Shown: in pieces, positions 1 to 64,000 of the stretch
Layout of the letters: each line of letters opens with the position of its first letter
How positions within the stretch are numbered: the first letter of the stretch is position 1
NCBI GenBank assembly: GCA_963662625.1
Contig: OY759726.1
Span: forward strand, 1,632,001-1,696,000
DNA length: 64,000 nucleotides
Reading direction: 5' to 3'
Source of the DNA: Nitrosopumilus sp.
Lineage (GTDB): Archaea; Thermoproteota; Nitrososphaeria; Nitrososphaerales; Nitrosopumilaceae
Notes under the pieces: generated by a model
What the model was told of the DNA's origin: nothing
The model's input: the letters and a program-made list of their open reading frames with translations, nothing else
The model's database searches: none
Program-made: the position numbers and the translations under genes

Positions 1-434
1 CCGGCCACGCCGTCTCCACCGGGCAGTTCTTCTCGTACGTGAGCCCTGCATTGGGGGACACGGCCGAGTTTAACGTCGGGTTCTACCCGGTGCGGCAGCC
101 GGATCTCGTCACGCTCAACGTCACCGCGTACGCCGACTCCAACGCCAACGGCGTGCGCGACGCGGGCGAGCCGACGATACCTGGCGTGACGGTAACCGTG
201 TACACGTACACCACCGGCGAGATGGAATCCGTGGCCACCGGGCAGGGCGGCACGGCAAGCAATGCAGGCATCGCCCCGGCGGACTTCCTGGCGCAGGTGG
301 TGGTGCCGCAGGGATACGCCATGGCCACGTCGCCCGTGGACCCGGAGTCCGGGGTGGCGGGCGCGCTCACAGTGATCGGCCCCCCGGCCGGCTCCAGCGT
401 CTCCATGGTGGTGGGCCTGGTTCCTGCCCCATGA
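1..434 (+). CDS. C-terminal part of a surface protein with SdrD B-like repeat (5'-truncated by window edge)
   Basis: Frame is open to the window edge; motif YADSNANGVRDAGEPTIPGVTVTV matches the D.N.NG..D.GE..I.GV.V SdrD-B pattern. Confidence 0.7.
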   Translation, partial: GHAVSTGQFFSYVSPALGDTAEFNVGFYPVRQPDLVTLNVTAYADSNANGVRDAGEPTIPGVTVTVYTYTTGEMESVATGQGGTASNAGIAPADFLAQVVVPQGYAMATSPVDPESGVAGALTVIGPPAGSSVSMVVGLVPAP

Positions 435-1001
435 CCGCGGACCTGGCCCGCATGCCCGGCGCATGAACGCGTTCCTCCCGCGCGCAGGCAGGCGCGCCAC
501 TCCGGTCCTGGGATGGCGGCGAGCGGCCCCGCGCACGGTCCCGGCAGCTGGAAACCCGCCGCCCGCCACGCTCCTGGCCGGACCATGCCCGACCGCCCCC
601 GCGGCCATCCTCCCCACGCATCCGGCATGGCCGCCGGCCGGACCGTGGCGGTGCAGCGCCCCCCGTGCCGCCCGGCGGACCATGCGCCGGCACCATCAAC
701 GGGCCGTACGTCCCGGGCGACATTCCGGACGCCCCGCCCCCTTGGGTCGGCTCCCCGGCGCCGGGCCAAGAATGCCGGCAGGCGCCCAGCCGTGCAGCGT
801 TCCGGATCGACGTGCCCGGCCGCGGCACGCGGTGGCGGTGTCAAACGCTGGGCCATCTTGACTGCCCCGGCCTCCCCGCTGCCAAGCATGGCCCGGATCG
901 GTTCCTGCGCCCACCCATTGCAGTCGTGCAGGAAACACAGCGCGCCGTGCCTGATCCGATTTTAATCACGGCTGCCGCGCCCGCGCCGCCCCCCCGCCGG
1001 C

Positions 1002-2816
1002 TCAGCTCAGCCTGGGCACGAAGATGTAGATTATGGCGATTATCTCGAGCCTGCCGAAGATCATCAGGAAGCCCAGGACCACCTTCGTGGCCGGATCCGT
1101 GTCGAAGTCGATGACCCCGGCGGACAGCCCCCCTGTGGTGATCACGCCCACGGACTCGAAGAACGCGTCCTCGTAGCCCACGCCCTCAGAGGCGGCCAGG
1201 TGCCCGGCGGCGGCCAGCGCGATCGCCGGGAACAGCCCTATGATCAGCCCCGTGGACACGGCCTCCTTCCTGGCCTGCGCGGACATGGCCCTCCTGGACG
1301 CCCGCCGCAGCAGCCTCCCGCAGTCCTTCAGGTGGAACAGCCTGAACACCTTGAACCCGCCGGCCGTCGAGAAGCCGCACCCGCCGACGAACATCAGGAC
1401 CACCAGGATCGCGTGCGAGGCCGAGTTGAGCCCCGCCATGCTCTCGTACTGGAGCCCGGCGGTGGTCCCGGCCGACACCGTGTAGAACGCCCCCTCGAAC
1501 AGATCCAGCCCGCTGACCCACATGAACAGCAGGGTGGCCCCGGCCAGGATGGAAAAGTACGTCAGGACCTCCTTCCCGAGCTTCGGCGATAGGAACTTCT
1601 TCCTGACGAACGCGTAGTGGAACGTGAAGGGCAGGGCCCCCAGGATCATCGCGCTCATCAGGATGAGCTGCTCCTGCCACGCCATGCCGTCCAGGATCGT
1701 CGAGGACGGCAGGAACCCGCCGGTGGCGAGCGTGCTCATGGAGAGCGATATGTTGTCGATCATGTTGTCCTTGCCGAAGAAGAACAGCAGGCCCGCCACG
1801 ATCATTATGTACAGGATGAAGATCACGGTGATCGTCCCGAACAGCTCCCTCATGTGGAGCGTCCTGCCGGATATGAATCCCCTCATCGACTGCAGCTTGG
1901 ACTCGGGGTAGAACGCGGTGATCACCAGGTAGATGAAGCTCATCCCCCCGACCAGCTGCGTGAAGCTGCGGTAGAACGTGAAGCTCTGCGGCAGGTTCTC
2001 CGGCTCGTCGAACAGCGAGATCCCGCCCGTGGTGAACCCGGCGGCGCTGGAGAAGAACGCGTTTGCGAACACCTCGATCCCGGTGGCCTCCACGGGGGCC
2101 ACGTACAGGTACGGCACGGTGCCGAACAGGGAGAGCAGGAACAGGCTGGCGAACACCAGCACCGAGGCCTGCTGCAGGTTGAGGCTGGCCTTCTCGCCGT
2201 AAGAGTTGAGGAAGAACCCAGTCACCAGCAGCAGCACGGTGGTGAGGTAGATCCCGGTGGCCGTCACCGTCTCCCCCAGTATGGTCGACAGGATCGCCGG
2301 CGCCAGCAGCAGCACCCCGGCAAACTGGAGCACGAACCCCAGGTTCCCCAGTATGGCCTTCACCGGGGGGCTGAGCAGCCTGGGCGGGGTGGCCGTGGCG
2401 TCCCTGATCACGTTGGCTATGGTCACCTGCAGGATTATGCCGGCCACCATGCCGCCCTTGGAGAGGACTGGCAGCTTCCTGATGCTGTGGTCCCGCATTA
2501 TGTGCAGCGCCTCCTGCAGGGTGGCGTTCTCGTGGATGGTGATCAGCGGGGCGCTCATCACGTCCTTGAGCACGGTGGCCTCGGCGTACACCGTGACGTC
2601 GCTCACCTTGCTGAGGATGTCCTGGTCGGTCACGATCCCTATGGGCCTGTCGCCGCCGTCCGTGACCACTATGTCGTCGGTCTCGTACCTCTGCAGCATC
2701 CTGGCTGCCACCCTGGTCAGCGTGTTCTGCTCCAGCATCAGGACGTCCTTGTCCATGTAGGTCGAGACCTGCTTTGAGAGGACGTACGATACCGATCTCC
2801 CTGGGTTGGTGGACAT
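1002..2816 (-). CDS. trkH: CBS-domain-fused TrkH-family potassium uptake protein
   Basis: N-terminal CBS pair (GIVTDQD), pore-loop motifs FTTGG, LATGG, GTTAG, ITTGGLS, C-terminal MIFGRLEI. Confidence 0.88.
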   Translation of the reverse strand: MSTNPGRSVSYVLSKQVSTYMDKDVLMLEQNTLTRVAARMLQRYETDDIVVTDGGDRPIGIVTDQDILSKVSDVTVYAEATVLKDVMSAPLITIHENATLQEALHIMRDHSIRKLPVLSKGGMVAGIILQVTIANVIRDATATPPRLLSPPVKAILGNLGFVLQFAGVLLLAPAILSTILGETVTATGIYLTTVLLLVTGFFLNSYGEKASLNLQQASVLVFASLFLLSLFGTVPYLYVAPVEATGIEVFANAFFSSAAGFTTGGISLFDEPENLPQSFTFYRSFTQLVGGMSFIYLVITAFYPESKLQSMRGFISGRTLHMRELFGTITVIFILYIMIVAGLLFFFGKDNMIDNISLSMSTLATGGFLPSSTILDGMAWQEQLILMSAMILGALPFTFHYAFVRKKFLSPKLGKEVLTYFSILAGATLLFMWVSGLDLFEGAFYTVSAGTTAGLQYESMAGLNSASHAILVVLMFVGGCGFSTAGGFKVFRLFHLKDCGRLLRRASRRAMSAQARKEAVSTGLIIGLFPAIALAAAGHLAASEGVGYEDAFFESVGVITTGGLSAGVIDFDTDPATKVVLGFLMIFGRLEIIAIIYIFVPRLS

Positions 2817-3028
2817 TGGGCGCTCACTCTTCTGCCCAACACGAACAATTTAGGGTTATGCACGGGGCCATTCCCGGGGCGGTACAAGTTCAGGCCCGCC
2901 CCGGGTTCGTGCCTGGCCGGAGAATGCCTGCACTGATTTCGTACCTGCCGTATGCTTGGACCTGAGCATGTGCCCGGGGCGGCTTGGTATGTTTATAAGC
3001 GCTGGGCGCGGGGATCGTGCGTAGCCGC

Positions 3029-3454
3029 ATGGAGATCAACCAGGACCAGGATCCAGACTACGAGTCGGTACGGATCGGGTACGTCGGGTCTGTAGACCCC
3101 TACAACGTGCAGGGGTTGCTCGTCCTAAAGTCCGACGACGGGAGGGAGTTCCACATGACCGCGTTCTCGGGCGAGGTCGCCAACCTCATAGCCGTCTTCC
3201 TGAAGGACGGGAGGGAGGCGGTGCCGTCCGTCTACAAGATGATCGAGGAGATCTGCGAGGAGAACGAGCTCGTCCTGGTGAAGATCAAGATATACGACAG
3301 CGGCGAGGTGTTGCGGGCCAACCTCTACCTCACGGGCAAGAAGGACCTTGTCCTGAGGAACTACCGCGCCTCAGACGCGCTGGCGCTCGGCGCGTTCTAC
3401 AACATACCGATACTGGTGAGGAAGAGCCTGCTGAAGGAGCCCCTGGAGGCGTAG
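3029..3454 (+). CDS. Bifunctional nuclease family (DUF151-like) protein
   Basis: RASDALAL..NIPILV motif; TATA-like tttataa about 30 bp upstream of ATG 3029. Confidence 0.7.
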   Translation: MEINQDQDPDYESVRIGYVGSVDPYNVQGLLVLKSDDGREFHMTAFSGEVANLIAVFLKDGREAVPSVYKMIEEICEENELVLVKIKIYDSGEVLRANLYLTGKKDLVLRNYRASDALALGAFYNIPILVRKSLLKEPLEA

Positions 3455-3483
3455 GCGCGGGCCGCCTCGGCGGCGCGCCCGCG

Positions 3484-4575
3484 TCACGTGGTGACCTCAC
3501 CGAGCCTGCCCTCGTCGCGCGCGCGCCTTATCTCCATGGCTATCCTCCTGCCCACGCCGAACGTCTGCCCGTACTGGTACTTCGTGTACGGGCTGGTGGT
3601 GGCCACGATCGGGTTGCCGGGCACGCGCAGCGAGACGTCGTACACCACCAGCTCGAGGTCCTTGGTGATCACGCTCTGGAGCGAGAAGGGCCCTATGATC
3701 CCAGGCGGGTACTCCTTCCTGACCGCCTCCACGAACTTGTCGCCCATAGCCATCACCTTCTCGAGCAGCGACTCCCTCACGCTGGCGGGGGTGTGCCCCA
3801 CCTCAATGTTCTGCAGGTCCACGTCCGTGTCGAGCTGCTGCCTGGCCGGGAGCGCGTTGAAGTCGTGCAGGTTGGTCTGCAGCCGCCTCTCTATGCCCAC
3901 AAAGTCCACCTGGTCCGATATGGGCGTGTGGAAGAAGTTGAAGTTCATGTACGTCCCGATCGCCAGCTCCTCGATGCTCGACCTCTCCAGGTCCTCCCTG
4001 GATATGAGGCCCTGCCTTATCCTGGCCTCTGACTTTTCCTCGTAGTCGGCCGGCGAGGACACCGTGAAGAACGCCCTCTCCAGCGGCCTGTCCCTCTCCT
4101 GGACCTTGACGATGCACGGCGCGTCGATCTCCCCGGGATCCGCGAACAGCCTGGGGAACTTGATCCCGGCCTTCCCCAGCAGGTGGTACTGGTTCCTCTC
4201 CGCGTCCCTCTCCTCTGCGCGGAAGAGCCCCCTGTTGCCGAATATGGGAACCCTGAACTCGTCCTCGAGCACGCCGTACCCCAGGTAGACGGTAAGCGAC
4301 CTGTGCGGCACGACTATGGTCCCGCTCTCCCGGAGCCTCTCCTGCATCCCTGCGGACGCCATGTCCCCGAACCGGTCTAGGACCACGACCTCGTCGGCGA
4401 TCCTTCCGAACCGCCTGTACGGCGTCTCCCTGCCCCTCTGGCAGTAGACCGTGGTCTGAAACCCCTCGTCCTTGGCGCCGTCCATCACCTCGAGCGCCGA
4501 GTGGCTACCGAGCACGCCTATCCGGACGTCCCGGTACCCGCCCACGATCTCGCCTATCTCGTCCCTGCCGATCAC
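3484..4575 (-). CDS. purP: PurP-family ATP-grasp enzyme (formate:AICAR ligase-like, DUF1246/DUF1297)
   Basis: LGSHSAL.V.DGAKDEGF, PPGIIGPFSLQ and GRRIAMEI motifs; GTG start at 4575 chosen. Confidence 0.85.
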   Translation of the reverse strand: MIGRDEIGEIVGGYRDVRIGVLGSHSALEVMDGAKDEGFQTTVYCQRGRETPYRRFGRIADEVVVLDRFGDMASAGMQERLRESGTIVVPHRSLTVYLGYGVLEDEFRVPIFGNRGLFRAEERDAERNQYHLLGKAGIKFPRLFADPGEIDAPCIVKVQERDRPLERAFFTVSSPADYEEKSEARIRQGLISREDLERSSIEELAIGTYMNFNFFHTPISDQVDFVGIERRLQTNLHDFNALPARQQLDTDVDLQNIEVGHTPASVRESLLEKVMAMGDKFVEAVRKEYPPGIIGPFSLQSVITKDLELVVYDVSLRVPGNPIVATTSPYTKYQYGQTFGVGRRIAMEIRRARDEGRLGEVTT

Positions 4576-4606
4576 GACATGGTATGCCGCGCCGGTTCTA
4601 ATATAG

Positions 4607-6473
4607 CTAGTTTTTCCGGCGCGGCAGCTGCCGGAGGGCGCCTTCCCAGAACCCAAGCATCCTGGCGCCTCGCCCGGTCAGTTTCCGGAACTCCTGGGTG
4701 CCTGCGACGTTCCCGAACAACACCCCGGATCTGTCCTTGGCCATTTTCCTGAATTCCGGATCCAACGCGATGGCCCCTTCCAGGCAGTCGAGGCATTCCT
4801 GGATCGAGCCTTTCATTGCATGAACGGCCGATTTGCAGAATAGCGCATAGCCGTGGCCGGGGTTGGCCTGCAGCACCTTGTCGAGGCAGCTCATGGCGCC
4901 GTCACAATCGCCCAGAAATGTGCGGGCCACGCCTAGGCCGGACAGCACCATGCCCAGATCAGGTTTTAGCTCCAGGCTTTTTTCCAAATAAAATACGGCT
5001 TCCTTATACGCGCCTTTCTTGGATAGAATTGAGCCTATTCCGTTCCAGCTTTCTGCATGCTCGGGGTTGATCTCCAGGCTTTTTTCGTAAAGCTTGATCA
5101 CCTCGTCGTCAGGGATCTCGCTTTCACGATCAAGTTGGCCGACGAGGGCCTTGTGGCAATGCCCTTCAAAGTCACCCGGTTCCAGCCGGACGTATCTGTC
5201 GCAGCACTCGGCCGCTGTCCGGTAGTCGCGTTCTTTGAATGCGATGGCTCCCAGCATGTCGTAGCAGGCGCTGTCGTTCGGATCCTTTTCGAGTATTCTT
5301 TTTAGTGTTTTCACCGCCTCGTTATCCTTGCCCATGCCGCTCAGGCAAGCTGCTTTGGTCAACAGGGCGCCGGCGTTGTACTCTTCTTTGCAGAGTATTC
5401 TTTCACAGATCTCCATTCCTTCTGCATAGCGCTTCTTGGCTGCTACCATGCATGCGTAACGGAGTAGTGCCTTCACTGAGCCGGGGTTTGCTGTGAGGTA
5501 TTTTTTTGACCATGCCAGCCCCTCGTCATACCGCTTCAACCTGTAATACGAGTATGCGATGCTGTCCATGGCCCCTGTGGCGTTCTTGTCAATTTTGATA
5601 AGGCGTTGGAACTCATTTGCCGCCTTCACGTGCTTGGAGCCGTATTGAAGGATGGTGCCTTTTCGATATATGGTGCCTGGATCGTTGCTGTTTGCGAAGG
5701 TGGCTTCAGCATCGGCCAAGCACGACTCTACTTTGGTCAGCTCCTCTCCTGAGTTGTCATAGTGGACCAGGTTGCGTGTCTTTTCTACGGTGAATTCTAA
5801 GCTGTTGCCGGGACTATTGCGTATGGCCAAACCCGTGATTGACTTCCACATGCCCGGCCACTGGCTTGCGGAGCCTGCGTATTCGTGCCTGGCATCGGCG
5901 GCTCCGTCATTGCGTCGCCATCGTGAATCAAGCTCGTCCCAGACTTTTTCCTTTTCGGGGTAGATGTCAAAAGCCATCCACTTGGCAAGGATGGCTTTCA
6001 CGTCATCGTGTTTTTCTTTATTCCATAAACGCTCGATTATGGATTCCTCCTCGATCAGTTCCTCCAGCATGAAGCACAGCTGGTCGTCATTCATTGCGGT
6101 GTGGACCTTGAACCATTTCTGGATGGCTTCGGACAGCTTGTCATTTTTATCCATGGCCATGTCTACCGACATCCGGACGGATTTCAATGGCAGCACCAGT
6201 CCCACCCCCGTTGGCGTTAATCATAAGTTCGGCAAGCATCATCGCCATCCTCTTGTTTCCGTCGCTTAGGGGATGGATCTTTGTGACTGCCTCCATCAGG
6301 GCGGCCGCCTTTTGGTGCAGTTCCGGGTACTGCTCGTGCCCACAGGCCGCCATTTTTGGCTTTTCTAAGGCAAACCCCAACTGTCCTTTTTTCACAATCA
6401 CGACGTTCATGCTGTAACGCCTGTTCAGGTACCGGACGATGCGTTCGGCGTATCGCAAATCCGGATAAAACGT
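4607..6473 (-). pseudogene. Fic/Doc domain-TPR fusion, frameshifted and with probable ACG-mutated start
   Basis: HPLSDGNKR Fic motif in ORF 6147-6458; Doc-like sequence continues in another frame (LVLPLKSVRMSVDMA) after a G-run near 6205, then multiple TPR repeats in ORF 4607-6205. Confidence 0.65.
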
Positions 6474-6605
6474 TTAGATCTCTGCCAGCCGATCATAGAC
6501 CCTGGAGTGCCTGTCCAGCATTTTGTTGATGATTTCGTCCAGTTCCTCATCTGAATGCCTCTCCTTTTTGGCAGTAGCCTCTGGTTTGGCACCGGTTTTT
6601 TCCAT
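6474..6605 (-). CDS. Small (43 aa) putative antitoxin upstream of Fic/Doc
   Basis: MEKTG...EELDEIINKMLDRHSRVYDRLAEI; stop abuts the Fic start; size and ending resemble Doc-associated antitoxins. Confidence 0.6.
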   Translation of the reverse strand: MEKTGAKPEATAKKERHSDEELDEIINKMLDRHSRVYDRLAEI

Positions 6606-6824
6606 GACCGTGTTGCCCGATTTAACGTAAAAAAGATTACTGGAACGCTGTGCGGCAGGGGCGCCAGAATCGCCTAGCGCGCACTTTGCCGGTGGCGCCT
6701 CCCCGGGATCACGCGCACCCGCATCCGGGTGGAACGCGCCGGATCCCGCCGTGCCGCGTCCCCGGCAGGCCCTGTTCATGCCCGATCCGGCGCATGCCGG
6801 GACCTGCCCCATGCCCGTCTTTTG

Positions 6825-6931
6825 GAGCCTCGAGGCTTGGCCAGCAGGCGCGCTCTTCCACATACAACCTCCCGCTTTCCGAGAGGGACTCGACGAGCCT
6901 CGAGGCTTGGCCAGCAGGCGCGCTCTTCCAC
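6825..6931. repeat. Perfect 37-bp direct repeat pair with 33-bp insert
   Basis: gagcctcgaggcttggccagcaggcgcgctcttccac at 6825-6861 and 6895-6931. Confidence 0.95.
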
Positions 6932-6982
6932 CCCGACCGCGCCGCGCGCAAGATTTTTCTTGGGCTGGGTGCGACATGGGGC

Positions 6983-7141
6983 ATGCTGTACCACTTTGAG
7001 CTGCAGATGGCCGGGGCGATCCTGTTTGCCGCCATGCTGGTGGGGGGCATAACCCTGTGGATAAGGCGCAGGCGGGCCCAGCGCGAACTCGACGCGCGGG
7101 ACGGGCCAGGCGCGCCCGGCGACGATCCCAGTAACGCCTGA
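6983..7141 (+). CDS. Small single-pass membrane protein (52 aa)
   Basis: MLYHFELQMAGAILFAAMLVGGITLW followed by RRRR (TM helix plus positive-inside). Confidence 0.5.
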   Translation: MLYHFELQMAGAILFAAMLVGGITLWIRRRRAQRELDARDGPGAPGDDPSNA

Positions 7142-7199
7142 TGCCAACGGCGCCAGCGGCTCCGTGCAATAGATAAAGCACCGTGACTGTACACGTAGT

Positions 7200-7760
7200 G
7201 TGTTGAGGCTAGTGGTCGGGATCACGGGCAGCACGGGCGCGGCGTACGGGATCCGCATGCTCGAGGTGCTCAGGGACATGGGGGTGGAGACCCACCTGGT
7301 AATGTCAGCGTGGGGCGCGAAGTGCATCGCCATGGAGACGGGGCGCGACGCGGACTATGCGCGGTCCCTGGCCACCGCGTCCTCCGACGACGGTAACATG
7401 GCGGCAAGCGTCTCCAGCGGGTCGCACAGGGTGGACGGGATGGTGGTGGTGCCATGCAGCATGAAGACCCTCTCCGCCATCGCAAACGGATACGACGACA
7501 CGCTCATAGCGCGCGCGGCGGGCGTCGCCATCAAGGAGTCCAGGAGGCTGGTCCTGGTGGCGCGGGAGACGCCGCTATCCGCGATCCACCTGGAAAACAT
7601 GCTGAAGCTGGCGCGGCTGGGGGTGGTGATACTCCCCCCGGTCACCGAGTTCTACACGTCGCCCAAGACCATCGGCGACATCATCGACCACTGCGTGGGC
7701 AAGTGCCTGGACCAGTTCGGCCTGGAGCACACTTTATACCCGAGGTGGGGATCCAGCTAA
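7200..7760 (+). CDS. ubiX: UbiX family flavin prenyltransferase
   Basis: VVGITGSTG, SSGS, PCSMKTL, RETPL..IHLENM motifs. Confidence 0.92.
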   Translation: MLRLVVGITGSTGAAYGIRMLEVLRDMGVETHLVMSAWGAKCIAMETGRDADYARSLATASSDDGNMAASVSSGSHRVDGMVVVPCSMKTLSAIANGYDDTLIARAAGVAIKESRRLVLVARETPLSAIHLENMLKLARLGVVILPPVTEFYTSPKTIGDIIDHCVGKCLDQFGLEHTLYPRWGSS

Positions 7761-7766
7761 GCTGCA

Positions 7767-8195
7767 TTGCCAAAGTTCTCCCTGGAAAAGATCGTGGGGG
7801 CCGGCGTCGAGAGGACGTTCGACGCCTTCGCCGACCCCCGGGGGCTGCAGGATGCGGCGCCGCGGCACTTCACCTCGGTCCGCGTGCTGTCTGCCAGGGG
7901 AGGCGTGTCGGTGGCAGAGGTGCACCTCGTCCTTGCCGGAAAGGAGCTAGTGATGATGACGAAGCACGTGGCCGACCGGCCCCGCACCCACGAGGTGTTC
8001 GTGATCGGCGGCAACGCGAAGGGCAGCCACATAGTGGAGAGGTACTCGCCGGCCGGGCAGGCCACCCGGGTCGAGGTAGACGCCGACCTGAGGCTGGACG
8101 CCGCGTCGAGGCTGGCCGGGCTCTTCGGCAGGGGCAGGGTCGTGGACGGCTATTCGGAGATCGTGGACGATCTTGCCGCGGCCGCGGAACGCTAG
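7767..8195 (+). CDS. SRPBCC/polyketide cyclase-like protein
   Basis: 142 aa directly after ubiX, START-like alternating pattern. Confidence 0.55.
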   Translation: MPKFSLEKIVGAGVERTFDAFADPRGLQDAAPRHFTSVRVLSARGGVSVAEVHLVLAGKELVMMTKHVADRPRTHEVFVIGGNAKGSHIVERYSPAGQATRVEVDADLRLDAASRLAGLFGRGRVVDGYSEIVDDLAAAAER

Positions 8196-8398
8196 CCCTG
8201 CTTTGTCTCCTTGTCCTTGAAGTCCTTCAGCTCTTTCTCGCCCTCTATCTTCCCCTTCTCGAACTCGCCCTTGGCCTTGCCGAACGTCTTTGCCAGCTCC
8301 GGGATCTTCTTCGCGCCGAAGATGAATATGACGGCGATGATTATGATGAATATCCACTCCTGGCCGGCTATAAATCCCGCAAAATCCATTCCGAACAT
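8192..8398 (-). CDS. tatA: Twin-arginine translocase TatA/E
   Basis: TM helix then FGAKKIPELAKTFGKAKGEF. Confidence 0.92.
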   Translation of the reverse strand: MFGMDFAGFIAGQEWIFIIIIAVIFIFGAKKIPELAKTFGKAKGEFEKGKIEGEKELKDFKDKETKQG

Positions 8399-8524
8399 TA
8401 CGCCTTTACTTTGCGGATTTTAGATTTAAGTGTTCAACATCGCCTCCACGGGCCCCCCCAGTGCGGAAACCTGCCCCCGGGCCAAGGCGGGCAGGCTCCG
8501 GCCGGCGCCGCAGCGGCCAGGCGC

Positions 8525-8752
8525 CTACCCGTCCCTGCGGTACGTCACCCTCGGGTTGTTCGACAGTATGAGGCCGATGACGATCGACATGAGGGAAAGG
8601 AGCGTCAGGACGAGGAACATCACGATCGTCCCGGCCAACTCGTGGTACTCCTCGAACACCTTCACCAGGAATATCATGGCGCTGCCAAGGGTGCAAAAAC
8701 CCGCCACGAGGAACCAGTACCTTCCTGGCATGGTAAACCGGAACAGCGGCAT
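8525..8752 (-). CDS. Small two-TM membrane protein
   Basis: Two hydrophobic segments; tttaaa TATA upstream. Confidence 0.55.
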   Translation of the reverse strand: MPLFRFTMPGRYWFLVAGFCTLGSAMIFLVKVFEEYHELAGTIVMFLVLTLLSLMSIVIGLILSNNPRVTYRRDG

Positions 8753-8891
8753 TGGGAATGCTTGATCCGTGCATTTTAAATACATTTGACCCGCCGTGGG
8801 CCCGGATCCGGGGCCCGCCCGCGGTCGGGGGCGCCCTCCTCCCCGGCTAGCCGCCCCGGGATCCCGCGGACGCCGGCGGCGCCCCGCCGGG

Positions 8892-9674
8892 CTACGATCT
8901 GCGGTCCTTGCGCTCGATGGCCACCATGCCTGCCACGTACAGCGCTATCATGGGCCCGGCGATGAACCACATCGTGACGCCGCTCCCGTCTGGCGTGATC
9001 ACCGCGCCGAATACCACGATGGCGATCACCGCGTACCTGATGTTCCTCCTCCAGAACCCCGCGCCTGCCATGCCTGACTGCGTCACCGCGTACATGGCCA
9101 GCGGCAGCTGGAACGACAGCCCGAACGCCAGCAGGAACTGGAGGACGAACGTGACAAAGTCCATCACGTTGAGGAACGTGACCAGGCCGGCGGACTCTCC
9201 GTACCTGTACAGGAACTCCAGCACGTAGGGGATTATCAGGCTGTACGAGAAGGCGCACCCCGCGGCAAAGAGCCCGAGCGCCGGGAGCGTTATGGACCGG
9301 CCCGCGTGGATCTCGTTCTCCTTGAGCGCGGGCCTTATGAAGCCGACGAACTCCCTGACCATGACCGGCATGCCTGCCAGTATCCCCACCAGCGCCGCGA
9401 TGTACACCTGCGCGAAGAACGCCTGCCCGGGGGCCGTCTGGATCATCTGGACGTTTTCCGGGACCAGGCTCTGCCGCATGTGGTCGGTTATCTGCGCCGC
9501 CATGTTGTCAAGCGGCTCCGGGACGGGGTAGTACAGGGTGAACTGGTCCACCTGGACCGGCTCGGCGTGGAACGTCAGCAGGAACACAGTCACCGCCCCG
9601 ATCACGATCACCATGCGCAGGATCCTCCTCCTGAGCTCGTTCAGGTGGGCGTAAATCTCCTGGAACTCCGACAT
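8892..9674 (-). CDS. tatC: Twin-arginine translocase TatC
   Basis: HLNELRRR, FIRPAL..NE, FQLP and ITPD motifs. Confidence 0.93.
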   Translation of the reverse strand: MSEFQEIYAHLNELRRRILRMVIVIGAVTVFLLTFHAEPVQVDQFTLYYPVPEPLDNMAAQITDHMRQSLVPENVQMIQTAPGQAFFAQVYIAALVGILAGMPVMVREFVGFIRPALKENEIHAGRSITLPALGLFAAGCAFSYSLIIPYVLEFLYRYGESAGLVTFLNVMDFVTFVLQFLLAFGLSFQLPLAMYAVTQSGMAGAGFWRRNIRYAVIAIVVFGAVITPDGSGVTMWFIAGPMIALYVAGMVAIERKDRRS

Positions 9675-9704
9675 CTGGACTCCCTACCGCGAACTGCCTC
9701 TTAT

Positions 9705-10169
9705 CTATTTGCCGGGAATCGGGAGCAGCTTCGACTCGGGGAGCCCGGCCTCCTTCAGCTCCTCGTGGCCGGGGCCGTCGAACTCGAGCGACATCACCGC
9801 CTTCACGTTGAACTCCCCCTCCAGCGCCGCGGCCAGCTCCGCCAGCTCCGCGCCGGAGTACACCTCCCTGGAGCCCCTCAGGAACACCCTCTCCCCCTTC
9901 TCCATCGGCTTCCCGCCGTACCTGTCGTGGAGGAACTTCGTGATCGCGGGCAGCTCGCCCCTCGGGATGTTGTTGTGGAAATAGGTGATGCCCTTCACCG
10001 ACTCGTAGTCAAACGGCGTGCCGTTCCTGTAGAGGAACACCCCTATGAAGATCGCCTCGGATTCGGGCTCCCTGACGCACTTGATCTCCCAGTTCAGCAG
10101 GCTGGCCTCGTCGTACGAGAAGCCGCCTGCCTCCTCGGGGGTGATCTTCCAGTACCTTGACCTTGCCAA
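9705..10169 (-). CDS. Hypothetical protein
   Basis: Protein-like composition from TTG 10169 (MARSRYWKITPEE); tttataa upstream. Confidence 0.65.
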   Translation of the reverse strand: MARSRYWKITPEEAGGFSYDEASLLNWEIKCVREPESEAIFIGVFLYRNGTPFDYESVKGITYFHNNIPRGELPAITKFLHDRYGGKPMEKGERVFLRGSREVYSGAELAELAAALEGEFNVKAVMSLEFDGPGHEELKEAGLPESKLLPIPGK

Positions 10170-10343
10170 CGCGTAGGATCCGGGCCTCCTGTTATAAATT
10201 CCAATGCGCCGCGGCGCGCTCGGGCCGCGGCGGGGCGGGACGGGGCACACGCGCCCTCCAGCGGGCGGGCCCAGCCGCGGAAGGGCCCGCCGCCATCCTT
10301 ATTTTCATACCATCTTTTTATATGAAAAACACGCATACCGTCC

Positions 10344-10499
10344 ATGGCTATTCGCACGACCATAATGCTTGATCCGGCGCTCTCCGAGAAGCTCAGGGCG
10401 GTGCAGGCGAAGATGATAAGGTCCTCGTCGGGCTCGGTCAGCTTCTCCCGCGTGGTGAACCTGGTGATCGCCGAGGGCATCAAGAGATACCGGCCCTGA
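10344..10499 (+). CDS. Small ribbon-helix-helix-like DNA-binding protein (51 aa; not in ORF track)
   Basis: MAIRTTIMLDPALSEKLRAVQAKMIRSSSGSVSFSRVVNLVIAEGIKRYRP; ttttata about 25 bp upstream. Confidence 0.7.
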   Translation: MAIRTTIMLDPALSEKLRAVQAKMIRSSSGSVSFSRVVNLVIAEGIKRYRP

Positions 10500-10679
10500 G
10501 CGGCCCGGATCCGGCGCCCCGCCGCCCCTGCCCGGCGCGGCCGGGACGGCCCGAGCGGCCGCGGAGCTGCAAGCGGGCCCGCAGCTGCGCCCGCGCGCGG
10601 CCATGGCAGCCGGGCGGCCCGGGAATGTCGGCCAGGTACATCATCAGGTCCAGGGCACATGGCAGCCACTCCTGGGTAG

Positions 10680-11120
10680 TCAACACGGGTGATGCGGTGG
10701 GCTGACGCCGTCCCGACCAGCCTGGCCCCTCATGCGGCAGCGGCAGGGGGCGCAAGCACTGCAGGCGGCCCGGGCAGGGCGGGTACTGCAGGCGGCCACC
10801 GGGCCGCGCGGCTCCGGGAGCGGGCCCGGCGCGCCAGGCACGCCGTTCCCCGTGCCGTCATGGCTCACGAGCGAGAACGGCATGTCGCGCGCCCTCCCGA
10901 ACATGTCCCACTTCCTGTCCAGCAGGTGCCCCGGGAGCGCCCTGGCGGGGGACAGGCCATGCCTGTTGCAGGTGCGCGTGACCGCGGGCAGCACCGACAG
11001 CGTGTCCCTGCCCTCCAGGGCCACCGTCTTGTGCCGCGCGTTGCGCTGCGACATTGCCACGTCGCGCATCTCGCGCTTGGTGTTGTTGTTGTGTGGAGGC
11101 ATGCCCGCGAGCATCCCCAC
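10680..11120 (-). pseudogene. IS66-family transposase C-terminal remnant
   Basis: GMPPHNNNTKREMRD resembles the IS66 NN..ER..R motif; downstream sequence is GC-eroded. Confidence 0.55.
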
Positions 11121-11167
11121 CAGCGCCGGAAGGTAGATTAACGGCGGCCGGGACTTGCAACCTGTAC

Positions 11168-11425
11168 ATGGGAACGTACCGCGTCCACGTCGTAATAGAG
11201 AACAAGCCGGGAATGAGGGATCCTGAGGGCGAGACGATCCTCAACGACCTCGTGGTCAAGGCCGGGGCCGCCGGCGTGTCGGAGATACGGGCGGCCAAGA
11301 TGCTGAAGTTTACCGTGGACGGGGACGGCGAGGGGGACGCCGTGGAGAAGGTGCGCGGCATATGCGACGAGCTGAGGATCTACAACCCGCTCGTGAGCCG
11401 GGTGACGGTCACGGTCCCGGGCTAG
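11168..11425 (+). CDS. purS: Phosphoribosylformylglycinamidine synthase subunit PurS
   Basis: KPGMRDPEGETI and IYNPLV motifs. Confidence 0.92.
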   Translation: MGTYRVHVVIENKPGMRDPEGETILNDLVVKAGAAGVSEIRAAKMLKFTVDGDGEGDAVEKVRGICDELRIYNPLVSRVTVTVPG

Positions 11426-11838
11426 CCCTTTGCCGCCCTTTCCACCGTGCCGTCTATGAGGAGCCTGCTGCGCAGGAACTCCGTCAGGTCGGTCTGGGTT
11501 ATGATCCCCGCCATCTTCTTGCCATCAAGCACGAGGAGCCGCCTGACGTTGCCGTTGAGCATCTTCCGGACAGCCTCCTCCACCGTGCTGTCCGGGGCGA
11601 CCCACTTGAACCTCCTGGTCATGATGCTGCCCAGCCTGACCTTCCCTGGAACCCTGTTCTTCGCCACGATCTTGTGGACAAAGTCCCTCTCGGTCACCAG
11701 CCCGACGGGCTCGGAGTCGCTGGTCACCACCAGGAAGCTGATCTTCCTCTCCTTGAGCACGGCCGCCGCGTCAAGCGCGGTCTTGTCGTCTCCTATGCTC
11801 ACGACGTCCCTCACCATGATGTCGCGGACGTGTGCCAT
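11422..11838 (-). CDS. CBS domain pair protein
   Basis: VRDIM, GLVTERD, GIITQTD. Confidence 0.88.
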   Translation of the reverse strand: MAHVRDIMVRDVVSIGDDKTALDAAAVLKERKISFLVVTSDSEPVGLVTERDFVHKIVAKNRVPGKVRLGSIMTRRFKWVAPDSTVEEAVRKMLNGNVRRLLVLDGKKMAGIITQTDLTEFLRSRLLIDGTVERAAKG

Positions 11839-12329
11839 GCCTACCGGCGGCCCCGCTCGCCTTAAATTTTTTTGGTTGGAAGTAGCGTACGCCATCAGGC
11901 GCAGCTCAGGCAAATTTACGCAAATAACCCACAAGCCTAGATCGCTACGCATTGATCCTGCCCCTCCCAAGCCACCACATGGCGGATTCCGAGGCTACGG
12001 TTCTGCGCAGGGAGCTTGCAAGGGGCGTTGCCCAGTATTCAATTGTGCGGAAAGCCGGTCCGCGCCGGATCAGGAGGACGGCGGCCGGCCATTTTGGGCC
12101 GTGCCGGCCACGGAAGGCCATGACAGGGAGACCTGCCGGGGGGTTCCTGGAGTGCCCGGCCAGGCGGCGAGAGAAGGGCGTGCCGGCCGCCAGGGTGGCG
12201 GCGGGCCCCGGAACCGCCGCAAGGCACGTGCGGGGGCCGTGGGCGAGGTTCCTGGAGGCAGGAACGACATGGGCGGGGACCCTCCCGGGTTCCGGAAGCC
12301 CACCGCGTCCGGGGCGGGGCCCCTGGACC

Positions 12330-13665
12330 CAGTACTTGAAAATGTACTAGCCGGCAGACGCCTGGTTGGGCCAGGCCCGGCCGCCATACGCCGCGCACGC
12401 GGCCAGCCTCGCCATGTACTCCAGCATGACCGCCAGCCGGACCGGGGCGGTGTCGCGCCTCCCGTACCACCCGGCGGACCATTCCGCCGACATCATCCAC
12501 GGGTCGTGCATGACCAGCGCCATGAAGAACATGAACGTCCTGACTGAGGGGTTCGTGCTGGTGGTCCTGGGCCTGGCCTTCTCGGCGTCCCCGTGCCCCG
12601 TCCCTGTCCCCCACCTCTTCCTGTACTCGTCGGGGACGTCGGCGGCTCGGACCGCCCTGCCGGCGCCGGCGTTGGTGGCGTACGCCAGGTGCCCCTCCTG
12701 CGCGTCCCCCGGGCCCCGCCCGTCCTCGCCCTCCTTCGGGACCATCGCCAGGGCGGACGGCTCCCTGGCCCTCCCGTCCCGGGGCGCCGGGCGTGCGGGG
12801 ACGCCGCATCCCTCTCCCCGCGCGCGTGCTCCCCCACGGCCCCCTTCGCCCCGGCCGTCCGCGACGCGGGCATGACGAGCCCGTGGCCCGGCCCGGACAG
12901 CTCCCCGACGGCCCCTGCCGAGAAGAAGCCCCGGCCCGGCAGGACCGGCCCCGGGCGGACGCCCGCGCCAGTGCAGTCACGCAGCAGTTCACGCACGGTC
13001 TCGGCCCCCGTGCTCCCCTTCTTGGGCCCGCGCGCCGGGTCCGGCCCCGGCCCGTCCACCATCTGGGCGGTGGCGTACCCCTCGAAGCGCGACGTCCCGT
13101 TCCCGTGCCTCGCGCGCACCAGCTGCTCCCCCCCGGTGGCGGGGTTCCTGCCGTGCCTGGGCATCGGGCGGCAGGCCGGGGCCACGGCGTGGGACGCCCC
13201 CCCCACGATGATCCCGGCGCGACGGGCCCCGCGCACCGTGGAGCTCAGGGCGTCCCTGCACCTGCCCTCCATGGTGCCGGGATCCCGGCACGCCCCCCCT
13301 ATCCTGGACAGGAACCACGCCGACGACGGCACGCGGCGGGGCCCGTGGCGCACGGCGAGCGCCCCGGTGGCGCCCGACGCGCACGAGCGGTTCCCGCACG
13401 CCGGTACCGGCACGCGCACGGGGCCGGCCATGCCGCACGCGGCGTCGTGCCGGCCCGAGAACCTGATGCCCGCCTTCCCAAGCAGCCGTGGCAACGTTTT
13501 AAACGCCTTGCCCACCACCTCAAGCCGGCGCCCCCGTGGTTCGTTTTGGTGGTACACGATGGATGACAGGGGCGCCTGATCCATTGGTTTTTCTGTCCAA
13601 AACGTTCACGGATCGTGTCAAAACATGCTGGCCGGTGCCCCGCGGGGGTACATTTTCAACTACTG
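12330..13665 (-). mobile_element. ISH3-family (IS4-like) element, degenerate and frameshifted copy
   Basis: TIR cagta.ttgaaaatgtac, 5-bp TSD ggacc on both sides, transposase paralogous to 13716-14954. Confidence 0.85.
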
Positions 13666-13698
13666 GGACCGGGGCGCCGGGCCCATGAACCCCAGGCC

Positions 13699-15035
13699 CA
13701 GTAGATCGAAATGTACTAGCCGCCAGACGACTGGTTGGGCCACGCCCGGCAGCCATCCGTCCCGCCCGCAGCCATCCCCACCATGCACTCCAGCATGACC
13801 GCCAGCCGGATCGAGGCGGTGTCGCGGCTCCCGTACCACCCGGCGGACCATTCCACCGACATCATCCACAGGTTGTACATCACCAGCGCCATGAAGAACA
13901 GGAACGTCCTGACCGAGGCGTCCGGGCTGGTGGTCCTGGGCCTGGCCTTCTCGGCGTCCCTGTACCCGGTCTCTATCCCCCACCTCTTCCGGTACTCGTC
14001 AGGGACGTCGGCGGCGCGCACCGCCCTGCCGGCGTCCGCGTTGGTGGCGTACGCCAGGTACCTCTCCTGCGCGTCCCCCGAGTCCCACCCGTCCTCGCCC
14101 TCCTTCTTCGGGACTATCACCAGGGTGAACGGCTCGCTGGCCTTCCTGTCCTGGGGCGTCAGGGCGTGCGGGGACACCGCGGCCCTCTCCCCGCGGGCGT
14201 GCTCCCCCACGGCCCTCTTTATCCCGGCAGTCCGCGACGCGGGCATGATGAACCTGTGGCCCGACCCGGACAGCTCCCCGACGACCCCTGCCGAGAAGAA
14301 TCCCCGGTCCAGCAGGACCAGCCTGGGGCGGACGCCCACGCCAGCGCAGTCACGCAGCAGCTCGCGCACGATTCCGGCCCCCGTGCTCCCCCCCTTGGGC
14401 CTGCACGCCAGGTTCAGCCCCGGCCCGTCCACCATCTGGGCGGTGGCGTACCCCTCGAAGCGCGACGTCCCGGACCTGTGCCTCGCGCGCACCAGCTGCT
14501 CCTCCCTGGTCGCGGGATCCCTGTCGTACCTGGGTATCAGGTGGTAGTCCAGGGCCACGACGCAGCGGATCCGCCTGAGGATCCTCGACCGCCCGGCATC
14601 CCGCACGGTGGATGCGAGGGCGCCGGCGCACCGCTCCCGCATGGCGTCCGGTTCGGGGCACGCCCCCCGTATCCTGGAGAGCACCCACGCCGACGACGGC
14701 ACGCGGCGGGGCCCGTGGCGCACGGCGAGCGTCCCGGTGGCGCCAGACGCGCACGCGCGGTCCCTGCACATGGACACCAGAACGCGCACGAAGTCGGCCA
14801 TGCCGTACACGGCGTTGTGCCGGCCCGAGAACCCGATGCCCGCCCTCTCCAGCAGCCCGGGCAACATTTTAAACGCCTTGCCGGCCACCCTGAGTCGGTG
14901 CCCCTGCGGTTCGTTTTGGTTGTACATGACGGATGACAGGGGCGCCTGATCCATTGGTTTTTCTGTCCAAAACGTTCCAGTGCCAGGTCAATACATGCTG
15001 GCCAACGCCCCACAGGGGTACATTTCGATCTACTG
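13699..15035 (-). mobile_element. ISH3-family (IS4-like) element with full-length transposase ORF 13716-14954
   Basis: TIR cagtagatcgaaatgtac, 5-bp TSD aggcc, DDE motifs ALDYH, LLDRGFF, YRKRWGIETGYR. Confidence 0.88.
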
Positions 15036-15256
15036 AGGCCGCACCGCCCCCGGGCCAACGGGAAGGCCGGGAGGCCCTTCCGGGGCGCGGGGGACGGGAC
15101 ACGGCGCCACGGGGGCATGCCCGGGCACGCCGGGCACTGCAACGGGGACAGGCTGCACCTCTCCCCGGGCACCGGCAACTGCCAGACCCCGCTGAGGGCC
15201 TTCCACGACAGGGAGGCCGCGGACGCGATCAGGAAAGGCGACCCCAAGCGGGTGGA

Positions 15257-15364
15257 GGCGGGCACGGCTGGCTGGCGGACCGACTTTTCATACCGTACCG
15301 TGCGGCATGGGCAAAAACCGGCAGGGCGGCGGGCACGGATGGCTGGCGGACCGACTTTTCATAC
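15257..15364. repeat. 37-bp direct repeat pair (1 mismatch) with 34-bp insert inside the IS481 right end
   Basis: 15257-15293 and 15328-15364; this segment is single-copy in the IS at 42241. Confidence 0.92.
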
Positions 15365-15420
15365 ACTACAAGCAGGCTAACTAGATCGATGCCTTTTTAA
15401 CCCCCCCCCCATGGTATCGC

Positions 15421-16860
15421 ATGGCAATCGTAGCGTTGTCCGTGCTGTTGGTGGCCGCGTGCGTAGTGGCCGCAGGCTGCCTTGACGTGGCATATGGCTC
15501 GGCTTTTACCCCCGGCTCGTTCGTGACCACCTGGAAGACAGCATACCCCAACGAGACCATAACAATTCCGGTCGGCGGTGCCACCGGCAGCTATACGGTG
15601 GACTGGGGGGACGGCAGCACCACCACACAGGCGGGGAATGCTACGCACACGTACGCGGCGGCCGGCACCTACACCGTCCAGATATCGGGCGACTTTACCA
15701 GGATCTTCCTGGCCAGCGACAGCACCAACGCGGCTAAGATGCGCTCCATAGAGCAGTGGGGATCCACCCAGTGGGATACGATGGAAAGCGCGTTCCGTTA
15801 CGCGCAAAACATGGAATACCGCGCAACGGACGCCCCCAACCTGTCCGGCGTGGCCGACATGGGATCCATGTTCCTTGGGGCCTACGAGTTTACCGGAGAC
15901 CCCTCGTCCTGGGACGTCTCGTCTGTCACCGACATGTCCAACATGTTCCGCAACGCCTTTGCCTTCAACGGCAACGTGTCGTCCTGGGACGTCTCGTCTG
16001 TCACCGACATGTCCGGCATGTTCGTCAACGCCAGGTCCTTCAACCAGCCCATCGGCGCCTGGAACACCTCCAAGGTCACCGACATGTCCGCCATGTTCGT
16101 CAACGCCACGTCCTTCAACCAGCCCCTCAACTCCTGGGACGTCTCCAAGGTCACCGACATGTACAGCATGTTCTGGAAGGCGTCGTCCTTCAACCAGCCC
16201 CTCAACTCCTGGGACGTCTCGGGCGTGATCAACATGTCCAGCATGTTCCAGAACGCCACCTCCTTCAACCAGCCCCTCTCCTCCTGGAACGTCTCAAGCG
16301 TAGAAGATATGTCCTACATGTTCCACAACGCCACGTCCTTCAACCGGCCCCTCGCCTCCTGGGAAGTCTCGCGCCTGGACAACGCGTCCGGGATGTTCTT
16401 CCAAGCCACCTCCTTCAACCAGCCCCTCAACTCCTGGTACATCTCTTCACTCAGAAACGTGAACCACATGTTTGAGAAGGCGTCGTCCTTCAACCAGCCC
16501 CTCGACAACTGGAACGTGTCGAGGATAGACGGCATGAAGGACATGCTGTTCGCCACACCCTTCGCCCAGAACCTCGCGCCCTGGTACATAATACCGGAAG
16601 ACACCGAGGTGGAGCCGGGCCAGGCGGTGGTCACGACCATCTCCGCCCAGAACTCCTACATCGGCAACCGCGCCTCGTACACGCTGGCACCAGAGGACGA
16701 CTATTCCCATTTCACCATAAGCGGCCACCTCCTAAAGTCGATCTCCCCCAGCTACGCAAAGGAGACGTACGACATCACCATCCTGGCCAAGGACGTGCTC
16801 GGCCTGCCAGAGGGGGTGTTCCACCCGATGGAAATTACCATCACCGTAACGCAGCCCTGA
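15421..16860 (+). CDS. Secreted DUF285/BspA-like surface repeat protein
   Basis: Signal peptide, VDWGDG, about ten 25-aa repeats FNQPLNSWDVS.VTDM..MF. Confidence 0.9.
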   Translation: MAIVALSVLLVAACVVAAGCLDVAYGSAFTPGSFVTTWKTAYPNETITIPVGGATGSYTVDWGDGSTTTQAGNATHTYAAAGTYTVQISGDFTRIFLASDSTNAAKMRSIEQWGSTQWDTMESAFRYAQNMEYRATDAPNLSGVADMGSMFLGAYEFTGDPSSWDVSSVTDMSNMFRNAFAFNGNVSSWDVSSVTDMSGMFVNARSFNQPIGAWNTSKVTDMSAMFVNATSFNQPLNSWDVSKVTDMYSMFWKASSFNQPLNSWDVSGVINMSSMFQNATSFNQPLSSWNVSSVEDMSYMFHNATSFNRPLASWEVSRLDNASGMFFQATSFNQPLNSWYISSLRNVNHMFEKASSFNQPLDNWNVSRIDGMKDMLFATPFAQNLAPWYIIPEDTEVEPGQAVVTTISAQNSYIGNRASYTLAPEDDYSHFTISGHLLKSISPSYAKETYDITILAKDVLGLPEGVFHPMEITITVTQP

Positions 16861-17115
16861 TCCCCGGCAGGCCATTTGGCCACGGTTCCGGCCAACGCAA
16901 CGGCTGCCGCCGGCATGGCATGCGTCCCGGCGGCATGGCCGCGTCCTTGCATGGCGGGCGCGGCGCCGCCCCGGTCAGGCCGGGGCGCGCGGCGGCGATG
17001 GAAGCAAGCGCGGCGCATGGCGGCGGGCACAAATTCGGGCCTCCGGGTGCCCACGCCGGCCCGCCCGCGGCGGGGGCTGGACTCAAATTAAATACGACCC
17101 CGTGTAAACCCGGTT

Positions 17116-17796
17116 GTGAAGGTCGGAGTCGTGGTTTTTCCAGGCAGCAACTGCGATCGCGACATGTACCACGTGCTGTCCGACGTCTTTGGCTTCGAGG
17201 CGCGGTACCTCTGGCACGAGAGCCCCGTGCCCGGCGACGTCGACGCCGTGGTGCTCCCCGGGGGGTTCTCCTACGGGGACAGGCTGCGCGCGGGGGCCAT
17301 CGCCGCGCGCAGCCCGGCGATCGGCCACGTCCGCAGGCTGGCCCGGGAGGGGGTTCCTGTCCTGGGGGTCTGCAACGGGTTCCAGATACTGGTGGAGGCC
17401 GGACTGCTTCCGGGGGCCCTGCTGAGGAACGACTCGCTGGGCTTCATGTGCAGGTGGACCTCCCTCGTGGTGGAGAACGACCGCACGCCGTTCACGAACA
17501 GGCTCAGGGCGGGCCAGAGGGTGCCGATCCCCGTCGCCAACGGGGAGGGGAGGTACTACGCGGACGGGCCGACGCTGGAGTCCCTCGAGAGGAACGGCCA
17601 GGTAGTGTTCAGGTACGAGGACGCCGTGAACGGATCCACCTCCCGCATAGCGGGAGTCTGCAACGAGGAGGGGAACGTGGTGGGGATGATGCCCCACCCG
17701 GAGCGCGCCGCGGAGGCCGAGATCAACCCCGCGGACAGCGGGCCCTCGTCGCTCATATTCGAGTCGCTGATGGGATCGGCGGGTGCGGCGAATTGA
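17116..17796 (+). CDS. purQ: FGAM synthase glutaminase subunit PurQ
   Basis: FPGSNCD, PGGFSYGD, GVCNGFQ, MMPHPER. Confidence 0.96.
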   Translation: MKVGVVVFPGSNCDRDMYHVLSDVFGFEARYLWHESPVPGDVDAVVLPGGFSYGDRLRAGAIAARSPAIGHVRRLAREGVPVLGVCNGFQILVEAGLLPGALLRNDSLGFMCRWTSLVVENDRTPFTNRLRAGQRVPIPVANGEGRYYADGPTLESLERNGQVVFRYEDAVNGSTSRIAGVCNEEGNVVGMMPHPERAAEAEINPADSGPSSLIFESLMGSAGAAN

Positions 17797-19955
17797 GCCT
17801 GGAACCGCGGGAGTTACGGGAACTCGTGGACAGGATCGGCAGGGAGCCGACGCCCACCGAGCTCCAGATCGTCGCCGCCGAGTGGTCCGAGCACTGCTCG
17901 TACAAGTCGTCGAGGAAGCACCTCGGGGTGCTGCCCATGGACGGCCCGGCGGTGGTCTCGGGTAGGGGCTACGACTCGGGGGTCCTGGACGTCGGGGGCG
18001 GCTACGTGGTCACCGCCCACATCGAGAGCCACAACCACCCGTCGGCCGTGGAGCCGTACGGCGGGGCGGCCACCGGGGTGGGCGGCGTGATACGCGACAT
18101 ACTCTCCACGGGGACCCGCCCCATCGCCATACTCGACGGGCTGCGCTTTGGCGACGTCGAGAGCGACCCGCACGCCAGGTGGCTGTTCCGGAACGCGGTC
18201 GCCGGGATAGCCGACTATGGCAACTGCCTCGGAGTGCCCACGGTCGGCGGCGAGGTGGAGTTCGACGCCTGCTACTCCGGCTACGCCCTGGTGGACGTGG
18301 CGGCCGTGGGGTTCGGCAGGAGGGAGAACCTGATCAGGAACCGCGCCGGGGAGGGAGACCTGGTGGTGCTGCTTGGCGGCCATACCGGGCGGGACGGCAT
18401 CGGGGGCTCGCAGTTCGCCTCCGATCCGCTGGAGTCCGAGGACCGCTCCGCGGTCCAGATACCTGACCCGTTCACCGAGAAGCTGGTGATCGAGGCGGTC
18501 CTGGAGGCCAGGAACGCGCGGCTCATCCACGCGATAAAGGACCTGGGGGGCGGGGGCCTGTCGTGCGCGGTGTCCGAGACCGCCGACTCCCTGTCCGTGG
18601 GGATGCGGATGGACGTGGACATGGTCCACACGCGCGAGGAGGGGATGCGCCAGGAGGAGATCATGGTGTCCGAGTCCCAGGAGCGGATGCTGGTGATAAC
18701 CGACCGGGAGAAGCTGCCTGCGCTCCGGGCGATATGCGACAAGTTCCGCGTCGCGGCGTCGGTGATCGGGACGGTGACCTCCGACAACACGCTGCACGTC
18801 ACCAAGGGGGGAGCCACGTGCGCGCGCCTGCCGACCGGCGTCGTGGCTAACGCCACGCTGCTCGACAGGCCGTCCCGGAGGCCCTCGTACCTGGACGGCA
18901 TCGGGAGCGGGGACGGCATAGGGCCGCCGTCGGACTATGCCGCCACGCTGCTCCGGATGCTGTCGGCGCCGAACATCGCTAGCAGGATCTGGGTCTACGG
19001 CCAGTACGACCACGAGGTCGGGATCCGCACCGTGGTGAGGCCCGGCGGGGACGCGTCGGTGCTGAGGCTCGACAACGGGAGGTTCCTCTCGGTCAAGATC
19101 GACGGCAACCCGAAGCACTGCTACCTCGACCCGCGGGAGGGGGCGATAGGGTGCTTCGAGGAGGCGTGCAGGAACGTCGCGTGCACCGGGGCCAAGCCCG
19201 CTGGGATGCTCGACCACCTGCAGTTCGGGAGCCCGGAGGATCCCGAGATATTCTGGACGTTCCTGGAGTCCGTCCGCGGCCTGGCCGACTTTGCGAGGCA
19301 CCTCGGGATCCCGTGCATCGGCGGCAAGGTGAGCCTGTACAACGAGACCCCCGCGGGCCCGATCAAGCCCACCCCCCTGGTCGGGGTCCTGGGGCTGGCA
19401 GACAGGGCACACGTGCCGCGGGCCGCCTCCCCTGGGGACTGCATCGTGGCCGTCGGGGACACGCGCGACGAGATGGGCGGATCCGAGTACTTTGAGTACG
19501 TCCACGGGTTCGTGGGCGGCAGGTGCCCCGCGGTGGACTTTGAAGAGTCGGTCAGGAACATGGGGGCGGTCATCGAGGCGGTCGGCGGGGGCCTCGCGAA
19601 GAACGCGCACGACTGCTCCAAGGGGGGCATGGCCGTGGCTGTGTCAGAGCTCTGCATGGCGGGCGGCGCCGGCTGCGACGTGTCGGTGGGGGACGTCCCT
19701 GGCCCGGGACTCGGGCCGGACAGGGCGATGTTCTCCGAGAGCCACTCCAGGTACGTCCTGGTGGCCGAGAGGGGGGACCTGGAGCCGCTGCTGGGGCTGC
19801 TGCGGAGGAGCGGGGCCCCGCACCGGCTGGTGGGCGAGTTCACCGGTGGCGGGATGCGGTTCCGCGAGGGCGGCAGGGACGTCGCCGACGTCGGGGTCGG
19901 CAGGGCGCGGGACGCCTGGCTCAACTCGCTGGGGAGGCTGGCGTCCCGTGGTTAA
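17793..19955 (+). CDS. purL: FGAM synthase subunit PurL
   Basis: WSEHCSYKSS, ESHNHPS, DLGGGGL, SESQERM; TTG start overlaps the purQ stop. Confidence 0.96.
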   Translation: MSLEPRELRELVDRIGREPTPTELQIVAAEWSEHCSYKSSRKHLGVLPMDGPAVVSGRGYDSGVLDVGGGYVVTAHIESHNHPSAVEPYGGAATGVGGVIRDILSTGTRPIAILDGLRFGDVESDPHARWLFRNAVAGIADYGNCLGVPTVGGEVEFDACYSGYALVDVAAVGFGRRENLIRNRAGEGDLVVLLGGHTGRDGIGGSQFASDPLESEDRSAVQIPDPFTEKLVIEAVLEARNARLIHAIKDLGGGGLSCAVSETADSLSVGMRMDVDMVHTREEGMRQEEIMVSESQERMLVITDREKLPALRAICDKFRVAASVIGTVTSDNTLHVTKGGATCARLPTGVVANATLLDRPSRRPSYLDGIGSGDGIGPPSDYAATLLRMLSAPNIASRIWVYGQYDHEVGIRTVVRPGGDASVLRLDNGRFLSVKIDGNPKHCYLDPREGAIGCFEEACRNVACTGAKPAGMLDHLQFGSPEDPEIFWTFLESVRGLADFARHLGIPCIGGKVSLYNETPAGPIKPTPLVGVLGLADRAHVPRAASPGDCIVAVGDTRDEMGGSEYFEYVHGFVGGRCPAVDFEESVRNMGAVIEAVGGGLAKNAHDCSKGGMAVAVSELCMAGGAGCDVSVGDVPGPGLGPDRAMFSESHSRYVLVAERGDLEPLLGLLRRSGAPHRLVGEFTGGGMRFREGGRDVADVGVGRARDAWLNSLGRLASRG

Positions 19956-21417
19956 GGAAAACTGCGGGGTGGTGGGGATATTCAGCCTCAGCGGGACCAA
20001 CGTGGTCCCGATGGCGATCGACGCCCTGCGCGCCCTGCAGCACAGGGGGCAGGAGGCGTGGGGCATCGCCGTCCCGAACAAGCCCCCGTTCAAGAGGCTG
20101 GGGCTGGTGTCCGCGTCCTCGTCGGAGTTCAAGAGGATAGCCGCCGCGTACCGCTCGCACGCCGTGATAGGGCACGTCAGGTACTCCACCATGGGGAGGA
20201 GCTCCATCGAGAACGCCCAGCCGCTCAAGGTGAGGGACCTCTGCGTGGCCCACAACGGGACCATCGCCAACGCCCAGGAGCTGTCCAACATGGTCGGCGG
20301 GTGCTCGTTCACCCCGCAGAACTCGAGCGACACCCTCGTGGCGGCCCAGAGGCTAGTCTCGCTCATCTCCGAGAAGGGCCAGATGGGCAAGGCGCTGGCC
20401 GTGCTGAAGAACGAGATGGCCGGGTCGTACTGCTTCACGTTCATCTCCGACGACGGGTCCGTCTACGCCGCGCGCGACCCCAAGGGGTTCCGCCCGATGG
20501 TGCTGGGGCGCAAGGAATCCGACGACACGTTCATCGTCGCCTCCGAGTCGGCCGCGCTGTCCGCGGTGGGCGCGGCCCTGCAGCGCGACGTGGCCCCCGG
20601 GGAGCTCATCAGGTTCGGCGGGTCCGGGCTGGAGTCCGAGCGCTTCTCCGACGCGTCGGAGCACGCCCACTGCTCCTTCGAGTTCACGTACTTTGCGCAC
20701 CCGTCGAGCAAGATGGAGGACAGGAACGTCTACCTCGCCAGGAAGCGCATCGGGCAGCTCCTGGCCAGGAAGTTCCCGATGCGCGAGGCGGACCTGGTGA
20801 TCCCGGTGCCCGACTCCGCGAGGCCCGCGGCGCTGGGGTACGCCCAGGAGCTCGGCGTCACGTTCGACGAGGGGCTGCTCAAGGACAGGTACAGCAAGAA
20901 GGGCCCGCTCCGGAGCTTCATCGAGCCGCACCAGTCCGACAGGGTGGAGATCAACAGGTGGATAATACCGATCAGGGAGATAATCGAGGGGAGGCACGTG
21001 GTGGTGATCGACGACAGCCTCGTCCGGGGCACCAGCTCGAAGGCCATAATCAAGGCGCTGCGCCGGGCCGGGGCCAAGAGGATCAGCATGCTGATCACCT
21101 ACCCGCAGATCAACTTCCCGTGCTACGCCGGGATAGACTTCCCGTCGCAGCAGGAGCTCGCGACGTACTCCGGCGGGAAGGAGATGGGCGCCGACGAGAT
21201 AACCGAGATGGTGAGGAGGGACATAGGGGCCGACTTCCTGGGGTACAACGACGCCGAAAACCTGGCAGACGCGGTGGGGATCCCACGGGACTCGATGTGC
21301 TTCACGTGCTCCACGGGGGACTACGCCCCGCTGGGGATCGTCCCCGAGTTCAAGGCCCGAGGGGCGGCGGCGCGGCGCGCGCGCGACGCGGCGGCCGGCC
21401 GGGAGCGGTCATCTTAA
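19948..21417 (+). CDS. purF: Amidophosphoribosyltransferase
   Basis: ENCGVVG, LQHRGQE, GHVRYST, VVIDDSLVRGTS. Confidence 0.96.
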   Translation: MVKENCGVVGIFSLSGTNVVPMAIDALRALQHRGQEAWGIAVPNKPPFKRLGLVSASSSEFKRIAAAYRSHAVIGHVRYSTMGRSSIENAQPLKVRDLCVAHNGTIANAQELSNMVGGCSFTPQNSSDTLVAAQRLVSLISEKGQMGKALAVLKNEMAGSYCFTFISDDGSVYAARDPKGFRPMVLGRKESDDTFIVASESAALSAVGAALQRDVAPGELIRFGGSGLESERFSDASEHAHCSFEFTYFAHPSSKMEDRNVYLARKRIGQLLARKFPMREADLVIPVPDSARPAALGYAQELGVTFDEGLLKDRYSKKGPLRSFIEPHQSDRVEINRWIIPIREIIEGRHVVVIDDSLVRGTSSKAIIKALRRAGAKRISMLITYPQINFPCYAGIDFPSQQELATYSGGKEMGADEITEMVRRDIGADFLGYNDAENLADAVGIPRDSMCFTCSTGDYAPLGIVPEFKARGAAARRARDAAAGRERSS

Positions 21418-21442
21418 TTATCAGTGGCGCGATCCGTTACCT

Positions 21443-21829
21443 GTGCAGTCGTACACCGCCATCATCGCGATAGGGGCCGGCGCCATAGTGGCCATGGCGA
21501 TATTCTTCGGGATGGACGTCCTGAAGATGTCTGTCTCCACGCAGGGGTACGACGTGTTCGTGGACCCGATCATCGACAAGCAGAGCCTGTTCGTCACCGG
21601 CAGGGTGACCGTCCAGAACACGGGCTCGGAGCCGCTCACCAACGTCCGCGTGAACTTTGGCGCCGGCGACGCCCTGGACCTGGGGGACATGCCTGTGGGC
21701 CAGAAGGTAATCATCTCGCCGCCGCCCGAGAACCCGATGGAGTTCGTCATGGTGAGCGCCGACAACGGGGTGTTCGTGAGCAAGGCGTACCGCGAGCTGC
21801 CCAAGATGGTGGGCATGATGGGCTCCTAG
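21443..21829 (+). CDS. Hypothetical membrane-anchored Ig-like protein
   Basis: N-terminal TM then beta-rich VTVQNTGSEPLTNV. Confidence 0.65.
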   Translation: MQSYTAIIAIGAGAIVAMAIFFGMDVLKMSVSTQGYDVFVDPIIDKQSLFVTGRVTVQNTGSEPLTNVRVNFGAGDALDLGDMPVGQKVIISPPPENPMEFVMVSADNGVFVSKAYRELPKMVGMMGS

Positions 21830-22285
21830 GGCGGGGCCGGCGGGGGGACTGCGCATGCCGAAGCCGCGCGCCGGCAGCCGCCGGGGGAACCGCCCGGCCC
21901 GCGCGGGGAACCCGCCCGCCTGAGCGGGGGCCAGGCGCGCGGCGGAACGGCCCCCCGCATCATAAAAACGAAAAACGGGGAATTTTTTTATAAACATTAT
22001 TTTTTTATAAAAGACCCGGCCCGGGGCGCGGCGGGAGGCGGCTGACCGGGACAACCGCATCGGCGTTAAAGGGGAAGTCCGGGGACCGCGTGCACCCGCG
22101 CAAGTGGGGGAACGCAGTGCGGGAGGTAATGCACATGGTGGACATGTACGGCCGACGGGTGGGGGCGGCCGGGGCGCAGGGACGCCAGGCGGCGCGGCCG
22201 GGCCATGGCCCGTGGATCGTGCCAAGTAATACGGCAGGCTGGCCGGGCCCCAGCAGTTAAATCCCGCGCGGCCGGAGGCGGATCG

Positions 22286-23110
22286 TTGGAGTTTCTCGCG
22301 TCTGGCAAGGTCAAGGACATCTACGACTACGGGGACGGCCAGCTCCTGTTCCGGTTCTCCGACAGGGTGTCGGCGTACGACGTCAAGTTCGGCCAGGGCA
22401 TACCGCGGAAGGGGGAGGTGCTCTGCAGGTTCGCCGAGTTCTGGTTCGGCGCCCTGGGCGTCCCGAACCACTTCGTCAGGCGCCTGTCGGACACGGAGAT
22501 CGTCGTCAGGAGGCTGGACATGCTCCCGATCGAGTGCGTCGTCAGGGGCTACTTTTACGGCAGCCTGGCGGCCAGGTGGGAGAGGGGCGAGGCGAGGCTT
22601 CCCGGGGGCACGCGTGCCGTCCTGGCCGCGAAGCTGCCGGAGCCCGTCTTCGATCCCACGACAAAGTCGGAGCACGACGCGCCGGTGGACCGGCAGGCGG
22701 CGCTGGGGGCCGGGCTAGTCACCGCGGGGCAGTTTGACTGGCTGTCGTCGGCGTCGGTCGGCATCTACAACAGGATGGCATCGATCGCCGACGCCGCGGG
22801 GTTCATCCTGGCAGACCTGAAGCTGGAGTTCGGGGTGGAGGGCGGCCGGATCGTGCTGGGCGACTCCATCGGGCCCGACGAGTGCAGGTTGTGGCCAAAG
22901 GAGTCGTACGAGGAGGGGAGGACGCAGGAGGCGTACGACAAGCAGATCCTCAGGGACTGGCTGACGGAGCACGGCCACGCCAGGGGGTTCGACGATGCCC
23001 GGAAGGACGGGCGGGAGCCCGTGCCGCCGGCGATACCGCCGGAGATATCCTCCAAGATGACCGCGCGGTACGTCGACGCCTACCGTAGGATAACCGGCCT
23101 GCCGATCTGA
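22286..23110 (+). CDS. purC: SAICAR synthase
   Basis: [31 protein letters not shown]. Confidence 0.95.
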
Positions 23111-23166
23111 CCCGGATGGTGGCCTCCCGCCGCGCGAGGCCGCGCCCGACTCGAATTCCCCGTCTA

Positions 23167-23370
23167 GCCGTCCCCGCAGCCGTCCCCGCAGCCGTCCCCG
23201 CAGCCGTACCCGCAGCCGTCCCCGCAGCCGTCCCCGCAGCCGTCCCCGCAGCCGTACCCGCAGCCGTACCCGCAGCCGTACCCGCAGCCGTACCCGCGGG
23301 GGTGCCCACTGCCCCGGCACCCCCGGCACCCCCGGCACCCCCGGCACCCCCGGCACCCCCGGCACCCCCG
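23167..23370. repeat. Two adjacent VNTRs: 12-mer gccgt(c/a)cccgca x ~11 and 9-mer ccccggcac x ~6
   Basis: Directly visible tandem units. Confidence 0.95.
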
Positions 23371-23665
23371 GAAATCCCCTGGCCCTTTTTGCACTACGAC
23401 TTTCCCCGTCCCGGTACGGGACGCACCATACCGCGACTGCCAGGGCCGTGGCGCTACCGGCAACGTACAGCCGCTACGTGATCACTGCCGCCGCCGCGGA
23501 ATCCCTGCCGCCGCTACCGGGTACGCGGTGACGACACGGCGGCCCCCGCAGCGGGACGGCCAGGCGGCCGCCGGTACCGGAACGGCGGTAGCGGAAAAAA
23601 ATTGATGCGTTTGGACAAAAAAATATGATGTTGCAGATCTTTTACCCACGGCGGGAGTCCCACGC

Positions 23666-24187
23666 ATGTCCACCATCCTTGAAAACCCGGTCAGGGTAAA
23701 CCGGATCGTCACGACCAGCAGCAGCCACGCGAGGGCCATCGACGACCCTGCGCGCGCGAGGATCATGGAGATCCTCTACAGGCGGGCGCTGTCCGCCGAG
23801 CAGATCACCCGCGAGCTGAAAAAGTCGGGGCACAAAAAGGCAGTGACCACGGTCAGGCACCACCTCGACATACTCAAGGGGTCGGGCCTGATAGAGGTGT
23901 CCAGGATCGACGAGTCCCGCGGCGCCATCACAAAGTTCTACAGCACCTCCACCAAGCTGCTGAGCTACGACGCGCCCAAGGACTTTGACTCCAGGTACTC
24001 CAAGGCGATCGACTCGGCGTCGGCCAAGCTCGCGAAGGTCATCAAGGGCATCAAGATCGACGCGCCGAAGGGCAAGAGGGGGAAGCACGAGACGCCGGAG
24101 GCGTACCTCCAGTACCTCACCATGGAGGTGGTGAACCGCGCCATGACGAACGTGCTGGAGAACCGGGAGGTGGGCGGCAAAACCTAA
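23666..24187 (+). CDS. ArsR-family winged-HTH regulator
   Basis: AIDDPARARIMEIL...TTVRHHLDILKGSGLIEV. Confidence 0.85.
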   Translation: MSTILENPVRVNRIVTTSSSHARAIDDPARARIMEILYRRALSAEQITRELKKSGHKKAVTTVRHHLDILKGSGLIEVSRIDESRGAITKFYSTSTKLLSYDAPKDFDSRYSKAIDSASAKLAKVIKGIKIDAPKGKRGKHETPEAYLQYLTMEVVNRAMTNVLENREVGGKT

Positions 24188-24212
24188 GTAGAGACGCGCC
24201 GTATGCACTGGC

Positions 24213-24530
24213 ATGGCGAGGGTCTTTTACGGCCAAAAGACGGAGCAGCTCGTGGAAAAGGTGCTGCTGGCGGGCTGGCGCCGGCGCGTAAGCGGCGAGC
24301 TGACCCGGGATCACCAGGACATGTCCGACAACTGGAAGATGTGCGCGATCGGGGAGCGCGTCATGCTGGAGGGAAGGGACATGGAGTCGGTCAGGGACCT
24401 GTCCCCCGAGGCGATCAAGCTCGGGTACGACTTCTCCGTGGCGCTGCAGGAGCGCGACAACGAGAGGGCGCTTGAGATCATAGCGGGAATCGAGGGGCTC
24501 CCGACGATCTGGAGGGACGGCCATGGATGA
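24213..24530 (+). CDS. Hypothetical protein
   Basis: Protein-like ORF with host-type codon usage, overlapping the start of the next gene. Confidence 0.65.
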   Translation: MARVFYGQKTEQLVEKVLLAGWRRRVSGELTRDHQDMSDNWKMCAIGERVMLEGRDMESVRDLSPEAIKLGYDFSVALQERDNERALEIIAGIEGLPTIWRDGHG

Positions 24531-24930
24531 AAAGGCAGAGCGGTTGTTCCGTGGAAGGAACCTGGTCTTCGTGGCCACGCTGATGGGGGACGGCGCCCCG
24601 CAGGTGTCGCCGGTGTGGGCAAGCTTTGAGGGGGGCCACATACTGGTCAACACGGCCGAGGGGAGGATCAAGCACAAGAACGTCCTGCGCGACCCCCGGG
24701 TCGCGGTGTCGGTGGTCTCAAGCGAGAACCCCCTCGACATGACGACGATACGCGGCGTGGTGGTGGAACTGGTCCCGGACTATGACTACGCCCATGCAGA
24801 CAAGCTGACACGGCAGTACATGGGCCGCGAGCGCTACCCGTTCAGGCGCGAGGGGGAGAAAAGGGTGATCCTGAAGATAAGGCCCGACCGCGTCTTCGTG
24901 CTGCCGGAACTGAAGATGGACCCGGAATGA
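24523..24930 (+). CDS. PPOX-class F420-dependent oxidoreductase
   Basis: ATLMGDGAPQVSPVW, K.KNVLRDPRVAVSV. Confidence 0.88.
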   Translation: MDEKAERLFRGRNLVFVATLMGDGAPQVSPVWASFEGGHILVNTAEGRIKHKNVLRDPRVAVSVVSSENPLDMTTIRGVVVELVPDYDYAHADKLTRQYMGRERYPFRREGEKRVILKIRPDRVFVLPELKMDPE

Positions 24931-24982
24931 GGGGCCCGGGATCCCTGGGAAACGTGGTGAAATAAAAAAAGGGCGGGGCAGC

Positions 24983-25669
24983 CTAGCGGCGCCTGGCTGC
25001 CCTTTTGGTCGTAGCTTTCCTGGTTGCCGTTCTAGCCGTAGCTTTCCTGGTTGCCGTTCTAGCCGTAGCTTTCCTGGTTGCCGTTCTAGCCGTAGCTTTC
25101 CTGGTTGCCGTTCTAGCCGTAGCTTTCCTGGTTGCCGTTCTAGCCGTAGCTTTCCTGGTTGCCGTTCTAGCCGTAGCTTTCCTGGTTGCCGTTCTAGCCG
25201 TAGCTTTCCTGGTTGCCGTTCTAGCCGTAGCTTTTCTAGCAGTGGCTTTCCTCGTCGTAGCTTTCCTGGTTGCCGTTCTAGCCGTAGCTTTCCTGGTTGC
25301 CGTTCTAGCCGTAGCTTTCCTGGTTGCCGTTCTAGCCGTAGCTTTCCTGGTTGCCGTTCTAGCCGTAGCTTTCCTGGTTGCCGTTCTAGCCGTAGCTTTC
25401 CTGGTTGCCGTTCTAGCCGTAGCTTTCCTGGTTGCCGTTCTAGCCGTAGCTTTCCTGGTTGCCGTTCTAGCCGTAGCTTTCCTGGTTGCCGTTCTAGCCG
25501 TAGCTTTTCTGGTTGCCGTTCTAGCCGTAGCTTTTCTAGCAGTGGCTTTCCTCGCCGTAGCTTTCCTGGTTGCCGTTCTAGCCGTAGCTTTTCTAGCAGT
25601 GGCTTTCCTCGCCGTAGCTTTCCTGGTTGCCGTTCTAGCCGTAGCTTTCTTGGCTTTAGCTGTTGCCAT
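24983..25669 (-). CDS. Histone H1/Hc2-like basic repeat protein (ATARTATRK)n
   Basis: About 20 near-perfect 27-bp repeats; ATG with upstream tttaa box; T-tract after the stop. Confidence 0.75.
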   Translation of the reverse strand: MATAKAKKATARTATRKATARKATARKATARTATRKATARKATARKATARTATRKATARTATRKATARTATRKATARTATRKATARTATRKATARTATRKATARTATRKATARTATRKATARTATRKATARTATRKATTRKATARKATARTATRKATARTATRKATARTATRKATARTATRKATARTATRKATARTATRKATARTATRKATARTATRKATTKRAARRR

Positions 25670-25771
25670 GGTTTTTTTCCCTTCTCATACCGGTTATATG
25701 GTTAAAGTCATACATAATTGTGCAAGCAATAATAAAATTTGACAATATTTTCAAAAAAACCGCCCGCGCGA

Positions 25772-26257
25772 TCAACAATTTGCAATGCAGATCCTTGCAG
25801 TGTCAACGCTCGACTGCTGTTTTGTCGGCCTGATCACAACCTTGTACTGCGCTTCCTCGTCGTACGGCACGTCGAACTGGGTGGTCCAGCTTACCGGCTT
25901 GCCGGGTTCCAGGACGTCGTCCAGCAGGTCCGTAGCCGTGAACTCCCCGTAGACTGCCCTGTGGTTCTGGTTCTTCTCGTCAACAAGGTAGAACTGCCCG
26001 CCGGACATCCGCGTCTTTTCGCCGCTTATGTTTTCCGCGTCGATCTTGATCCTGACAAAAGTGTTTGCGGGGGACTTCTCCTTGTTCCCCATGTGCGTCC
26101 CGTCAAAGAACACCGAGTACTGCACGGGGCCGACCGTTACCGGCTCCCCCTCTGCAACCTCCACGAAGTTCGTCTGGTACTGGGTGTACATGTACATGGC
26201 TGCTGCCATCGACGCTATCACTGCGGCAATCACAACCACCGCGCCAATCCCTGCCAT
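25772..26257 (-). CDS. DUF4352-like membrane-anchored protein
   Basis: N-terminal TM, FYLVD, LEPGK...FDVP pattern. Confidence 0.7.
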   Translation of the reverse strand: MAGIGAVVVIAAVIASMAAAMYMYTQYQTNFVEVAEGEPVTVGPVQYSVFFDGTHMGNKEKSPANTFVRIKIDAENISGEKTRMSGGQFYLVDEKNQNHRAVYGEFTATDLLDDVLEPGKPVSWTTQFDVPYDEEAQYKVVIRPTKQQSSVDTARICIANC

Positions 26258-27800
26258 GCATGCCGTGGGGCAGTTTGGTATATAGTTGCAACGCACGTCC
26301 CGGCCATCCAGTGCCGGGCGCGGGAAGGCAGCCCGGGTGTGAAAAAACTATCTTTCTATATTCGAATTTTGAAACATGGTGCCCGTGCAACGCGGCGGAG
26401 CGCACGCGCGCCTGGCACGCGTAACCGTGTACGCCCATCCAGGGTGCCTGCGGCTGGCGCCGCAAAGTGATCGTCCCCCAGTGGCCTTTCCAGCACTTTT
26501 CGCAGAAAAACAGGCCGTCACCGTCCCGCGCGCGCCTGGCACGTGCCGCCCGAATTCCCACTGCACTTGGAGGACGCGCGTCACGCCATGTTGTCTTCTG
26601 CCGGCCCCCTTGCAGGTTTTTTGACGGTGCGCCGTCGCGGCATTCGTTGTGCACCGGCATGCCAGGCCCGGAGTGGCCCCAAAGCCGCGGTCGCGGGAGA
26701 ACCACAGCCCGTTCCCCGTGGCGCCTTGCGCCTTGATGCCACTCCGCGGCAGCCATGCACACAAAGGCGTCGCCGCTTTCATGGTCGGCTTTGTGGCCAA
26801 TGCCGTCGGCGCGCAGGTGGCCCGGGAGTCCGCGGCATTCATGCCACACAACCCTCGGAAGGGGGCCGAGCTTCTCAAGCGTGGACGATCCGTCAGTCCC
26901 GGCGCACGTCCAGCCCTCGCTGCAGGATCCAGCTCTCGGCGCGATCTCCCAGTGTCTCCCCCGGATCCTCCGGGACGCGCCCCTTGAGGTGCCTGGGCAT
27001 CATTCCCGCCGAGGGCACCGCCTTGCAGTCTGCACGCGTCCCGTCTGCCCCTGGTGCCGTACGCGTGGTGGCTGCTTGCTCCCAAATCCGCGCCACGGTT
27101 GGGCGAAGCTCCCGGGATCGCGGGACGTCGATGCCCCATGCGGCCGATCGCAGGCGATCAACGCAAGCCAGATGACCGGATTGCATGCAGTGCGCGCATG
27201 CGGCGGATGCATTTGCGGGATGCCTCGTACGGCGCCCGTCACGCGATAACGAGGCTCGAGCGCGACGCGTCGAGCATGCTGGTTTGCGGGACGTCCGGGA
27301 CGGCACCCGTCCCACGGCAGGCATGCGGCTGCGCACTCGCCGCGCGCGGACGTGCGGGGGCAGGCGTCCGACCGCACGCGTTTTTCACAAGCCGCACCGG
27401 CGCGGCGTGACTCTGGCCGGATCGCCGGATTGGCGACAGCCCGTGACCAAGCGCTCCCGCGGTACGGGGGATGCCGCATTGCGGGATCCGTGCAACTGCG
27501 CACGGGCTGCCTGCCGCGCGGGCCGGAGGGGCCGCGGCTTGCCGGATGCTGGTACGGGTCCTGCCGGGGTGGGCCCGCCGGACGCCGACCAGGAAACCCC
27601 GGCGCCTTACGGCACGCTCCGGGCGCGGTCCTGCCCGTGGCGCGGGGATGGGTGCAGGGTGGCGGGAACACCCGCGCCGGGCACGGCGTCCCCGGCCGGA
27701 ACGTGCGCGCGGCCATTTTCTGGCCGGCCGGGAAGTGGCACGTTTGGGCGGCCCGGCCTGCCATGAAAACGCGTTTTCCAGCACCCGGCGGGGCCTCCGA

Positions 27801-27982
27801 GGGGGGTTTAGCTTTCGTGCCTGACATGGAATGATCACGGGGATCAATCTGTTCCACCGGGGTCTTTTGCCGGTTGCCCCGCGGAATCAGGCACGGGAGC
27901 TAAACCCCCCGCCGAAACCGCGTTTTTCGCGGGGATGTCATCGTGCGCGAACCGGGGGGGCCCGGAGGGGGGTTTAGCTCCC
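27801..27982. repeat. GGGGGGTTTAGCT motif x3, including a 24-bp inverted pair
   Basis: 27801-27824 vs 27887-27910 inverted (22/24); third copy at 27967. Confidence 0.8.
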
Positions 27983-28493
27983 AGGCACGAAACCCGGAAG
28001 CCGGCCTCCGGGGGCCGCCGGGGCATGGCCGCGGCCCGCCCTGCCGCCGGCGGGCCCCGCGGGCGCCAGGGCACGGGCGCGCGGCGCCCGGCGCGCACTT
28101 TGGGCGAAGAACCCCCCCTTTTTTTTGCCCAAAGGCGCGGCCATAAGGCCGTGCACCCCAGCGAAAAAGGCCGCCGTGGCGCCGGTCCGCTTCCCCGGGG
28201 CATTCTTGTGTGCGTGCCGCCCGGCTTGGGCGCGCGGTGCGCCTGCCTCGCGCCGTGCGGCCTGGCACGCGTGGGAACCGCGGCCCGCGTCCTGAACGGC
28301 CATGTTTCTAAACCCGAGTTTTGAAACATGTGCCATGCATCCTGCCGGCACTGCAGCCCATCCCGGACCATGATGTTTCCATATTCGAATTTAGAAACAT
28401 GCTATGTCGCGTCGGGCGGTCCCCCTTGACCGCGCGGCCACCGCGCCCCGGCTTTTCGGCACCCTTTTCCGGGCCGCCTGGCAGCGTGGGTGC

Positions 28494-28629
28494 CGTAGTC
28501 AACGCCTTATGAAATCGCTCAACAATGAGCCGCCAAAACACGCATTGTGGGTGAATCCACGCCCACCACCGTACTCAAAAAGGAACCCATTACGCCCAAA
28601 ATGAACGGATAGATGATACGTTGACTACG
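28494..28629. mobile_element. MITE-like 136-bp element
   Basis: Perfect 11-bp TIR cgtagtcaacg/cgttgactacg around an AT-richer core; no clear TSD. Confidence 0.4.
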
Positions 28630-29200
28630 TTGCACCGGAACGGGCCGCGCCAGGTCTCCGCGCCAGGGGCACGATTTGATTTCTGGCCTTCTTGAATGAC
28701 TTTAACACAAAATATTTGCTCGGGTCTCCACGCATGACGAGATATCTTTTTGGGACAGGATCTGACCTCCATGACACGTTGTGGGACACAATCCGGCCAT
28801 TCTGATCCTTAATCCCTGCCACTTTTGCATGTCTGGACTGCGGTGCAATCCCTTCACAGCGTTCCGTTGCCATGGATGCCGGAATGGCAGTATGATGGCC
28901 ATGCCTGGAATGGCCGCGGCGACGTCGGCGCGGCTCGCGTGACCAGTGCCATAGGGCCGTCCCCGGAACGGTGTCCCAGGAACCGGATCCGGCACGTTTG
29001 CCATCATTGTTTCTAAACTCGAATTTAGGAATATTCTAAAACAACCGTATGGAGACATGCGTGGTTCGCGTAGCTGCCGTGCCGCTTTTGCCGTTCTGTG
29101 CCCCTGTTTGGATGGACAGGGCTTTTGGGCTGTCAGCATGCATAACGTGCCATAGTTACCTCCTGACTCGGTGCCTCGTTCTGGCTGTCACTGCTGCTTA

Positions 29201-29274
29201 TTTCGCACATTTGCGACTCGCACCCATGGTTTCGCACATTTGCGACTCGCACCCATGGTTTCGCACATTTGCGA
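29201..29274. repeat. 29-bp tandem repeat x2.5 carrying the palindrome TCGCA-CATT-TGCGA, upstream of the ATPase TATA box
   Basis: tttcgcacatttgcgactcgcacccatgg repeated; ttataa at 29279. Confidence 0.85.
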
Positions 29275-29307
29275 AAAATTATAAGTGTTCCTGACTGTAT
29301 TAAGGAT

Positions 29308-30471
29308 ATGTAAAAAAACCCATTCTCGTTTGGAACAGTTGTCCGCGGCCAGAACTTTGCGGATCGAAAGGAAGAATTTCGTGAATTGACAGCGGATTTA
29401 CAAAGTGGGACTAACATCATTATGTTTTCTCCACGGAGATATGGAAAAACCTCCTTGATGGCTAAGATCATAGGCCACTTGAGGACCAAGGGGATAATAT
29501 GCGTGTATGCAGATCTTTACGCCGTTACCAATAAGACAAAGTTTGCAAACGTTCTGGCATTATCCATTGCAAAGGCAAAAGCAGGCAAGATTGACGAGAT
29601 AATGCAAATCATACGGAACCACATCCCGCCTGTAAAGCTGGTCATCCGGCCCGGTGATGATTTGGGCCTTAACAGCGGGCTTGAGCTGGAGCTGTCCCAA
29701 GGCAAAACCGACATTGACGCCACCCTGGCACGACTGTATGATCTCCCCGAAAAAATCGCAAAAAAGAAAAAAAAGAAGATGGTTGTGGTGTTTGACGAAT
29801 TTCAGGAAATCTCAAAACTTGACGGTGGCCAGATCGAGGTTGAAATGCGCTCAAAAATCCAACAGCACGAGAGTGTGTCGTACGTGTTCATGGGCAGCCA
29901 ACACCATCTCGTGGCTAAGATGTTTGCAGGCGCAAACCGCCCCCTGTACCATGTGGGGAAACTGTTCGATCTGGGCAGGATCAGCGAAATCGATTTTGCG
30001 GAATTCATCCAAACGCGGTTCAAATCTTGCGGAGTGGAGATATCGAACCAGGCGATATCCCGCATCCTTGAATTGACTCTGTGCCATCCGTACTATACCC
30101 AGCAGCTCTGCCATGAGGTGTGGGTGGCGTGCATCTCAAAAAAATCACGCCGTGCTGAGACAGGCTATGTTGAAGACGCCAAGGAGCAGCTGATGAAAAA
30201 CCAAGACTATGCCTATGCGGCCATGTGGGACTCTGTCAGTGACAGACAGCGGTCGATACTTGTCGCCATGGCCACATCCGGAGGGGGCGGGATCTTTTCA
30301 CACGGTTTCAGGGAGGCTTACAGCTTGGGGCCCTCATCCACCGTTGCAAGGGCAGTAAGATCCCTGGAGGGCAGGGGCTTGGTAGAAAAATCAGGCAAAA
30401 GGTACGCCGTCTCGGATGCGTTTTTCGCGGAGTGGCTACGGCGGCTTGGCCACGGCGGCGCCAGCGCATAG
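29308..30471 (+). pseudogene. Archaeal AAA/STAND-type ATPase with C-terminal wHTH; TAA at codon 2 (open frame from 29386)
   Basis: ATG TAA then KNPFSFG..V.G..FADRKEE in frame; Walker A SPRRYGKT, Walker B VVFDEFQ. Confidence 0.7.
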
Positions 30472-30967
30472 CTTCGGCCCCGGCGGCGGTCGGGTGGAAC
30501 GCGCGCCGGGCTGCGGCCGGACGTGCGCCCCGTGAGTGCCCGGCCACAGCCGTCGCGTCCTGCGCATATTCATATTCCGCCCGGCCGGGCAGGCAACATG
30601 GCGGACGTGCCGTGCCTGGCCCCTCTGCCGCATCCAGACCAGATTCATCCCAGGTGCGTGTGAGGAAAACTGCCTGGCACTATGCCGCCGAACACTCCCA
30701 GAACCCCTATCGCCTTCCAGGGATTGTGGGCCCTTGCGTCGTGGGCGAGCATCAAACACTTCCCGCGGGGTGTCCGGGGAAGCCCACGAGGCTGCGGTTG
30801 TTTTCCTTTTCGCAGTGCCGGCAACCTGGCATGCCCCAGCACAGAACCCAGAACGGGCCGGACCCGCCCGAATGACCGTGACCATGCAGTTTCAATCTTT
30901 GTTGTATTAGAATTTCTTTCGAACTATGGTTGGCTTTACGCCATAATGAACTTTCGGGGCTTGGCTT

Positions 30968-31672
30968 TTATGGGTCGAGTCTGTCCAGCTGGTACCCGGC
31001 GTATTCCACGCACCATTTTGCGTCACGGGACGAATAATCCGCCACCACCAGGTTAATGCACTTGTTCTTTGCCTGCTCTTCACCCATGGATTTTGCCCAT
31101 TCCGGCTCGTAGCCGTCGGAATCGCAGAACAGCGCGCATTGGGACGCGGTGGCCACCTCTCCCAGAAGCGCGACTGCCGCGTCTAGTGCCCCGAGTATGA
31201 CCCCCGCCAGCGTTTTCCCCGAATCGTTTATGCACCCAGCCGCGACGAGCTCGGCGGTGGACTGACGCATGGAGTTCTCATAGCCACGGGAAAACGGCTC
31301 TACCGCATGCAGTCTTTCCGGGTATTGTGATATGGTGAATATGGTACCGACATACGCGAAGTTGTCGCGGGCCCACTCCTCCACCAGGTCGTGGCACGTC
31401 GGTTCCGGTTCCGGCGGCGCAGGCACCTCGATGATCCCGGCACCGGCCAGCCACGTCAACGTGGCGGCGTACTCCGCGTCCGAGATCGACCCCTCAGCCC
31501 AGAACCCGGCCACTCCCTTTACCCAGCCCGGTATGCCGTCGGCGTGTACGTCTGCGGGTATGGAAAAAAGCGCCAGGATGACCAGGCCAAGGCCGAGACC
31601 AATGCCCAAGATGGCTCTGGTCTTTTCGGCATGGCCTCCACGGCGTGGAAGACGTTCCTCATTCGTATCCAT
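30968..31672 (-). CDS. Secreted protein with thaumarchaeal IPxWxKxxAxFW motif
   Basis: Signal/TM segment, IPGWVKGVAGFWAEGSISDAEY, Cys-containing C-terminus. Confidence 0.75.
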   Translation of the reverse strand: MDTNEERLPRRGGHAEKTRAILGIGLGLGLVILALFSIPADVHADGIPGWVKGVAGFWAEGSISDAEYAATLTWLAGAGIIEVPAPPEPEPTCHDLVEEWARDNFAYVGTIFTISQYPERLHAVEPFSRGYENSMRQSTAELVAAGCINDSGKTLAGVILGALDAAVALLGEVATASQCALFCDSDGYEPEWAKSMGEEQAKNKCINLVVADYSSRDAKWCVEYAGYQLDRLDP

Positions 31673-32036
31673 GTGTGGACTGGGTTGTTTAGTTTAAATG
31701 CTTTTTGATTTGGTTCACCCTTTCCATTATCTTTCAGATGCGCAGGTGGTATAGGACTCACCGCCTCCAGCATGACTGGTATAAGGATGGTTTTCTAGTA
31801 AACCCGAATCTTGGACGGCGTCTATTACGGTACCCGGATATTGCGACATCCCTAGAAGGCACGTTTTAGTGGTGCCGGTGGTAGAGGGGAGCGGGAGGTG
31901 CGACTTTGCACTTGGAAAGGCTGGGCTTTGCCGTGGCAACGCGGGACGGATCATTCTTCGCCCACGGCCCGGATCCGGACTGTGCTGGTCCCACTGGGTG
32001 GTTGGCTCGTAACTGGGTGTGACGGGAATCGCGACA

Positions 32037-32147
32037 GGGTGACGGTGCGCGAGGCCATGCCCACGGATTGCCGTCCCGCGTCGTCCGACGTGTACCTGCC
32101 CCGCCCGGCGGGTGACGGTGCGCGAGGCCATGCCCACGGATTGCCGT
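32037..32147. repeat. Perfect 38-bp direct repeat pair with 35-bp insert
   Basis: gggtgacggtgcgcgaggccatgcccacggattgccgt at 32037-32074 and 32110-32147. Confidence 0.95.
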
Positions 32148-32299
32148 GGGCGCGGGGAGTGCGTCTGCCCGGAAAGGGCGTGTTCCACCGCGCCGCGCGG
32201 GGCCGCCGGCGTTTTGGGAGGGCCTGTGTGATGGGGCGCGCCCGATCCTAGTGCCTGGGGGCGTCACGCGCCGGGCTTTGCGTGGCAATGCACGCCGGA

Positions 32300-32630
32300 A
32301 GATCCCGGGAAGGCGCACAAGAAAGAGAAGGGCCCGAGGGCCAGGACCCGGATGGCCGCGGCGGGCATGGCGCGCATGAGCGATGAAGGCATCCGGCACA
32401 CGGCAGGCTCCCCCATGCAGTGCCCCGGCCGGGTGCTGTCTTGGGCGGGACGCCTCGGGGAGGGCGGCACCGGCGACCTCCGGGAGCCTTCCCAAGGGCG
32501 GGAGGCCGCCAAAGGCCAGGCTTGAGGAGATCCAGGGCATGCGGGGCGGCACGGGCGGCACCGCTGCCCAGGAGAGGCTCCGCGGGGACATGCGGCGGCA
32601 GCTGGGCGTGTCGGCGGGAGGTCCCCGGCG
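32300..32630 (+). pseudogene. IS630-type transposase HTH remnant
   Basis: Reads KAHKKEKGPRARTRM...WAGRLGEGGTGDLRE/LPKGGRPPK, an eroded version of the IS630 N-terminus. Confidence 0.55.
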
Positions 32631-32693
32631 CCCAAGATCTTTGGATCGCCGCCATGCGGGGGGTTGCCGCCGGCGGCGATGGCAGGAAACCGC

Positions 32694-32909
32694 TTACAGC
32701 AATCCGATGAATTCCTTTTTTGTCAAGCCACAGTCAGAGATTATCTGCAGCAGCAACCCCTTGCCAAGTTCTTTTTTTCTAGGAATCGAGGTCCACGCCC
32801 CCTTGCCGTCCTCAACTATGATGTGGCTTCCGGCCTGCCTGACTGGGCGAAAACCCACTTTTTGCAATGCCTTGAGCACTTCCAAATACCCGATGACGGG
32901 GAGGCTCAA
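32694..32909 (-). CDS. hicA: HicA-family toxin
   Basis: LQKVGF.PVRQAGSH...ELGKGLL.QII. Confidence 0.88.
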   Translation of the reverse strand: MSLPVIGYLEVLKALQKVGFRPVRQAGSHIIVEDGKGAWTSIPRKKELGKGLLLQIISDCGLTKKEFIGLL

Positions 32910-33118
32910 ATCGAAACCGTGACCAGTTCTGATGCCGAGTCCTTTTTGGCCTCAAGGTACGATCTGCATAACTTTATCGCCTTTTTTGTATCCGTGATTG
33001 CTTCCTCCTTTGTTCCGCCCTGGCCCCTGGCCTGCGGGATTTCCAGGCAGTGTCCGACAAAAAACTTTCCGTCTTCTTTAACCATGATGCTGTACTCTTT
33101 TTTACCCATGGTGCCCAT
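32906..33118 (-). CDS. hicB: HicB-family antitoxin (short form)
   Basis: EDGKFFVGHCLEIP..RGQGGTKEEAI; 4-bp overlap with hicA. Confidence 0.88.
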   Translation of the reverse strand: MGTMGKKEYSIMVKEDGKFFVGHCLEIPQARGQGGTKEEAITDTKKAIKLCRSYLEAKKDSASELVTVSI

Positions 33119-33196
33119 GGGCGAGTCTGTTTTATAACCCTACCTTAACCCTCAGTCAAGCGAAATATGCCCGATCCCGCCCCTCATGGAGGGGAC

Positions 33197-34340
33197 TAGT
33201 GACGATCATTGAAAATTTCCCCTCATATGGAGCGGTACGGGAACTTGCAGGTACCCGCCCTGATCGGGCACGTCCTGAAATGCCCCGAGACTGAGCGCCT
33301 CAAGTCATCCGGCGTCCCGTGGTGCCCGGGCGCGACCGGCCCGTGCTCTGCCCCCTCCCGCACGGCCCCCGCCGCGCCGGGCTTCGGCGTGGCGGCGGGA
33401 AGGCACGGCACCCCGATCTCTCGGCGGTCCCGCGGGCGTTCCCCCGCGCCCGCCGTCCCGTGCTGCCCCGCGCTGCCCGCTGTCACCAGCGCGCGCTCCC
33501 GCTCGCGCCGGATCTCCCCGGGGCACGCCAGGAAGGCGTCCCCGCCGGACCTGCCGCACGGCCGCACCGGCCCCGTCCCGTCTGCCGCGAGGGAGCCGCG
33601 CGCGACTGCCCCGTCCCCCCTGCCGGACCTGCCGGCGGCGACCCCCTCCCCGACGCGGGACCAGAGCCTCCTGCCGTTGGTGCCCGTCCCGGCGATGACG
33701 GGCCCGTCCTGCACCACCATCATCATCTTGCGCCTCCTTGCGCGCGCAACCGCGCCTGCCGCACCGGCCCGCCGCCGCCGCACCGCGTCGTCGTCTGCGG
33801 CTGCGGCGTATCCTGTCGTGGGCCCCTTGGGGGAGAACCCCGGTTCCCCCGTGATCCCGCGCGCGCCGCGCGGGCCGTGCGCGCGCCCGGGCTTCCGGCG
33901 CGTCCCGTCGCGGGGCCTCCCCGGCGCGGGCACGCCCATGCGGCAGGGCCTGCCGGCAAGCCTGCCCATGGGGCCGTACCGGACGCGCGGGTTCCTTCCC
34001 CTGCCGGGAATGTCCCGGAGGCCGCCGGCGCCGCCGGCGCCGGACCGTTCCACCCACAGGCGGACGGTGCGCTGTCCCGCGTCCGCAAGGCACGCGGCGT
34101 CACTCGCGGGGTATCCGCCGGGCACCCCGCGCACTGCCATCATCCTGTTGCGGATCCTGGCGTCCCTCCCTGCGCGCATGGCCTCCGTCAGGTCCCGTAG
34201 TTTCCTGTCGGTCTCGCCCGTGGATGGTTCGGCGATCCGGCGATCAATAAGCTTTTCTGCAGTGCGACCTCCCAGGGGGGGGGAATTATTTGTGAGCGTT
34301 ACTCTGGCCCTTAAGCATTCGGTTTTGATCGGTCTCACTC
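33197..34340 (-). mobile_element. IS630-family element, heavily eroded but frame still open (33223-34338)
   Basis: RTVRLWVER..GLRDIPGRGR HTH; catalytic motifs decayed (VVQDG, DNA>GSA, YSPELN>ATPKPG); ends approximate. Confidence 0.7.
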
Positions 34341-34423
34341 TAGCGTGGTTCAGTCCAGTATTGTGTTACATAATGATCGGTGAACCCGGCCAAGCTGACT
34401 ATGCACGCAATCGTAAAAACTCC

Positions 34424-35341
34424 TCATTTTTTGGATAACGTGCCTGCTTCACACCCACGTGTAACATTACGATATTGCCCGTCCCAAAATATTTCTGCTA
34501 CCATGATGTAGTTGATCCCTATACTACGTAGTTTTTTTCTAACGCCTTTTTTATTCCCATGCAGCATCGATTTAATAAGTGGGTGCCTCATGATAGTTAA
34601 TATTGATTTGAGGGACAGTTTTTTGTTCCAGATGGGCCAAAACGTCTTATTTGTACTCCCGCCCCCGTGTTCACACGACACTGTTTCCAGTCCCTTGTTT
34701 GCAGGAACGCACCAATAGTTGGTAAACCCTACCGCCGCAAGGCGATTTGCACCGTCGACCCCTAGGAATCTATCTTTTGTTGGGTCGCGACTTCTATACG
34801 CATGAGGCCTGTACTCTCTATGATCCCACCTGAACCCTATGTCAGAATCGTCTTTGTATTCCCATTTCTCAAACAACACATTCCAAACATCTTCTTTCAC
34901 ACATTCTGCAGTATCTTCACTGAAATTTGTGGCCTTCATCAACCTCTCCAAAAAGTATTGGTGTCCTGCACCCAACAACATGCACAGTGGTGGGTATTGA
35001 ACATGTTCTTTACGCAATGCGCCGTCTGATCCCAGAGACGCCATTATTTCATGAGGCGTTTTCTCTTGAAGCTTTTGGAATTTCTCAGGCGAAAGTTTTA
35101 GTGTTTTTTCCTCAAACTGCATCAACGATCCGACATGGGCAATCCCCTCCACCACTGCGTCAACCATGTCTGCCTTGTTTGTGGTATGAGACAAGTGCAA
35201 ATGTGGCACAACCCCATCCCATGATGCCTGCGCATTCCATCCTGGACGCGAGTAGTCCAGCACTTTGAGCAGGCCTAGCAACGCAAGAAACGCTAAAAGA
35301 TTGTCGTGTTCAAATCCCGCCAGCCTGATCTCGCTATTCAT
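34424..35341 (-). CDS. csb3: Type I-G Cas8g2/Csb3-type large subunit
   Basis: NLLAFLALLG N-terminus, WD..EYR..A....DP and GANRLAAVG motifs; last gene of csb1-csb2-cas3 operon. Confidence 0.72.
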   Translation of the reverse strand: MNSEIRLAGFEHDNLLAFLALLGLLKVLDYSRPGWNAQASWDGVVPHLHLSHTTNKADMVDAVVEGIAHVGSLMQFEEKTLKLSPEKFQKLQEKTPHEIMASLGSDGALRKEHVQYPPLCMLLGAGHQYFLERLMKATNFSEDTAECVKEDVWNVLFEKWEYKDDSDIGFRWDHREYRPHAYRSRDPTKDRFLGVDGANRLAAVGFTNYWCVPANKGLETVSCEHGGGSTNKTFWPIWNKKLSLKSILTIMRHPLIKSMLHGNKKGVRKKLRSIGINYIMVAEIFWDGQYRNVTRGCEAGTLSKK

Positions 35342-38202
35342 GAGGATGCCTCCTTTTCAGATTGGCGGTGATCTGCCAAGCGGATCATGGCCTCCATGTA
35401 CGCCAGTTGCCAATACCCGTATTTTTGGCATAAATGTTCTACCATTTCTATCCACCCAGAATCTATCCGCATGAGGTCGTAGTTTGATACCGCTTTTACA
35501 CCATCAAACCGGAATGTTCTGGAATAGTCCGCGTACTTCCCACTGACAATCGGGAACACTGGCCTGCCATACCCATGATGCGTTCCTATTAGGTATTCTA
35601 CAAGCTGATGATCGTGTGAGTTTTTCATGCTGGGATGGCTCCTTGCGATGTTTACCGACCAGCATTCGTGCCTATATCCTGAAGGGAGCCGCGCCAAATC
35701 TAGGAATTTTTCATATTCTTTTTTGCTATCTATGCTTGATGTTCCCTTTGCAATCAACTTGTCATCTAACAACTCATCCGGATCTTGCTTGCGCAACAGT
35801 GCCTGCACCCTTTTCTCTGCCTTTCCAGCATCGTGTAATAACGCGGCCAACTCTATGTCCTTCAGAATTTTTTTATTCATTCCTACACTGGTTCCAAACG
35901 CCTCTACATGTTCTTGCACGCCCTTGCAATGCCGCAGCAAATCGATGGGCTTGGTGCCCATGGCAGATTTGTATTCTTCCTCCGTGGTAGATTCCCCTCC
36001 GTGGATTTCATTTTGTGCATAGCCATACATGTCTGAGTCTGGATCGCTTGAAAATATTTCTTTGATCTCTTCCAGCGTGACTTTTCGTTTGTATGTGACA
36101 CCCTGTACCAATGCAGCGTCACCGCTAACCACAATCTTTACATCTGTGGATTTAATGTTGCGTTTCATTATGTTGAGCATACCCTTCCACATTGTGGGAA
36201 TTCCTTCTATGGAATGGATTCCATTTAATAGATCGCCGGTGTTTCCTGATTCTGAATATTCCGCAATAATTTTTTTGACTTGATCGCACACATCAGAACC
36301 ACACACAGATTTTACAAACTCTTCGTTTAATCGTATTCCCAATCTCCTTCGATGAATGATGTTGGCCTCGATTCCGATATCTGAAACAGGTACTCTGCTG
36401 TTGTCATCCCAACCGTATCTGTCACACCCGCCACGCGTGGAAGGTACCAATATGACATCACCCGGCTTTATGCTTCCTGAATCTATGTGTTCTGTACCGT
36501 TACCTGCCCACCGCACAACTCTGCCATCGGATCCACTTCCTTCGCTTTCAAGAACTCCCTCCATGTCGCTCAGGGAGTAATCCGTTTCGCTTGAGAGCCA
36601 TTTCTTAGCGGTCCAGACAGGGATCGATACGGCCTCCAGCGGCGATGGTGGGTTGACCAGTGTCTGATCAGTTTCTGTTTCACCTGTAATGTCGACGCGC
36701 CAAATCAACTGTATGTCTGGGGATTTGGACTCCCTTCCATGTAAAAAGAACTGTGGGGCTGGATCTGGGTTGGGGGGAGGCCTAGTTTGTGCCCAAAACT
36801 GCAGATATAGGGGATTCAGGGTTACAGTGTCTGCCCTTGGCGCAATGATGTCTTCGCCCTCAGGCAGTTTGAAGTATTTTATGCCAAAATCCACTATGTT
36901 TTCGTCTGCATGTTCTTCAAGATGCTTCCACACATGTGGTAGCACCTTCCCATACACAGGATCCGGTTTGTTGCTAGAGAGTTCCTGTTTGATTGCTATG
37001 ATCACTGCGTTGCTGGAATTGTTGTTTCCAAATCTATTCAGCCTGCCAAAACGTTGGCATAATGAATCAACAGGTGCAATCTGCGTCACCATGGCATCGA
37101 AGCTCACGTCTACGCCTACCTCGACGCATTGTGTTGCTACAAAGAAAACTTTTTTCCCTGGCATAATCTCGGCTTCGCCACGTATGGCTTCGATGCTATT
37201 TTTTACAAATGTGTCACGTTCAAGCGGCCTTGCCCTGCCTATGAGGAGATGAACAACACATCCTTTATACCTGCTGTTTTGCTCGATCCGCCTTCCTATC
37301 AGTGAAAATACATCCCTTGCCATCTTCACCCTGTTCACCACCACGCCTATGGATTTCACACTGTCGCCCTCGGCCAGTTTGAATGCCGACTCGACAAATT
37401 TTTCACGCTGCTTATCCATGTTAGTGGTTATGAGTTCCGCATACTTGTGTGCGGATATTCTCTTTTGCAGTTTGTCGTCGTTGAACATTTTATCCTTGCT
37501 GTTGGGCCATGATGAACTCTTGTCTGCAAGCGTGGCGCTCATAAACACGAACTTGAACGGCAGCATTGCGTTCTCAGGTTGCATGGCCTGGATGCTCTTC
37601 AGCGTGTCACAGAAGGGCTTCGACGTGTGGGCTTCGTCCAAAATATATAGCACATCCGATCCAAGCAAGCCTGCGTGGATGGGCTTCATCGAGTCTGACA
37701 CACCATACCCTCGAAATAACAGTCTAGAGCCTGCCTGGTCTACGGTAGAAATAATCACAGATGGCTGTGTGGGGGTTCTAACCCAGTCATTTTCTTGTGG
37801 CATGCCGCCCCTGATCTTGACTACCTCCAATGGCACGCCGTGAAATGAAGTGTTTTTGAGCAATTTAGCTATCTGTCTTGACACGCGCCCTTGTGACTCT
37901 CGTATGTTTTTAGCAATTTTGCACGCATGCCTAAAGGCGTCATCCACCACCAGGCGACGATCAACAACAAAAACTATCCTCATGGGTGCTTTTCTGTTTT
38001 GCTTCTTGGCGGACTCTAGCGCTAGATGAAATACCGCTATGTCGATCACTGATGTCTTTCCGGCCGCGGTGGGAAGGTTTAATGCTTGGGGCCATTCCCC
38101 GGCCGTACATACCTGCTCTGCAAGCTTAGATTGCCACTTGAATGGGGGGTGCCCGTGCGTCTCCTCAAAGAAGGTACTGAAATCAGACGTAGCGAGTCTC
38201 AT
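35338..38202 (-). CDS. cas3: Type I-G Cas3 (helicase with C-terminal HD nuclease), module 2
   Basis: PTAAGKT, DEAH, QRFGRLNR, LHDAGK, THHG; ATGA overlaps on both sides. Confidence 0.93.
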   Translation of the reverse strand: MRLATSDFSTFFEETHGHPPFKWQSKLAEQVCTAGEWPQALNLPTAAGKTSVIDIAVFHLALESAKKQNRKAPMRIVFVVDRRLVVDDAFRHACKIAKNIRESQGRVSRQIAKLLKNTSFHGVPLEVVKIRGGMPQENDWVRTPTQPSVIISTVDQAGSRLLFRGYGVSDSMKPIHAGLLGSDVLYILDEAHTSKPFCDTLKSIQAMQPENAMLPFKFVFMSATLADKSSSWPNSKDKMFNDDKLQKRISAHKYAELITTNMDKQREKFVESAFKLAEGDSVKSIGVVVNRVKMARDVFSLIGRRIEQNSRYKGCVVHLLIGRARPLERDTFVKNSIEAIRGEAEIMPGKKVFFVATQCVEVGVDVSFDAMVTQIAPVDSLCQRFGRLNRFGNNNSSNAVIIAIKQELSSNKPDPVYGKVLPHVWKHLEEHADENIVDFGIKYFKLPEGEDIIAPRADTVTLNPLYLQFWAQTRPPPNPDPAPQFFLHGRESKSPDIQLIWRVDITGETETDQTLVNPPSPLEAVSIPVWTAKKWLSSETDYSLSDMEGVLESEGSGSDGRVVRWAGNGTEHIDSGSIKPGDVILVPSTRGGCDRYGWDDNSRVPVSDIGIEANIIHRRRLGIRLNEEFVKSVCGSDVCDQVKKIIAEYSESGNTGDLLNGIHSIEGIPTMWKGMLNIMKRNIKSTDVKIVVSGDAALVQGVTYKRKVTLEEIKEIFSSDPDSDMYGYAQNEIHGGESTTEEEYKSAMGTKPIDLLRHCKGVQEHVEAFGTSVGMNKKILKDIELAALLHDAGKAEKRVQALLRKQDPDELLDDKLIAKGTSSIDSKKEYEKFLDLARLPSGYRHECWSVNIARSHPSMKNSHDHQLVEYLIGTHHGYGRPVFPIVSGKYADYSRTFRFDGVKAVSNYDLMRIDSGWIEMVEHLCQKYGYWQLAYMEAMIRLADHRQSEKEASS

Positions 38203-39677
38203 GGCTCTCCACTCATGCACAAACCCAATCCGTAGTACCGCCCTGAACCTAGCAACAACGGACCACGTATCTTGTATTTAAATTCCAACACTGCATGACA
38301 GATGAATTTGTTATCTAGCATTCCTGCCTTGGGAGATTTCCACCCCCTGTTTGATTTTGACACGAATGCCGCAGGTGCACCGGCCACTTGAGAATACCTG
38401 GATATTTTTACGCGTTCCGGCCTTGGGAGCCCAACATTCTCACAACTGTCGGATATTATGGTCTCTGCACTCTTGTTTTTCTTTGGGTGCTTGTCCAACA
38501 CAATGGGGGTGACTGTATCCCATACACTGCTCTTAGTGGTATACCGTTGCGACTGCAAGGACATCTTGTCCTCATTGGATTTTTTGAGTTTTATGACAGC
38601 ATGTTCGCTAAGATAAAGTGTTCCCACATCGTCGCGATCAGATTTGTCATGATCTGAATTCAGGAACCTAAACACAGAGCGCTTTAATTGGATCCTTTCA
38701 TCCGTTCCATATGATGATCTGCTAGGTAATACCAGCGCAATTCCAACAAGCCTGCCGTCAGAATACTCTTTCCATCCGACGTTCGCCATGGGGATTATGG
38801 CCATGTGTGGTTTTTGAAGGACACCTTTGTTCCGGCCATGTCCTGAGATCACCTCGTGTATGGGGTCATCTATGTGTGACATTATGGCGTTCCTGAGCTT
38901 TTTTGCTATTATAGGAAATGATTCCAATGGGGGATTGATGTCGCCTTTCACACATGAAAGAATGATCCAGTCACCCCCCATGTTGTTTGGGATGTCTTCT
39001 GGCACGAATTCGTGATACTGGCAAGTGGGTGCCGCATTTGGTCTCCACACAAACCGTCCGCCAGTACTAGAATGGGATTCATATTCCTGACTCACGTTAT
39101 CAAAGCGTCCCTTGTATGGGCACCGCATGGAGATCATCCCATCATCATCACAGACATACTTGTTTTCCCATGCGTAGTTTGTATTGGACTTTAATACAAC
39201 CCTTACCAGCGATGCGGGATGGCCTAACCATGATATTCGATTTGCAATGTTCTGCAATGAGCCGTATGTTTTCTCTGGGATGCTTGTGTTATTCCAGACT
39301 AGATGGATGCAACACTGATCATTTGGAAGTATAACTGCCGGAAACGCCCTCTCTTTTCTCGCTATGCTGTTCTCCATCTCGTATATTGGAATATTTTTCA
39401 GGTACTTTGGTAGATTTTCACTGTTGCTTGATGTCGGAACAAAATTTGTGAATGAATCACGTAGATTCGTGTCTGGGAATAGTATGTCTGGTGGATTCTG
39501 AGCCTCAAGCCATCGCAATGCATTGGATTCCTCAGAATCTTTGCCTGATTGACCCCATGCTGCAACAAATGCTAAAAACACTCTGTCTGGGTGTGGGGGC
39601 CACTCTGCCTGGTTTTTTTTATCATGCCGTGCTGCAAATGAGACACGATTAAGATACTCGATTTCAATTGAAAACAT
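38199..39677 (-). CDS. csb2: Type I-G Csb2 (Cas5/Cas6 fusion), module 2
   Basis: EWPPHPDR, W.TVTP, GPLLLGSGRYYGLGLC. Confidence 0.9.
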   Translation of the reverse strand: MFSIEIEYLNRVSFAARHDKKNQAEWPPHPDRVFLAFVAAWGQSGKDSEESNALRWLEAQNPPDILFPDTNLRDSFTNFVPTSSNSENLPKYLKNIPIYEMENSIARKERAFPAVILPNDQCCIHLVWNNTSIPEKTYGSLQNIANRISWLGHPASLVRVVLKSNTNYAWENKYVCDDDGMISMRCPYKGRFDNVSQEYESHSSTGGRFVWRPNAAPTCQYHEFVPEDIPNNMGGDWIILSCVKGDINPPLESFPIIAKKLRNAIMSHIDDPIHEVISGHGRNKGVLQKPHMAIIPMANVGWKEYSDGRLVGIALVLPSRSSYGTDERIQLKRSVFRFLNSDHDKSDRDDVGTLYLSEHAVIKLKKSNEDKMSLQSQRYTTKSSVWDTVTPIVLDKHPKKNKSAETIISDSCENVGLPRPERVKISRYSQVAGAPAAFVSKSNRGWKSPKAGMLDNKFICHAVLEFKYKIRGPLLLGSGRYYGLGLCMSGEP

Positions 39678-39683
39678 TTCCAG

Positions 39684-40877
39684 CTAGTCTGCTTTAGGCT
39701 CTCTTGATTTTTTTATGAGATCGACAAGTTTTTTTTGTGGGGTTAGTTTTATGAATTCGGTTTCCCAACGAAGCCCCCGTTTTTTTGCGTTTTTTACGGA
39801 ATCTACCAGCAACATTTTTGCGCCATCTGCAGTTAATTGCATCTTTTTTATGTCACCGTCATTCTCGATGATTTCAAAGCATGATTTTTCTTCTGGATAC
39901 AAATCGCATCTTGACCTAAGCGAAAAACCATTTTTGTCATGTTGTGTCACTGCGCAAAGCGATAATGCTGCGAGTGTAGTCCATGCAGCTAGATTCCTTT
40001 CGTGGGTGACGGTATTATCCTCGTTAGGGAATGATAGCCGTCTGAGCCCTGCAAACGTTATAGCTGTGGTTTGCTGTGCATAATCCATTGTAACACCCTG
40101 CTCTGATATGATCGGTGGGATGTTTCCGTGCATTACATCTGACGGTTTGGCATTTTTACTGTCTGCAAACTTGCCTAGCGACCACTTGGCGGAAGACTTT
40201 GACTTGAAAATTTCAACCTTCTCTATCTCTAACGGATCGATTCTGCTCCCTGGCTTTTTGCCCTCAGCCGTATAGTGATGATTACCAGCTTGGTCATGTT
40301 CATTCTTGACCGGAACATTGACTCCGACGATTTCTGAAACCACGCATCGTTGAAATCTGGGCCCGTTTCCACCTCTGTCGCCACTGGAGTTCCATCCGCC
40401 AAAAATTAGTGTGGTGGGAGAGTAGTGAAACAATTCTGTAGCGTTTGATGGAGTGGCTTTGTCTACCGCAACACCAATATCTGTTTTAGGAAAGTCCACT
40501 TTGTTTAGCTGAGAATCGCGTATGATCGCATCAAATATTCTGTGCGGGGCTGTCAAAACGGAAACTGTGCCTATTCCATCTATATGATCACTAAAGTCTA
40601 CACCTATGTTGGGAATTTCTAACTCCCCTGCCTGTAAGGCGTTTGATAAGGCTATTTCAAATCTGTTAGCTTGTGATTGCACACTGTCAAGCAAAACACA
40701 TACTGTGTCTTTGCCATCAATTCGTCTTTTCTCAAAAATATGTATTGGTTTTTTATCATTTCCAAGATAAGTTGGTGGTGAAACGTAACTGCCTGTTTTA
40801 TTAATCGGCTGTAAACGACGAACGCGACGTATAGCACTTGAATTTGATACAGTTTCCATAAACTCGGCGATCTTCAT
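39684..40877 (-). CDS. csb1: Type I-G Csb1 (Cas7), module 2
   Basis: PPTY, LLDSVQSQANRFE, PHRIFDA, LRSRCDL. Confidence 0.9.
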   Translation of the reverse strand: MKIAEFMETVSNSSAIRRVRRLQPINKTGSYVSPPTYLGNDKKPIHIFEKRRIDGKDTVCVLLDSVQSQANRFEIALSNALQAGELEIPNIGVDFSDHIDGIGTVSVLTAPHRIFDAIIRDSQLNKVDFPKTDIGVAVDKATPSNATELFHYSPTTLIFGGWNSSGDRGGNGPRFQRCVVSEIVGVNVPVKNEHDQAGNHHYTAEGKKPGSRIDPLEIEKVEIFKSKSSAKWSLGKFADSKNAKPSDVMHGNIPPIISEQGVTMDYAQQTTAITFAGLRRLSFPNEDNTVTHERNLAAWTTLAALSLCAVTQHDKNGFSLRSRCDLYPEEKSCFEIIENDGDIKKMQLTADGAKMLLVDSVKNAKKRGLRWETEFIKLTPQKKLVDLIKKSREPKAD

Positions 40878-40928
40878 TTATACGTATACTAAGTGGATGT
40901 ATGTAGTTATAATCTTTATGCAGTATTC

Positions 40929-42225
40929 TAGTCTGTTGCACAACTCGGCACGATCCCCGGGCCGTGGCCAGGCCGTGCCGCTTGGAGTCCCTACGCCCCC
41001 GCCTCCCCCGCCCACCGGTTGTACTGGGCCACCCTGAGCCTTACCTCCTGCACGATGTTCTCCCACCTGCGCGAGTGCACGTGGTCCCCGAACATCCTCT
41101 TGAACGCCGATATGATTATCTCGATCAGCCACCTCCTGCCGTACCCCTTCCTGGCCTTCCAGTACCGGACGTTCTCCTCCCTCTCCCTCGTGCCCATCCT
41201 GTCGACGCGCGCCTCCGGGCCGCCCCCCAGCTGGTCCCGCACCGCCTCGCCCCACGCGCCGCCGGCGCCCTTGCCCCTGGCGGTGGACGCCACCTTGACC
41301 GGGATGATAGGCCCCACGCCCATGTCGCGGCACCTCCGCATGTTGTCCCGCGACGCGTACGCCCCGTCCGCGATCAGGCGCGCCCCGTGGGAGCCGGGCG
41401 GCTGGCCGCACTGCAGCGCGAGCGGCGCCACGCCGCTCGCGAGGAGGTTGGGCGGGGGCGAGCCCACGCGCGGCAGGGGATCCCCCGCCGCGGCTGCCTT
41501 CCCGCGGATCAGCGCCATGCGCCTGTCCTGCTTCCCCGCCGGCTTCCCGTCCGGCTTCCCGTCCGGCTTCCCGTCCGGCTTCCCGCCACGCGGCTCCACC
41601 ACGGTTCCCAGGAGCTCCTTCAGCATGGGGGAGTCGCCCGTCCTGTCGTCGGTCACCACCGCCGCGAGTATCTTCTTCGTGTCGGCGTCGGCCAGCAGGT
41701 GCAGCTTGACGAACCCGCGCTTCACCTTCCACTTCTTCCGTATCCACTCGCCCCGGTTGCACTGCTTCAGGCCCGTGGCGTCGGCCAGCAGGGTCATGGG
41801 CTGGCCGCCGCCGGAGACGCGGACGACTCCCCCGCCGATGTCCACGTCGAGGCGCGCCATCCTCCTGGCCAGCACCGAGTAGTGCGGCGCGCCGTGCCCC
41901 CCCAGCATCCCCGCGAGGAGCCCGGACAGCTGCCTGTACTGTACCCCGAGCGAGGTCCTCACCGCGGCGGCGGCCATGACCAGCGCCCCGGCGTACCTGA
42001 ACGGGGCGCCCTCCTTGCCGGCGTTGGCCTCCCTCAGGTCGTCCTCCCAGCCGGGGTCATACGACACAGCCAGGCCCCTCCCGCGCCTGACGTATTTCTC
42101 GTTGTCGGTCGCAGCCAACGGGGACGGTGCGCGGCCGTGATCCAAGGCCTTTTCGGTTTGACATGGTTGGGCCGGGGGTTCAACTGTTTAGACCCGGCAA
42201 TTTCTGGCAGTTGTGCAACAGACTA
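40929..42225 (-). mobile_element. IS5-family element, transposase 40991-42145
   Basis: 17-bp TIR tagtctgttgcacaact, 8-bp TSD cagtattc, motifs ADATG, KLH, ADGAY, YGRRWLIE. Confidence 0.9.
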
Positions 42226-42240
42226 CAGTATTCGGGTATG

Positions 42241-43283
42241 TGTAGTATATGAAAAGTCGGTCCGCTAGTCATCCGCCTCCGCCTCCATCCATCCCGGGTT
42301 GCTCTCCCTGATCGCTGCCACGGCCTCCTTGTCATGGAAGGCCTTCAGCGGGGCCTGGTAGTTGTCGATGTCCGGGGAGAAGTGCAGCCTGTCCTCGTTG
42401 TAGTACGCCATGTACTCGGACATGCTCTCGTAGTGCCATGTCTCGTCCTCCACGCTCCGGAAGAACCTCTCGATCTTCCCGTTGGTCTGGGGGTGGTGCG
42501 GCCTGGAGTTTATGAGCTCGATCCCGAGGCCCGGCAGCTCCGCCTCGAACGCGGTGGGCTTCCACGGCCGGGGAGGGGCCTTCCTGCGGCCGTTCCGGCC
42601 CACGAGGCACGAGCCGTTGTCGGAGAGCACGGTGGCCGGCGTGCCGAACCGCCCGATCGCGTCCCTGAGCGCCAGCACGGCGTTCTCCGACGTGGCCTGC
42701 GTGAACACGCGCGCGGCCACCGCGCACCGCGAGGCGTCGTCCAGGTACGCGACCAGCTGGAGGCCCCTGAACCGGGGGTCCTTCATCTCGTGCCAGTCGA
42801 CGTGCCACATGGCGTTCGAGTATTTGCGCTCGTAGCGCACCCACTTGCGCCTCCTCGATTTTGCGGCAGACGCGGCCACCGCCCCGGCCTTCTTCAATAT
42901 CCGGTATACGGAGCAGTAGCTTATATCATGGTCCCTCCTGAGGCGCCTCGCGGTGCGCACCACGCCTGCAGGGCGCCTCCCGTGGGCGCCGGTGACCAGC
43001 CGTATCATGGCGGCGGTCATGCAGGCGCGCGGCCTGCCCATCCTCGCCGCCGCCGCTCCGGTCCCCGGGAACCTCGCCCGCGGCCCCCGCACGTGCCTGG
43101 CGGCGATTCCCAGATCCCGCGCCACTTGGGATGACGGCACGTTCCTCTCTCGCTGCCTGACCAGGTACTTCCGGGACCCCCCAGCAAGTCTTTCTGTCAT
43201 GGCCTTCCGTGATCGGTACAGCCTAAAATAGTCGGCTACCGTCCTCTTGATCCGGTGCGGACCGACTTTCCGTACAATTGACA
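42241..43283 (-). mobile_element. IS481-family element, transposase 42265-43200
   Basis: TGT...ACA ends with inner aaagtcggtccgc, rve motifs WHVD, SDNG, PQTNGKIERF; 13-bp flanking repeat gtattc(g/a)ggtatg. Confidence 0.88.
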
Positions 43284-43397
43284 GTATTCAGGTATGGGGT
43301 CACGTATGCTGACCTTTTAATCAACACGGCGCGATCATGCTGATCCGTATGGCAGGAGGTGTCAGTACGTGCGTGGCAAGGCGCAGAACGACCAAGC

Positions 43398-43705
43398 AGC
43401 TGGAGGGCCTGCTGGCATGAGCGCTCTACTATATCTACTCAAGTCAAAATACAAGGAGGCGGTGGCAGAAGCCAGGAGGCTCCAGGCCCGCCTCGCGCAC
43501 CACGGGAACGCCCACTCCCCGCCGCCGCCCAAGTCGCTGGAATGGAAGGAAGCCCTGCGGGCGAGGAGGAAGGCCCGGAAGGTGGCGCCGGAAGGGGGCG
43601 GCGGCAGGGCCCCCGCCGGGAGGCCCGGCGGGCAGCCGGGGCACCGCGGAGCGTCCTGTGGGCACACGCCGGGGTGCACGGCGTGCCACGGGTTCGAGGG
43701 GGACA
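43398..43705 (+). pseudogene. IS66-family transposase N-terminal remnant
   Basis: RLAHHGNAHSPP and PGGQPGHRG motifs. Confidence 0.6.
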
Positions 43706-43847
43706 CCCTGCGCCGGGTTTTGCGTGGCAAGGCACGCCGGAGGGAAGCCTCTGATCCCCACGCACATTTGATCGCCGCCATGCGGCTGGATCGCCTTGCG
43801 GCAGTATGGAAAAAATTAATACCACATAGAAGTATTATTTACCGTAC

Positions 43848-44453
43848 ATGAAACTACACAGCTATCTGGAGCAATTGCTTGGTCACAGGACTTCGATCAG
43901 CGTGCTTCGCACCCTGGTAAGGCACAGGGGCAAGATCTTCACCATAAGGAGGCTGGCGAGCGATGCCGGGGTTTCGCATCCCAGCGCGTCTGAAACCGTT
44001 GGAGAACTGGACAAGCTCGGGGTCGTGCAGATCCAGCCGATAGGCAGGTCCCACCAGGTCTCATTAAATGAAAAAAGCCACGTCCTGAAAAAAATCATAG
44101 TGCCGATGTTTGCTGCCGAAGAGCGGACGTTTGGAGAAATGATCCTGGTTCTCAAAAAGCACCTGGGCATAGAAAAAAACATCTCGGCCGCAGTTTTTGG
44201 TAGCGTCTCAAAAGGCCAAGAAAAGGAAGGCAGCGACATTGACGTCCTTGTCATATCGAATGATTTTGACGGTGCCATATCGGCGGCGTCAGACGCGGGG
44301 GAGGATGTCTTTGCAAAATTCCACGGTAAAGTCTCCCCCATCGTATTCTCAGAGTCAGAATTCATGTCGAAAAAGGGAAGCGACCTTGTGCGCTCCATTC
44401 TGGGCAGCCACATCATGATACACGGAAGAAGCTTGGAGGATCTCTTGAAATGA
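43848..44453 (+). CDS. HTH-minimal nucleotidyltransferase (MNT) antitoxin
   Basis: N-terminal wHTH, VFGSVSKG....SDIDVLV. Confidence 0.88.
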   Translation: MKLHSYLEQLLGHRTSISVLRTLVRHRGKIFTIRRLASDAGVSHPSASETVGELDKLGVVQIQPIGRSHQVSLNEKSHVLKKIIVPMFAAEERTFGEMILVLKKHLGIEKNISAAVFGSVSKGQEKEGSDIDVLVISNDFDGAISAASDAGEDVFAKFHGKVSPIVFSESEFMSKKGSDLVRSILGSHIMIHGRSLEDLLK

Positions 44454-44836
44454 GGGGTGTTGATCCCAGCGAGGCGGCAAACTACATCACAAAATCCGAG
44501 GAATTCCTGGAAATGGCCAAACTTGCAGTACAAAATGCAAAGTACAACAGTGCAGCCACCAATGCCGTACACAGTGCCATCAGTGCACTGGAAGCATTGA
44601 CCACGTCGTACAGGGGAAGGCGTGGCTCCGACTATCACGCCGAGGTGCTGTCGCTTGTACGCGGAATCTTCCCCCCTCAGGAATACGGGGAAATCAAGAG
44701 ACAGCTTACCTCAATAATAAACAAAAAGAATGCTGCGGGATACCAGCCGGATCTCATGGGACTCAAGGATGCCCAAGACTCTGTAATGTGGGCAGAAAGA
44801 ATTGTTGGCAAAGCCAAAAAGAAACTGGAGCCGTAA
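44450..44836 (+). CDS. HEPN domain protein
   Basis: KSEEFL..A, RGSDYH; 4-bp overlap with the MNT gene. Confidence 0.82.
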   Translation: MRGVDPSEAANYITKSEEFLEMAKLAVQNAKYNSAATNAVHSAISALEALTTSYRGRRGSDYHAEVLSLVRGIFPPQEYGEIKRQLTSIINKKNAAGYQPDLMGLKDAQDSVMWAERIVGKAKKKLEP

Positions 44837-44934
44837 AAGCCGCGGTTCAACTTAGCGTGTTGGACCCGCCAAGTGACGGCTGAGATGATCCGCAGGCGCC
44901 GTGGGTGGGGGCGGCCTTGTACACTGGACAGGTA

Positions 44935-47040
44935 TCAGCTCCCATCTTGCCCCATCATGTAGTCGATCATCTTTTTCCTGTCATGGACGGGTATGGGAAA
45001 AATCAATGCGGCCAGCAGGTTTTCCTTCACGTTATCTGGCATCACCGTTGTCGGGTTTTCCTCGTTGTTGGATTGGGGCGGCATCCCGTGGGCACGCAAT
45101 ATGGCCGTTGCCCTGGAAAAGGCCTCCCCCGTGCGACCCGCATGAAGTAATGACAATACTGTCGTATCGTATGGTATGCACTCTTCCTTCCTCGGGGGGT
45201 AAATGAGCTTGATGACCCTGTACGCCTCGGGCAGTTGAACGACATGTTCCTCGTCTGCCCTGTAATCCCCCCACGGGCGCCTCATGCCGCGGTCAATTCG
45301 TACCATGGACAGCGGGAGGACCAGGTCGGATATCTTCTGCATGTCAAGGTTCCCATAAAGGAACTCCATCACGTCTGGGATCCTTGCGTCTATGATGCCT
45401 TCTATTTGGAGGGATCCTGCTGATCTTACATGTCCGTCCACGCTCCTTCTTTGGATTACTTTTGCAACGTTCCTCAAAAGGCCAGCATCCTCGTTCCAGA
45501 CAAACCCAGTAGAGTCCTGTGCGTGCTTGTGCTGCCCTCTTTCCAGAGTTACCGATTCCAGGTTGCACCTTATGTCGCCTATCTTTTCGGATCTTATGGA
45601 CGCCATGGCCGCCGCCAACCTGAACTCGGCGGATCCGTCATAAGCGCCCTCTAGCCAATCCCGGCTCAGGTACGGCAACGCCTGGTAGTCCTTCCTTGTT
45701 GACACATACCTCTCGAGCCTCCCTATGTGTACAAGCACGCCTGCCAGTCTTTGATCCTTGCTGGAACAAAACTCCATGATGGCCCCGTCCAGCTTTTGCT
45801 TCAACTGCAGGAGGGACTCTGGCGGGGTCTTCATTTTTTTGATCTTACGGTCTATTCTGTCGTACCACCCGTCGATGTCTTCTAACAGGTTCGCAGTCGG
45901 CTTGTCTTCTACGCGTATTTTATTCGCACTGACTGTCAAGTATGCCTTTCCCTTTCTCTTCAGGATGCAAAACCTCTGGAACGCTGATACCCCCCTCTGC
46001 GAGCCGAACGTCATTATGGCCCGGGCAAACTCCGTTCCGGACCTTGCCTGCCTTTTGCCCATCTGTATCCTCCCCTCGTTGAACATGTGCCTTATCTCGG
46101 GGTATGGCGCAAAATTCTCCCACACTGGCACCCAAACCTCTCCCTTGGATTCTGGAGGCTTCCCTTCTCCCGTGTCTGCCATAGATGGTGTGTCATATCC
46201 TATGTTGGACGTGCCCGCCGTAAACGGGAACATGGCCTTGTTCGTGCTTGACGACAGCTGCCTGGATGTGTTGCCTGCAAAGAGCAGCATGCCTTCCATC
46301 ATGAGGATGTTGTCCCACGGGTTGGACATGGATTTTGTGTTGCCCTTGCCAGTGTGGTCAAAGTTGGGGCCTCCGCCTCCCTCCGTGTTGTGCCCCGGGT
46401 TGGTGTTCTTGCGGAGCTCTGTCGGGCTACCAAACAGCGATGCTTCTAATAGCCTTCTTGATGATTCATGGTCCCCTTCCAGCGCGTCCACGATGGACTT
46501 GGCAAAGTTTTCTGCCATGTCGTAATGCCCGTCGTTTCCACCTGTGCCTAGTATTGGTGAAAAGTCATACTTTTCACCTATGACACATACCGCATCCAGC
46601 CACGGTATGAACTCATCCGGCATGTAGTTCCTGCACATTTTCAGGAGGGCGCCCTTATTTTCATCGACGATTTTCTTTTCCACTTTCTCCACCCCCAGTG
46701 ACATCTTAAACTTTGAAAGCACCATGTCCATCCCCGTCAATGCGCTGCCGTACATGGCATACCTTGATCTGTCTTTTGATGTTAACTCTTTGAGCAATTT
46801 GACGGTTTTTTTATGCGTGTTGTAGCTCCACGGGTTCATTATGGGGGAGGGATCGTACCTTTCTAGCATGTATTGGAGCAGGCCCTCCCTGTCAAGCCCG
46901 GTCTTTATGACGAAACCGTCGTTCTTCCAGCATGCTGTGGTCTTGGGGTCTTCCCTGTGCAGCACCCCAAAAACGCCAATCGCCTTGACGTAGTTGGATA
47001 TCGGCGTTACCCTGCACCCGTCAAGGGAATGTCTGTGCAA
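44935..47040 (-). CDS. csx17: Type I-G Cas8g1/Csx17 large subunit, module 1
   Basis: LGTGGNDG, NPWD....EG..LFAG, GEVWVPVW, EFRLAAA. Confidence 0.88.
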   Translation of the reverse strand: MHRHSLDGCRVTPISNYVKAIGVFGVLHREDPKTTACWKNDGFVIKTGLDREGLLQYMLERYDPSPIMNPWSYNTHKKTVKLLKELTSKDRSRYAMYGSALTGMDMVLSKFKMSLGVEKVEKKIVDENKGALLKMCRNYMPDEFIPWLDAVCVIGEKYDFSPILGTGGNDGHYDMAENFAKSIVDALEGDHESSRRLLEASLFGSPTELRKNTNPGHNTEGGGGPNFDHTGKGNTKSMSNPWDNILMMEGMLLFAGNTSRQLSSSTNKAMFPFTAGTSNIGYDTPSMADTGEGKPPESKGEVWVPVWENFAPYPEIRHMFNEGRIQMGKRQARSGTEFARAIMTFGSQRGVSAFQRFCILKRKGKAYLTVSANKIRVEDKPTANLLEDIDGWYDRIDRKIKKMKTPPESLLQLKQKLDGAIMEFCSSKDQRLAGVLVHIGRLERYVSTRKDYQALPYLSRDWLEGAYDGSAEFRLAAAMASIRSEKIGDIRCNLESVTLERGQHKHAQDSTGFVWNEDAGLLRNVAKVIQRRSVDGHVRSAGSLQIEGIIDARIPDVMEFLYGNLDMQKISDLVLPLSMVRIDRGMRRPWGDYRADEEHVVQLPEAYRVIKLIYPPRKEECIPYDTTVLSLLHAGRTGEAFSRATAILRAHGMPPQSNNEENPTTVMPDNVKENLLAALIFPIPVHDRKKMIDYMMGQDGS

Positions 47041-49359
47041 TCAGTATTTCCCCTCCGCTTCCTTCTGGCTGGCAAGCCAGTCGGCGCGCCGCAGCAATGC
47101 CTCCAGGTATCCCAACCTGAATGGCCCGTACCGCTCCAACAACGCCAAGACCCTTTGCGTCCACGAGGCGCCCGATTCTGTTCCCCCAATACTGGCAAGC
47201 GACATGTCCATCTTGCATCCTTTGATTGACACGGTTTTGCCCTTGAACCCCTGTAGTGTATCGCCCTTTACGTCCATCCCGAGCAGGTATCGGCCTTGCT
47301 GGCGTTCCTTCTTGGACACGCTCCGCAGGGCCATCCTGACCTTGCCGTGGTGGGACATTATGAGGTATGCTATAAGGTCCCGCAACTCGTCGTCCCTGTC
47401 CTGCTTGAGGTATGCCAGTGTGCTGGCCACCTCGTGCCTGAAGCCCGGCCTCTCGTGGCGTGGGTTTTTGCCGGTACTCTTCGGCTTTGCCCACAATTTG
47501 CCTGATGTGCTCGCGTCCGTCATGCTCTTTTGCATGGTGCTCTGGAACACATGGTGCGCCTTTCCGACATCATGGTATCTGGCGGCAGTGAGCAGGGCTT
47601 CCTTGAGACCGTTGTCCAAAAACCTATCTTGCGACAAGAACCGTTCCAACTCGTGCAACACATGCGCCGTGTGGTCGTCCAACTCCACGGGGACAGACGA
47701 TGTGCTCTTATCGCCATCGTGCGAGTCTGGCACCTGGCGCGACGCAGTCACGGGGGCCACGCTTTCCTCCCCGCCGTCCCAGCCCAGCGCCTCTGAATAC
47801 CCCCCGAACTTGCTTTCCAACATGATCGTCTGGCCAGGTAGCACGTCCTTTGCGCGTATTTTATCCCATTTGCGGTCTGCATGGTTCCATATGTACCCGT
47901 GCTTTCTCCCTAGGAACTCCCTGAAACGTCCTATGTGGACGTTGCAGATCTCAGCCGCGTCGGGCTTGTGTTCGTCCTTTACGTCATCCACATGTCTCCA
48001 AAACACGGAGACGTCTAGCTGCTGCTTGGAGGTGCGGACAAACCTAGACACGTCGATGTGGCTGCCTGACAAGTCAGGGGTGGTGTCAAACATGCTCAAA
48101 AGGTCCTTTCGCCGCAGCACGGCATCAAATATTCTTTCACCATCGACTTGTCCCACGTCTGCAGGCGACACTGACTTTTTTTCAAGCTTCTTGAGCTTTG
48201 AGCGCGATAGATCAATGTCGTCGGACTCGTAAGGGCCGTATGATTTGTCGTCCAAGTCCACCCAGTATATCCTTGAGTCCGTATCATCGCCTGTCCTGTT
48301 GCACCTGCCGAACCTTTGTATCATGCTCGGCCACGGGGCGATCTCGGTCACCAGCGTCTTGAACGAAACATCCACCCCGGCTTCTAGCACTTGCGTAGCG
48401 ACCACGATCTGCCCTCCCTTCACGTTGAACTTGCCTAGCCATTCGTTCAACTGCTCCCTCTCCCTTGCCCTGAACCTGGAATGGATTAGCTTGCAACCGT
48501 CCCTCTCTTTTGAGAGGATGCTATACACGTCTTGGGCCCTTTTTACGGTGTTGACGATTATCGCCGTGGGGCCTTCCTTGACTCCTGGGAGGCTTAGCAG
48601 GTTCTGGATGTCGCTTTCCGAGTAGGTGTTCTTCACGGCAGTCTTGGATCTGTGGAGCGTCTTTGCGGCCCTGTTGCGCCGCCTAAGTGGCTCGTCTGCA
48701 TCTTCGTCGCCCAGCCTGTACATCGGCTTGTCCTCACTGCTGTCTACTGTCTTGAGCCACCCTTGGTCGACCGTGGCTGACATCCATACGGATTTGCGTG
48801 GACCGAAAGTCTTGAAGCGGTTTCTGAAATAGTCCAGCTGTATTGACGTGGGGAGGGCGTTTTCCATTATTTGGACCTCGTCCATGACCCACATCGAGTC
48901 GTTGTTGAGCATGCCAAACACGATTGGCCATGTGTATGGGCTGTTACCGTATGCGCGGTTCAGCGCACCGGACACGAGCATGTCCTGCGTTCCTATTATG
49001 ACGTATTCCTTGTTTGGAAGCATCTCCTCTATCCTGTCCTCGCTCCCGCCCATCAGCAGTTCCACGCCGATCCTGCCTTCGAGGCCCAGGTTCTGGAGCC
49101 ATTCGTTGACCCGCTTTTGCGTCTGCTCTGACAGTGTCCTTCTGGGGAGGCAGTAGACGAGCTTTCTTGGAACGTCGTGCCCGCTTACGCGCCTCCACAA
49201 CCACAGGCCGAGTATGGCAGCTTCTGTCTTGCCTGCTCCGGTGGGGACGTTGATTACGGAGGGCATGTCTGACTTGGACAGTATTTTCTGGTACCTGTAT
49301 GGTTTCTCGCCAGTAGCCTTCTTGAAAAACGCGTCAAAGTCTTTGTATGCCCGGCTCAT
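47041..49359 (-). CDS. cas3: Type I-G Cas3 (helicase with C-terminal HD), module 1
   Basis: PTGAGKT, DEVQ, QRFGRCNR, YHDVGK, SHHG; start MSRAYK overlaps the csb2 stop. Confidence 0.93.
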   Translation of the reverse strand: MSRAYKDFDAFFKKATGEKPYRYQKILSKSDMPSVINVPTGAGKTEAAILGLWLWRRVSGHDVPRKLVYCLPRRTLSEQTQKRVNEWLQNLGLEGRIGVELLMGGSEDRIEEMLPNKEYVIIGTQDMLVSGALNRAYGNSPYTWPIVFGMLNNDSMWVMDEVQIMENALPTSIQLDYFRNRFKTFGPRKSVWMSATVDQGWLKTVDSSEDKPMYRLGDEDADEPLRRRNRAAKTLHRSKTAVKNTYSESDIQNLLSLPGVKEGPTAIIVNTVKRAQDVYSILSKERDGCKLIHSRFRAREREQLNEWLGKFNVKGGQIVVATQVLEAGVDVSFKTLVTEIAPWPSMIQRFGRCNRTGDDTDSRIYWVDLDDKSYGPYESDDIDLSRSKLKKLEKKSVSPADVGQVDGERIFDAVLRRKDLLSMFDTTPDLSGSHIDVSRFVRTSKQQLDVSVFWRHVDDVKDEHKPDAAEICNVHIGRFREFLGRKHGYIWNHADRKWDKIRAKDVLPGQTIMLESKFGGYSEALGWDGGEESVAPVTASRQVPDSHDGDKSTSSVPVELDDHTAHVLHELERFLSQDRFLDNGLKEALLTAARYHDVGKAHHVFQSTMQKSMTDASTSGKLWAKPKSTGKNPRHERPGFRHEVASTLAYLKQDRDDELRDLIAYLIMSHHGKVRMALRSVSKKERQQGRYLLGMDVKGDTLQGFKGKTVSIKGCKMDMSLASIGGTESGASWTQRVLALLERYGPFRLGYLEALLRRADWLASQKEAEGKY

Positions 49360-50828
49360 TCCTCGCCCTCCGGCACAAACATGCCGAGCCCGTAGTGTGC
49401 GGCATAGCCCAGGGTTATGGGTCCCCTCACGGCGCTTTTGAACTTTAGCCTCAGGTTGTAGGCAGTGCCGTCGCCCATGCTGCCGTGCCGCCTCCACCTG
49501 AAAAAATCTATTGTCTTCAGGCCCGTGCCCCGTATGTCTGTTTGGAGTTGTTCTATAGCCTCCAGCTCGTATTCCGGCCCGTACCTGTTTTGCACCTCGC
49601 GGCGGATCTGTTCTTCGAGCCCGTCCACTACACGCGCCGTGTTTTTGCGGTACTTGGTGTGCCTTGAGAGGACCAACGGTGTGGACGATACCCATGTCAT
49701 GCTCTTTCCCAGTATCGGTATGTCTGCAAAATTCTCCACGGTCCCGCACCCCTGGAAGGACAGGTTGGCGGTGAACGAGTTGTACCTGTAGATCCTTCTA
49801 AGCGAGAACATCGAGTCAAGCTCGTCCTTGTCGAACTTTCCAAACGCTATGATGGTCAGGTGATCCAAGTTGCGCTGTTGGGTTTCGTAGGTGGGCAGGT
49901 AGAACGCATGCATGTGGTTTGTCAGCGGTTTGCCCTTCCCGTCTTTTCCTGAAAATGTGGTAGATACATCGCCATTTTTGCGTTTCCCGTACCTTGACAT
50001 GCAGGCACTGCGGGCGGTGTCTCCCACCCGTAGCGCGTCCGCAATCCTTGGTTTTACCCTTCCTGCTATGGCGTACCTGACCACCGTAATGTCGGTAAGG
50101 GTGGAGCTTTTGGCCCCGACGGCCGTCTTCTGCATAAAGCAGTTTTTGGGCCTCCAGTATTTCACCCACGTCCCGCATGGCGGGTCTATGTATTTTTTGT
50201 CGTGCAGTACACTTGTGGATACAGTTAGGGAATTGGTGCTTTTGTCGAATCCCGGACCGTGCATGTCCACAAACTGTATGTCTTTGTTTGCCGTCAGCAC
50301 ACGCACGATATCGTTCTCGGCAGTGCCTGCGTCGCCTATGGGTTCGCAGTTATGCTCACAAGCGTCGTTTGATACGGTGGCATCGCACCACGATTCTGCC
50401 CTGCCAAAGTAATGGAGGTTTTTCAGTATCTTGCCAAGCAGTAGTATCTCGTCAGCGCCCAGTGTCGTGCCGTCCCAGATCACCTCCACCGGCCTGTCCC
50501 CCGTCACGACGAACGTGTCTATTATGAGGCTTACGTCACCGTTGGCTTTGGTATAGCCGCTCGACTTCATATAATGCCTGGTGTGGGACACACTGGCATC
50601 TGGAAGGTTGTACTTTGGTGGCTTGTCTGCCAGCTTTTGGATGATGGGCCAGACCTCGTCGTGCCTCAAGTCCGGGAGTGTGTTTTTCCAGGACGCTATT
50701 ATGGCACGCAATAGTCGCCATGACGAGGGCGGCCATTCTGGAATGCCCTCGTTGACATGTTTTCCCCAAGGCGTTGCATGATACGCGCCATTTAGAAACC
50801 GTATCGAGATGGCAACCAGTACGACCAC
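49356..50828 (-). CDS. csb2: Type I-G Csb2 (Cas5/Cas6 fusion), module 1
   Basis: YHATPWGKHVNEGIPEWPPSSWR, YFGRAESW, GPITLGYAAHYGLGMF. Confidence 0.92.
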   Translation of the reverse strand: MVVLVAISIRFLNGAYHATPWGKHVNEGIPEWPPSSWRLLRAIIASWKNTLPDLRHDEVWPIIQKLADKPPKYNLPDASVSHTRHYMKSSGYTKANGDVSLIIDTFVVTGDRPVEVIWDGTTLGADEILLLGKILKNLHYFGRAESWCDATVSNDACEHNCEPIGDAGTAENDIVRVLTANKDIQFVDMHGPGFDKSTNSLTVSTSVLHDKKYIDPPCGTWVKYWRPKNCFMQKTAVGAKSSTLTDITVVRYAIAGRVKPRIADALRVGDTARSACMSRYGKRKNGDVSTTFSGKDGKGKPLTNHMHAFYLPTYETQQRNLDHLTIIAFGKFDKDELDSMFSLRRIYRYNSFTANLSFQGCGTVENFADIPILGKSMTWVSSTPLVLSRHTKYRKNTARVVDGLEEQIRREVQNRYGPEYELEAIEQLQTDIRGTGLKTIDFFRWRRHGSMGDGTAYNLRLKFKSAVRGPITLGYAAHYGLGMFVPEGEE

Positions 50829-51803
50829 CTATTTGCTGGCTTTTGTATTCTTAGGTTTTTGATACTTCACCTTTATTGGATCCCCGAACAACCCGTTGCT
50901 TTTACATTTTTTTATGCACACCTGGACTTGGCCTGTCAGCGTCTCCGAATCCGGTATTTTTATAGGGCCTGAGACTCGGTACTTTCCCTTCGTCTTCAAG
51001 TCACACGCAGTACGTAACCTCAAACCGCCGCTCAAAAAGGACTGGATCTTCCACAATGCCAGTGTAAACAAAAGGTCGTTTGCGGCATCCCCCAGGTTAT
51101 ATGACTTGATTAGGGCCACATCTATGCTGAAAAATGCAGTGATTGTGCTTGCCGTATACTCTGTCTTGTTGTATGGGATGTGGCCAAACCCCGACTTTGC
51201 TCCTTCCTCGCCTCCGCTTGGATCCAGGTGGTCTATTTTGACTCCGCCGCTTACCGCGCGTTTTACGCCCCTGGCCTCGATGAATGCTGACAAGGAACGT
51301 GTCATTTTGTAACGCCCGCCCGCTATGTCTTTCTTGCTCAGGAATACCCCGTGGATTATGGAGTTTGGATCGTAACGCAGTGCGAAGCTCGCAAACTTTT
51401 CAATGTCTACGCTGTGTTCCTTGTCGTCTGTAATGTTCAGTTCTTCCTTTATCATGTCGAAGAATGTTTTGTCCGTGCCCTCCAATATGTATGAGGAGTT
51501 CATGCGGTGCGCCTCGAGCAACGAATTTGTCAAGAATTCGCCCTTCTTATCAACCACTGTAATTACCGGCAGTCCGACAAGCGGTTTTGCCAGGCTTGAT
51601 GACTTGCTGTCCCAACAAACTGCCTCAAGCCCGTTCGCCATGGATTGGGACGATTCTACTAAAAGGCAGTCTACAGGGCTGTCCGACCCCGAAGTAAATT
51701 CGGCCGCACCGAGGTTTGGAAATCCGGTGGGTTGGAAACGTGAGCCCTGTACTGGCTCCAAGTCTACTTCAATTAGTAACCTGTCCTGATCAATTATTTT
51801 CAT
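50829..51803 (-). CDS. csb1: Type I-G Csb1 (Cas7), module 1
   Basis: RFQPTGFPNLG, LLVESSQSMAN, EAHR, LRLRTACDL. Confidence 0.92.
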   Translation of the reverse strand: MKIIDQDRLLIEVDLEPVQGSRFQPTGFPNLGAAEFTSGSDSPVDCLLVESSQSMANGLEAVCWDSKSSSLAKPLVGLPVITVVDKKGEFLTNSLLEAHRMNSSYILEGTDKTFFDMIKEELNITDDKEHSVDIEKFASFALRYDPNSIIHGVFLSKKDIAGGRYKMTRSLSAFIEARGVKRAVSGGVKIDHLDPSGGEEGAKSGFGHIPYNKTEYTASTITAFFSIDVALIKSYNLGDAANDLLFTLALWKIQSFLSGGLRLRTACDLKTKGKYRVSGPIKIPDSETLTGQVQVCIKKCKSNGLFGDPIKVKYQKPKNTKASK

Positions 51804-51872
51804 ACATCGAGTTCTTTTATAGGTATTTAAAAGATCTAGACTCGTTCAGTCTGTTCTGCTGTAATCATGTGT

Positions 51873-51927
51873 GTATAGCAACGATCAAAAGTCCTTGGTA
51901 CTCAAGGACTTTTGATCGTTGCTATAC
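51873..51927. terminator. Perfect 25-bp-stem hairpin at the array trailer end (putative terminator or processing element)
   Basis: gtatagcaacgatcaaaagtccttg-gtact-caaggacttttgatcgttgctatac; function inferred. Confidence 0.55.
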
Positions 51928-51976
51928 GTTACGGAAAGGTACCATATCTACACCCTCGAATCAAGAGTCTCGAGCG

Positions 51977-54900
51977 GCTTCAATGGGGCCGTAACTTCTA
52001 CGTTACGGAAATACGGCGGTACAGGCCGCGACGTCCCAGGAGGGCCGGTGGCTTCAATGGGGCCGTAACTTCTACGTTACGGAAATAAGTGAACGTTAAG
52101 CGCGGTTACTCGGTAGGACAGACGCTTCAATGGGGCCGTAACTTCTACGTTACGGAAATCCGTACGCGCCGCAGAGGCAGTCGCCCGAAATCGAGCTTCA
52201 ATGGGGCCGTAACTTCTACGTTACGGAAATCCACGGCTGGGGCGGAGCGGTCCTCTACCAGGCAGTGCTTCAATGGGGCCGTAACTTCTACGTTACGGAA
52301 ATCCCGACGACTCCCCGGTCCGGTGCCCCCGGTGCCGGCTTCAATGGGGCCGTAACTTCTACGTTACGGAAATATCAGTCCGGCGATGTAGTCGTCACCG
52401 AGCTCGCGCTTCAATGGGGCCGTAACTTCTACGTTACGGAAATCATAGGATCCGTCCCGGAGCTGAGCGCCCTCCGACCGCTTCAATGGGGCCGTAACTT
52501 CTACGTTACGGAAATCAAGCAGAAGCCCAAGCTCAAGCAGAAGCCCAAGCAGCTTCAATGGGGCCGTAACTTCTACGTTACGGAAATTGGAAAAGAACGA
52601 CGTGCACCCCGACTGCTTCCTTTAGCTTCAATGGGGCCGTAACTTCTACGTTACGGAAATCCGGGAGCAGTGGATAACGGATCAGTACGCAGGCATAGCT
52701 TCAATGGGGCCGTAACTTCTACGTTACGGAAATCGAATCCGCGCGAGATCCTGGACTTCGCCGCGTGGGCTTCAATGGGGCCGTAACTTCTACGTTACGG
52801 AAATCGTAGCACCGGTCCGCGTCTATTCCCCTCGCCTGCCTGCTTCAATGGGGCCGTAACTTCTACGTTACGGAAATCGTTGAGCGTCTCGCGCTTTGCC
52901 CGGGCCCGCACAAGCTTCAATGGGGCCGTAACTTCTACGTTACGGAAATCTGCGCGTGGTGGGACGCATGGGGGAATAAGAACAGCTTCAATGGGGCCGT
53001 AACTTCTACGTTACGGAAATCCGAGACCAACCTGTCCGGGGGCGCGGACGGCCCGGCGCTTCAATGGGGCCGTAACTTCTACGTTACGGAAATACCACGC
53101 TTGGGTGGAGGCGGCCCCCTAAACGGGCGCTTCAATGGGGCCGTAACTTCTACGTTACGGAAATAGAGGCTGGGGCAGAGGGAATGTGACGTGATACAGG
53201 GCTTCAATGGGGCCGTAACTTCTACGTTACGGAAATGAACAATTTTACTTCTGGGGTGTTCATGAAGTCCTCGCTTCAATGGGGCCGTAACTTCTACGTT
53301 ACGGAAATAACGTCACGGCGGAGCTGCACCGCGCCCCGAAGCAGCTTCAATGGGGCCGTAACTTCTACGTTACGGAAATCCGGGTGCGGGCGGTGAAGAC
53401 CAAGCTCAACCGCATCTCGCTTCAATGGGGCCGTAACTTCTACGTTACGGAAATAAAATGTCCGGCGCATGGCCATCTATCCCGACTTCTCGCTTCAATG
53501 GGGCCGTAACTTCTACGTTACGGAAATTCCTCACCTTCAGGCACCGACCCCCAGGGGAGGATGGCTTCAATGGGGCCGTAACTTCTACGTTACGGAAATC
53601 TAATACCGCCGGGATCTCCTGCGCCGCCTGCGATAGGCGCTTCAATGGGGCCGTAACTTCTACGTTACGGAAATAGTGCGCAAACGGTGGTATGGCATGG
53701 AAGCAAGACGCTTCAATGGGGCCGTAACTTCTACGTTACGGAAATGTCTCAAAGCAGGTGTCACTTCAGGAAGAGAAAGGCCGGCTTCAATGGGGCCGTA
53801 ACTTCTACGTTACGGAAATGTTCCAACCATGCCTTTTTTCCGTAATGCCAAAATAGCTTCAATGGGGCCGTAACTTCTACGTTACGGAAATTCATGGCGT
53901 CCAAAAACTGCCTCTGCATCAACTCCATGCTTCAATGGGGCCGTAACTTCTACGTTACGGAAATCAAGGAGCTCCTGGTATACTCCACGATCGAAGTGGA
54001 GCTTCAATGGGGCCGTAACTTCTACGTTACGGAAATTCTTGAAGGCTTTGAACAACTACTGAAAAAGGAGGGGCTTCAATGGGGCCGTAACTTCTACGTT
54101 ACGGAAATCCCGACGACACCGTGCAGCAGACCCCGGAGGGGATACGCTTCAATGGGGCCGTAACTTCTACGTTACGGAAATCATAGCTGCCATATCGGAT
54201 GGCCTTGGCCTTGGACATGCTTCAATGGGGCCGTAACTTCTACGTTACGGAAATGACCGTGCTGGGCGCCCTCCGCGCGCGGCTGAGGCGGCTTCAATGG
54301 GGCCGTAACTTCTACGTTACGGAAATCCGTCCAGCGCTGGCTGGACGCGATGATGGTGGGCGGCTTCAATGGGGCCGTAACTTCTACGTTACGGAAATCT
54401 CAACGCTCTTCAAAGCCGCAGGTCTTAACTAATGGCTTCAATGGGGCCGTAACTTCTACGTTACGGAAATCCCTTTTTTATCCCCGGCGCGCAGGGACGG
54501 CATGGCAGCTTCAATGGGGCCGTAACTTCTACGTTACGGAAATCTCGCTGGGCCGCGGCTCCATAGCCGTGTCCGGCGCCGCTTCAATGGGGCCGTAACT
54601 TCTACGTTACGGAAATTACGCAAGTGGATCCGCCACCATGACCGGGCGGCGGCTTCAATGGGGCCGTAACTTCTACGTTACGGAAATGAGCTCTTGGGCC
54701 TCGAGGCGGCGCTAGAAAGTGATGCTTCAATGGGGCCGTAACTTCTACGTTACGGAAATCTGGAGTGGGACGGCAAGCAGTACGCCGCCACGGCGGAGCT
54801 TCAATGGGGCCGTAACTTCTACGTTACGGAAATCTTGTGCAGGCACACGACCCGGACTCCGCCCCACTTAGCTTCAATGGGGCCGTAACTTCTACGTTAC

Positions 54901-57900
54901 GGAAATCCAGCACCAGCGGCAGGGCCTGCCGCGCAAATACGCCGCTTCAATGGGGCCGTAACTTCTACGTTACGGAAATCAAATATCGCCGTTGACGCGG
55001 CCCTGACATACGCTGCTTCAATGGGGCCGTAACTTCTACGTTACGGAAATCCGCGGACTTTGAGGCGCGTTGGAGGGCGGGGGTCGCTTCAATGGGGCCG
55101 TAACTTCTACGTTACGGAAATCCACGGTCCAGGGTGACCGGGGCGAGATAGTGGTGGAGCTTCAATGGGGCCGTAACTTCTACGTTACGGAAATCTGACA
55201 TCATAGCAGAGATCCAGCCCAAACTCCAAGGCTTCAATGGGGCCGTAACTTCTACGTTACGGAAATTGTGAAAAAGTCGGCGGTGGCCCGCTCGCGCGAA
55301 GCGGCGCTTCAATGGGGCCGTAACTTCTACGTTACGGAAATCCGCCCAGGTCCCCGGGCGGCCAGCAGCTGCTGCTGCTTCAATGGGGCCGTAACTTCTA
55401 CGTTACGGAAATCGTGCGAGTACGGCGTGATCCCGCAAGTGTTGGAGTCGCTTCAATGGGGCCGTAACTTCTACGTTACGGAAATATTCCGTCGTGCGTC
55501 CCGAGCACGTCCGCGTATTGATGCTTCAATGGGGCCGTAACTTCTACGTTACGGAAATGTCAATCTTCATGGTTCGAAGGAGATCAGTCATGGTCTGCTT
55601 CAATGGGGCCGTAACTTCTACGTTACGGAAATTCCGATATCGCGTGGCCCTCCACGAAGAACTGCGGGGGCTTCAATGGGGCCGTAACTTCTACGTTACG
55701 GAAATGGCGGCGAGCAGCTCCATCCAAAAGACGCTAAACGACATAGCTTCAATGGGGCCGTAACTTCTACGTTACGGAAATGTCCTCCGCGCCGAGGTAG
55801 CGGAGAGAGTCGTCGCAGCTTCAATGGGGCCGTAACTTCTACGTTACGGAAATCATCATGGCGCGTGGGGGACCGAGGGCAGCCGGGGTGCGCTTCAATG
55901 GGGCCGTAACTTCTACGTTACGGAAATACCACGGCCCGGAAGCAATTGAACGCGGTGCTGATGCTTCAATGGGGCCGTAACTTCTACGTTACGGAAATCT
56001 CGGGGGTGCGGGCACCCCGGCAGAGTCCAGGACGAGCTTCAATGGGGCCGTAACTTCTACGTTACGGAAATATAAGCGCCTCTGGCTGGACGAACTGAGC
56101 CGCCTGCGGCTTCAATGGGGCCGTAACTTCTACGTTACGGAAATTGACGAGGACGACCATGCCGACGAGCCGTTCAGGTTTGGCTTCAATGGGGCCGTAA
56201 CTTCTACGTTACGGAAATCTGGCCGCCATGCCTGGCGGGGAGGCCGAACTGGACCGCTTCAATGGGGCCGTAACTTCTACGTTACGGAAATCGGGCGCGG
56301 CCCGATCCAGAGCGGGCGGGTCCTGACGGCTTCAATGGGGCCGTAACTTCTACGTTACGGAAATCTCATGACCGACGCGGAGCGCGACGGCGTACTAGCC
56401 GCTTCAATGGGGCCGTAACTTCTACGTTACGGAAATTGGGAGTGCGCCGGGCGGAGCTCGACGCCGATGCGGAGCTTCAATGGGGCCGTAACTTCTACGT
56501 TACGGAAATCGCTGGCCGACACCGCGCTGGGGGGCGAGCTCGGGAGGCTTCAATGGGGCCGTAACTTCTACGTTACGGAAATTCGGCAAACGTCGTGGTG
56601 TTCGTCTCCGGGGCCGCCGCTTCAATGGGGCCGTAACTTCTACGTTACGGAAATCTCCGCCTGGCGACATACCCGTCGGGCGCCGTGAAGCTTCAATGGG
56701 GCCGTAACTTCTACGTTACGGAAATGGCGGCCCAAAACTTCCCAAGCTGACCGAGTCGGAAGCTTCAATGGGGCCGTAACTTCTACGTTACGGAAATCCC
56801 ACACGGCGATCCAGCCCAGCATCACCACGGGCAAGCTTCAATGGGGCCGTAACTTCTACGTTACGGAAATATGGCAGACGACATTGGCGCGTGGGTCAGC
56901 ACCCTCCTTGCTTCAATGGGGCCGTAACTTCTACGTTACGGAAATCTGCGTGACGACGTCACCAAACAGTTTCACATTTAGCTTCAATGGGGCCGTAACT
57001 TCTACGTTACGGAAATGTCCTTTTTTTCTTCGCCGTCGCGGTCCAGGTGCGCGGCTTCAATGGGGCCGTAACTTCTACGTTACGGAAATCTGACCCATCA
57101 ACTGCTCATAACTCGGTTGGAAGGTGCTTCAATGGGGCCGTAACTTCTACGTTACGGAAATCGCGCCGGTGCCGCTGTCCGCTGGCGAATCACTGCAAGT
57201 GCTTCAATGGGGCCGTAACTTCTACGTTACGGAAATCGCCGCGACCCGGCCCCGCACTGGTCGGGCGAGCTGGGCTTCAATGGGGCCGTAACTTCTACGT
57301 TACGGAAATACCGACATGCCGGTGGAGCGCGTCCCCGGCCCGTACGCTTCAATGGGGCCGTAACTTCTACGTTACGGAAATGTCGGGCGTGGTGTATACC
57401 GTCACCGTCACCGCGACGCTTCAATGGGGCCGTAACTTCTACGTTACGGAAATCGTCCCGTTCCCGGGCGCGCCGTTGGCATCGTACAGGCTTCAATGGG
57501 GCCGTAACTTCTACGTTACGGAAATCACGCCGGCGGGAACATGGCAGACGCCGCGTCTTGGCAGCTTCAATGGGGCCGTAACTTCTACGTTACGGAAATT
57601 TGAACTTGGGAACCTTGACTCCATCCGGTAAATGTGGCTTCAATGGGGCCGTAACTTCTACGTTACGGAAATGCCGTCAGGCATCGCCTCTCTGCACGGC
57701 GCGCGCCAGGCTTCAATGGGGCCGTAACTTCTACGTTACGGAAATAGGCTAAGGCCCGACCAGGACACCAAGTCGGAACAGCTTCAATGGGGCCGTAACT
57801 TCTACGTTACGGAAATCTGGTGCTGGAACACCGGGACCTTGACCGCGGTGCCGCTTCAATGGGGCCGTAACTTCTACGTTACGGAAATTAGACAGGAAGG

Positions 57901-60900
57901 AGTCGCGGCGGCTGGCGAAGGGCAGCTTCAATGGGGCCGTAACTTCTACGTTACGGAAATTTCTGTCGCGTTTTCCATATGCATGTGAGAGTTGATGCCG
58001 CTTCAATGGGGCCGTAACTTCTACGTTACGGAAATAGTTCGCCCGCGCCCGGTATTCCGACGGCATGGACATGGCTTCAATGGGGCCGTAACTTCTACGT
58101 TACGGAAATCGGCAACGGCATCACGGTGCAGGTGCTGGCTCCGTCGCTTCAATGGGGCCGTAACTTCTACGTTACGGAAATGACTTTGTGACGTGCCCGT
58201 CCTCGTCGCGCGTGCTCGCTTCAATGGGGCCGTAACTTCTACGTTACGGAAATGACAGGAAAAATACGCCGCCGGGTTCCGCTACATGGCTTCAATGGGG
58301 CCGTAACTTCTACGTTACGGAAATAAGGCTGGGAATCTCCGTGCGGGCGCTCGGCATGATGCTTCAATGGGGCCGTAACTTCTACGTTACGGAAATAGGG
58401 AGGAGGGTGCCTAGTGCACCCCTCCGACTCTGGCTTCAATGGGGCCGTAACTTCTACGTTACGGAAATAATATCACAATAATCCAATATATTCGGTTGTG
58501 CCAGCTTCAATGGGGCCGTAACTTCTACGTTACGGAAATCCCGCGGGGGCCCCGTTGGCAATGCTCGCCGTAGCTAGCTTCAATGGGGCCGTAACTTCTA
58601 CGTTACGGAAATCATCATAATCTTCTGGAAATGCGAGCCTAATCGGGATGCTTCAATGGGGCCGTAACTTCTACGTTACGGAAATCACCAGACGGGGAAC
58701 GGAACAACGCGATCGCGTAATAGCTTCAATGGGGCCGTAACTTCTACGTTACGGAAATGTGATGGACGGGTGCCAACTGGATTCCCCCGAACTACGGCTT
58801 CAATGGGGCCGTAACTTCTACGTTACGGAAATTGGGGTGAGCGTGGGAATGACCGCGTCGTGCCGCCGCGCTTCAATGGGGCCGTAACTTCTACGTTACG
58901 GAAATCTGCGTGACGACGTGAGCAAACAGTTTCACCTTTAGCTTCAATGGGGCCGTAACTTCTACGTTACGGAAATGCCATGACGACGTGGAGGGCCTGG
59001 GTGCTCAGGCACGGGCTTCAATGGGGCCGTAACTTCTACGTTACGGAAATCTCCTCGACGCATACGAGTGGCGGGTAGTATTGCTCGCTTCAATGGGGCC
59101 GTAACTTCTACGTTACGGAAATCCGCGACGGGGTGCACCCACGTCGGCCCAGAGTGTGAGCTTCAATGGGGCCGTAACTTCTACGTTACGGAAATTTCAC
59201 CAGGTCCGCATTCGTGACCTTCCCGGCGTCGCTTCAATGGGGCCGTAACTTCTACGTTACGGAAATGGGCATCCGGCACGCATGTACGCTATCAGCTCGC
59301 CGACGCTTCAATGGGGCCGTAACTTCTACGTTACGGAAATTTCCGTCGTGCGGCCCGAGCACGTCCGCGTGCTGCTGCTTCAATGGGGCCGTAACTTCTA
59401 CGTTACGGAAATCGCCCTGAAGTCCGTCAAACTCGGCAAGCTGAGCCTGCTTCAATGGGGCCGTAACTTCTACGTTACGGAAATGGGGGGTTGAAAATTG
59501 GGAGTCTCTGGTCACGGACGGCTTCAATGGGGCCGTAACTTCTACGTTACGGAAATCACATTTACAAGATGGAGTCGAGGTTCCCGTCATCGCTTCAATG
59601 GGGCCGTAACTTCTACGTTACGGAAATCCGCGCCATACCCGCGTTGCCCGCGCCACCGGAGCCGGCTTCAATGGGGCCGTAACTTCTACGTTACGGAAAT
59701 ATCCGCTCCTACCAGCGCGCCCACAAGCGGTTCCTCGCTTCAATGGGGCCGTAACTTCTACGTTACGGAAATCGGCTGATCGCCTCGAAGGCACCACCAC
59801 CACAAGAAATGCTTCAATGGGGCCGTAACTTCTACGTTACGGAAATCACGTCGCAATCCTCATGCCAGGACGCCGCCCCCTCGCTTCAATGGGGCCGTAA
59901 CTTCTACGTTACGGAAATTGGCCATGCGCTCCTTCTGCTCCTGGGCGTATTCATCGCTTCAATGGGGCCGTAACTTCTACGTTACGGAAATCACGACGAT
60001 AGGCAAGATGCTGGAGCAGGCGTTCGGTGCTTCAATGGGGCCGTAACTTCTACGTTACGGAAATCCGCCCGTCGCGGCCCTGAATCCCGGCACCACGACA
60101 TGCTTCAATGGGGCCGTAACTTCTACGTTACGGAAATGACCAGATGCAACACGCGCTCGACGATGCTGTTGGCGGCTTCAATGGGGCCGTAACTTCTACG
60201 TTACGGAAATCAAAAAACGGCTCACCCGTGAGCAGAAGGCGCTACGGCTTCAATGGGGCCGTAACTTCTACGTTACGGAAATTCGTCCAATCAGGTGCGT
60301 GCATTCCTCGCGCACCTTCCAGCTTCAATGGGGCCGTAACTTCTACGTTACGGAAATGCCAAGCTCAGTGCTGAACTTTGTCGCGACGCTCATCCGCTTC
60401 AATGGGGCCGTAACTTCTACGTTACGGAAATGGCCGCGTTTTTTGACGCGATGGCGCGGCTCGGCATCGCTTCAATGGGGCCGTAACTTCTACGTTACGG
60501 AAATCGCCGGGACCACCGGCGCGGCAACGTCATGGTGGCAAGGCTTCAATGGGGCCGTAACTTCTACGTTACGGAAATATCCCCTCCACATGGAAGGCCT
60601 GTTTGCGACTGGTGGGCTTCAATGGGGCCGTAACTTCTACGTTACGGAAATGACGCGCAGATCGCAGATATCTACCAGCGCGAGTATCCGCTTCAATGGG
60701 GCCGTAACTTCTACGTTACGGAAATTAGACAAGTGGTTGGTTCGGGTACCGCCGACGTGGGGGCTTCAATGGGGCCGTAACTTCTACGTTACGGAAATTG
60801 TGGAGGCAAGTGATTACGCCGCGGCGTTGCGCGGCGCTTCAATGGGGCCGTAACTTCTACGTTACGGAAATCAGGAGAAGGATTTCTTGTGGACTCATTG

Positions 60901-61742
60901 CCCCGTAAGGGCTTCAATGGGGCCGTAACTTCTACGTTACGGAAATCTGCGCAAGCGCATGATGCTGGATGCCGAGTACCCGGCTTCAATGGGGCCGTAA
61001 CTTCTACGTTACGGAAATAACGCATGGTGCGCCTTGCCCACCAGGCGGCGCGCGGCTTCAATGGGGCCGTAACTTCTACGTTACGGAAATGCTGGCCGGG
61101 CCATTCGCCGGCCTGACAGACCCCGTGCTTCAATGGGGCCGTAACTTCTACGTTACGGAAATCCGCCGGAGGGGGGCGACTCCGTCGAGATGTTGGCGCT
61201 TCAATGGGGCCGTAACTTCTACGTTACGGAAATGATTCAGGCGGGCCTGTATGCCAACTTGGGCCAAATTGCTTCAATGGGGCCGTAACTTCTACGTTAC
61301 GGAAATCAGCAGACCCCGGAGGGGATACGCATCCCCCCGGGGCTTCAATGGGGCCGTAACTTCTACGTTACGGAAATGGTTATGTGTCTATCGGTCATGG
61401 GCGCAACGTATGAGCTTCAATGGGGCCGTAACTTCTACGTTACGGAAATCGGCAGGAGGGGCAGTATTTCATTTGTTGCCCGTCAGCTTCAATGGGGCCG
61501 TAACTTCTACGTTACGGAAATTGGACACGGCCCACCTCATCTCGGAGGGGGAGGTAAAGGCTTCAATGGGGCCGTAACTTCTACGTTACGGAAATCAAAA
61601 TTATCCATCAGTCTTCCCTGGTTTCCTTGGCTTGCTTCAATGGGGCCGTAACTTCTACGTTACGGAAATCCCTCGACCTCGCGCAGGTGTACGAGGTGAG
61701 GGGAAAGCTTCAATGGGGCCGTAACTTCTACGTTACGGAAAT
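51977..61742 (-). CRISPR. Type I-G CRISPR array, about 135 repeats of 36 bp (ATTTCCGTAACGTAGAAGTTACGGCCCCATTGAAGC), spacers about 34-40 bp
   Basis: Hand count; internal stem CCGTAAC/GTTACGG; 3' ATTGAAGC; truncated terminal repeat at 51925-51938 marks the trailer. Confidence 0.99.
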
Positions 61743-61917
61743 CCTGCCGCCGCGCCGACATCTGCCGCCGCGCCTTTGGTTTTCGGACGGTTCAGGCCCG
61801 GCGGCGGCGGTTTCGGCCAGCCGGGGAAGCGCGGGGCCGCGCTCCAGGCCTTCCTATATAAGATTCCTGCGAGCGCCGGCGCCTGCGCGGGGCGGGCCGC
61901 TGCTTCTCGCGGCCGGC
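61743..61917 (-). promoter_or_regulatory. CRISPR leader with TATA box (ttatata near 61856-61862)
   Basis: Lies between cas2 and the first repeat; the only AT-rich box in the interval. Confidence 0.7.
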
Positions 61918-62205
61918 TCATATCACTATGGCGGCCTCCCTCTGCATGTCGAACGCGGCCCCGATGGTGCTGATCCTGCCGCCGCTCCTGTCCGCGGGGC
62001 CCACGTTGACTATCAGGATCCTGTCCTCTGCCAGGTTGAGCAGCCCCTCGAGGTCCTCCCTCATGATCACCACCTCCTTGTCGCTGAGGTCGCACGCGAA
62101 CACGGAGTACTGGACGGGATCCCCGTACCCGTTCATCTTCTTGTACGTCTGGGCCAGCCTCTTCTGGTCTGCCACGTCGTAGCACACGAGGTACCTGTTG
62201 CGCAA
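61918..62205 (-). CDS. cas2: CRISPR-associated Cas2
   Basis: YLVCYDV, VQYSVF, EDRI. Confidence 0.95.
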   Translation of the reverse strand: MRNRYLVCYDVADQKRLAQTYKKMNGYGDPVQYSVFACDLSDKEVVIMREDLEGLLNLAEDRILIVNVGPADRSGGRISTIGAAFDMQREAAIVI

Positions 62206-62209
62206 CCGC

Positions 62210-63868
62210 TCACCTCGTCCTGAACGCCGGGTATGCCGGGATCTCGCCGAGGACGTGCCTCGACAGCAGCCTTGCCTGCGTCTCCATGATTCGCCTGTAG
62301 CTTGCGGCGTACCCCAGGACGGGGTGCGCTATGGAGGAATCCATCCGCCTCTCGTACGCGCGTATCACCGTCCGCCTCCCGCCGTCAGTGAGGCTGACGC
62401 CAAACCCAGTCCTTACCAAGTCAGATGTGGTGATCTCGCCGTTGTTGATAAGTGTGATGCAGACCGAGTCGGCCACTATGGGCCGGAACTCCTCGATCAG
62501 GTCCAGCGCGAGCGCGGGCTTGCCGTACTTTGGCATGTGGAGGTACCCCATGTACGGGTCAAAGCCCACCGCGCTCACGGTGGTCATTGCCTGCCTTGCC
62601 AGCATCGAGTACAGGAACGACAGCATGGCGTTGACGGGGTCTAGCGGGGGCCTCCTGTTCCTCCCAGCAAAGTCAAAGTCCATGGAGCCGGACTTTACCA
62701 TGCCCGAGAACTCCGAAAAGTACATGCGTGCCGCCATCCCCTCTATGCCCAGGAGGGTCTTGTAATGCCTGGCAAGACGGGCGCGCTGGGCGAGCCCGTC
62801 GATCTCGCCTATCTTGTCCCTCGGGGGATCCCTGTGGTTTCTCCGCAGCATCGTGGCGCAGTTTCTTGCCTTCGCGAACACCATCTCGCGGGCTATGGCC
62901 ACGGACGCCGCCCCGTCCGCGTGCTTTCTGTGCTGGCATGCGCGGAGCTCCACGTTCTTGTGAGCCATGCCGGTGGTCATGCCGGTGAACCACCCGCCGT
63001 ACGTCATGTAGCATATGGGGATTCCCCTGTTGCACAGCTCGCGCACCGCCTGCGTGGTCACCTGCACGTTGCCGAAGACGGTGAGCTCGGAGACGTCGAT
63101 CAGCCTGACCTTCCTCACCTGCTCGTCTTTTTTCACGTGCAGGCAGTCGCCGTGCTTCGACACGTACGATCCCTGCTCCTGCACGTACATCGGGACCGCG
63201 TCGTTCCTGGCAGGGTACATCCTGCGCACCCTCCCCCGGTCGGTATCCCCGCCGCCGCCCGAGAGCATGGCGGTCTCGTCAGGCAGGCATATCCCCACGA
63301 GCGAGCAGCGCGGGCACTTTGGGCTGTCTACCAAGGGGGGCGGGATGGCGCCATTCCCCGCCATCTCCCTCATCTCCTTTAGCATCAGGAGCGTCTTCTC
63401 CACGGTCCCCTCGTCCAGGTCCACCTCGACGCGCTGCCTCGATGCGATATAGTAGACTATCCCCTTGGTGCATGTGTACCCGTTCGCGCGGAGCAGCAGC
63501 CCCTGCGCGCACACCTGCACCACGTGATCCTCGTGCGTCCTGCCCGGGTTCTTCGGGACCGTCCCGCGCTTGTACTCCACCGGCGTGGCCACGTCCCCCT
63601 CGATCTCGAGCAGGTCCATCTTGGATATCATCCCGAGCCCGGCGTCTGACAGCGTGATGGACCTCGCGTGGATCCTTTCGCCCCCGCCCTCGGGCTTTCC
63701 CGCCCCGGACTTCCTGTCCACGTTCCTGTGGCCGTACCTGCCCTCGACCACCTCTGCGTTATACGCGAACTCCCCCTGGACCCACTCCATGTACGCCAGC
63801 CGCTTGCAGTACGCGTACTGCGAAAGCATCCTGACTGGCACGAGATCGGGGCCGCCGATCTTTGGCAT
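62210..63868 (-). CDS. cas1: Cas4-Cas1 fusion
   Basis: Cas4 part: YAYCKR, VEYKRG, CPRCSL...C; Cas1 part: LLGIEG, RNRRPP.DPVNA.LSFLY, LALDLIEEFRP. Confidence 0.95.
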   Translation of the reverse strand: MPKIGGPDLVPVRMLSQYAYCKRLAYMEWVQGEFAYNAEVVEGRYGHRNVDRKSGAGKPEGGGERIHARSITLSDAGLGMISKMDLLEIEGDVATPVEYKRGTVPKNPGRTHEDHVVQVCAQGLLLRANGYTCTKGIVYYIASRQRVEVDLDEGTVEKTLLMLKEMREMAGNGAIPPPLVDSPKCPRCSLVGICLPDETAMLSGGGGDTDRGRVRRMYPARNDAVPMYVQEQGSYVSKHGDCLHVKKDEQVRKVRLIDVSELTVFGNVQVTTQAVRELCNRGIPICYMTYGGWFTGMTTGMAHKNVELRACQHRKHADGAASVAIAREMVFAKARNCATMLRRNHRDPPRDKIGEIDGLAQRARLARHYKTLLGIEGMAARMYFSEFSGMVKSGSMDFDFAGRNRRPPLDPVNAMLSFLYSMLARQAMTTVSAVGFDPYMGYLHMPKYGKPALALDLIEEFRPIVADSVCITLINNGEITTSDLVRTGFGVSLTDGGRRTVIRAYERRMDSSIAHPVLGYAASYRRIMETQARLLSRHVLGEIPAYPAFRTR

Positions 63869-64000
63869 GCTCACCCATGTCCATGCGGGCCAGTGCTAAA
63901 TAAGTGCGACCCGGCACCAGCCCGCGCAGGCGCGGCCGGCTCGCCGGGGGCCTGGCCCGCGCGCACGCGCCGCCTATGCCAGCATCAGGAAGACTGGAAC

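What the first reader, a model, noticed from the sequence alone, without database searches (positions are those of the whole stretch)
6825..32147. Dispersed repeat-insert-repeat units with CRISPR geometry: candidate natural off-target spacer integrations (neo-CRISPR scars)
Seen: three unrelated non-coding sites carry a local duplication around a unique insert: 6825-6931 (37+33, period 70), 15257-15364 (37+34, period 71) and 32037-32147 (38+35, period 73). An older candidate is at 27212-27319 (period 71). The array period is 36 plus about 34-40 bp. The duplicated sequences are unrelated to each other and to the CRISPR repeat, and the inserts read like coding fragments (YNLPLSERDST, VPCGMGK, PASSDVYLPRP). 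Established: Cas1-Cas2 integration duplicates one repeat-length of target around a spacer-length insert, and off-target integration has been shown in laboratory E. coli. Inference: this Cas4-Cas1/Cas2 integrase writes spacers into ordinary chromosomal DNA in nature, giving a genome-wide record of invader DNA and a mutagenic mechanism.
Basis: partly seen in the sequence, partly recalled or inferred. Interest (0 to 1): 0.88.

Follow-up and report, generated by a model that had tools for sequence, protein, structure and literature searches.

The report
Natural off-target CRISPR spacer insertions
This small archaeal genome carries about thirty scars where its CRISPR memory-writing enzyme apparently pasted a spacer-sized DNA snippet, often copied from the cell's own chromosome, into ordinary DNA instead of the CRISPR array.

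Summary
All three window units sit exactly where reported: 6825-6931, 15257-15364 and 32037-32147. The weaker fourth unit at 27212 is recovered at a lower threshold.

A scan of the 1.86 Mb genome finds about 30 confident isolated repeat-insert-repeat units, 18 of them with perfect repeats. Their periods are 69-74 bp. Other periods hold almost nothing. A relative in which no Cas1 was found has no perfect unit.

Two tests rule out ordinary tandem duplication:
- 12 of 30 inserts have a second, full-length copy elsewhere in the same genome, mostly inside genes.
- 9 units lie in multi-copy sequence families whose other copies carry the target once. Six of these show clean 70-74 bp gaps, so they act as natural empty sites.

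The apparent duplication averages 36.9 bp, against a 36-bp CRISPR repeat. Inserts are 31-38 bp, against array spacers of 34-40 bp. The genome has one Cas1, an intact type I-G Cas4/Cas1 fusion next to Cas2.

Best reading (0.9): off-target integration by this integrase. The "invader record" part needs correcting, because at least 40% of inserts are self DNA, with a donor hot spot at the only orc1/cdc6 gene. The mechanism is known from laboratory E. coli. I found no natural case of this scale in print.

The parts
6825..6861 (.). Unit A, first copy of the duplicated target (37 nt)
   Evidence: Identical to 6895-6931.
6862..6894 (.). Unit A insert (33 nt), copied from own chromosome
   Evidence: 100% match over 33 nt to genome 1512149-1512181, inside a 414-aa ORF. 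A further 4 nt on the left and 2 nt on the right are ambiguous between insert and target.
6895..6931 (.). Unit A, second copy of the duplicated target
   Evidence: Flanks have low coding potential on the left side.
15257..15293 (.). Unit B, first copy of the duplicated target (37 nt, 1 mismatch to the second copy)
   Evidence: The target lies at the end of a multi-copy sequence family.
15294..15327 (.). Unit B insert (34 nt), donor not found
   Evidence: No second copy in the genome. No exact match in viral contigs.
15328..15364 (.). Unit B, second copy of the duplicated target
   Evidence: Four paralogs (genome 392225, 1248137, 3306, 14849) carry the target once. In them it is followed directly by the sequence that follows the second copy here, so they act as empty sites.
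32037..32074 (.). Unit C, first copy of the duplicated target (38 nt)
   Evidence: Identical to 32110-32147.
32075..32109 (.). Unit C insert (35 nt), copied from own chromosome
   Evidence: 34 of 35 nt match genome 1753649-1753615, inside a 345-aa ORF.
32110..32147 (.). Unit C, second copy of the duplicated target
   Evidence: Both flanks have low coding potential.
27212..27316 (.). Older, diverged candidate unit (period 71)
   Evidence: 26 of 34 positions match between 27212-27245 and 27283-27316. Flanks have low coding potential. Weak on its own.
51977..61742 (-). CRISPR array: 135 copies of a 36-nt repeat, 134 spacers of 34-40 nt
   Evidence: On the - strand the repeat ends in ATTGAAGC (read from the sequence). 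Taking that ending as the usual type I repeat ending that fixes the direction of transcription is from recall.
61743..61917 (-). Probable leader between cas2 and the first repeat
   Evidence: Position only. Flanks of the off-target units show no significant likeness to it.
61918..62205 (-). cas2 (95 aa)
   Evidence: PF09827, E 2.9e-17.
62210..63874 (-). cas4g/cas1g fusion (554 aa), the only Cas1 in the genome: the proposed integrase
   Evidence: NF049935, E 8e-219. Only PF01867 hit in G000. Full-length match to PDB 7mi4, E 6.5e-164.
34424..51803 (-). Two type I-G effector modules (cas7g, csb2, cas3g, cas8g1/csx17; then cas7g, csb2, cas3g, Cas3-extension) with an IS481-family transposase gene between them
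43110..43141 (-). Copy of the IS sequence that donated the insert of genome unit 1046936 (this copy matches 32 of 35 nt; four other copies match 35 of 35)
60138..60174 (-). Array spacer with a perfect self match at genome 837999-838035, inside the donor hot spot near orc1/cdc6

Best explanation
The units are scars of off-target (non-canonical) spacer integration by the genome's own type I-G adaptation complex, Cas4/Cas1 fusion plus Cas2.

Proposed sequence of events:
1. A processed prespacer of about 33-38 bp is captured, often from the cell's own chromosome.
2. Its two 3' ends attack the two strands of an ordinary, GC-rich chromosomal site about 36 bp apart. That distance is the complex's repeat-length ruler. 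The attacked base is preferentially G.
3. Gap repair then duplicates the 36-bp target on either side of the insert.

Sites are chosen without detectable likeness to the CRISPR repeat or leader. Scars persist mainly in non-coding or repetitive DNA, where they do little harm. Self-derived spacers can survive there because they are presumably not made into crRNA.

Shown here: the geometry, the donors, the empty sites, the presence of the cas genes, and the contrast with a relative in which no Cas1 was found. Inferred: that this enzyme did it, the order of the steps, and why self spacers are tolerated.
For: 1. Sharp period peak. About 30 confident units lie at periods 69-74, against near zero elsewhere. 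The array's own periods are 70-76.
2. Duplication length. The apparent duplication in the 18 perfect units is 34-39 bp, mean 36.9. A 36-bp duplication plus chance end matches would give about 36.8 by my arithmetic. Where a donor delimits the insert, 9 of 12 units are compatible with exactly 36 bp.
3. Donors. 12 of 30 inserts have a 28-37 nt second copy at 89-100% identity elsewhere in the genome. Donor sites include orc1/cdc6, an 1103-aa ORF and a multi-copy IS.
4. Empty sites. 9 units have paralogous single-copy targets. Six show clean gaps of 70, 74, 72, 73, 72 and 73 bp. Three are consistent but less clean.
5. Integrase. There is one Cas1 in the genome, a full-length Cas4g/Cas1g with Cas2 beside the array.
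6. Control. G008 has no Cas1 by protein or by Pfam model. 1.60 of its 1.65 Mb were scanned. It has 0 perfect units and at most 3 diverged candidates.
7. End preference. The 5' base of the duplication on either strand is G in 35 of 60 cases and C in 19 of 60. P. furiosus Cas1-Cas2 shows the same G-then-C preference at off-target sites in vitro (PMC6698737, passages read).
8. Re-use of a site. One locus (genome 463590-463770) has three repeats and two different inserts.
9. Second genome. G016 carries an orthologous Cas4/Cas1 and a near-identical repeat. It has 1 perfect unit in the 0.8 Mb scanned.
Against: - No biochemical or population evidence links the enzyme to the scars.
- True empty alleles in sister strains could not be tested. 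Same-genus genomes are only 65-70% identical in DNA, and the public runs are held as contigs whose k-mer graph cannot tell filled sites from empty ones.
- Only 3 of 12 donors, plus 1 ambiguous, have TTN next to the protospacer. TTN is the PAM expected for type I-G. That the M. barkeri PAM strand reads GAA comes from PMC10504553. TTN for G. sulfurreducens is recalled.
- 3 of 12 donor-delimited units imply duplications of 33-34, about 38, and 38-42 bp rather than 36.
- 18 of 30 inserts have no identified source.
- No repeat-like, leader-like or hairpin feature explains site choice.
- G008 does show 3 diverged period-72/73 pairs. These are either chance or relics.
- G016 has a density more than ten times lower despite a similar system, so the presence of the system alone does not explain the number here.
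Confidence: 0.9

Rival explanations
1. The scars were written by Cas1-Cas2, but by an earlier or different CRISPR-Cas system with similar geometry that has since been lost or replaced, not by the present I-G module.
For: Units span a range of ages, from 0 up to 8-9 mismatches of 34. The Cas1-lacking relative G008 holds 3 diverged period-72/73 pairs that could be relics. The I-G system looks horizontally shared: its repeat is near-identical in G016 and G002, whose GC content is very different.
Against: 18 units have perfect repeats and several donors are 100% identical, so many events are recent. The present array's repeat length and spacer lengths fit. No second Cas1 is present.
Confidence: 0.05
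2. An unknown non-CRISPR mobile element or integrase inserts about 35-bp fragments with about 36-bp target duplications.
For: No direct link to Cas1 is shown. The genome is rich in IS copies, with an IS481-family transposase in the cas locus itself.
Against: The inserts share no common ends or sequence and are copies of arbitrary chromosomal segments. The match to the array's repeat and spacer lengths would then be coincidence. From recall, known transposases give far shorter duplications. The relative G008, in which no Cas1 was found, lacks perfect units.
Confidence: 0.03
3. Ordinary partial tandem duplication by replication slippage (about 1.5 copies of a roughly 72-bp unit).
For: Two direct repeats around a unique middle could arise this way in single cases.
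Against: Slippage predicts a broad spread of periods, not a peak at 69-74. It also predicts an ancestral middle segment, yet 12 inserts are copies of distant loci and the paralogs lack both the insert and the second repeat.
Confidence: 0.01
4. Assembly or sequencing artefact.
For: The genome is a single unnamed contig of unknown assembly history.
Against: Contigs of two public runs break exactly at the duplicated segments of three units, as expected if repeats of 31 nt or more are in the reads. Both runs are from the same study and are possibly the source sample. Diverged older units and mutated repeats show evolutionary history.
Confidence: 0.01

Closest known systems
Neo-CRISPR / non-canonical spacer integration in E. 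coli type I-E (Nivala, Shipman and Church 2018)
   Same: A spacer-length insert flanked by a repeat-length duplication of non-CRISPR chromosomal DNA. Sites can be expanded again into small arrays.
   Different: That work used laboratory over-production of Cas1-Cas2 and supplied oligonucleotides. Citing papers report only circumstantial evidence from two other species (10.1101/148544, passages read; PMC7054753). IHF-like motifs favoured the E. coli sites (PMC9456107 passage). Here the system is natural, archaeal and type I-G with a Cas4/Cas1 fusion. There are about 30 scars in one genome, donors and empty sites are identified, and no leader- or repeat-like motif is seen. The paper itself is not held, so I know it from citing passages and recall.
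In vitro off-target integration by Pyrococcus furiosus Cas1-Cas2 (PMC6698737)
   Same: Full-site integration at non-CRISPR sites whose two attack points lie one repeat length apart. The attacked base is most often G, then C.
   Different: That was in vitro on plasmids with a 30-bp repeat, and its preferred sites kept positional likeness to the repeat. Here the scars are genomic and spaced about 36 bp apart. Their likeness to the repeat (14.0 of 36) is no better than that of random sites (13.9).
Isolated mini-arrays attributed to off-target integration (Shmakov et al. [quoted passage not shown]
   Same: A natural-genome inference that some stand-alone repeat-spacer units arise by off-target spacer acquisition (as summarised in PMC13142298).
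   Different: From recall, those cases involved targets resembling the cognate repeat and were few per genome. The paper is not held, so I could not compare numbers.
Type I-G Cas4/Cas1-Cas2 adaptation complexes (PDB 7mi4 family; M. barkeri Cas4/1, PMC10504553)
   Same: The window's integrase is a full-length homologue (E 6.5e-164). In the M. barkeri assay 80-90% of leader-side and only 60-70% of spacer-side integrations were at the correct site, so some looseness is intrinsic.
   Different: Those studies report integration into supplied CRISPR targets. 'Off-target' does not occur in the text of PMC10504553.
Casposon integration by casposase (a Cas1 homologue)
   Same: A Cas1-family integrase that makes target-site duplications.
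   Different: From recall, casposons are kilobase-sized elements with terminal inverted repeats and duplications of about 14-15 bp. Here there is no second Cas1, and the inserts are about 35 bp without common ends.

Membership tests
Off-target Cas1-Cas2 spacer integration (neo-CRISPR) | Direct duplication of one repeat length of target DNA | tested here: met
   Apparent length is 34-39 bp, mean 36.9, in the 18 perfect units, against a 36-bp repeat. 9 of 12 donor-delimited units are compatible with 36 bp; 3 are not.
Off-target Cas1-Cas2 spacer integration (neo-CRISPR) | Insert of spacer length, unique to each site | tested here: met
   Inserts are 31-38 nt in well-delimited units, against array spacers of 34-40 nt. 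No insert matches another insert or an array spacer.
Off-target Cas1-Cas2 spacer integration (neo-CRISPR) | Insert is a copy of a protospacer located elsewhere | tested here: met
   12 of 30 inserts have donors in the same genome. The other 18 are unexplained. 0 of the 4 insert stretches searched matched the viral or metagenome collections.
Off-target Cas1-Cas2 spacer integration (neo-CRISPR) | An empty site exists with the target present once | tested here: met
   Met through paralogs within the genome for 9 of 30 units. Not tested through sister strains.
Off-target Cas1-Cas2 spacer integration (neo-CRISPR) | Cas1-Cas2 present, and the signal absent where it is lacking | tested here: met
   Cas4/Cas1 and Cas2 are present. 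One relative in which no Cas1 was found was scanned over 1.6 Mb and has 0 perfect units. This is only one control genome.
Off-target Cas1-Cas2 spacer integration (neo-CRISPR) | Catalysis by the resident integrase | not testable with these tools
   Needs an in vitro or in vivo integration assay.
Off-target Cas1-Cas2 spacer integration (neo-CRISPR) | Target resembles the leader-repeat junction or the repeat (as reported for E. coli and P. furiosus) | tested here: not met
   Likeness to the repeat is 14.0, against 13.9 for random sites. Likeness of flanks to the leader gives z of 0.8-1.3. Only the G/C preference at the ends is shared.
Bona fide CRISPR array | Several identical repeats with a leader, processed into crRNA | tested here: not met
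   28 loci have two repeats and one locus has three. Repeats are unrelated to the cas-associated repeat. Expression was not testable.
Type I-G CRISPR-Cas (the writer system) | cas4/cas1 fusion, cas2, cas3g, cas7g (csb1), csb2, cas8g (csx17) | tested here: met
   All match NCBIfam type I-G models above their cut-offs, except cas2, which was identified by Pfam PF09827.
Tandem duplication by slippage | The middle segment is ancestral local sequence; periods are unconstrained | tested here: not met

The most novel reading that the evidence does not exclude
The scars form a natural record of what a Cas4/Cas1-Cas2 complex captures and where it integrates, one that has not been filtered by autoimmunity. 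Read that way, the record says four things.
1. About half of naive captures in this archaeon are self DNA: 12 of 30 scars, against 2 of 134 array spacers.
2. Capture has a hot spot around the sole orc1/cdc6 gene, the probable replication origin.
3. Most mis-integrated prespacers lack a PAM, and their ends show excess microhomology with the target.
4. New arrays are being seeded, since one locus already has three repeats.

The lineage's integrase would then have unusually relaxed target choice, with roughly one retained off-target event per four to five array spacers.
Probability: 0.5. Interest if true: 0.85.

Novelty: new member of a known kind. Interest (0 to 1): 0.77.

Why it matters
Off-target spacer integration has been shown in engineered E. 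coli and in vitro. From what I could read, its occurrence in nature rested on circumstantial cases. My paper searches listed no natural genome-wide survey of such scars. The two key papers, Nivala 2018 and Shmakov 2020, are not held and may say more.

This genome offers about thirty natural events with identified donors and natural empty sites. That turns several open questions into countable ones:
- how faithful spacer integration is in vivo;
- how much self DNA the adaptation machinery captures before selection removes it from the array;
- where on an archaeal chromosome prespacers come from;
- whether CRISPR arrays can be born de novo.

It also identifies a 70-74 bp insertion process as a source of mutation in this genome. 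Finally, the paralogous empty sites can be used directly as substrates for biochemistry.

Tried and rejected
- Empty sites in relatives. Same-genus genomes match only in coding parts, at 65-70% identity, so intergenic empty sites cannot be aligned.
- Public reads. Three runs of one study hold the stretch, but only as Logan contigs. When laid on L016, contigs stop at the duplicated segments (8704|8757, 9045|9097, |11950). A k-mer graph is the same with or without an empty allele, so polymorphism could be neither shown nor excluded.
- Foreign origin of the inserts without a donor. No exact matches were found for the unit B insert, for part of one array spacer, or for part of the insert of genome unit 94384 in viral contigs. 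None were found for parts of the inserts of genome units 1481869 and 457709 in metagenome contigs. Exact-match scans miss diverged protospacers, so this is weak.
- Site choice by likeness to the repeat: rejected.
- Site choice by hairpin propensity: rejected. Mean z is -0.06 against GC-matched non-coding controls, n=29.
- Site choice by leader-like flanks: not significant.
- GC skew did not locate an origin. The 'origin' label rests on the single orc1/cdc6 gene.
- Insert versus array spacers: no match.
- Donor for the G016 unit within G016: none.
- G002: only 124 kb were obtained and no unit was found, which is too little to judge.
- My coding-potential measure is home-made, because no gene caller was available.
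- Dropped before counting: 8 period-72 pairs that are DUF285 protein repeats (Pfam) and 4 weak pairs (genome 437896, 749143, 997159, 1445302) out of the 42 listed.
- Supplementary files of papers were not consulted. Those of Nivala 2018 and Shmakov 2020 may list natural cases that bear on novelty.

Full report
OBSERVATION.
- Unit A: 6825-6861 and 6895-6931 are identical 37-mers around a 33-nt insert, period 70.
- Unit B: 15257-15293 and 15328-15364 differ at one base, around a 34-nt insert, period 71.
- Unit C: 32037-32074 and 32110-32147 are identical 38-mers around a 35-nt insert, period 73.
- The 'older candidate' at 27212 was missed by the repeat finder. It is recovered as 26 of 34 matches at period 71 in low-coding DNA.

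THE CRISPR SYSTEM. The array runs from 51977 to 61742. It has 135 copies of a 36-nt repeat and spacers of 34-40 nt, with a mode of 36-37.

The cas genes are type I-G. The cas4g/cas1g fusion lies at 62210-63874 on the minus strand (NF049935, E 8e-219). cas2 lies at 61918-62205 (PF09827). Two effector modules occupy 34424-51803, with an IS481-family transposase gene between them.

The fusion protein aligns end to end with the solved Cas4/Cas1 fusion 7mi4 (E 6.5e-164). The cysteine cluster and the D..E.K stretch are aligned. It is the only Cas1 in the genome.

GENOME-WIDE PICTURE. The window is G000:C1:1632001-1696000 of a single 1,858,698-bp contig with 63.4% GC.

An exact-seed scan for isolated direct repeats gave period counts of 70:4, 71:3, 72:7, 73:10 and 74:2. 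Between periods 27 and 140 there were only 8 other pairs. A mismatch-tolerant scan (>=28 of 34) listed 42 pairs at periods 69-74 outside the array. From these I dropped 8 DUF285 protein repeats (family confirmed) and 4 weak pairs. That leaves 30 confident units, 18 with perfect repeats of 34-39 nt.

At >=25 of 34, periods 70, 71, 73 and 74 hold 5, 7, 14 and 5 pairs. The roughly 30 other periods from 50 to 100 that are not multiples of 3 hold 5 pairs in total. About seven further diverged candidates appear at this threshold in low-coding DNA, including 27212.

One locus, genome 463590-463770, has three repeats and two different inserts, with periods 72 and 71.

WHAT THE INSERTS ARE. Twelve of the 30 inserts have a second copy elsewhere in the same genome, 28-37 nt long at 89-100% identity. 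This includes unit A (donor at 1512149-1512181, 33 of 33) and unit C (donor at 1753649-1753615, 34 of 35).

Most donors lie inside ORFs with coding-like codon use. One insert comes from an IS present in at least six copies, one of them in the window at 43110-43141.

Four of the 12 donors lie within 28 kb (816.8-843.6 kb). So does the protospacer of one of the two array spacers that match the chromosome. That region holds the genome's only orc1/cdc6 gene (Pfam; sole Cdc6_C hit). This suggests a capture hot spot at the probable replication origin. GC skew did not confirm an origin.

In the array, only 2 of 134 spacers match the chromosome.

EMPTY SITES. The targets of nine units lie in multi-copy sequence families. 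Their other copies carry left flank, target and right flank once.
- Clean gaps: 70 bp (unit 395288, 4 paralogs), 74 bp (396382, 4), 72 bp (1578421, 4), 73 bp (457709, 4), 72 bp (1020047, 1) and 73 bp (1479016, 1).
- Consistent structure but less clean: units 348484, 480580 and window unit B.

Together with the donors, this excludes partial tandem duplication. It shows an insertion accompanied by duplication of the target.

GEOMETRY. The apparent duplication averages 36.9 bp in the 18 perfect units. By my arithmetic, a 36-bp duplication plus chance matches at the ends would give about 36.8. Where donors delimit the insert, 9 of 12 units allow exactly 36 bp. The other three imply 33-34, about 38, and 38-42 bp. 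The mean period is 72.0, against 72.6 in the array.

SITE CHOICE.
- The duplicated sequences resemble neither each other nor the CRISPR repeat (14.0 against 13.9 of 36).
- Flanks do not resemble the leader.
- Hairpin propensity equals that of GC-matched non-coding DNA.
- Targets are GC-rich, 69% against 58% for non-coding 36-mers.
- The 5' base on either strand is G in 35 and C in 19 of 60 cases. P. furiosus Cas1-Cas2 shows the same preference in vitro (PMC6698737).
- By a home-made codon-usage score, 27 of 34 pairs have at least one flank of low coding potential, against 41% of random sites. Both flanks look coding in 7 of 34, against 55%.

PAM. TTN adjoins the protospacer in 3 of 12 donors, with 1 more ambiguous. 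This is only weak enrichment.

MICROHOMOLOGY. Donor flanks and target ends share more bases than chance would give. Three of 18 junctions share 4 nt. This is a post-hoc observation and is unexplained.

CONTROLS.
- G008 is in the same family and has a complete genome. No Cas1 was found by protein or by Pfam model. It was scanned over 1.60 of 1.65 Mb and has no perfect unit. At >=28 of 34 it has 8 pairs at periods 72-73: three are DUF285 repeats, one is a three-copy tandem, one is low-complexity, and three are diverged candidates.
- G016 has an orthologous Cas4/Cas1 (63% identity) and a repeat differing at two positions, in a genome of 38% GC. It has one perfect unit (37 + 35 nt, period 72) in 0.8 Mb, with no donor in its genome.

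INTERPRETATION. The simplest account is off-target full-site integration by the resident Cas4/Cas1-Cas2, followed by gap repair. Self-derived spacers are rare in the array but common in the scars. This fits the idea that scars are not made into crRNA and so escape autoimmune selection, which is an inference.

Rivals are listed with their odds. The only one not excluded is that an earlier Cas1-Cas2 system wrote the older scars.

COMPARISON WITH WHAT IS KNOWN. The mechanism is that of neo-CRISPR formation in E. coli (Nivala 2018, known to me from citing passages and from recall) and of in vitro off-target integration. Shmakov 2020 is cited for off-target origin of some isolated arrays. Neither paper is held.

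The differences here are these. The setting is natural. The system is an archaeal type I-G with a Cas4/Cas1 fusion. There are about 30 events in 1.86 Mb. Donors and empty sites are identified. Self DNA predominates among the identified sources. There is no repeat-like target motif.

My searches listed no comparable natural case. I file it as a new member of a known kind, of high interest for its scale and for what can be measured from it.

Noticed in passing
genome 816.8-843.6 kb (L019, L020); window 60138-60174: Four of 12 self donors and one self-matching array spacer come from a 28-kb stretch around the genome's only orc1/cdc6 gene. This is a possible origin-proximal hot spot of spacer capture.
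   Followed up: partly
window 60138-60174 and 61522-61559: Two array spacers match the chromosome perfectly (genome 837999-838035 and 1799688-1799725). Neither protospacer has TTN on either side.
   Followed up: partly
donor/target junctions of 9 units: There is excess microhomology between donor flanks and the ends of the duplicated target. Three of 18 junctions share 4 nt, against about 0.15 expected. The cause is unexplained. It may reflect variable ruler length or base-pairing during off-target capture.
   Followed up: partly
window 34424-51803: Two tandem type I-G effector modules (cas7g, csb2, cas3g). Only the array-proximal one has cas8g1/csx17. An IS481-family transposase gene (42265-43200) and an unassigned 294-aa ORF (40878-41762) sit between them.
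   Followed up: partly
window 51874-51937: At the leader-distal end of the array there is a perfect 24-bp-arm hairpin (51874-51925). It is followed by a 12-nt remnant matching the repeat's end at 11 of 12 positions.
   Followed up: no
window 24992-25653; 23166-23371; 29201-29274: Tandem repeats: 27 nt x 24 copies; 12 nt x 11 copies and 9 nt x 6.7 copies side by side; and 29 nt x 2.6 copies (perfect).
   Followed up: no
window 15421-16860: A DUF285 plus PKD protein with 75-nt (25-aa) repeats. This family causes the large period-75 signal genome-wide, and the same signal appears in G008.
   Followed up: partly
G016:C1:1716653 onward; G002:C3:48352: Relatives with 38-47% GC carry a CRISPR repeat nearly identical to that of this 63% GC genome. 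This suggests that the type I-G system moved horizontally or is unusually conserved.
   Followed up: no
G008:C1:197459, 229547, 715440: Three diverged pairs (29-31 of 34) at periods 72-73 in a relative where no Cas1 was found. They are either chance or relics of a lost system.
   Followed up: partly
L016:10300-11950 (genome 1480300-1481950): In runs X1-X3 this stretch shows many variant letters and locally high contig depth (up to about 300). It looks like a multi-copy or hypervariable region next to unit 1481869.
   Followed up: no
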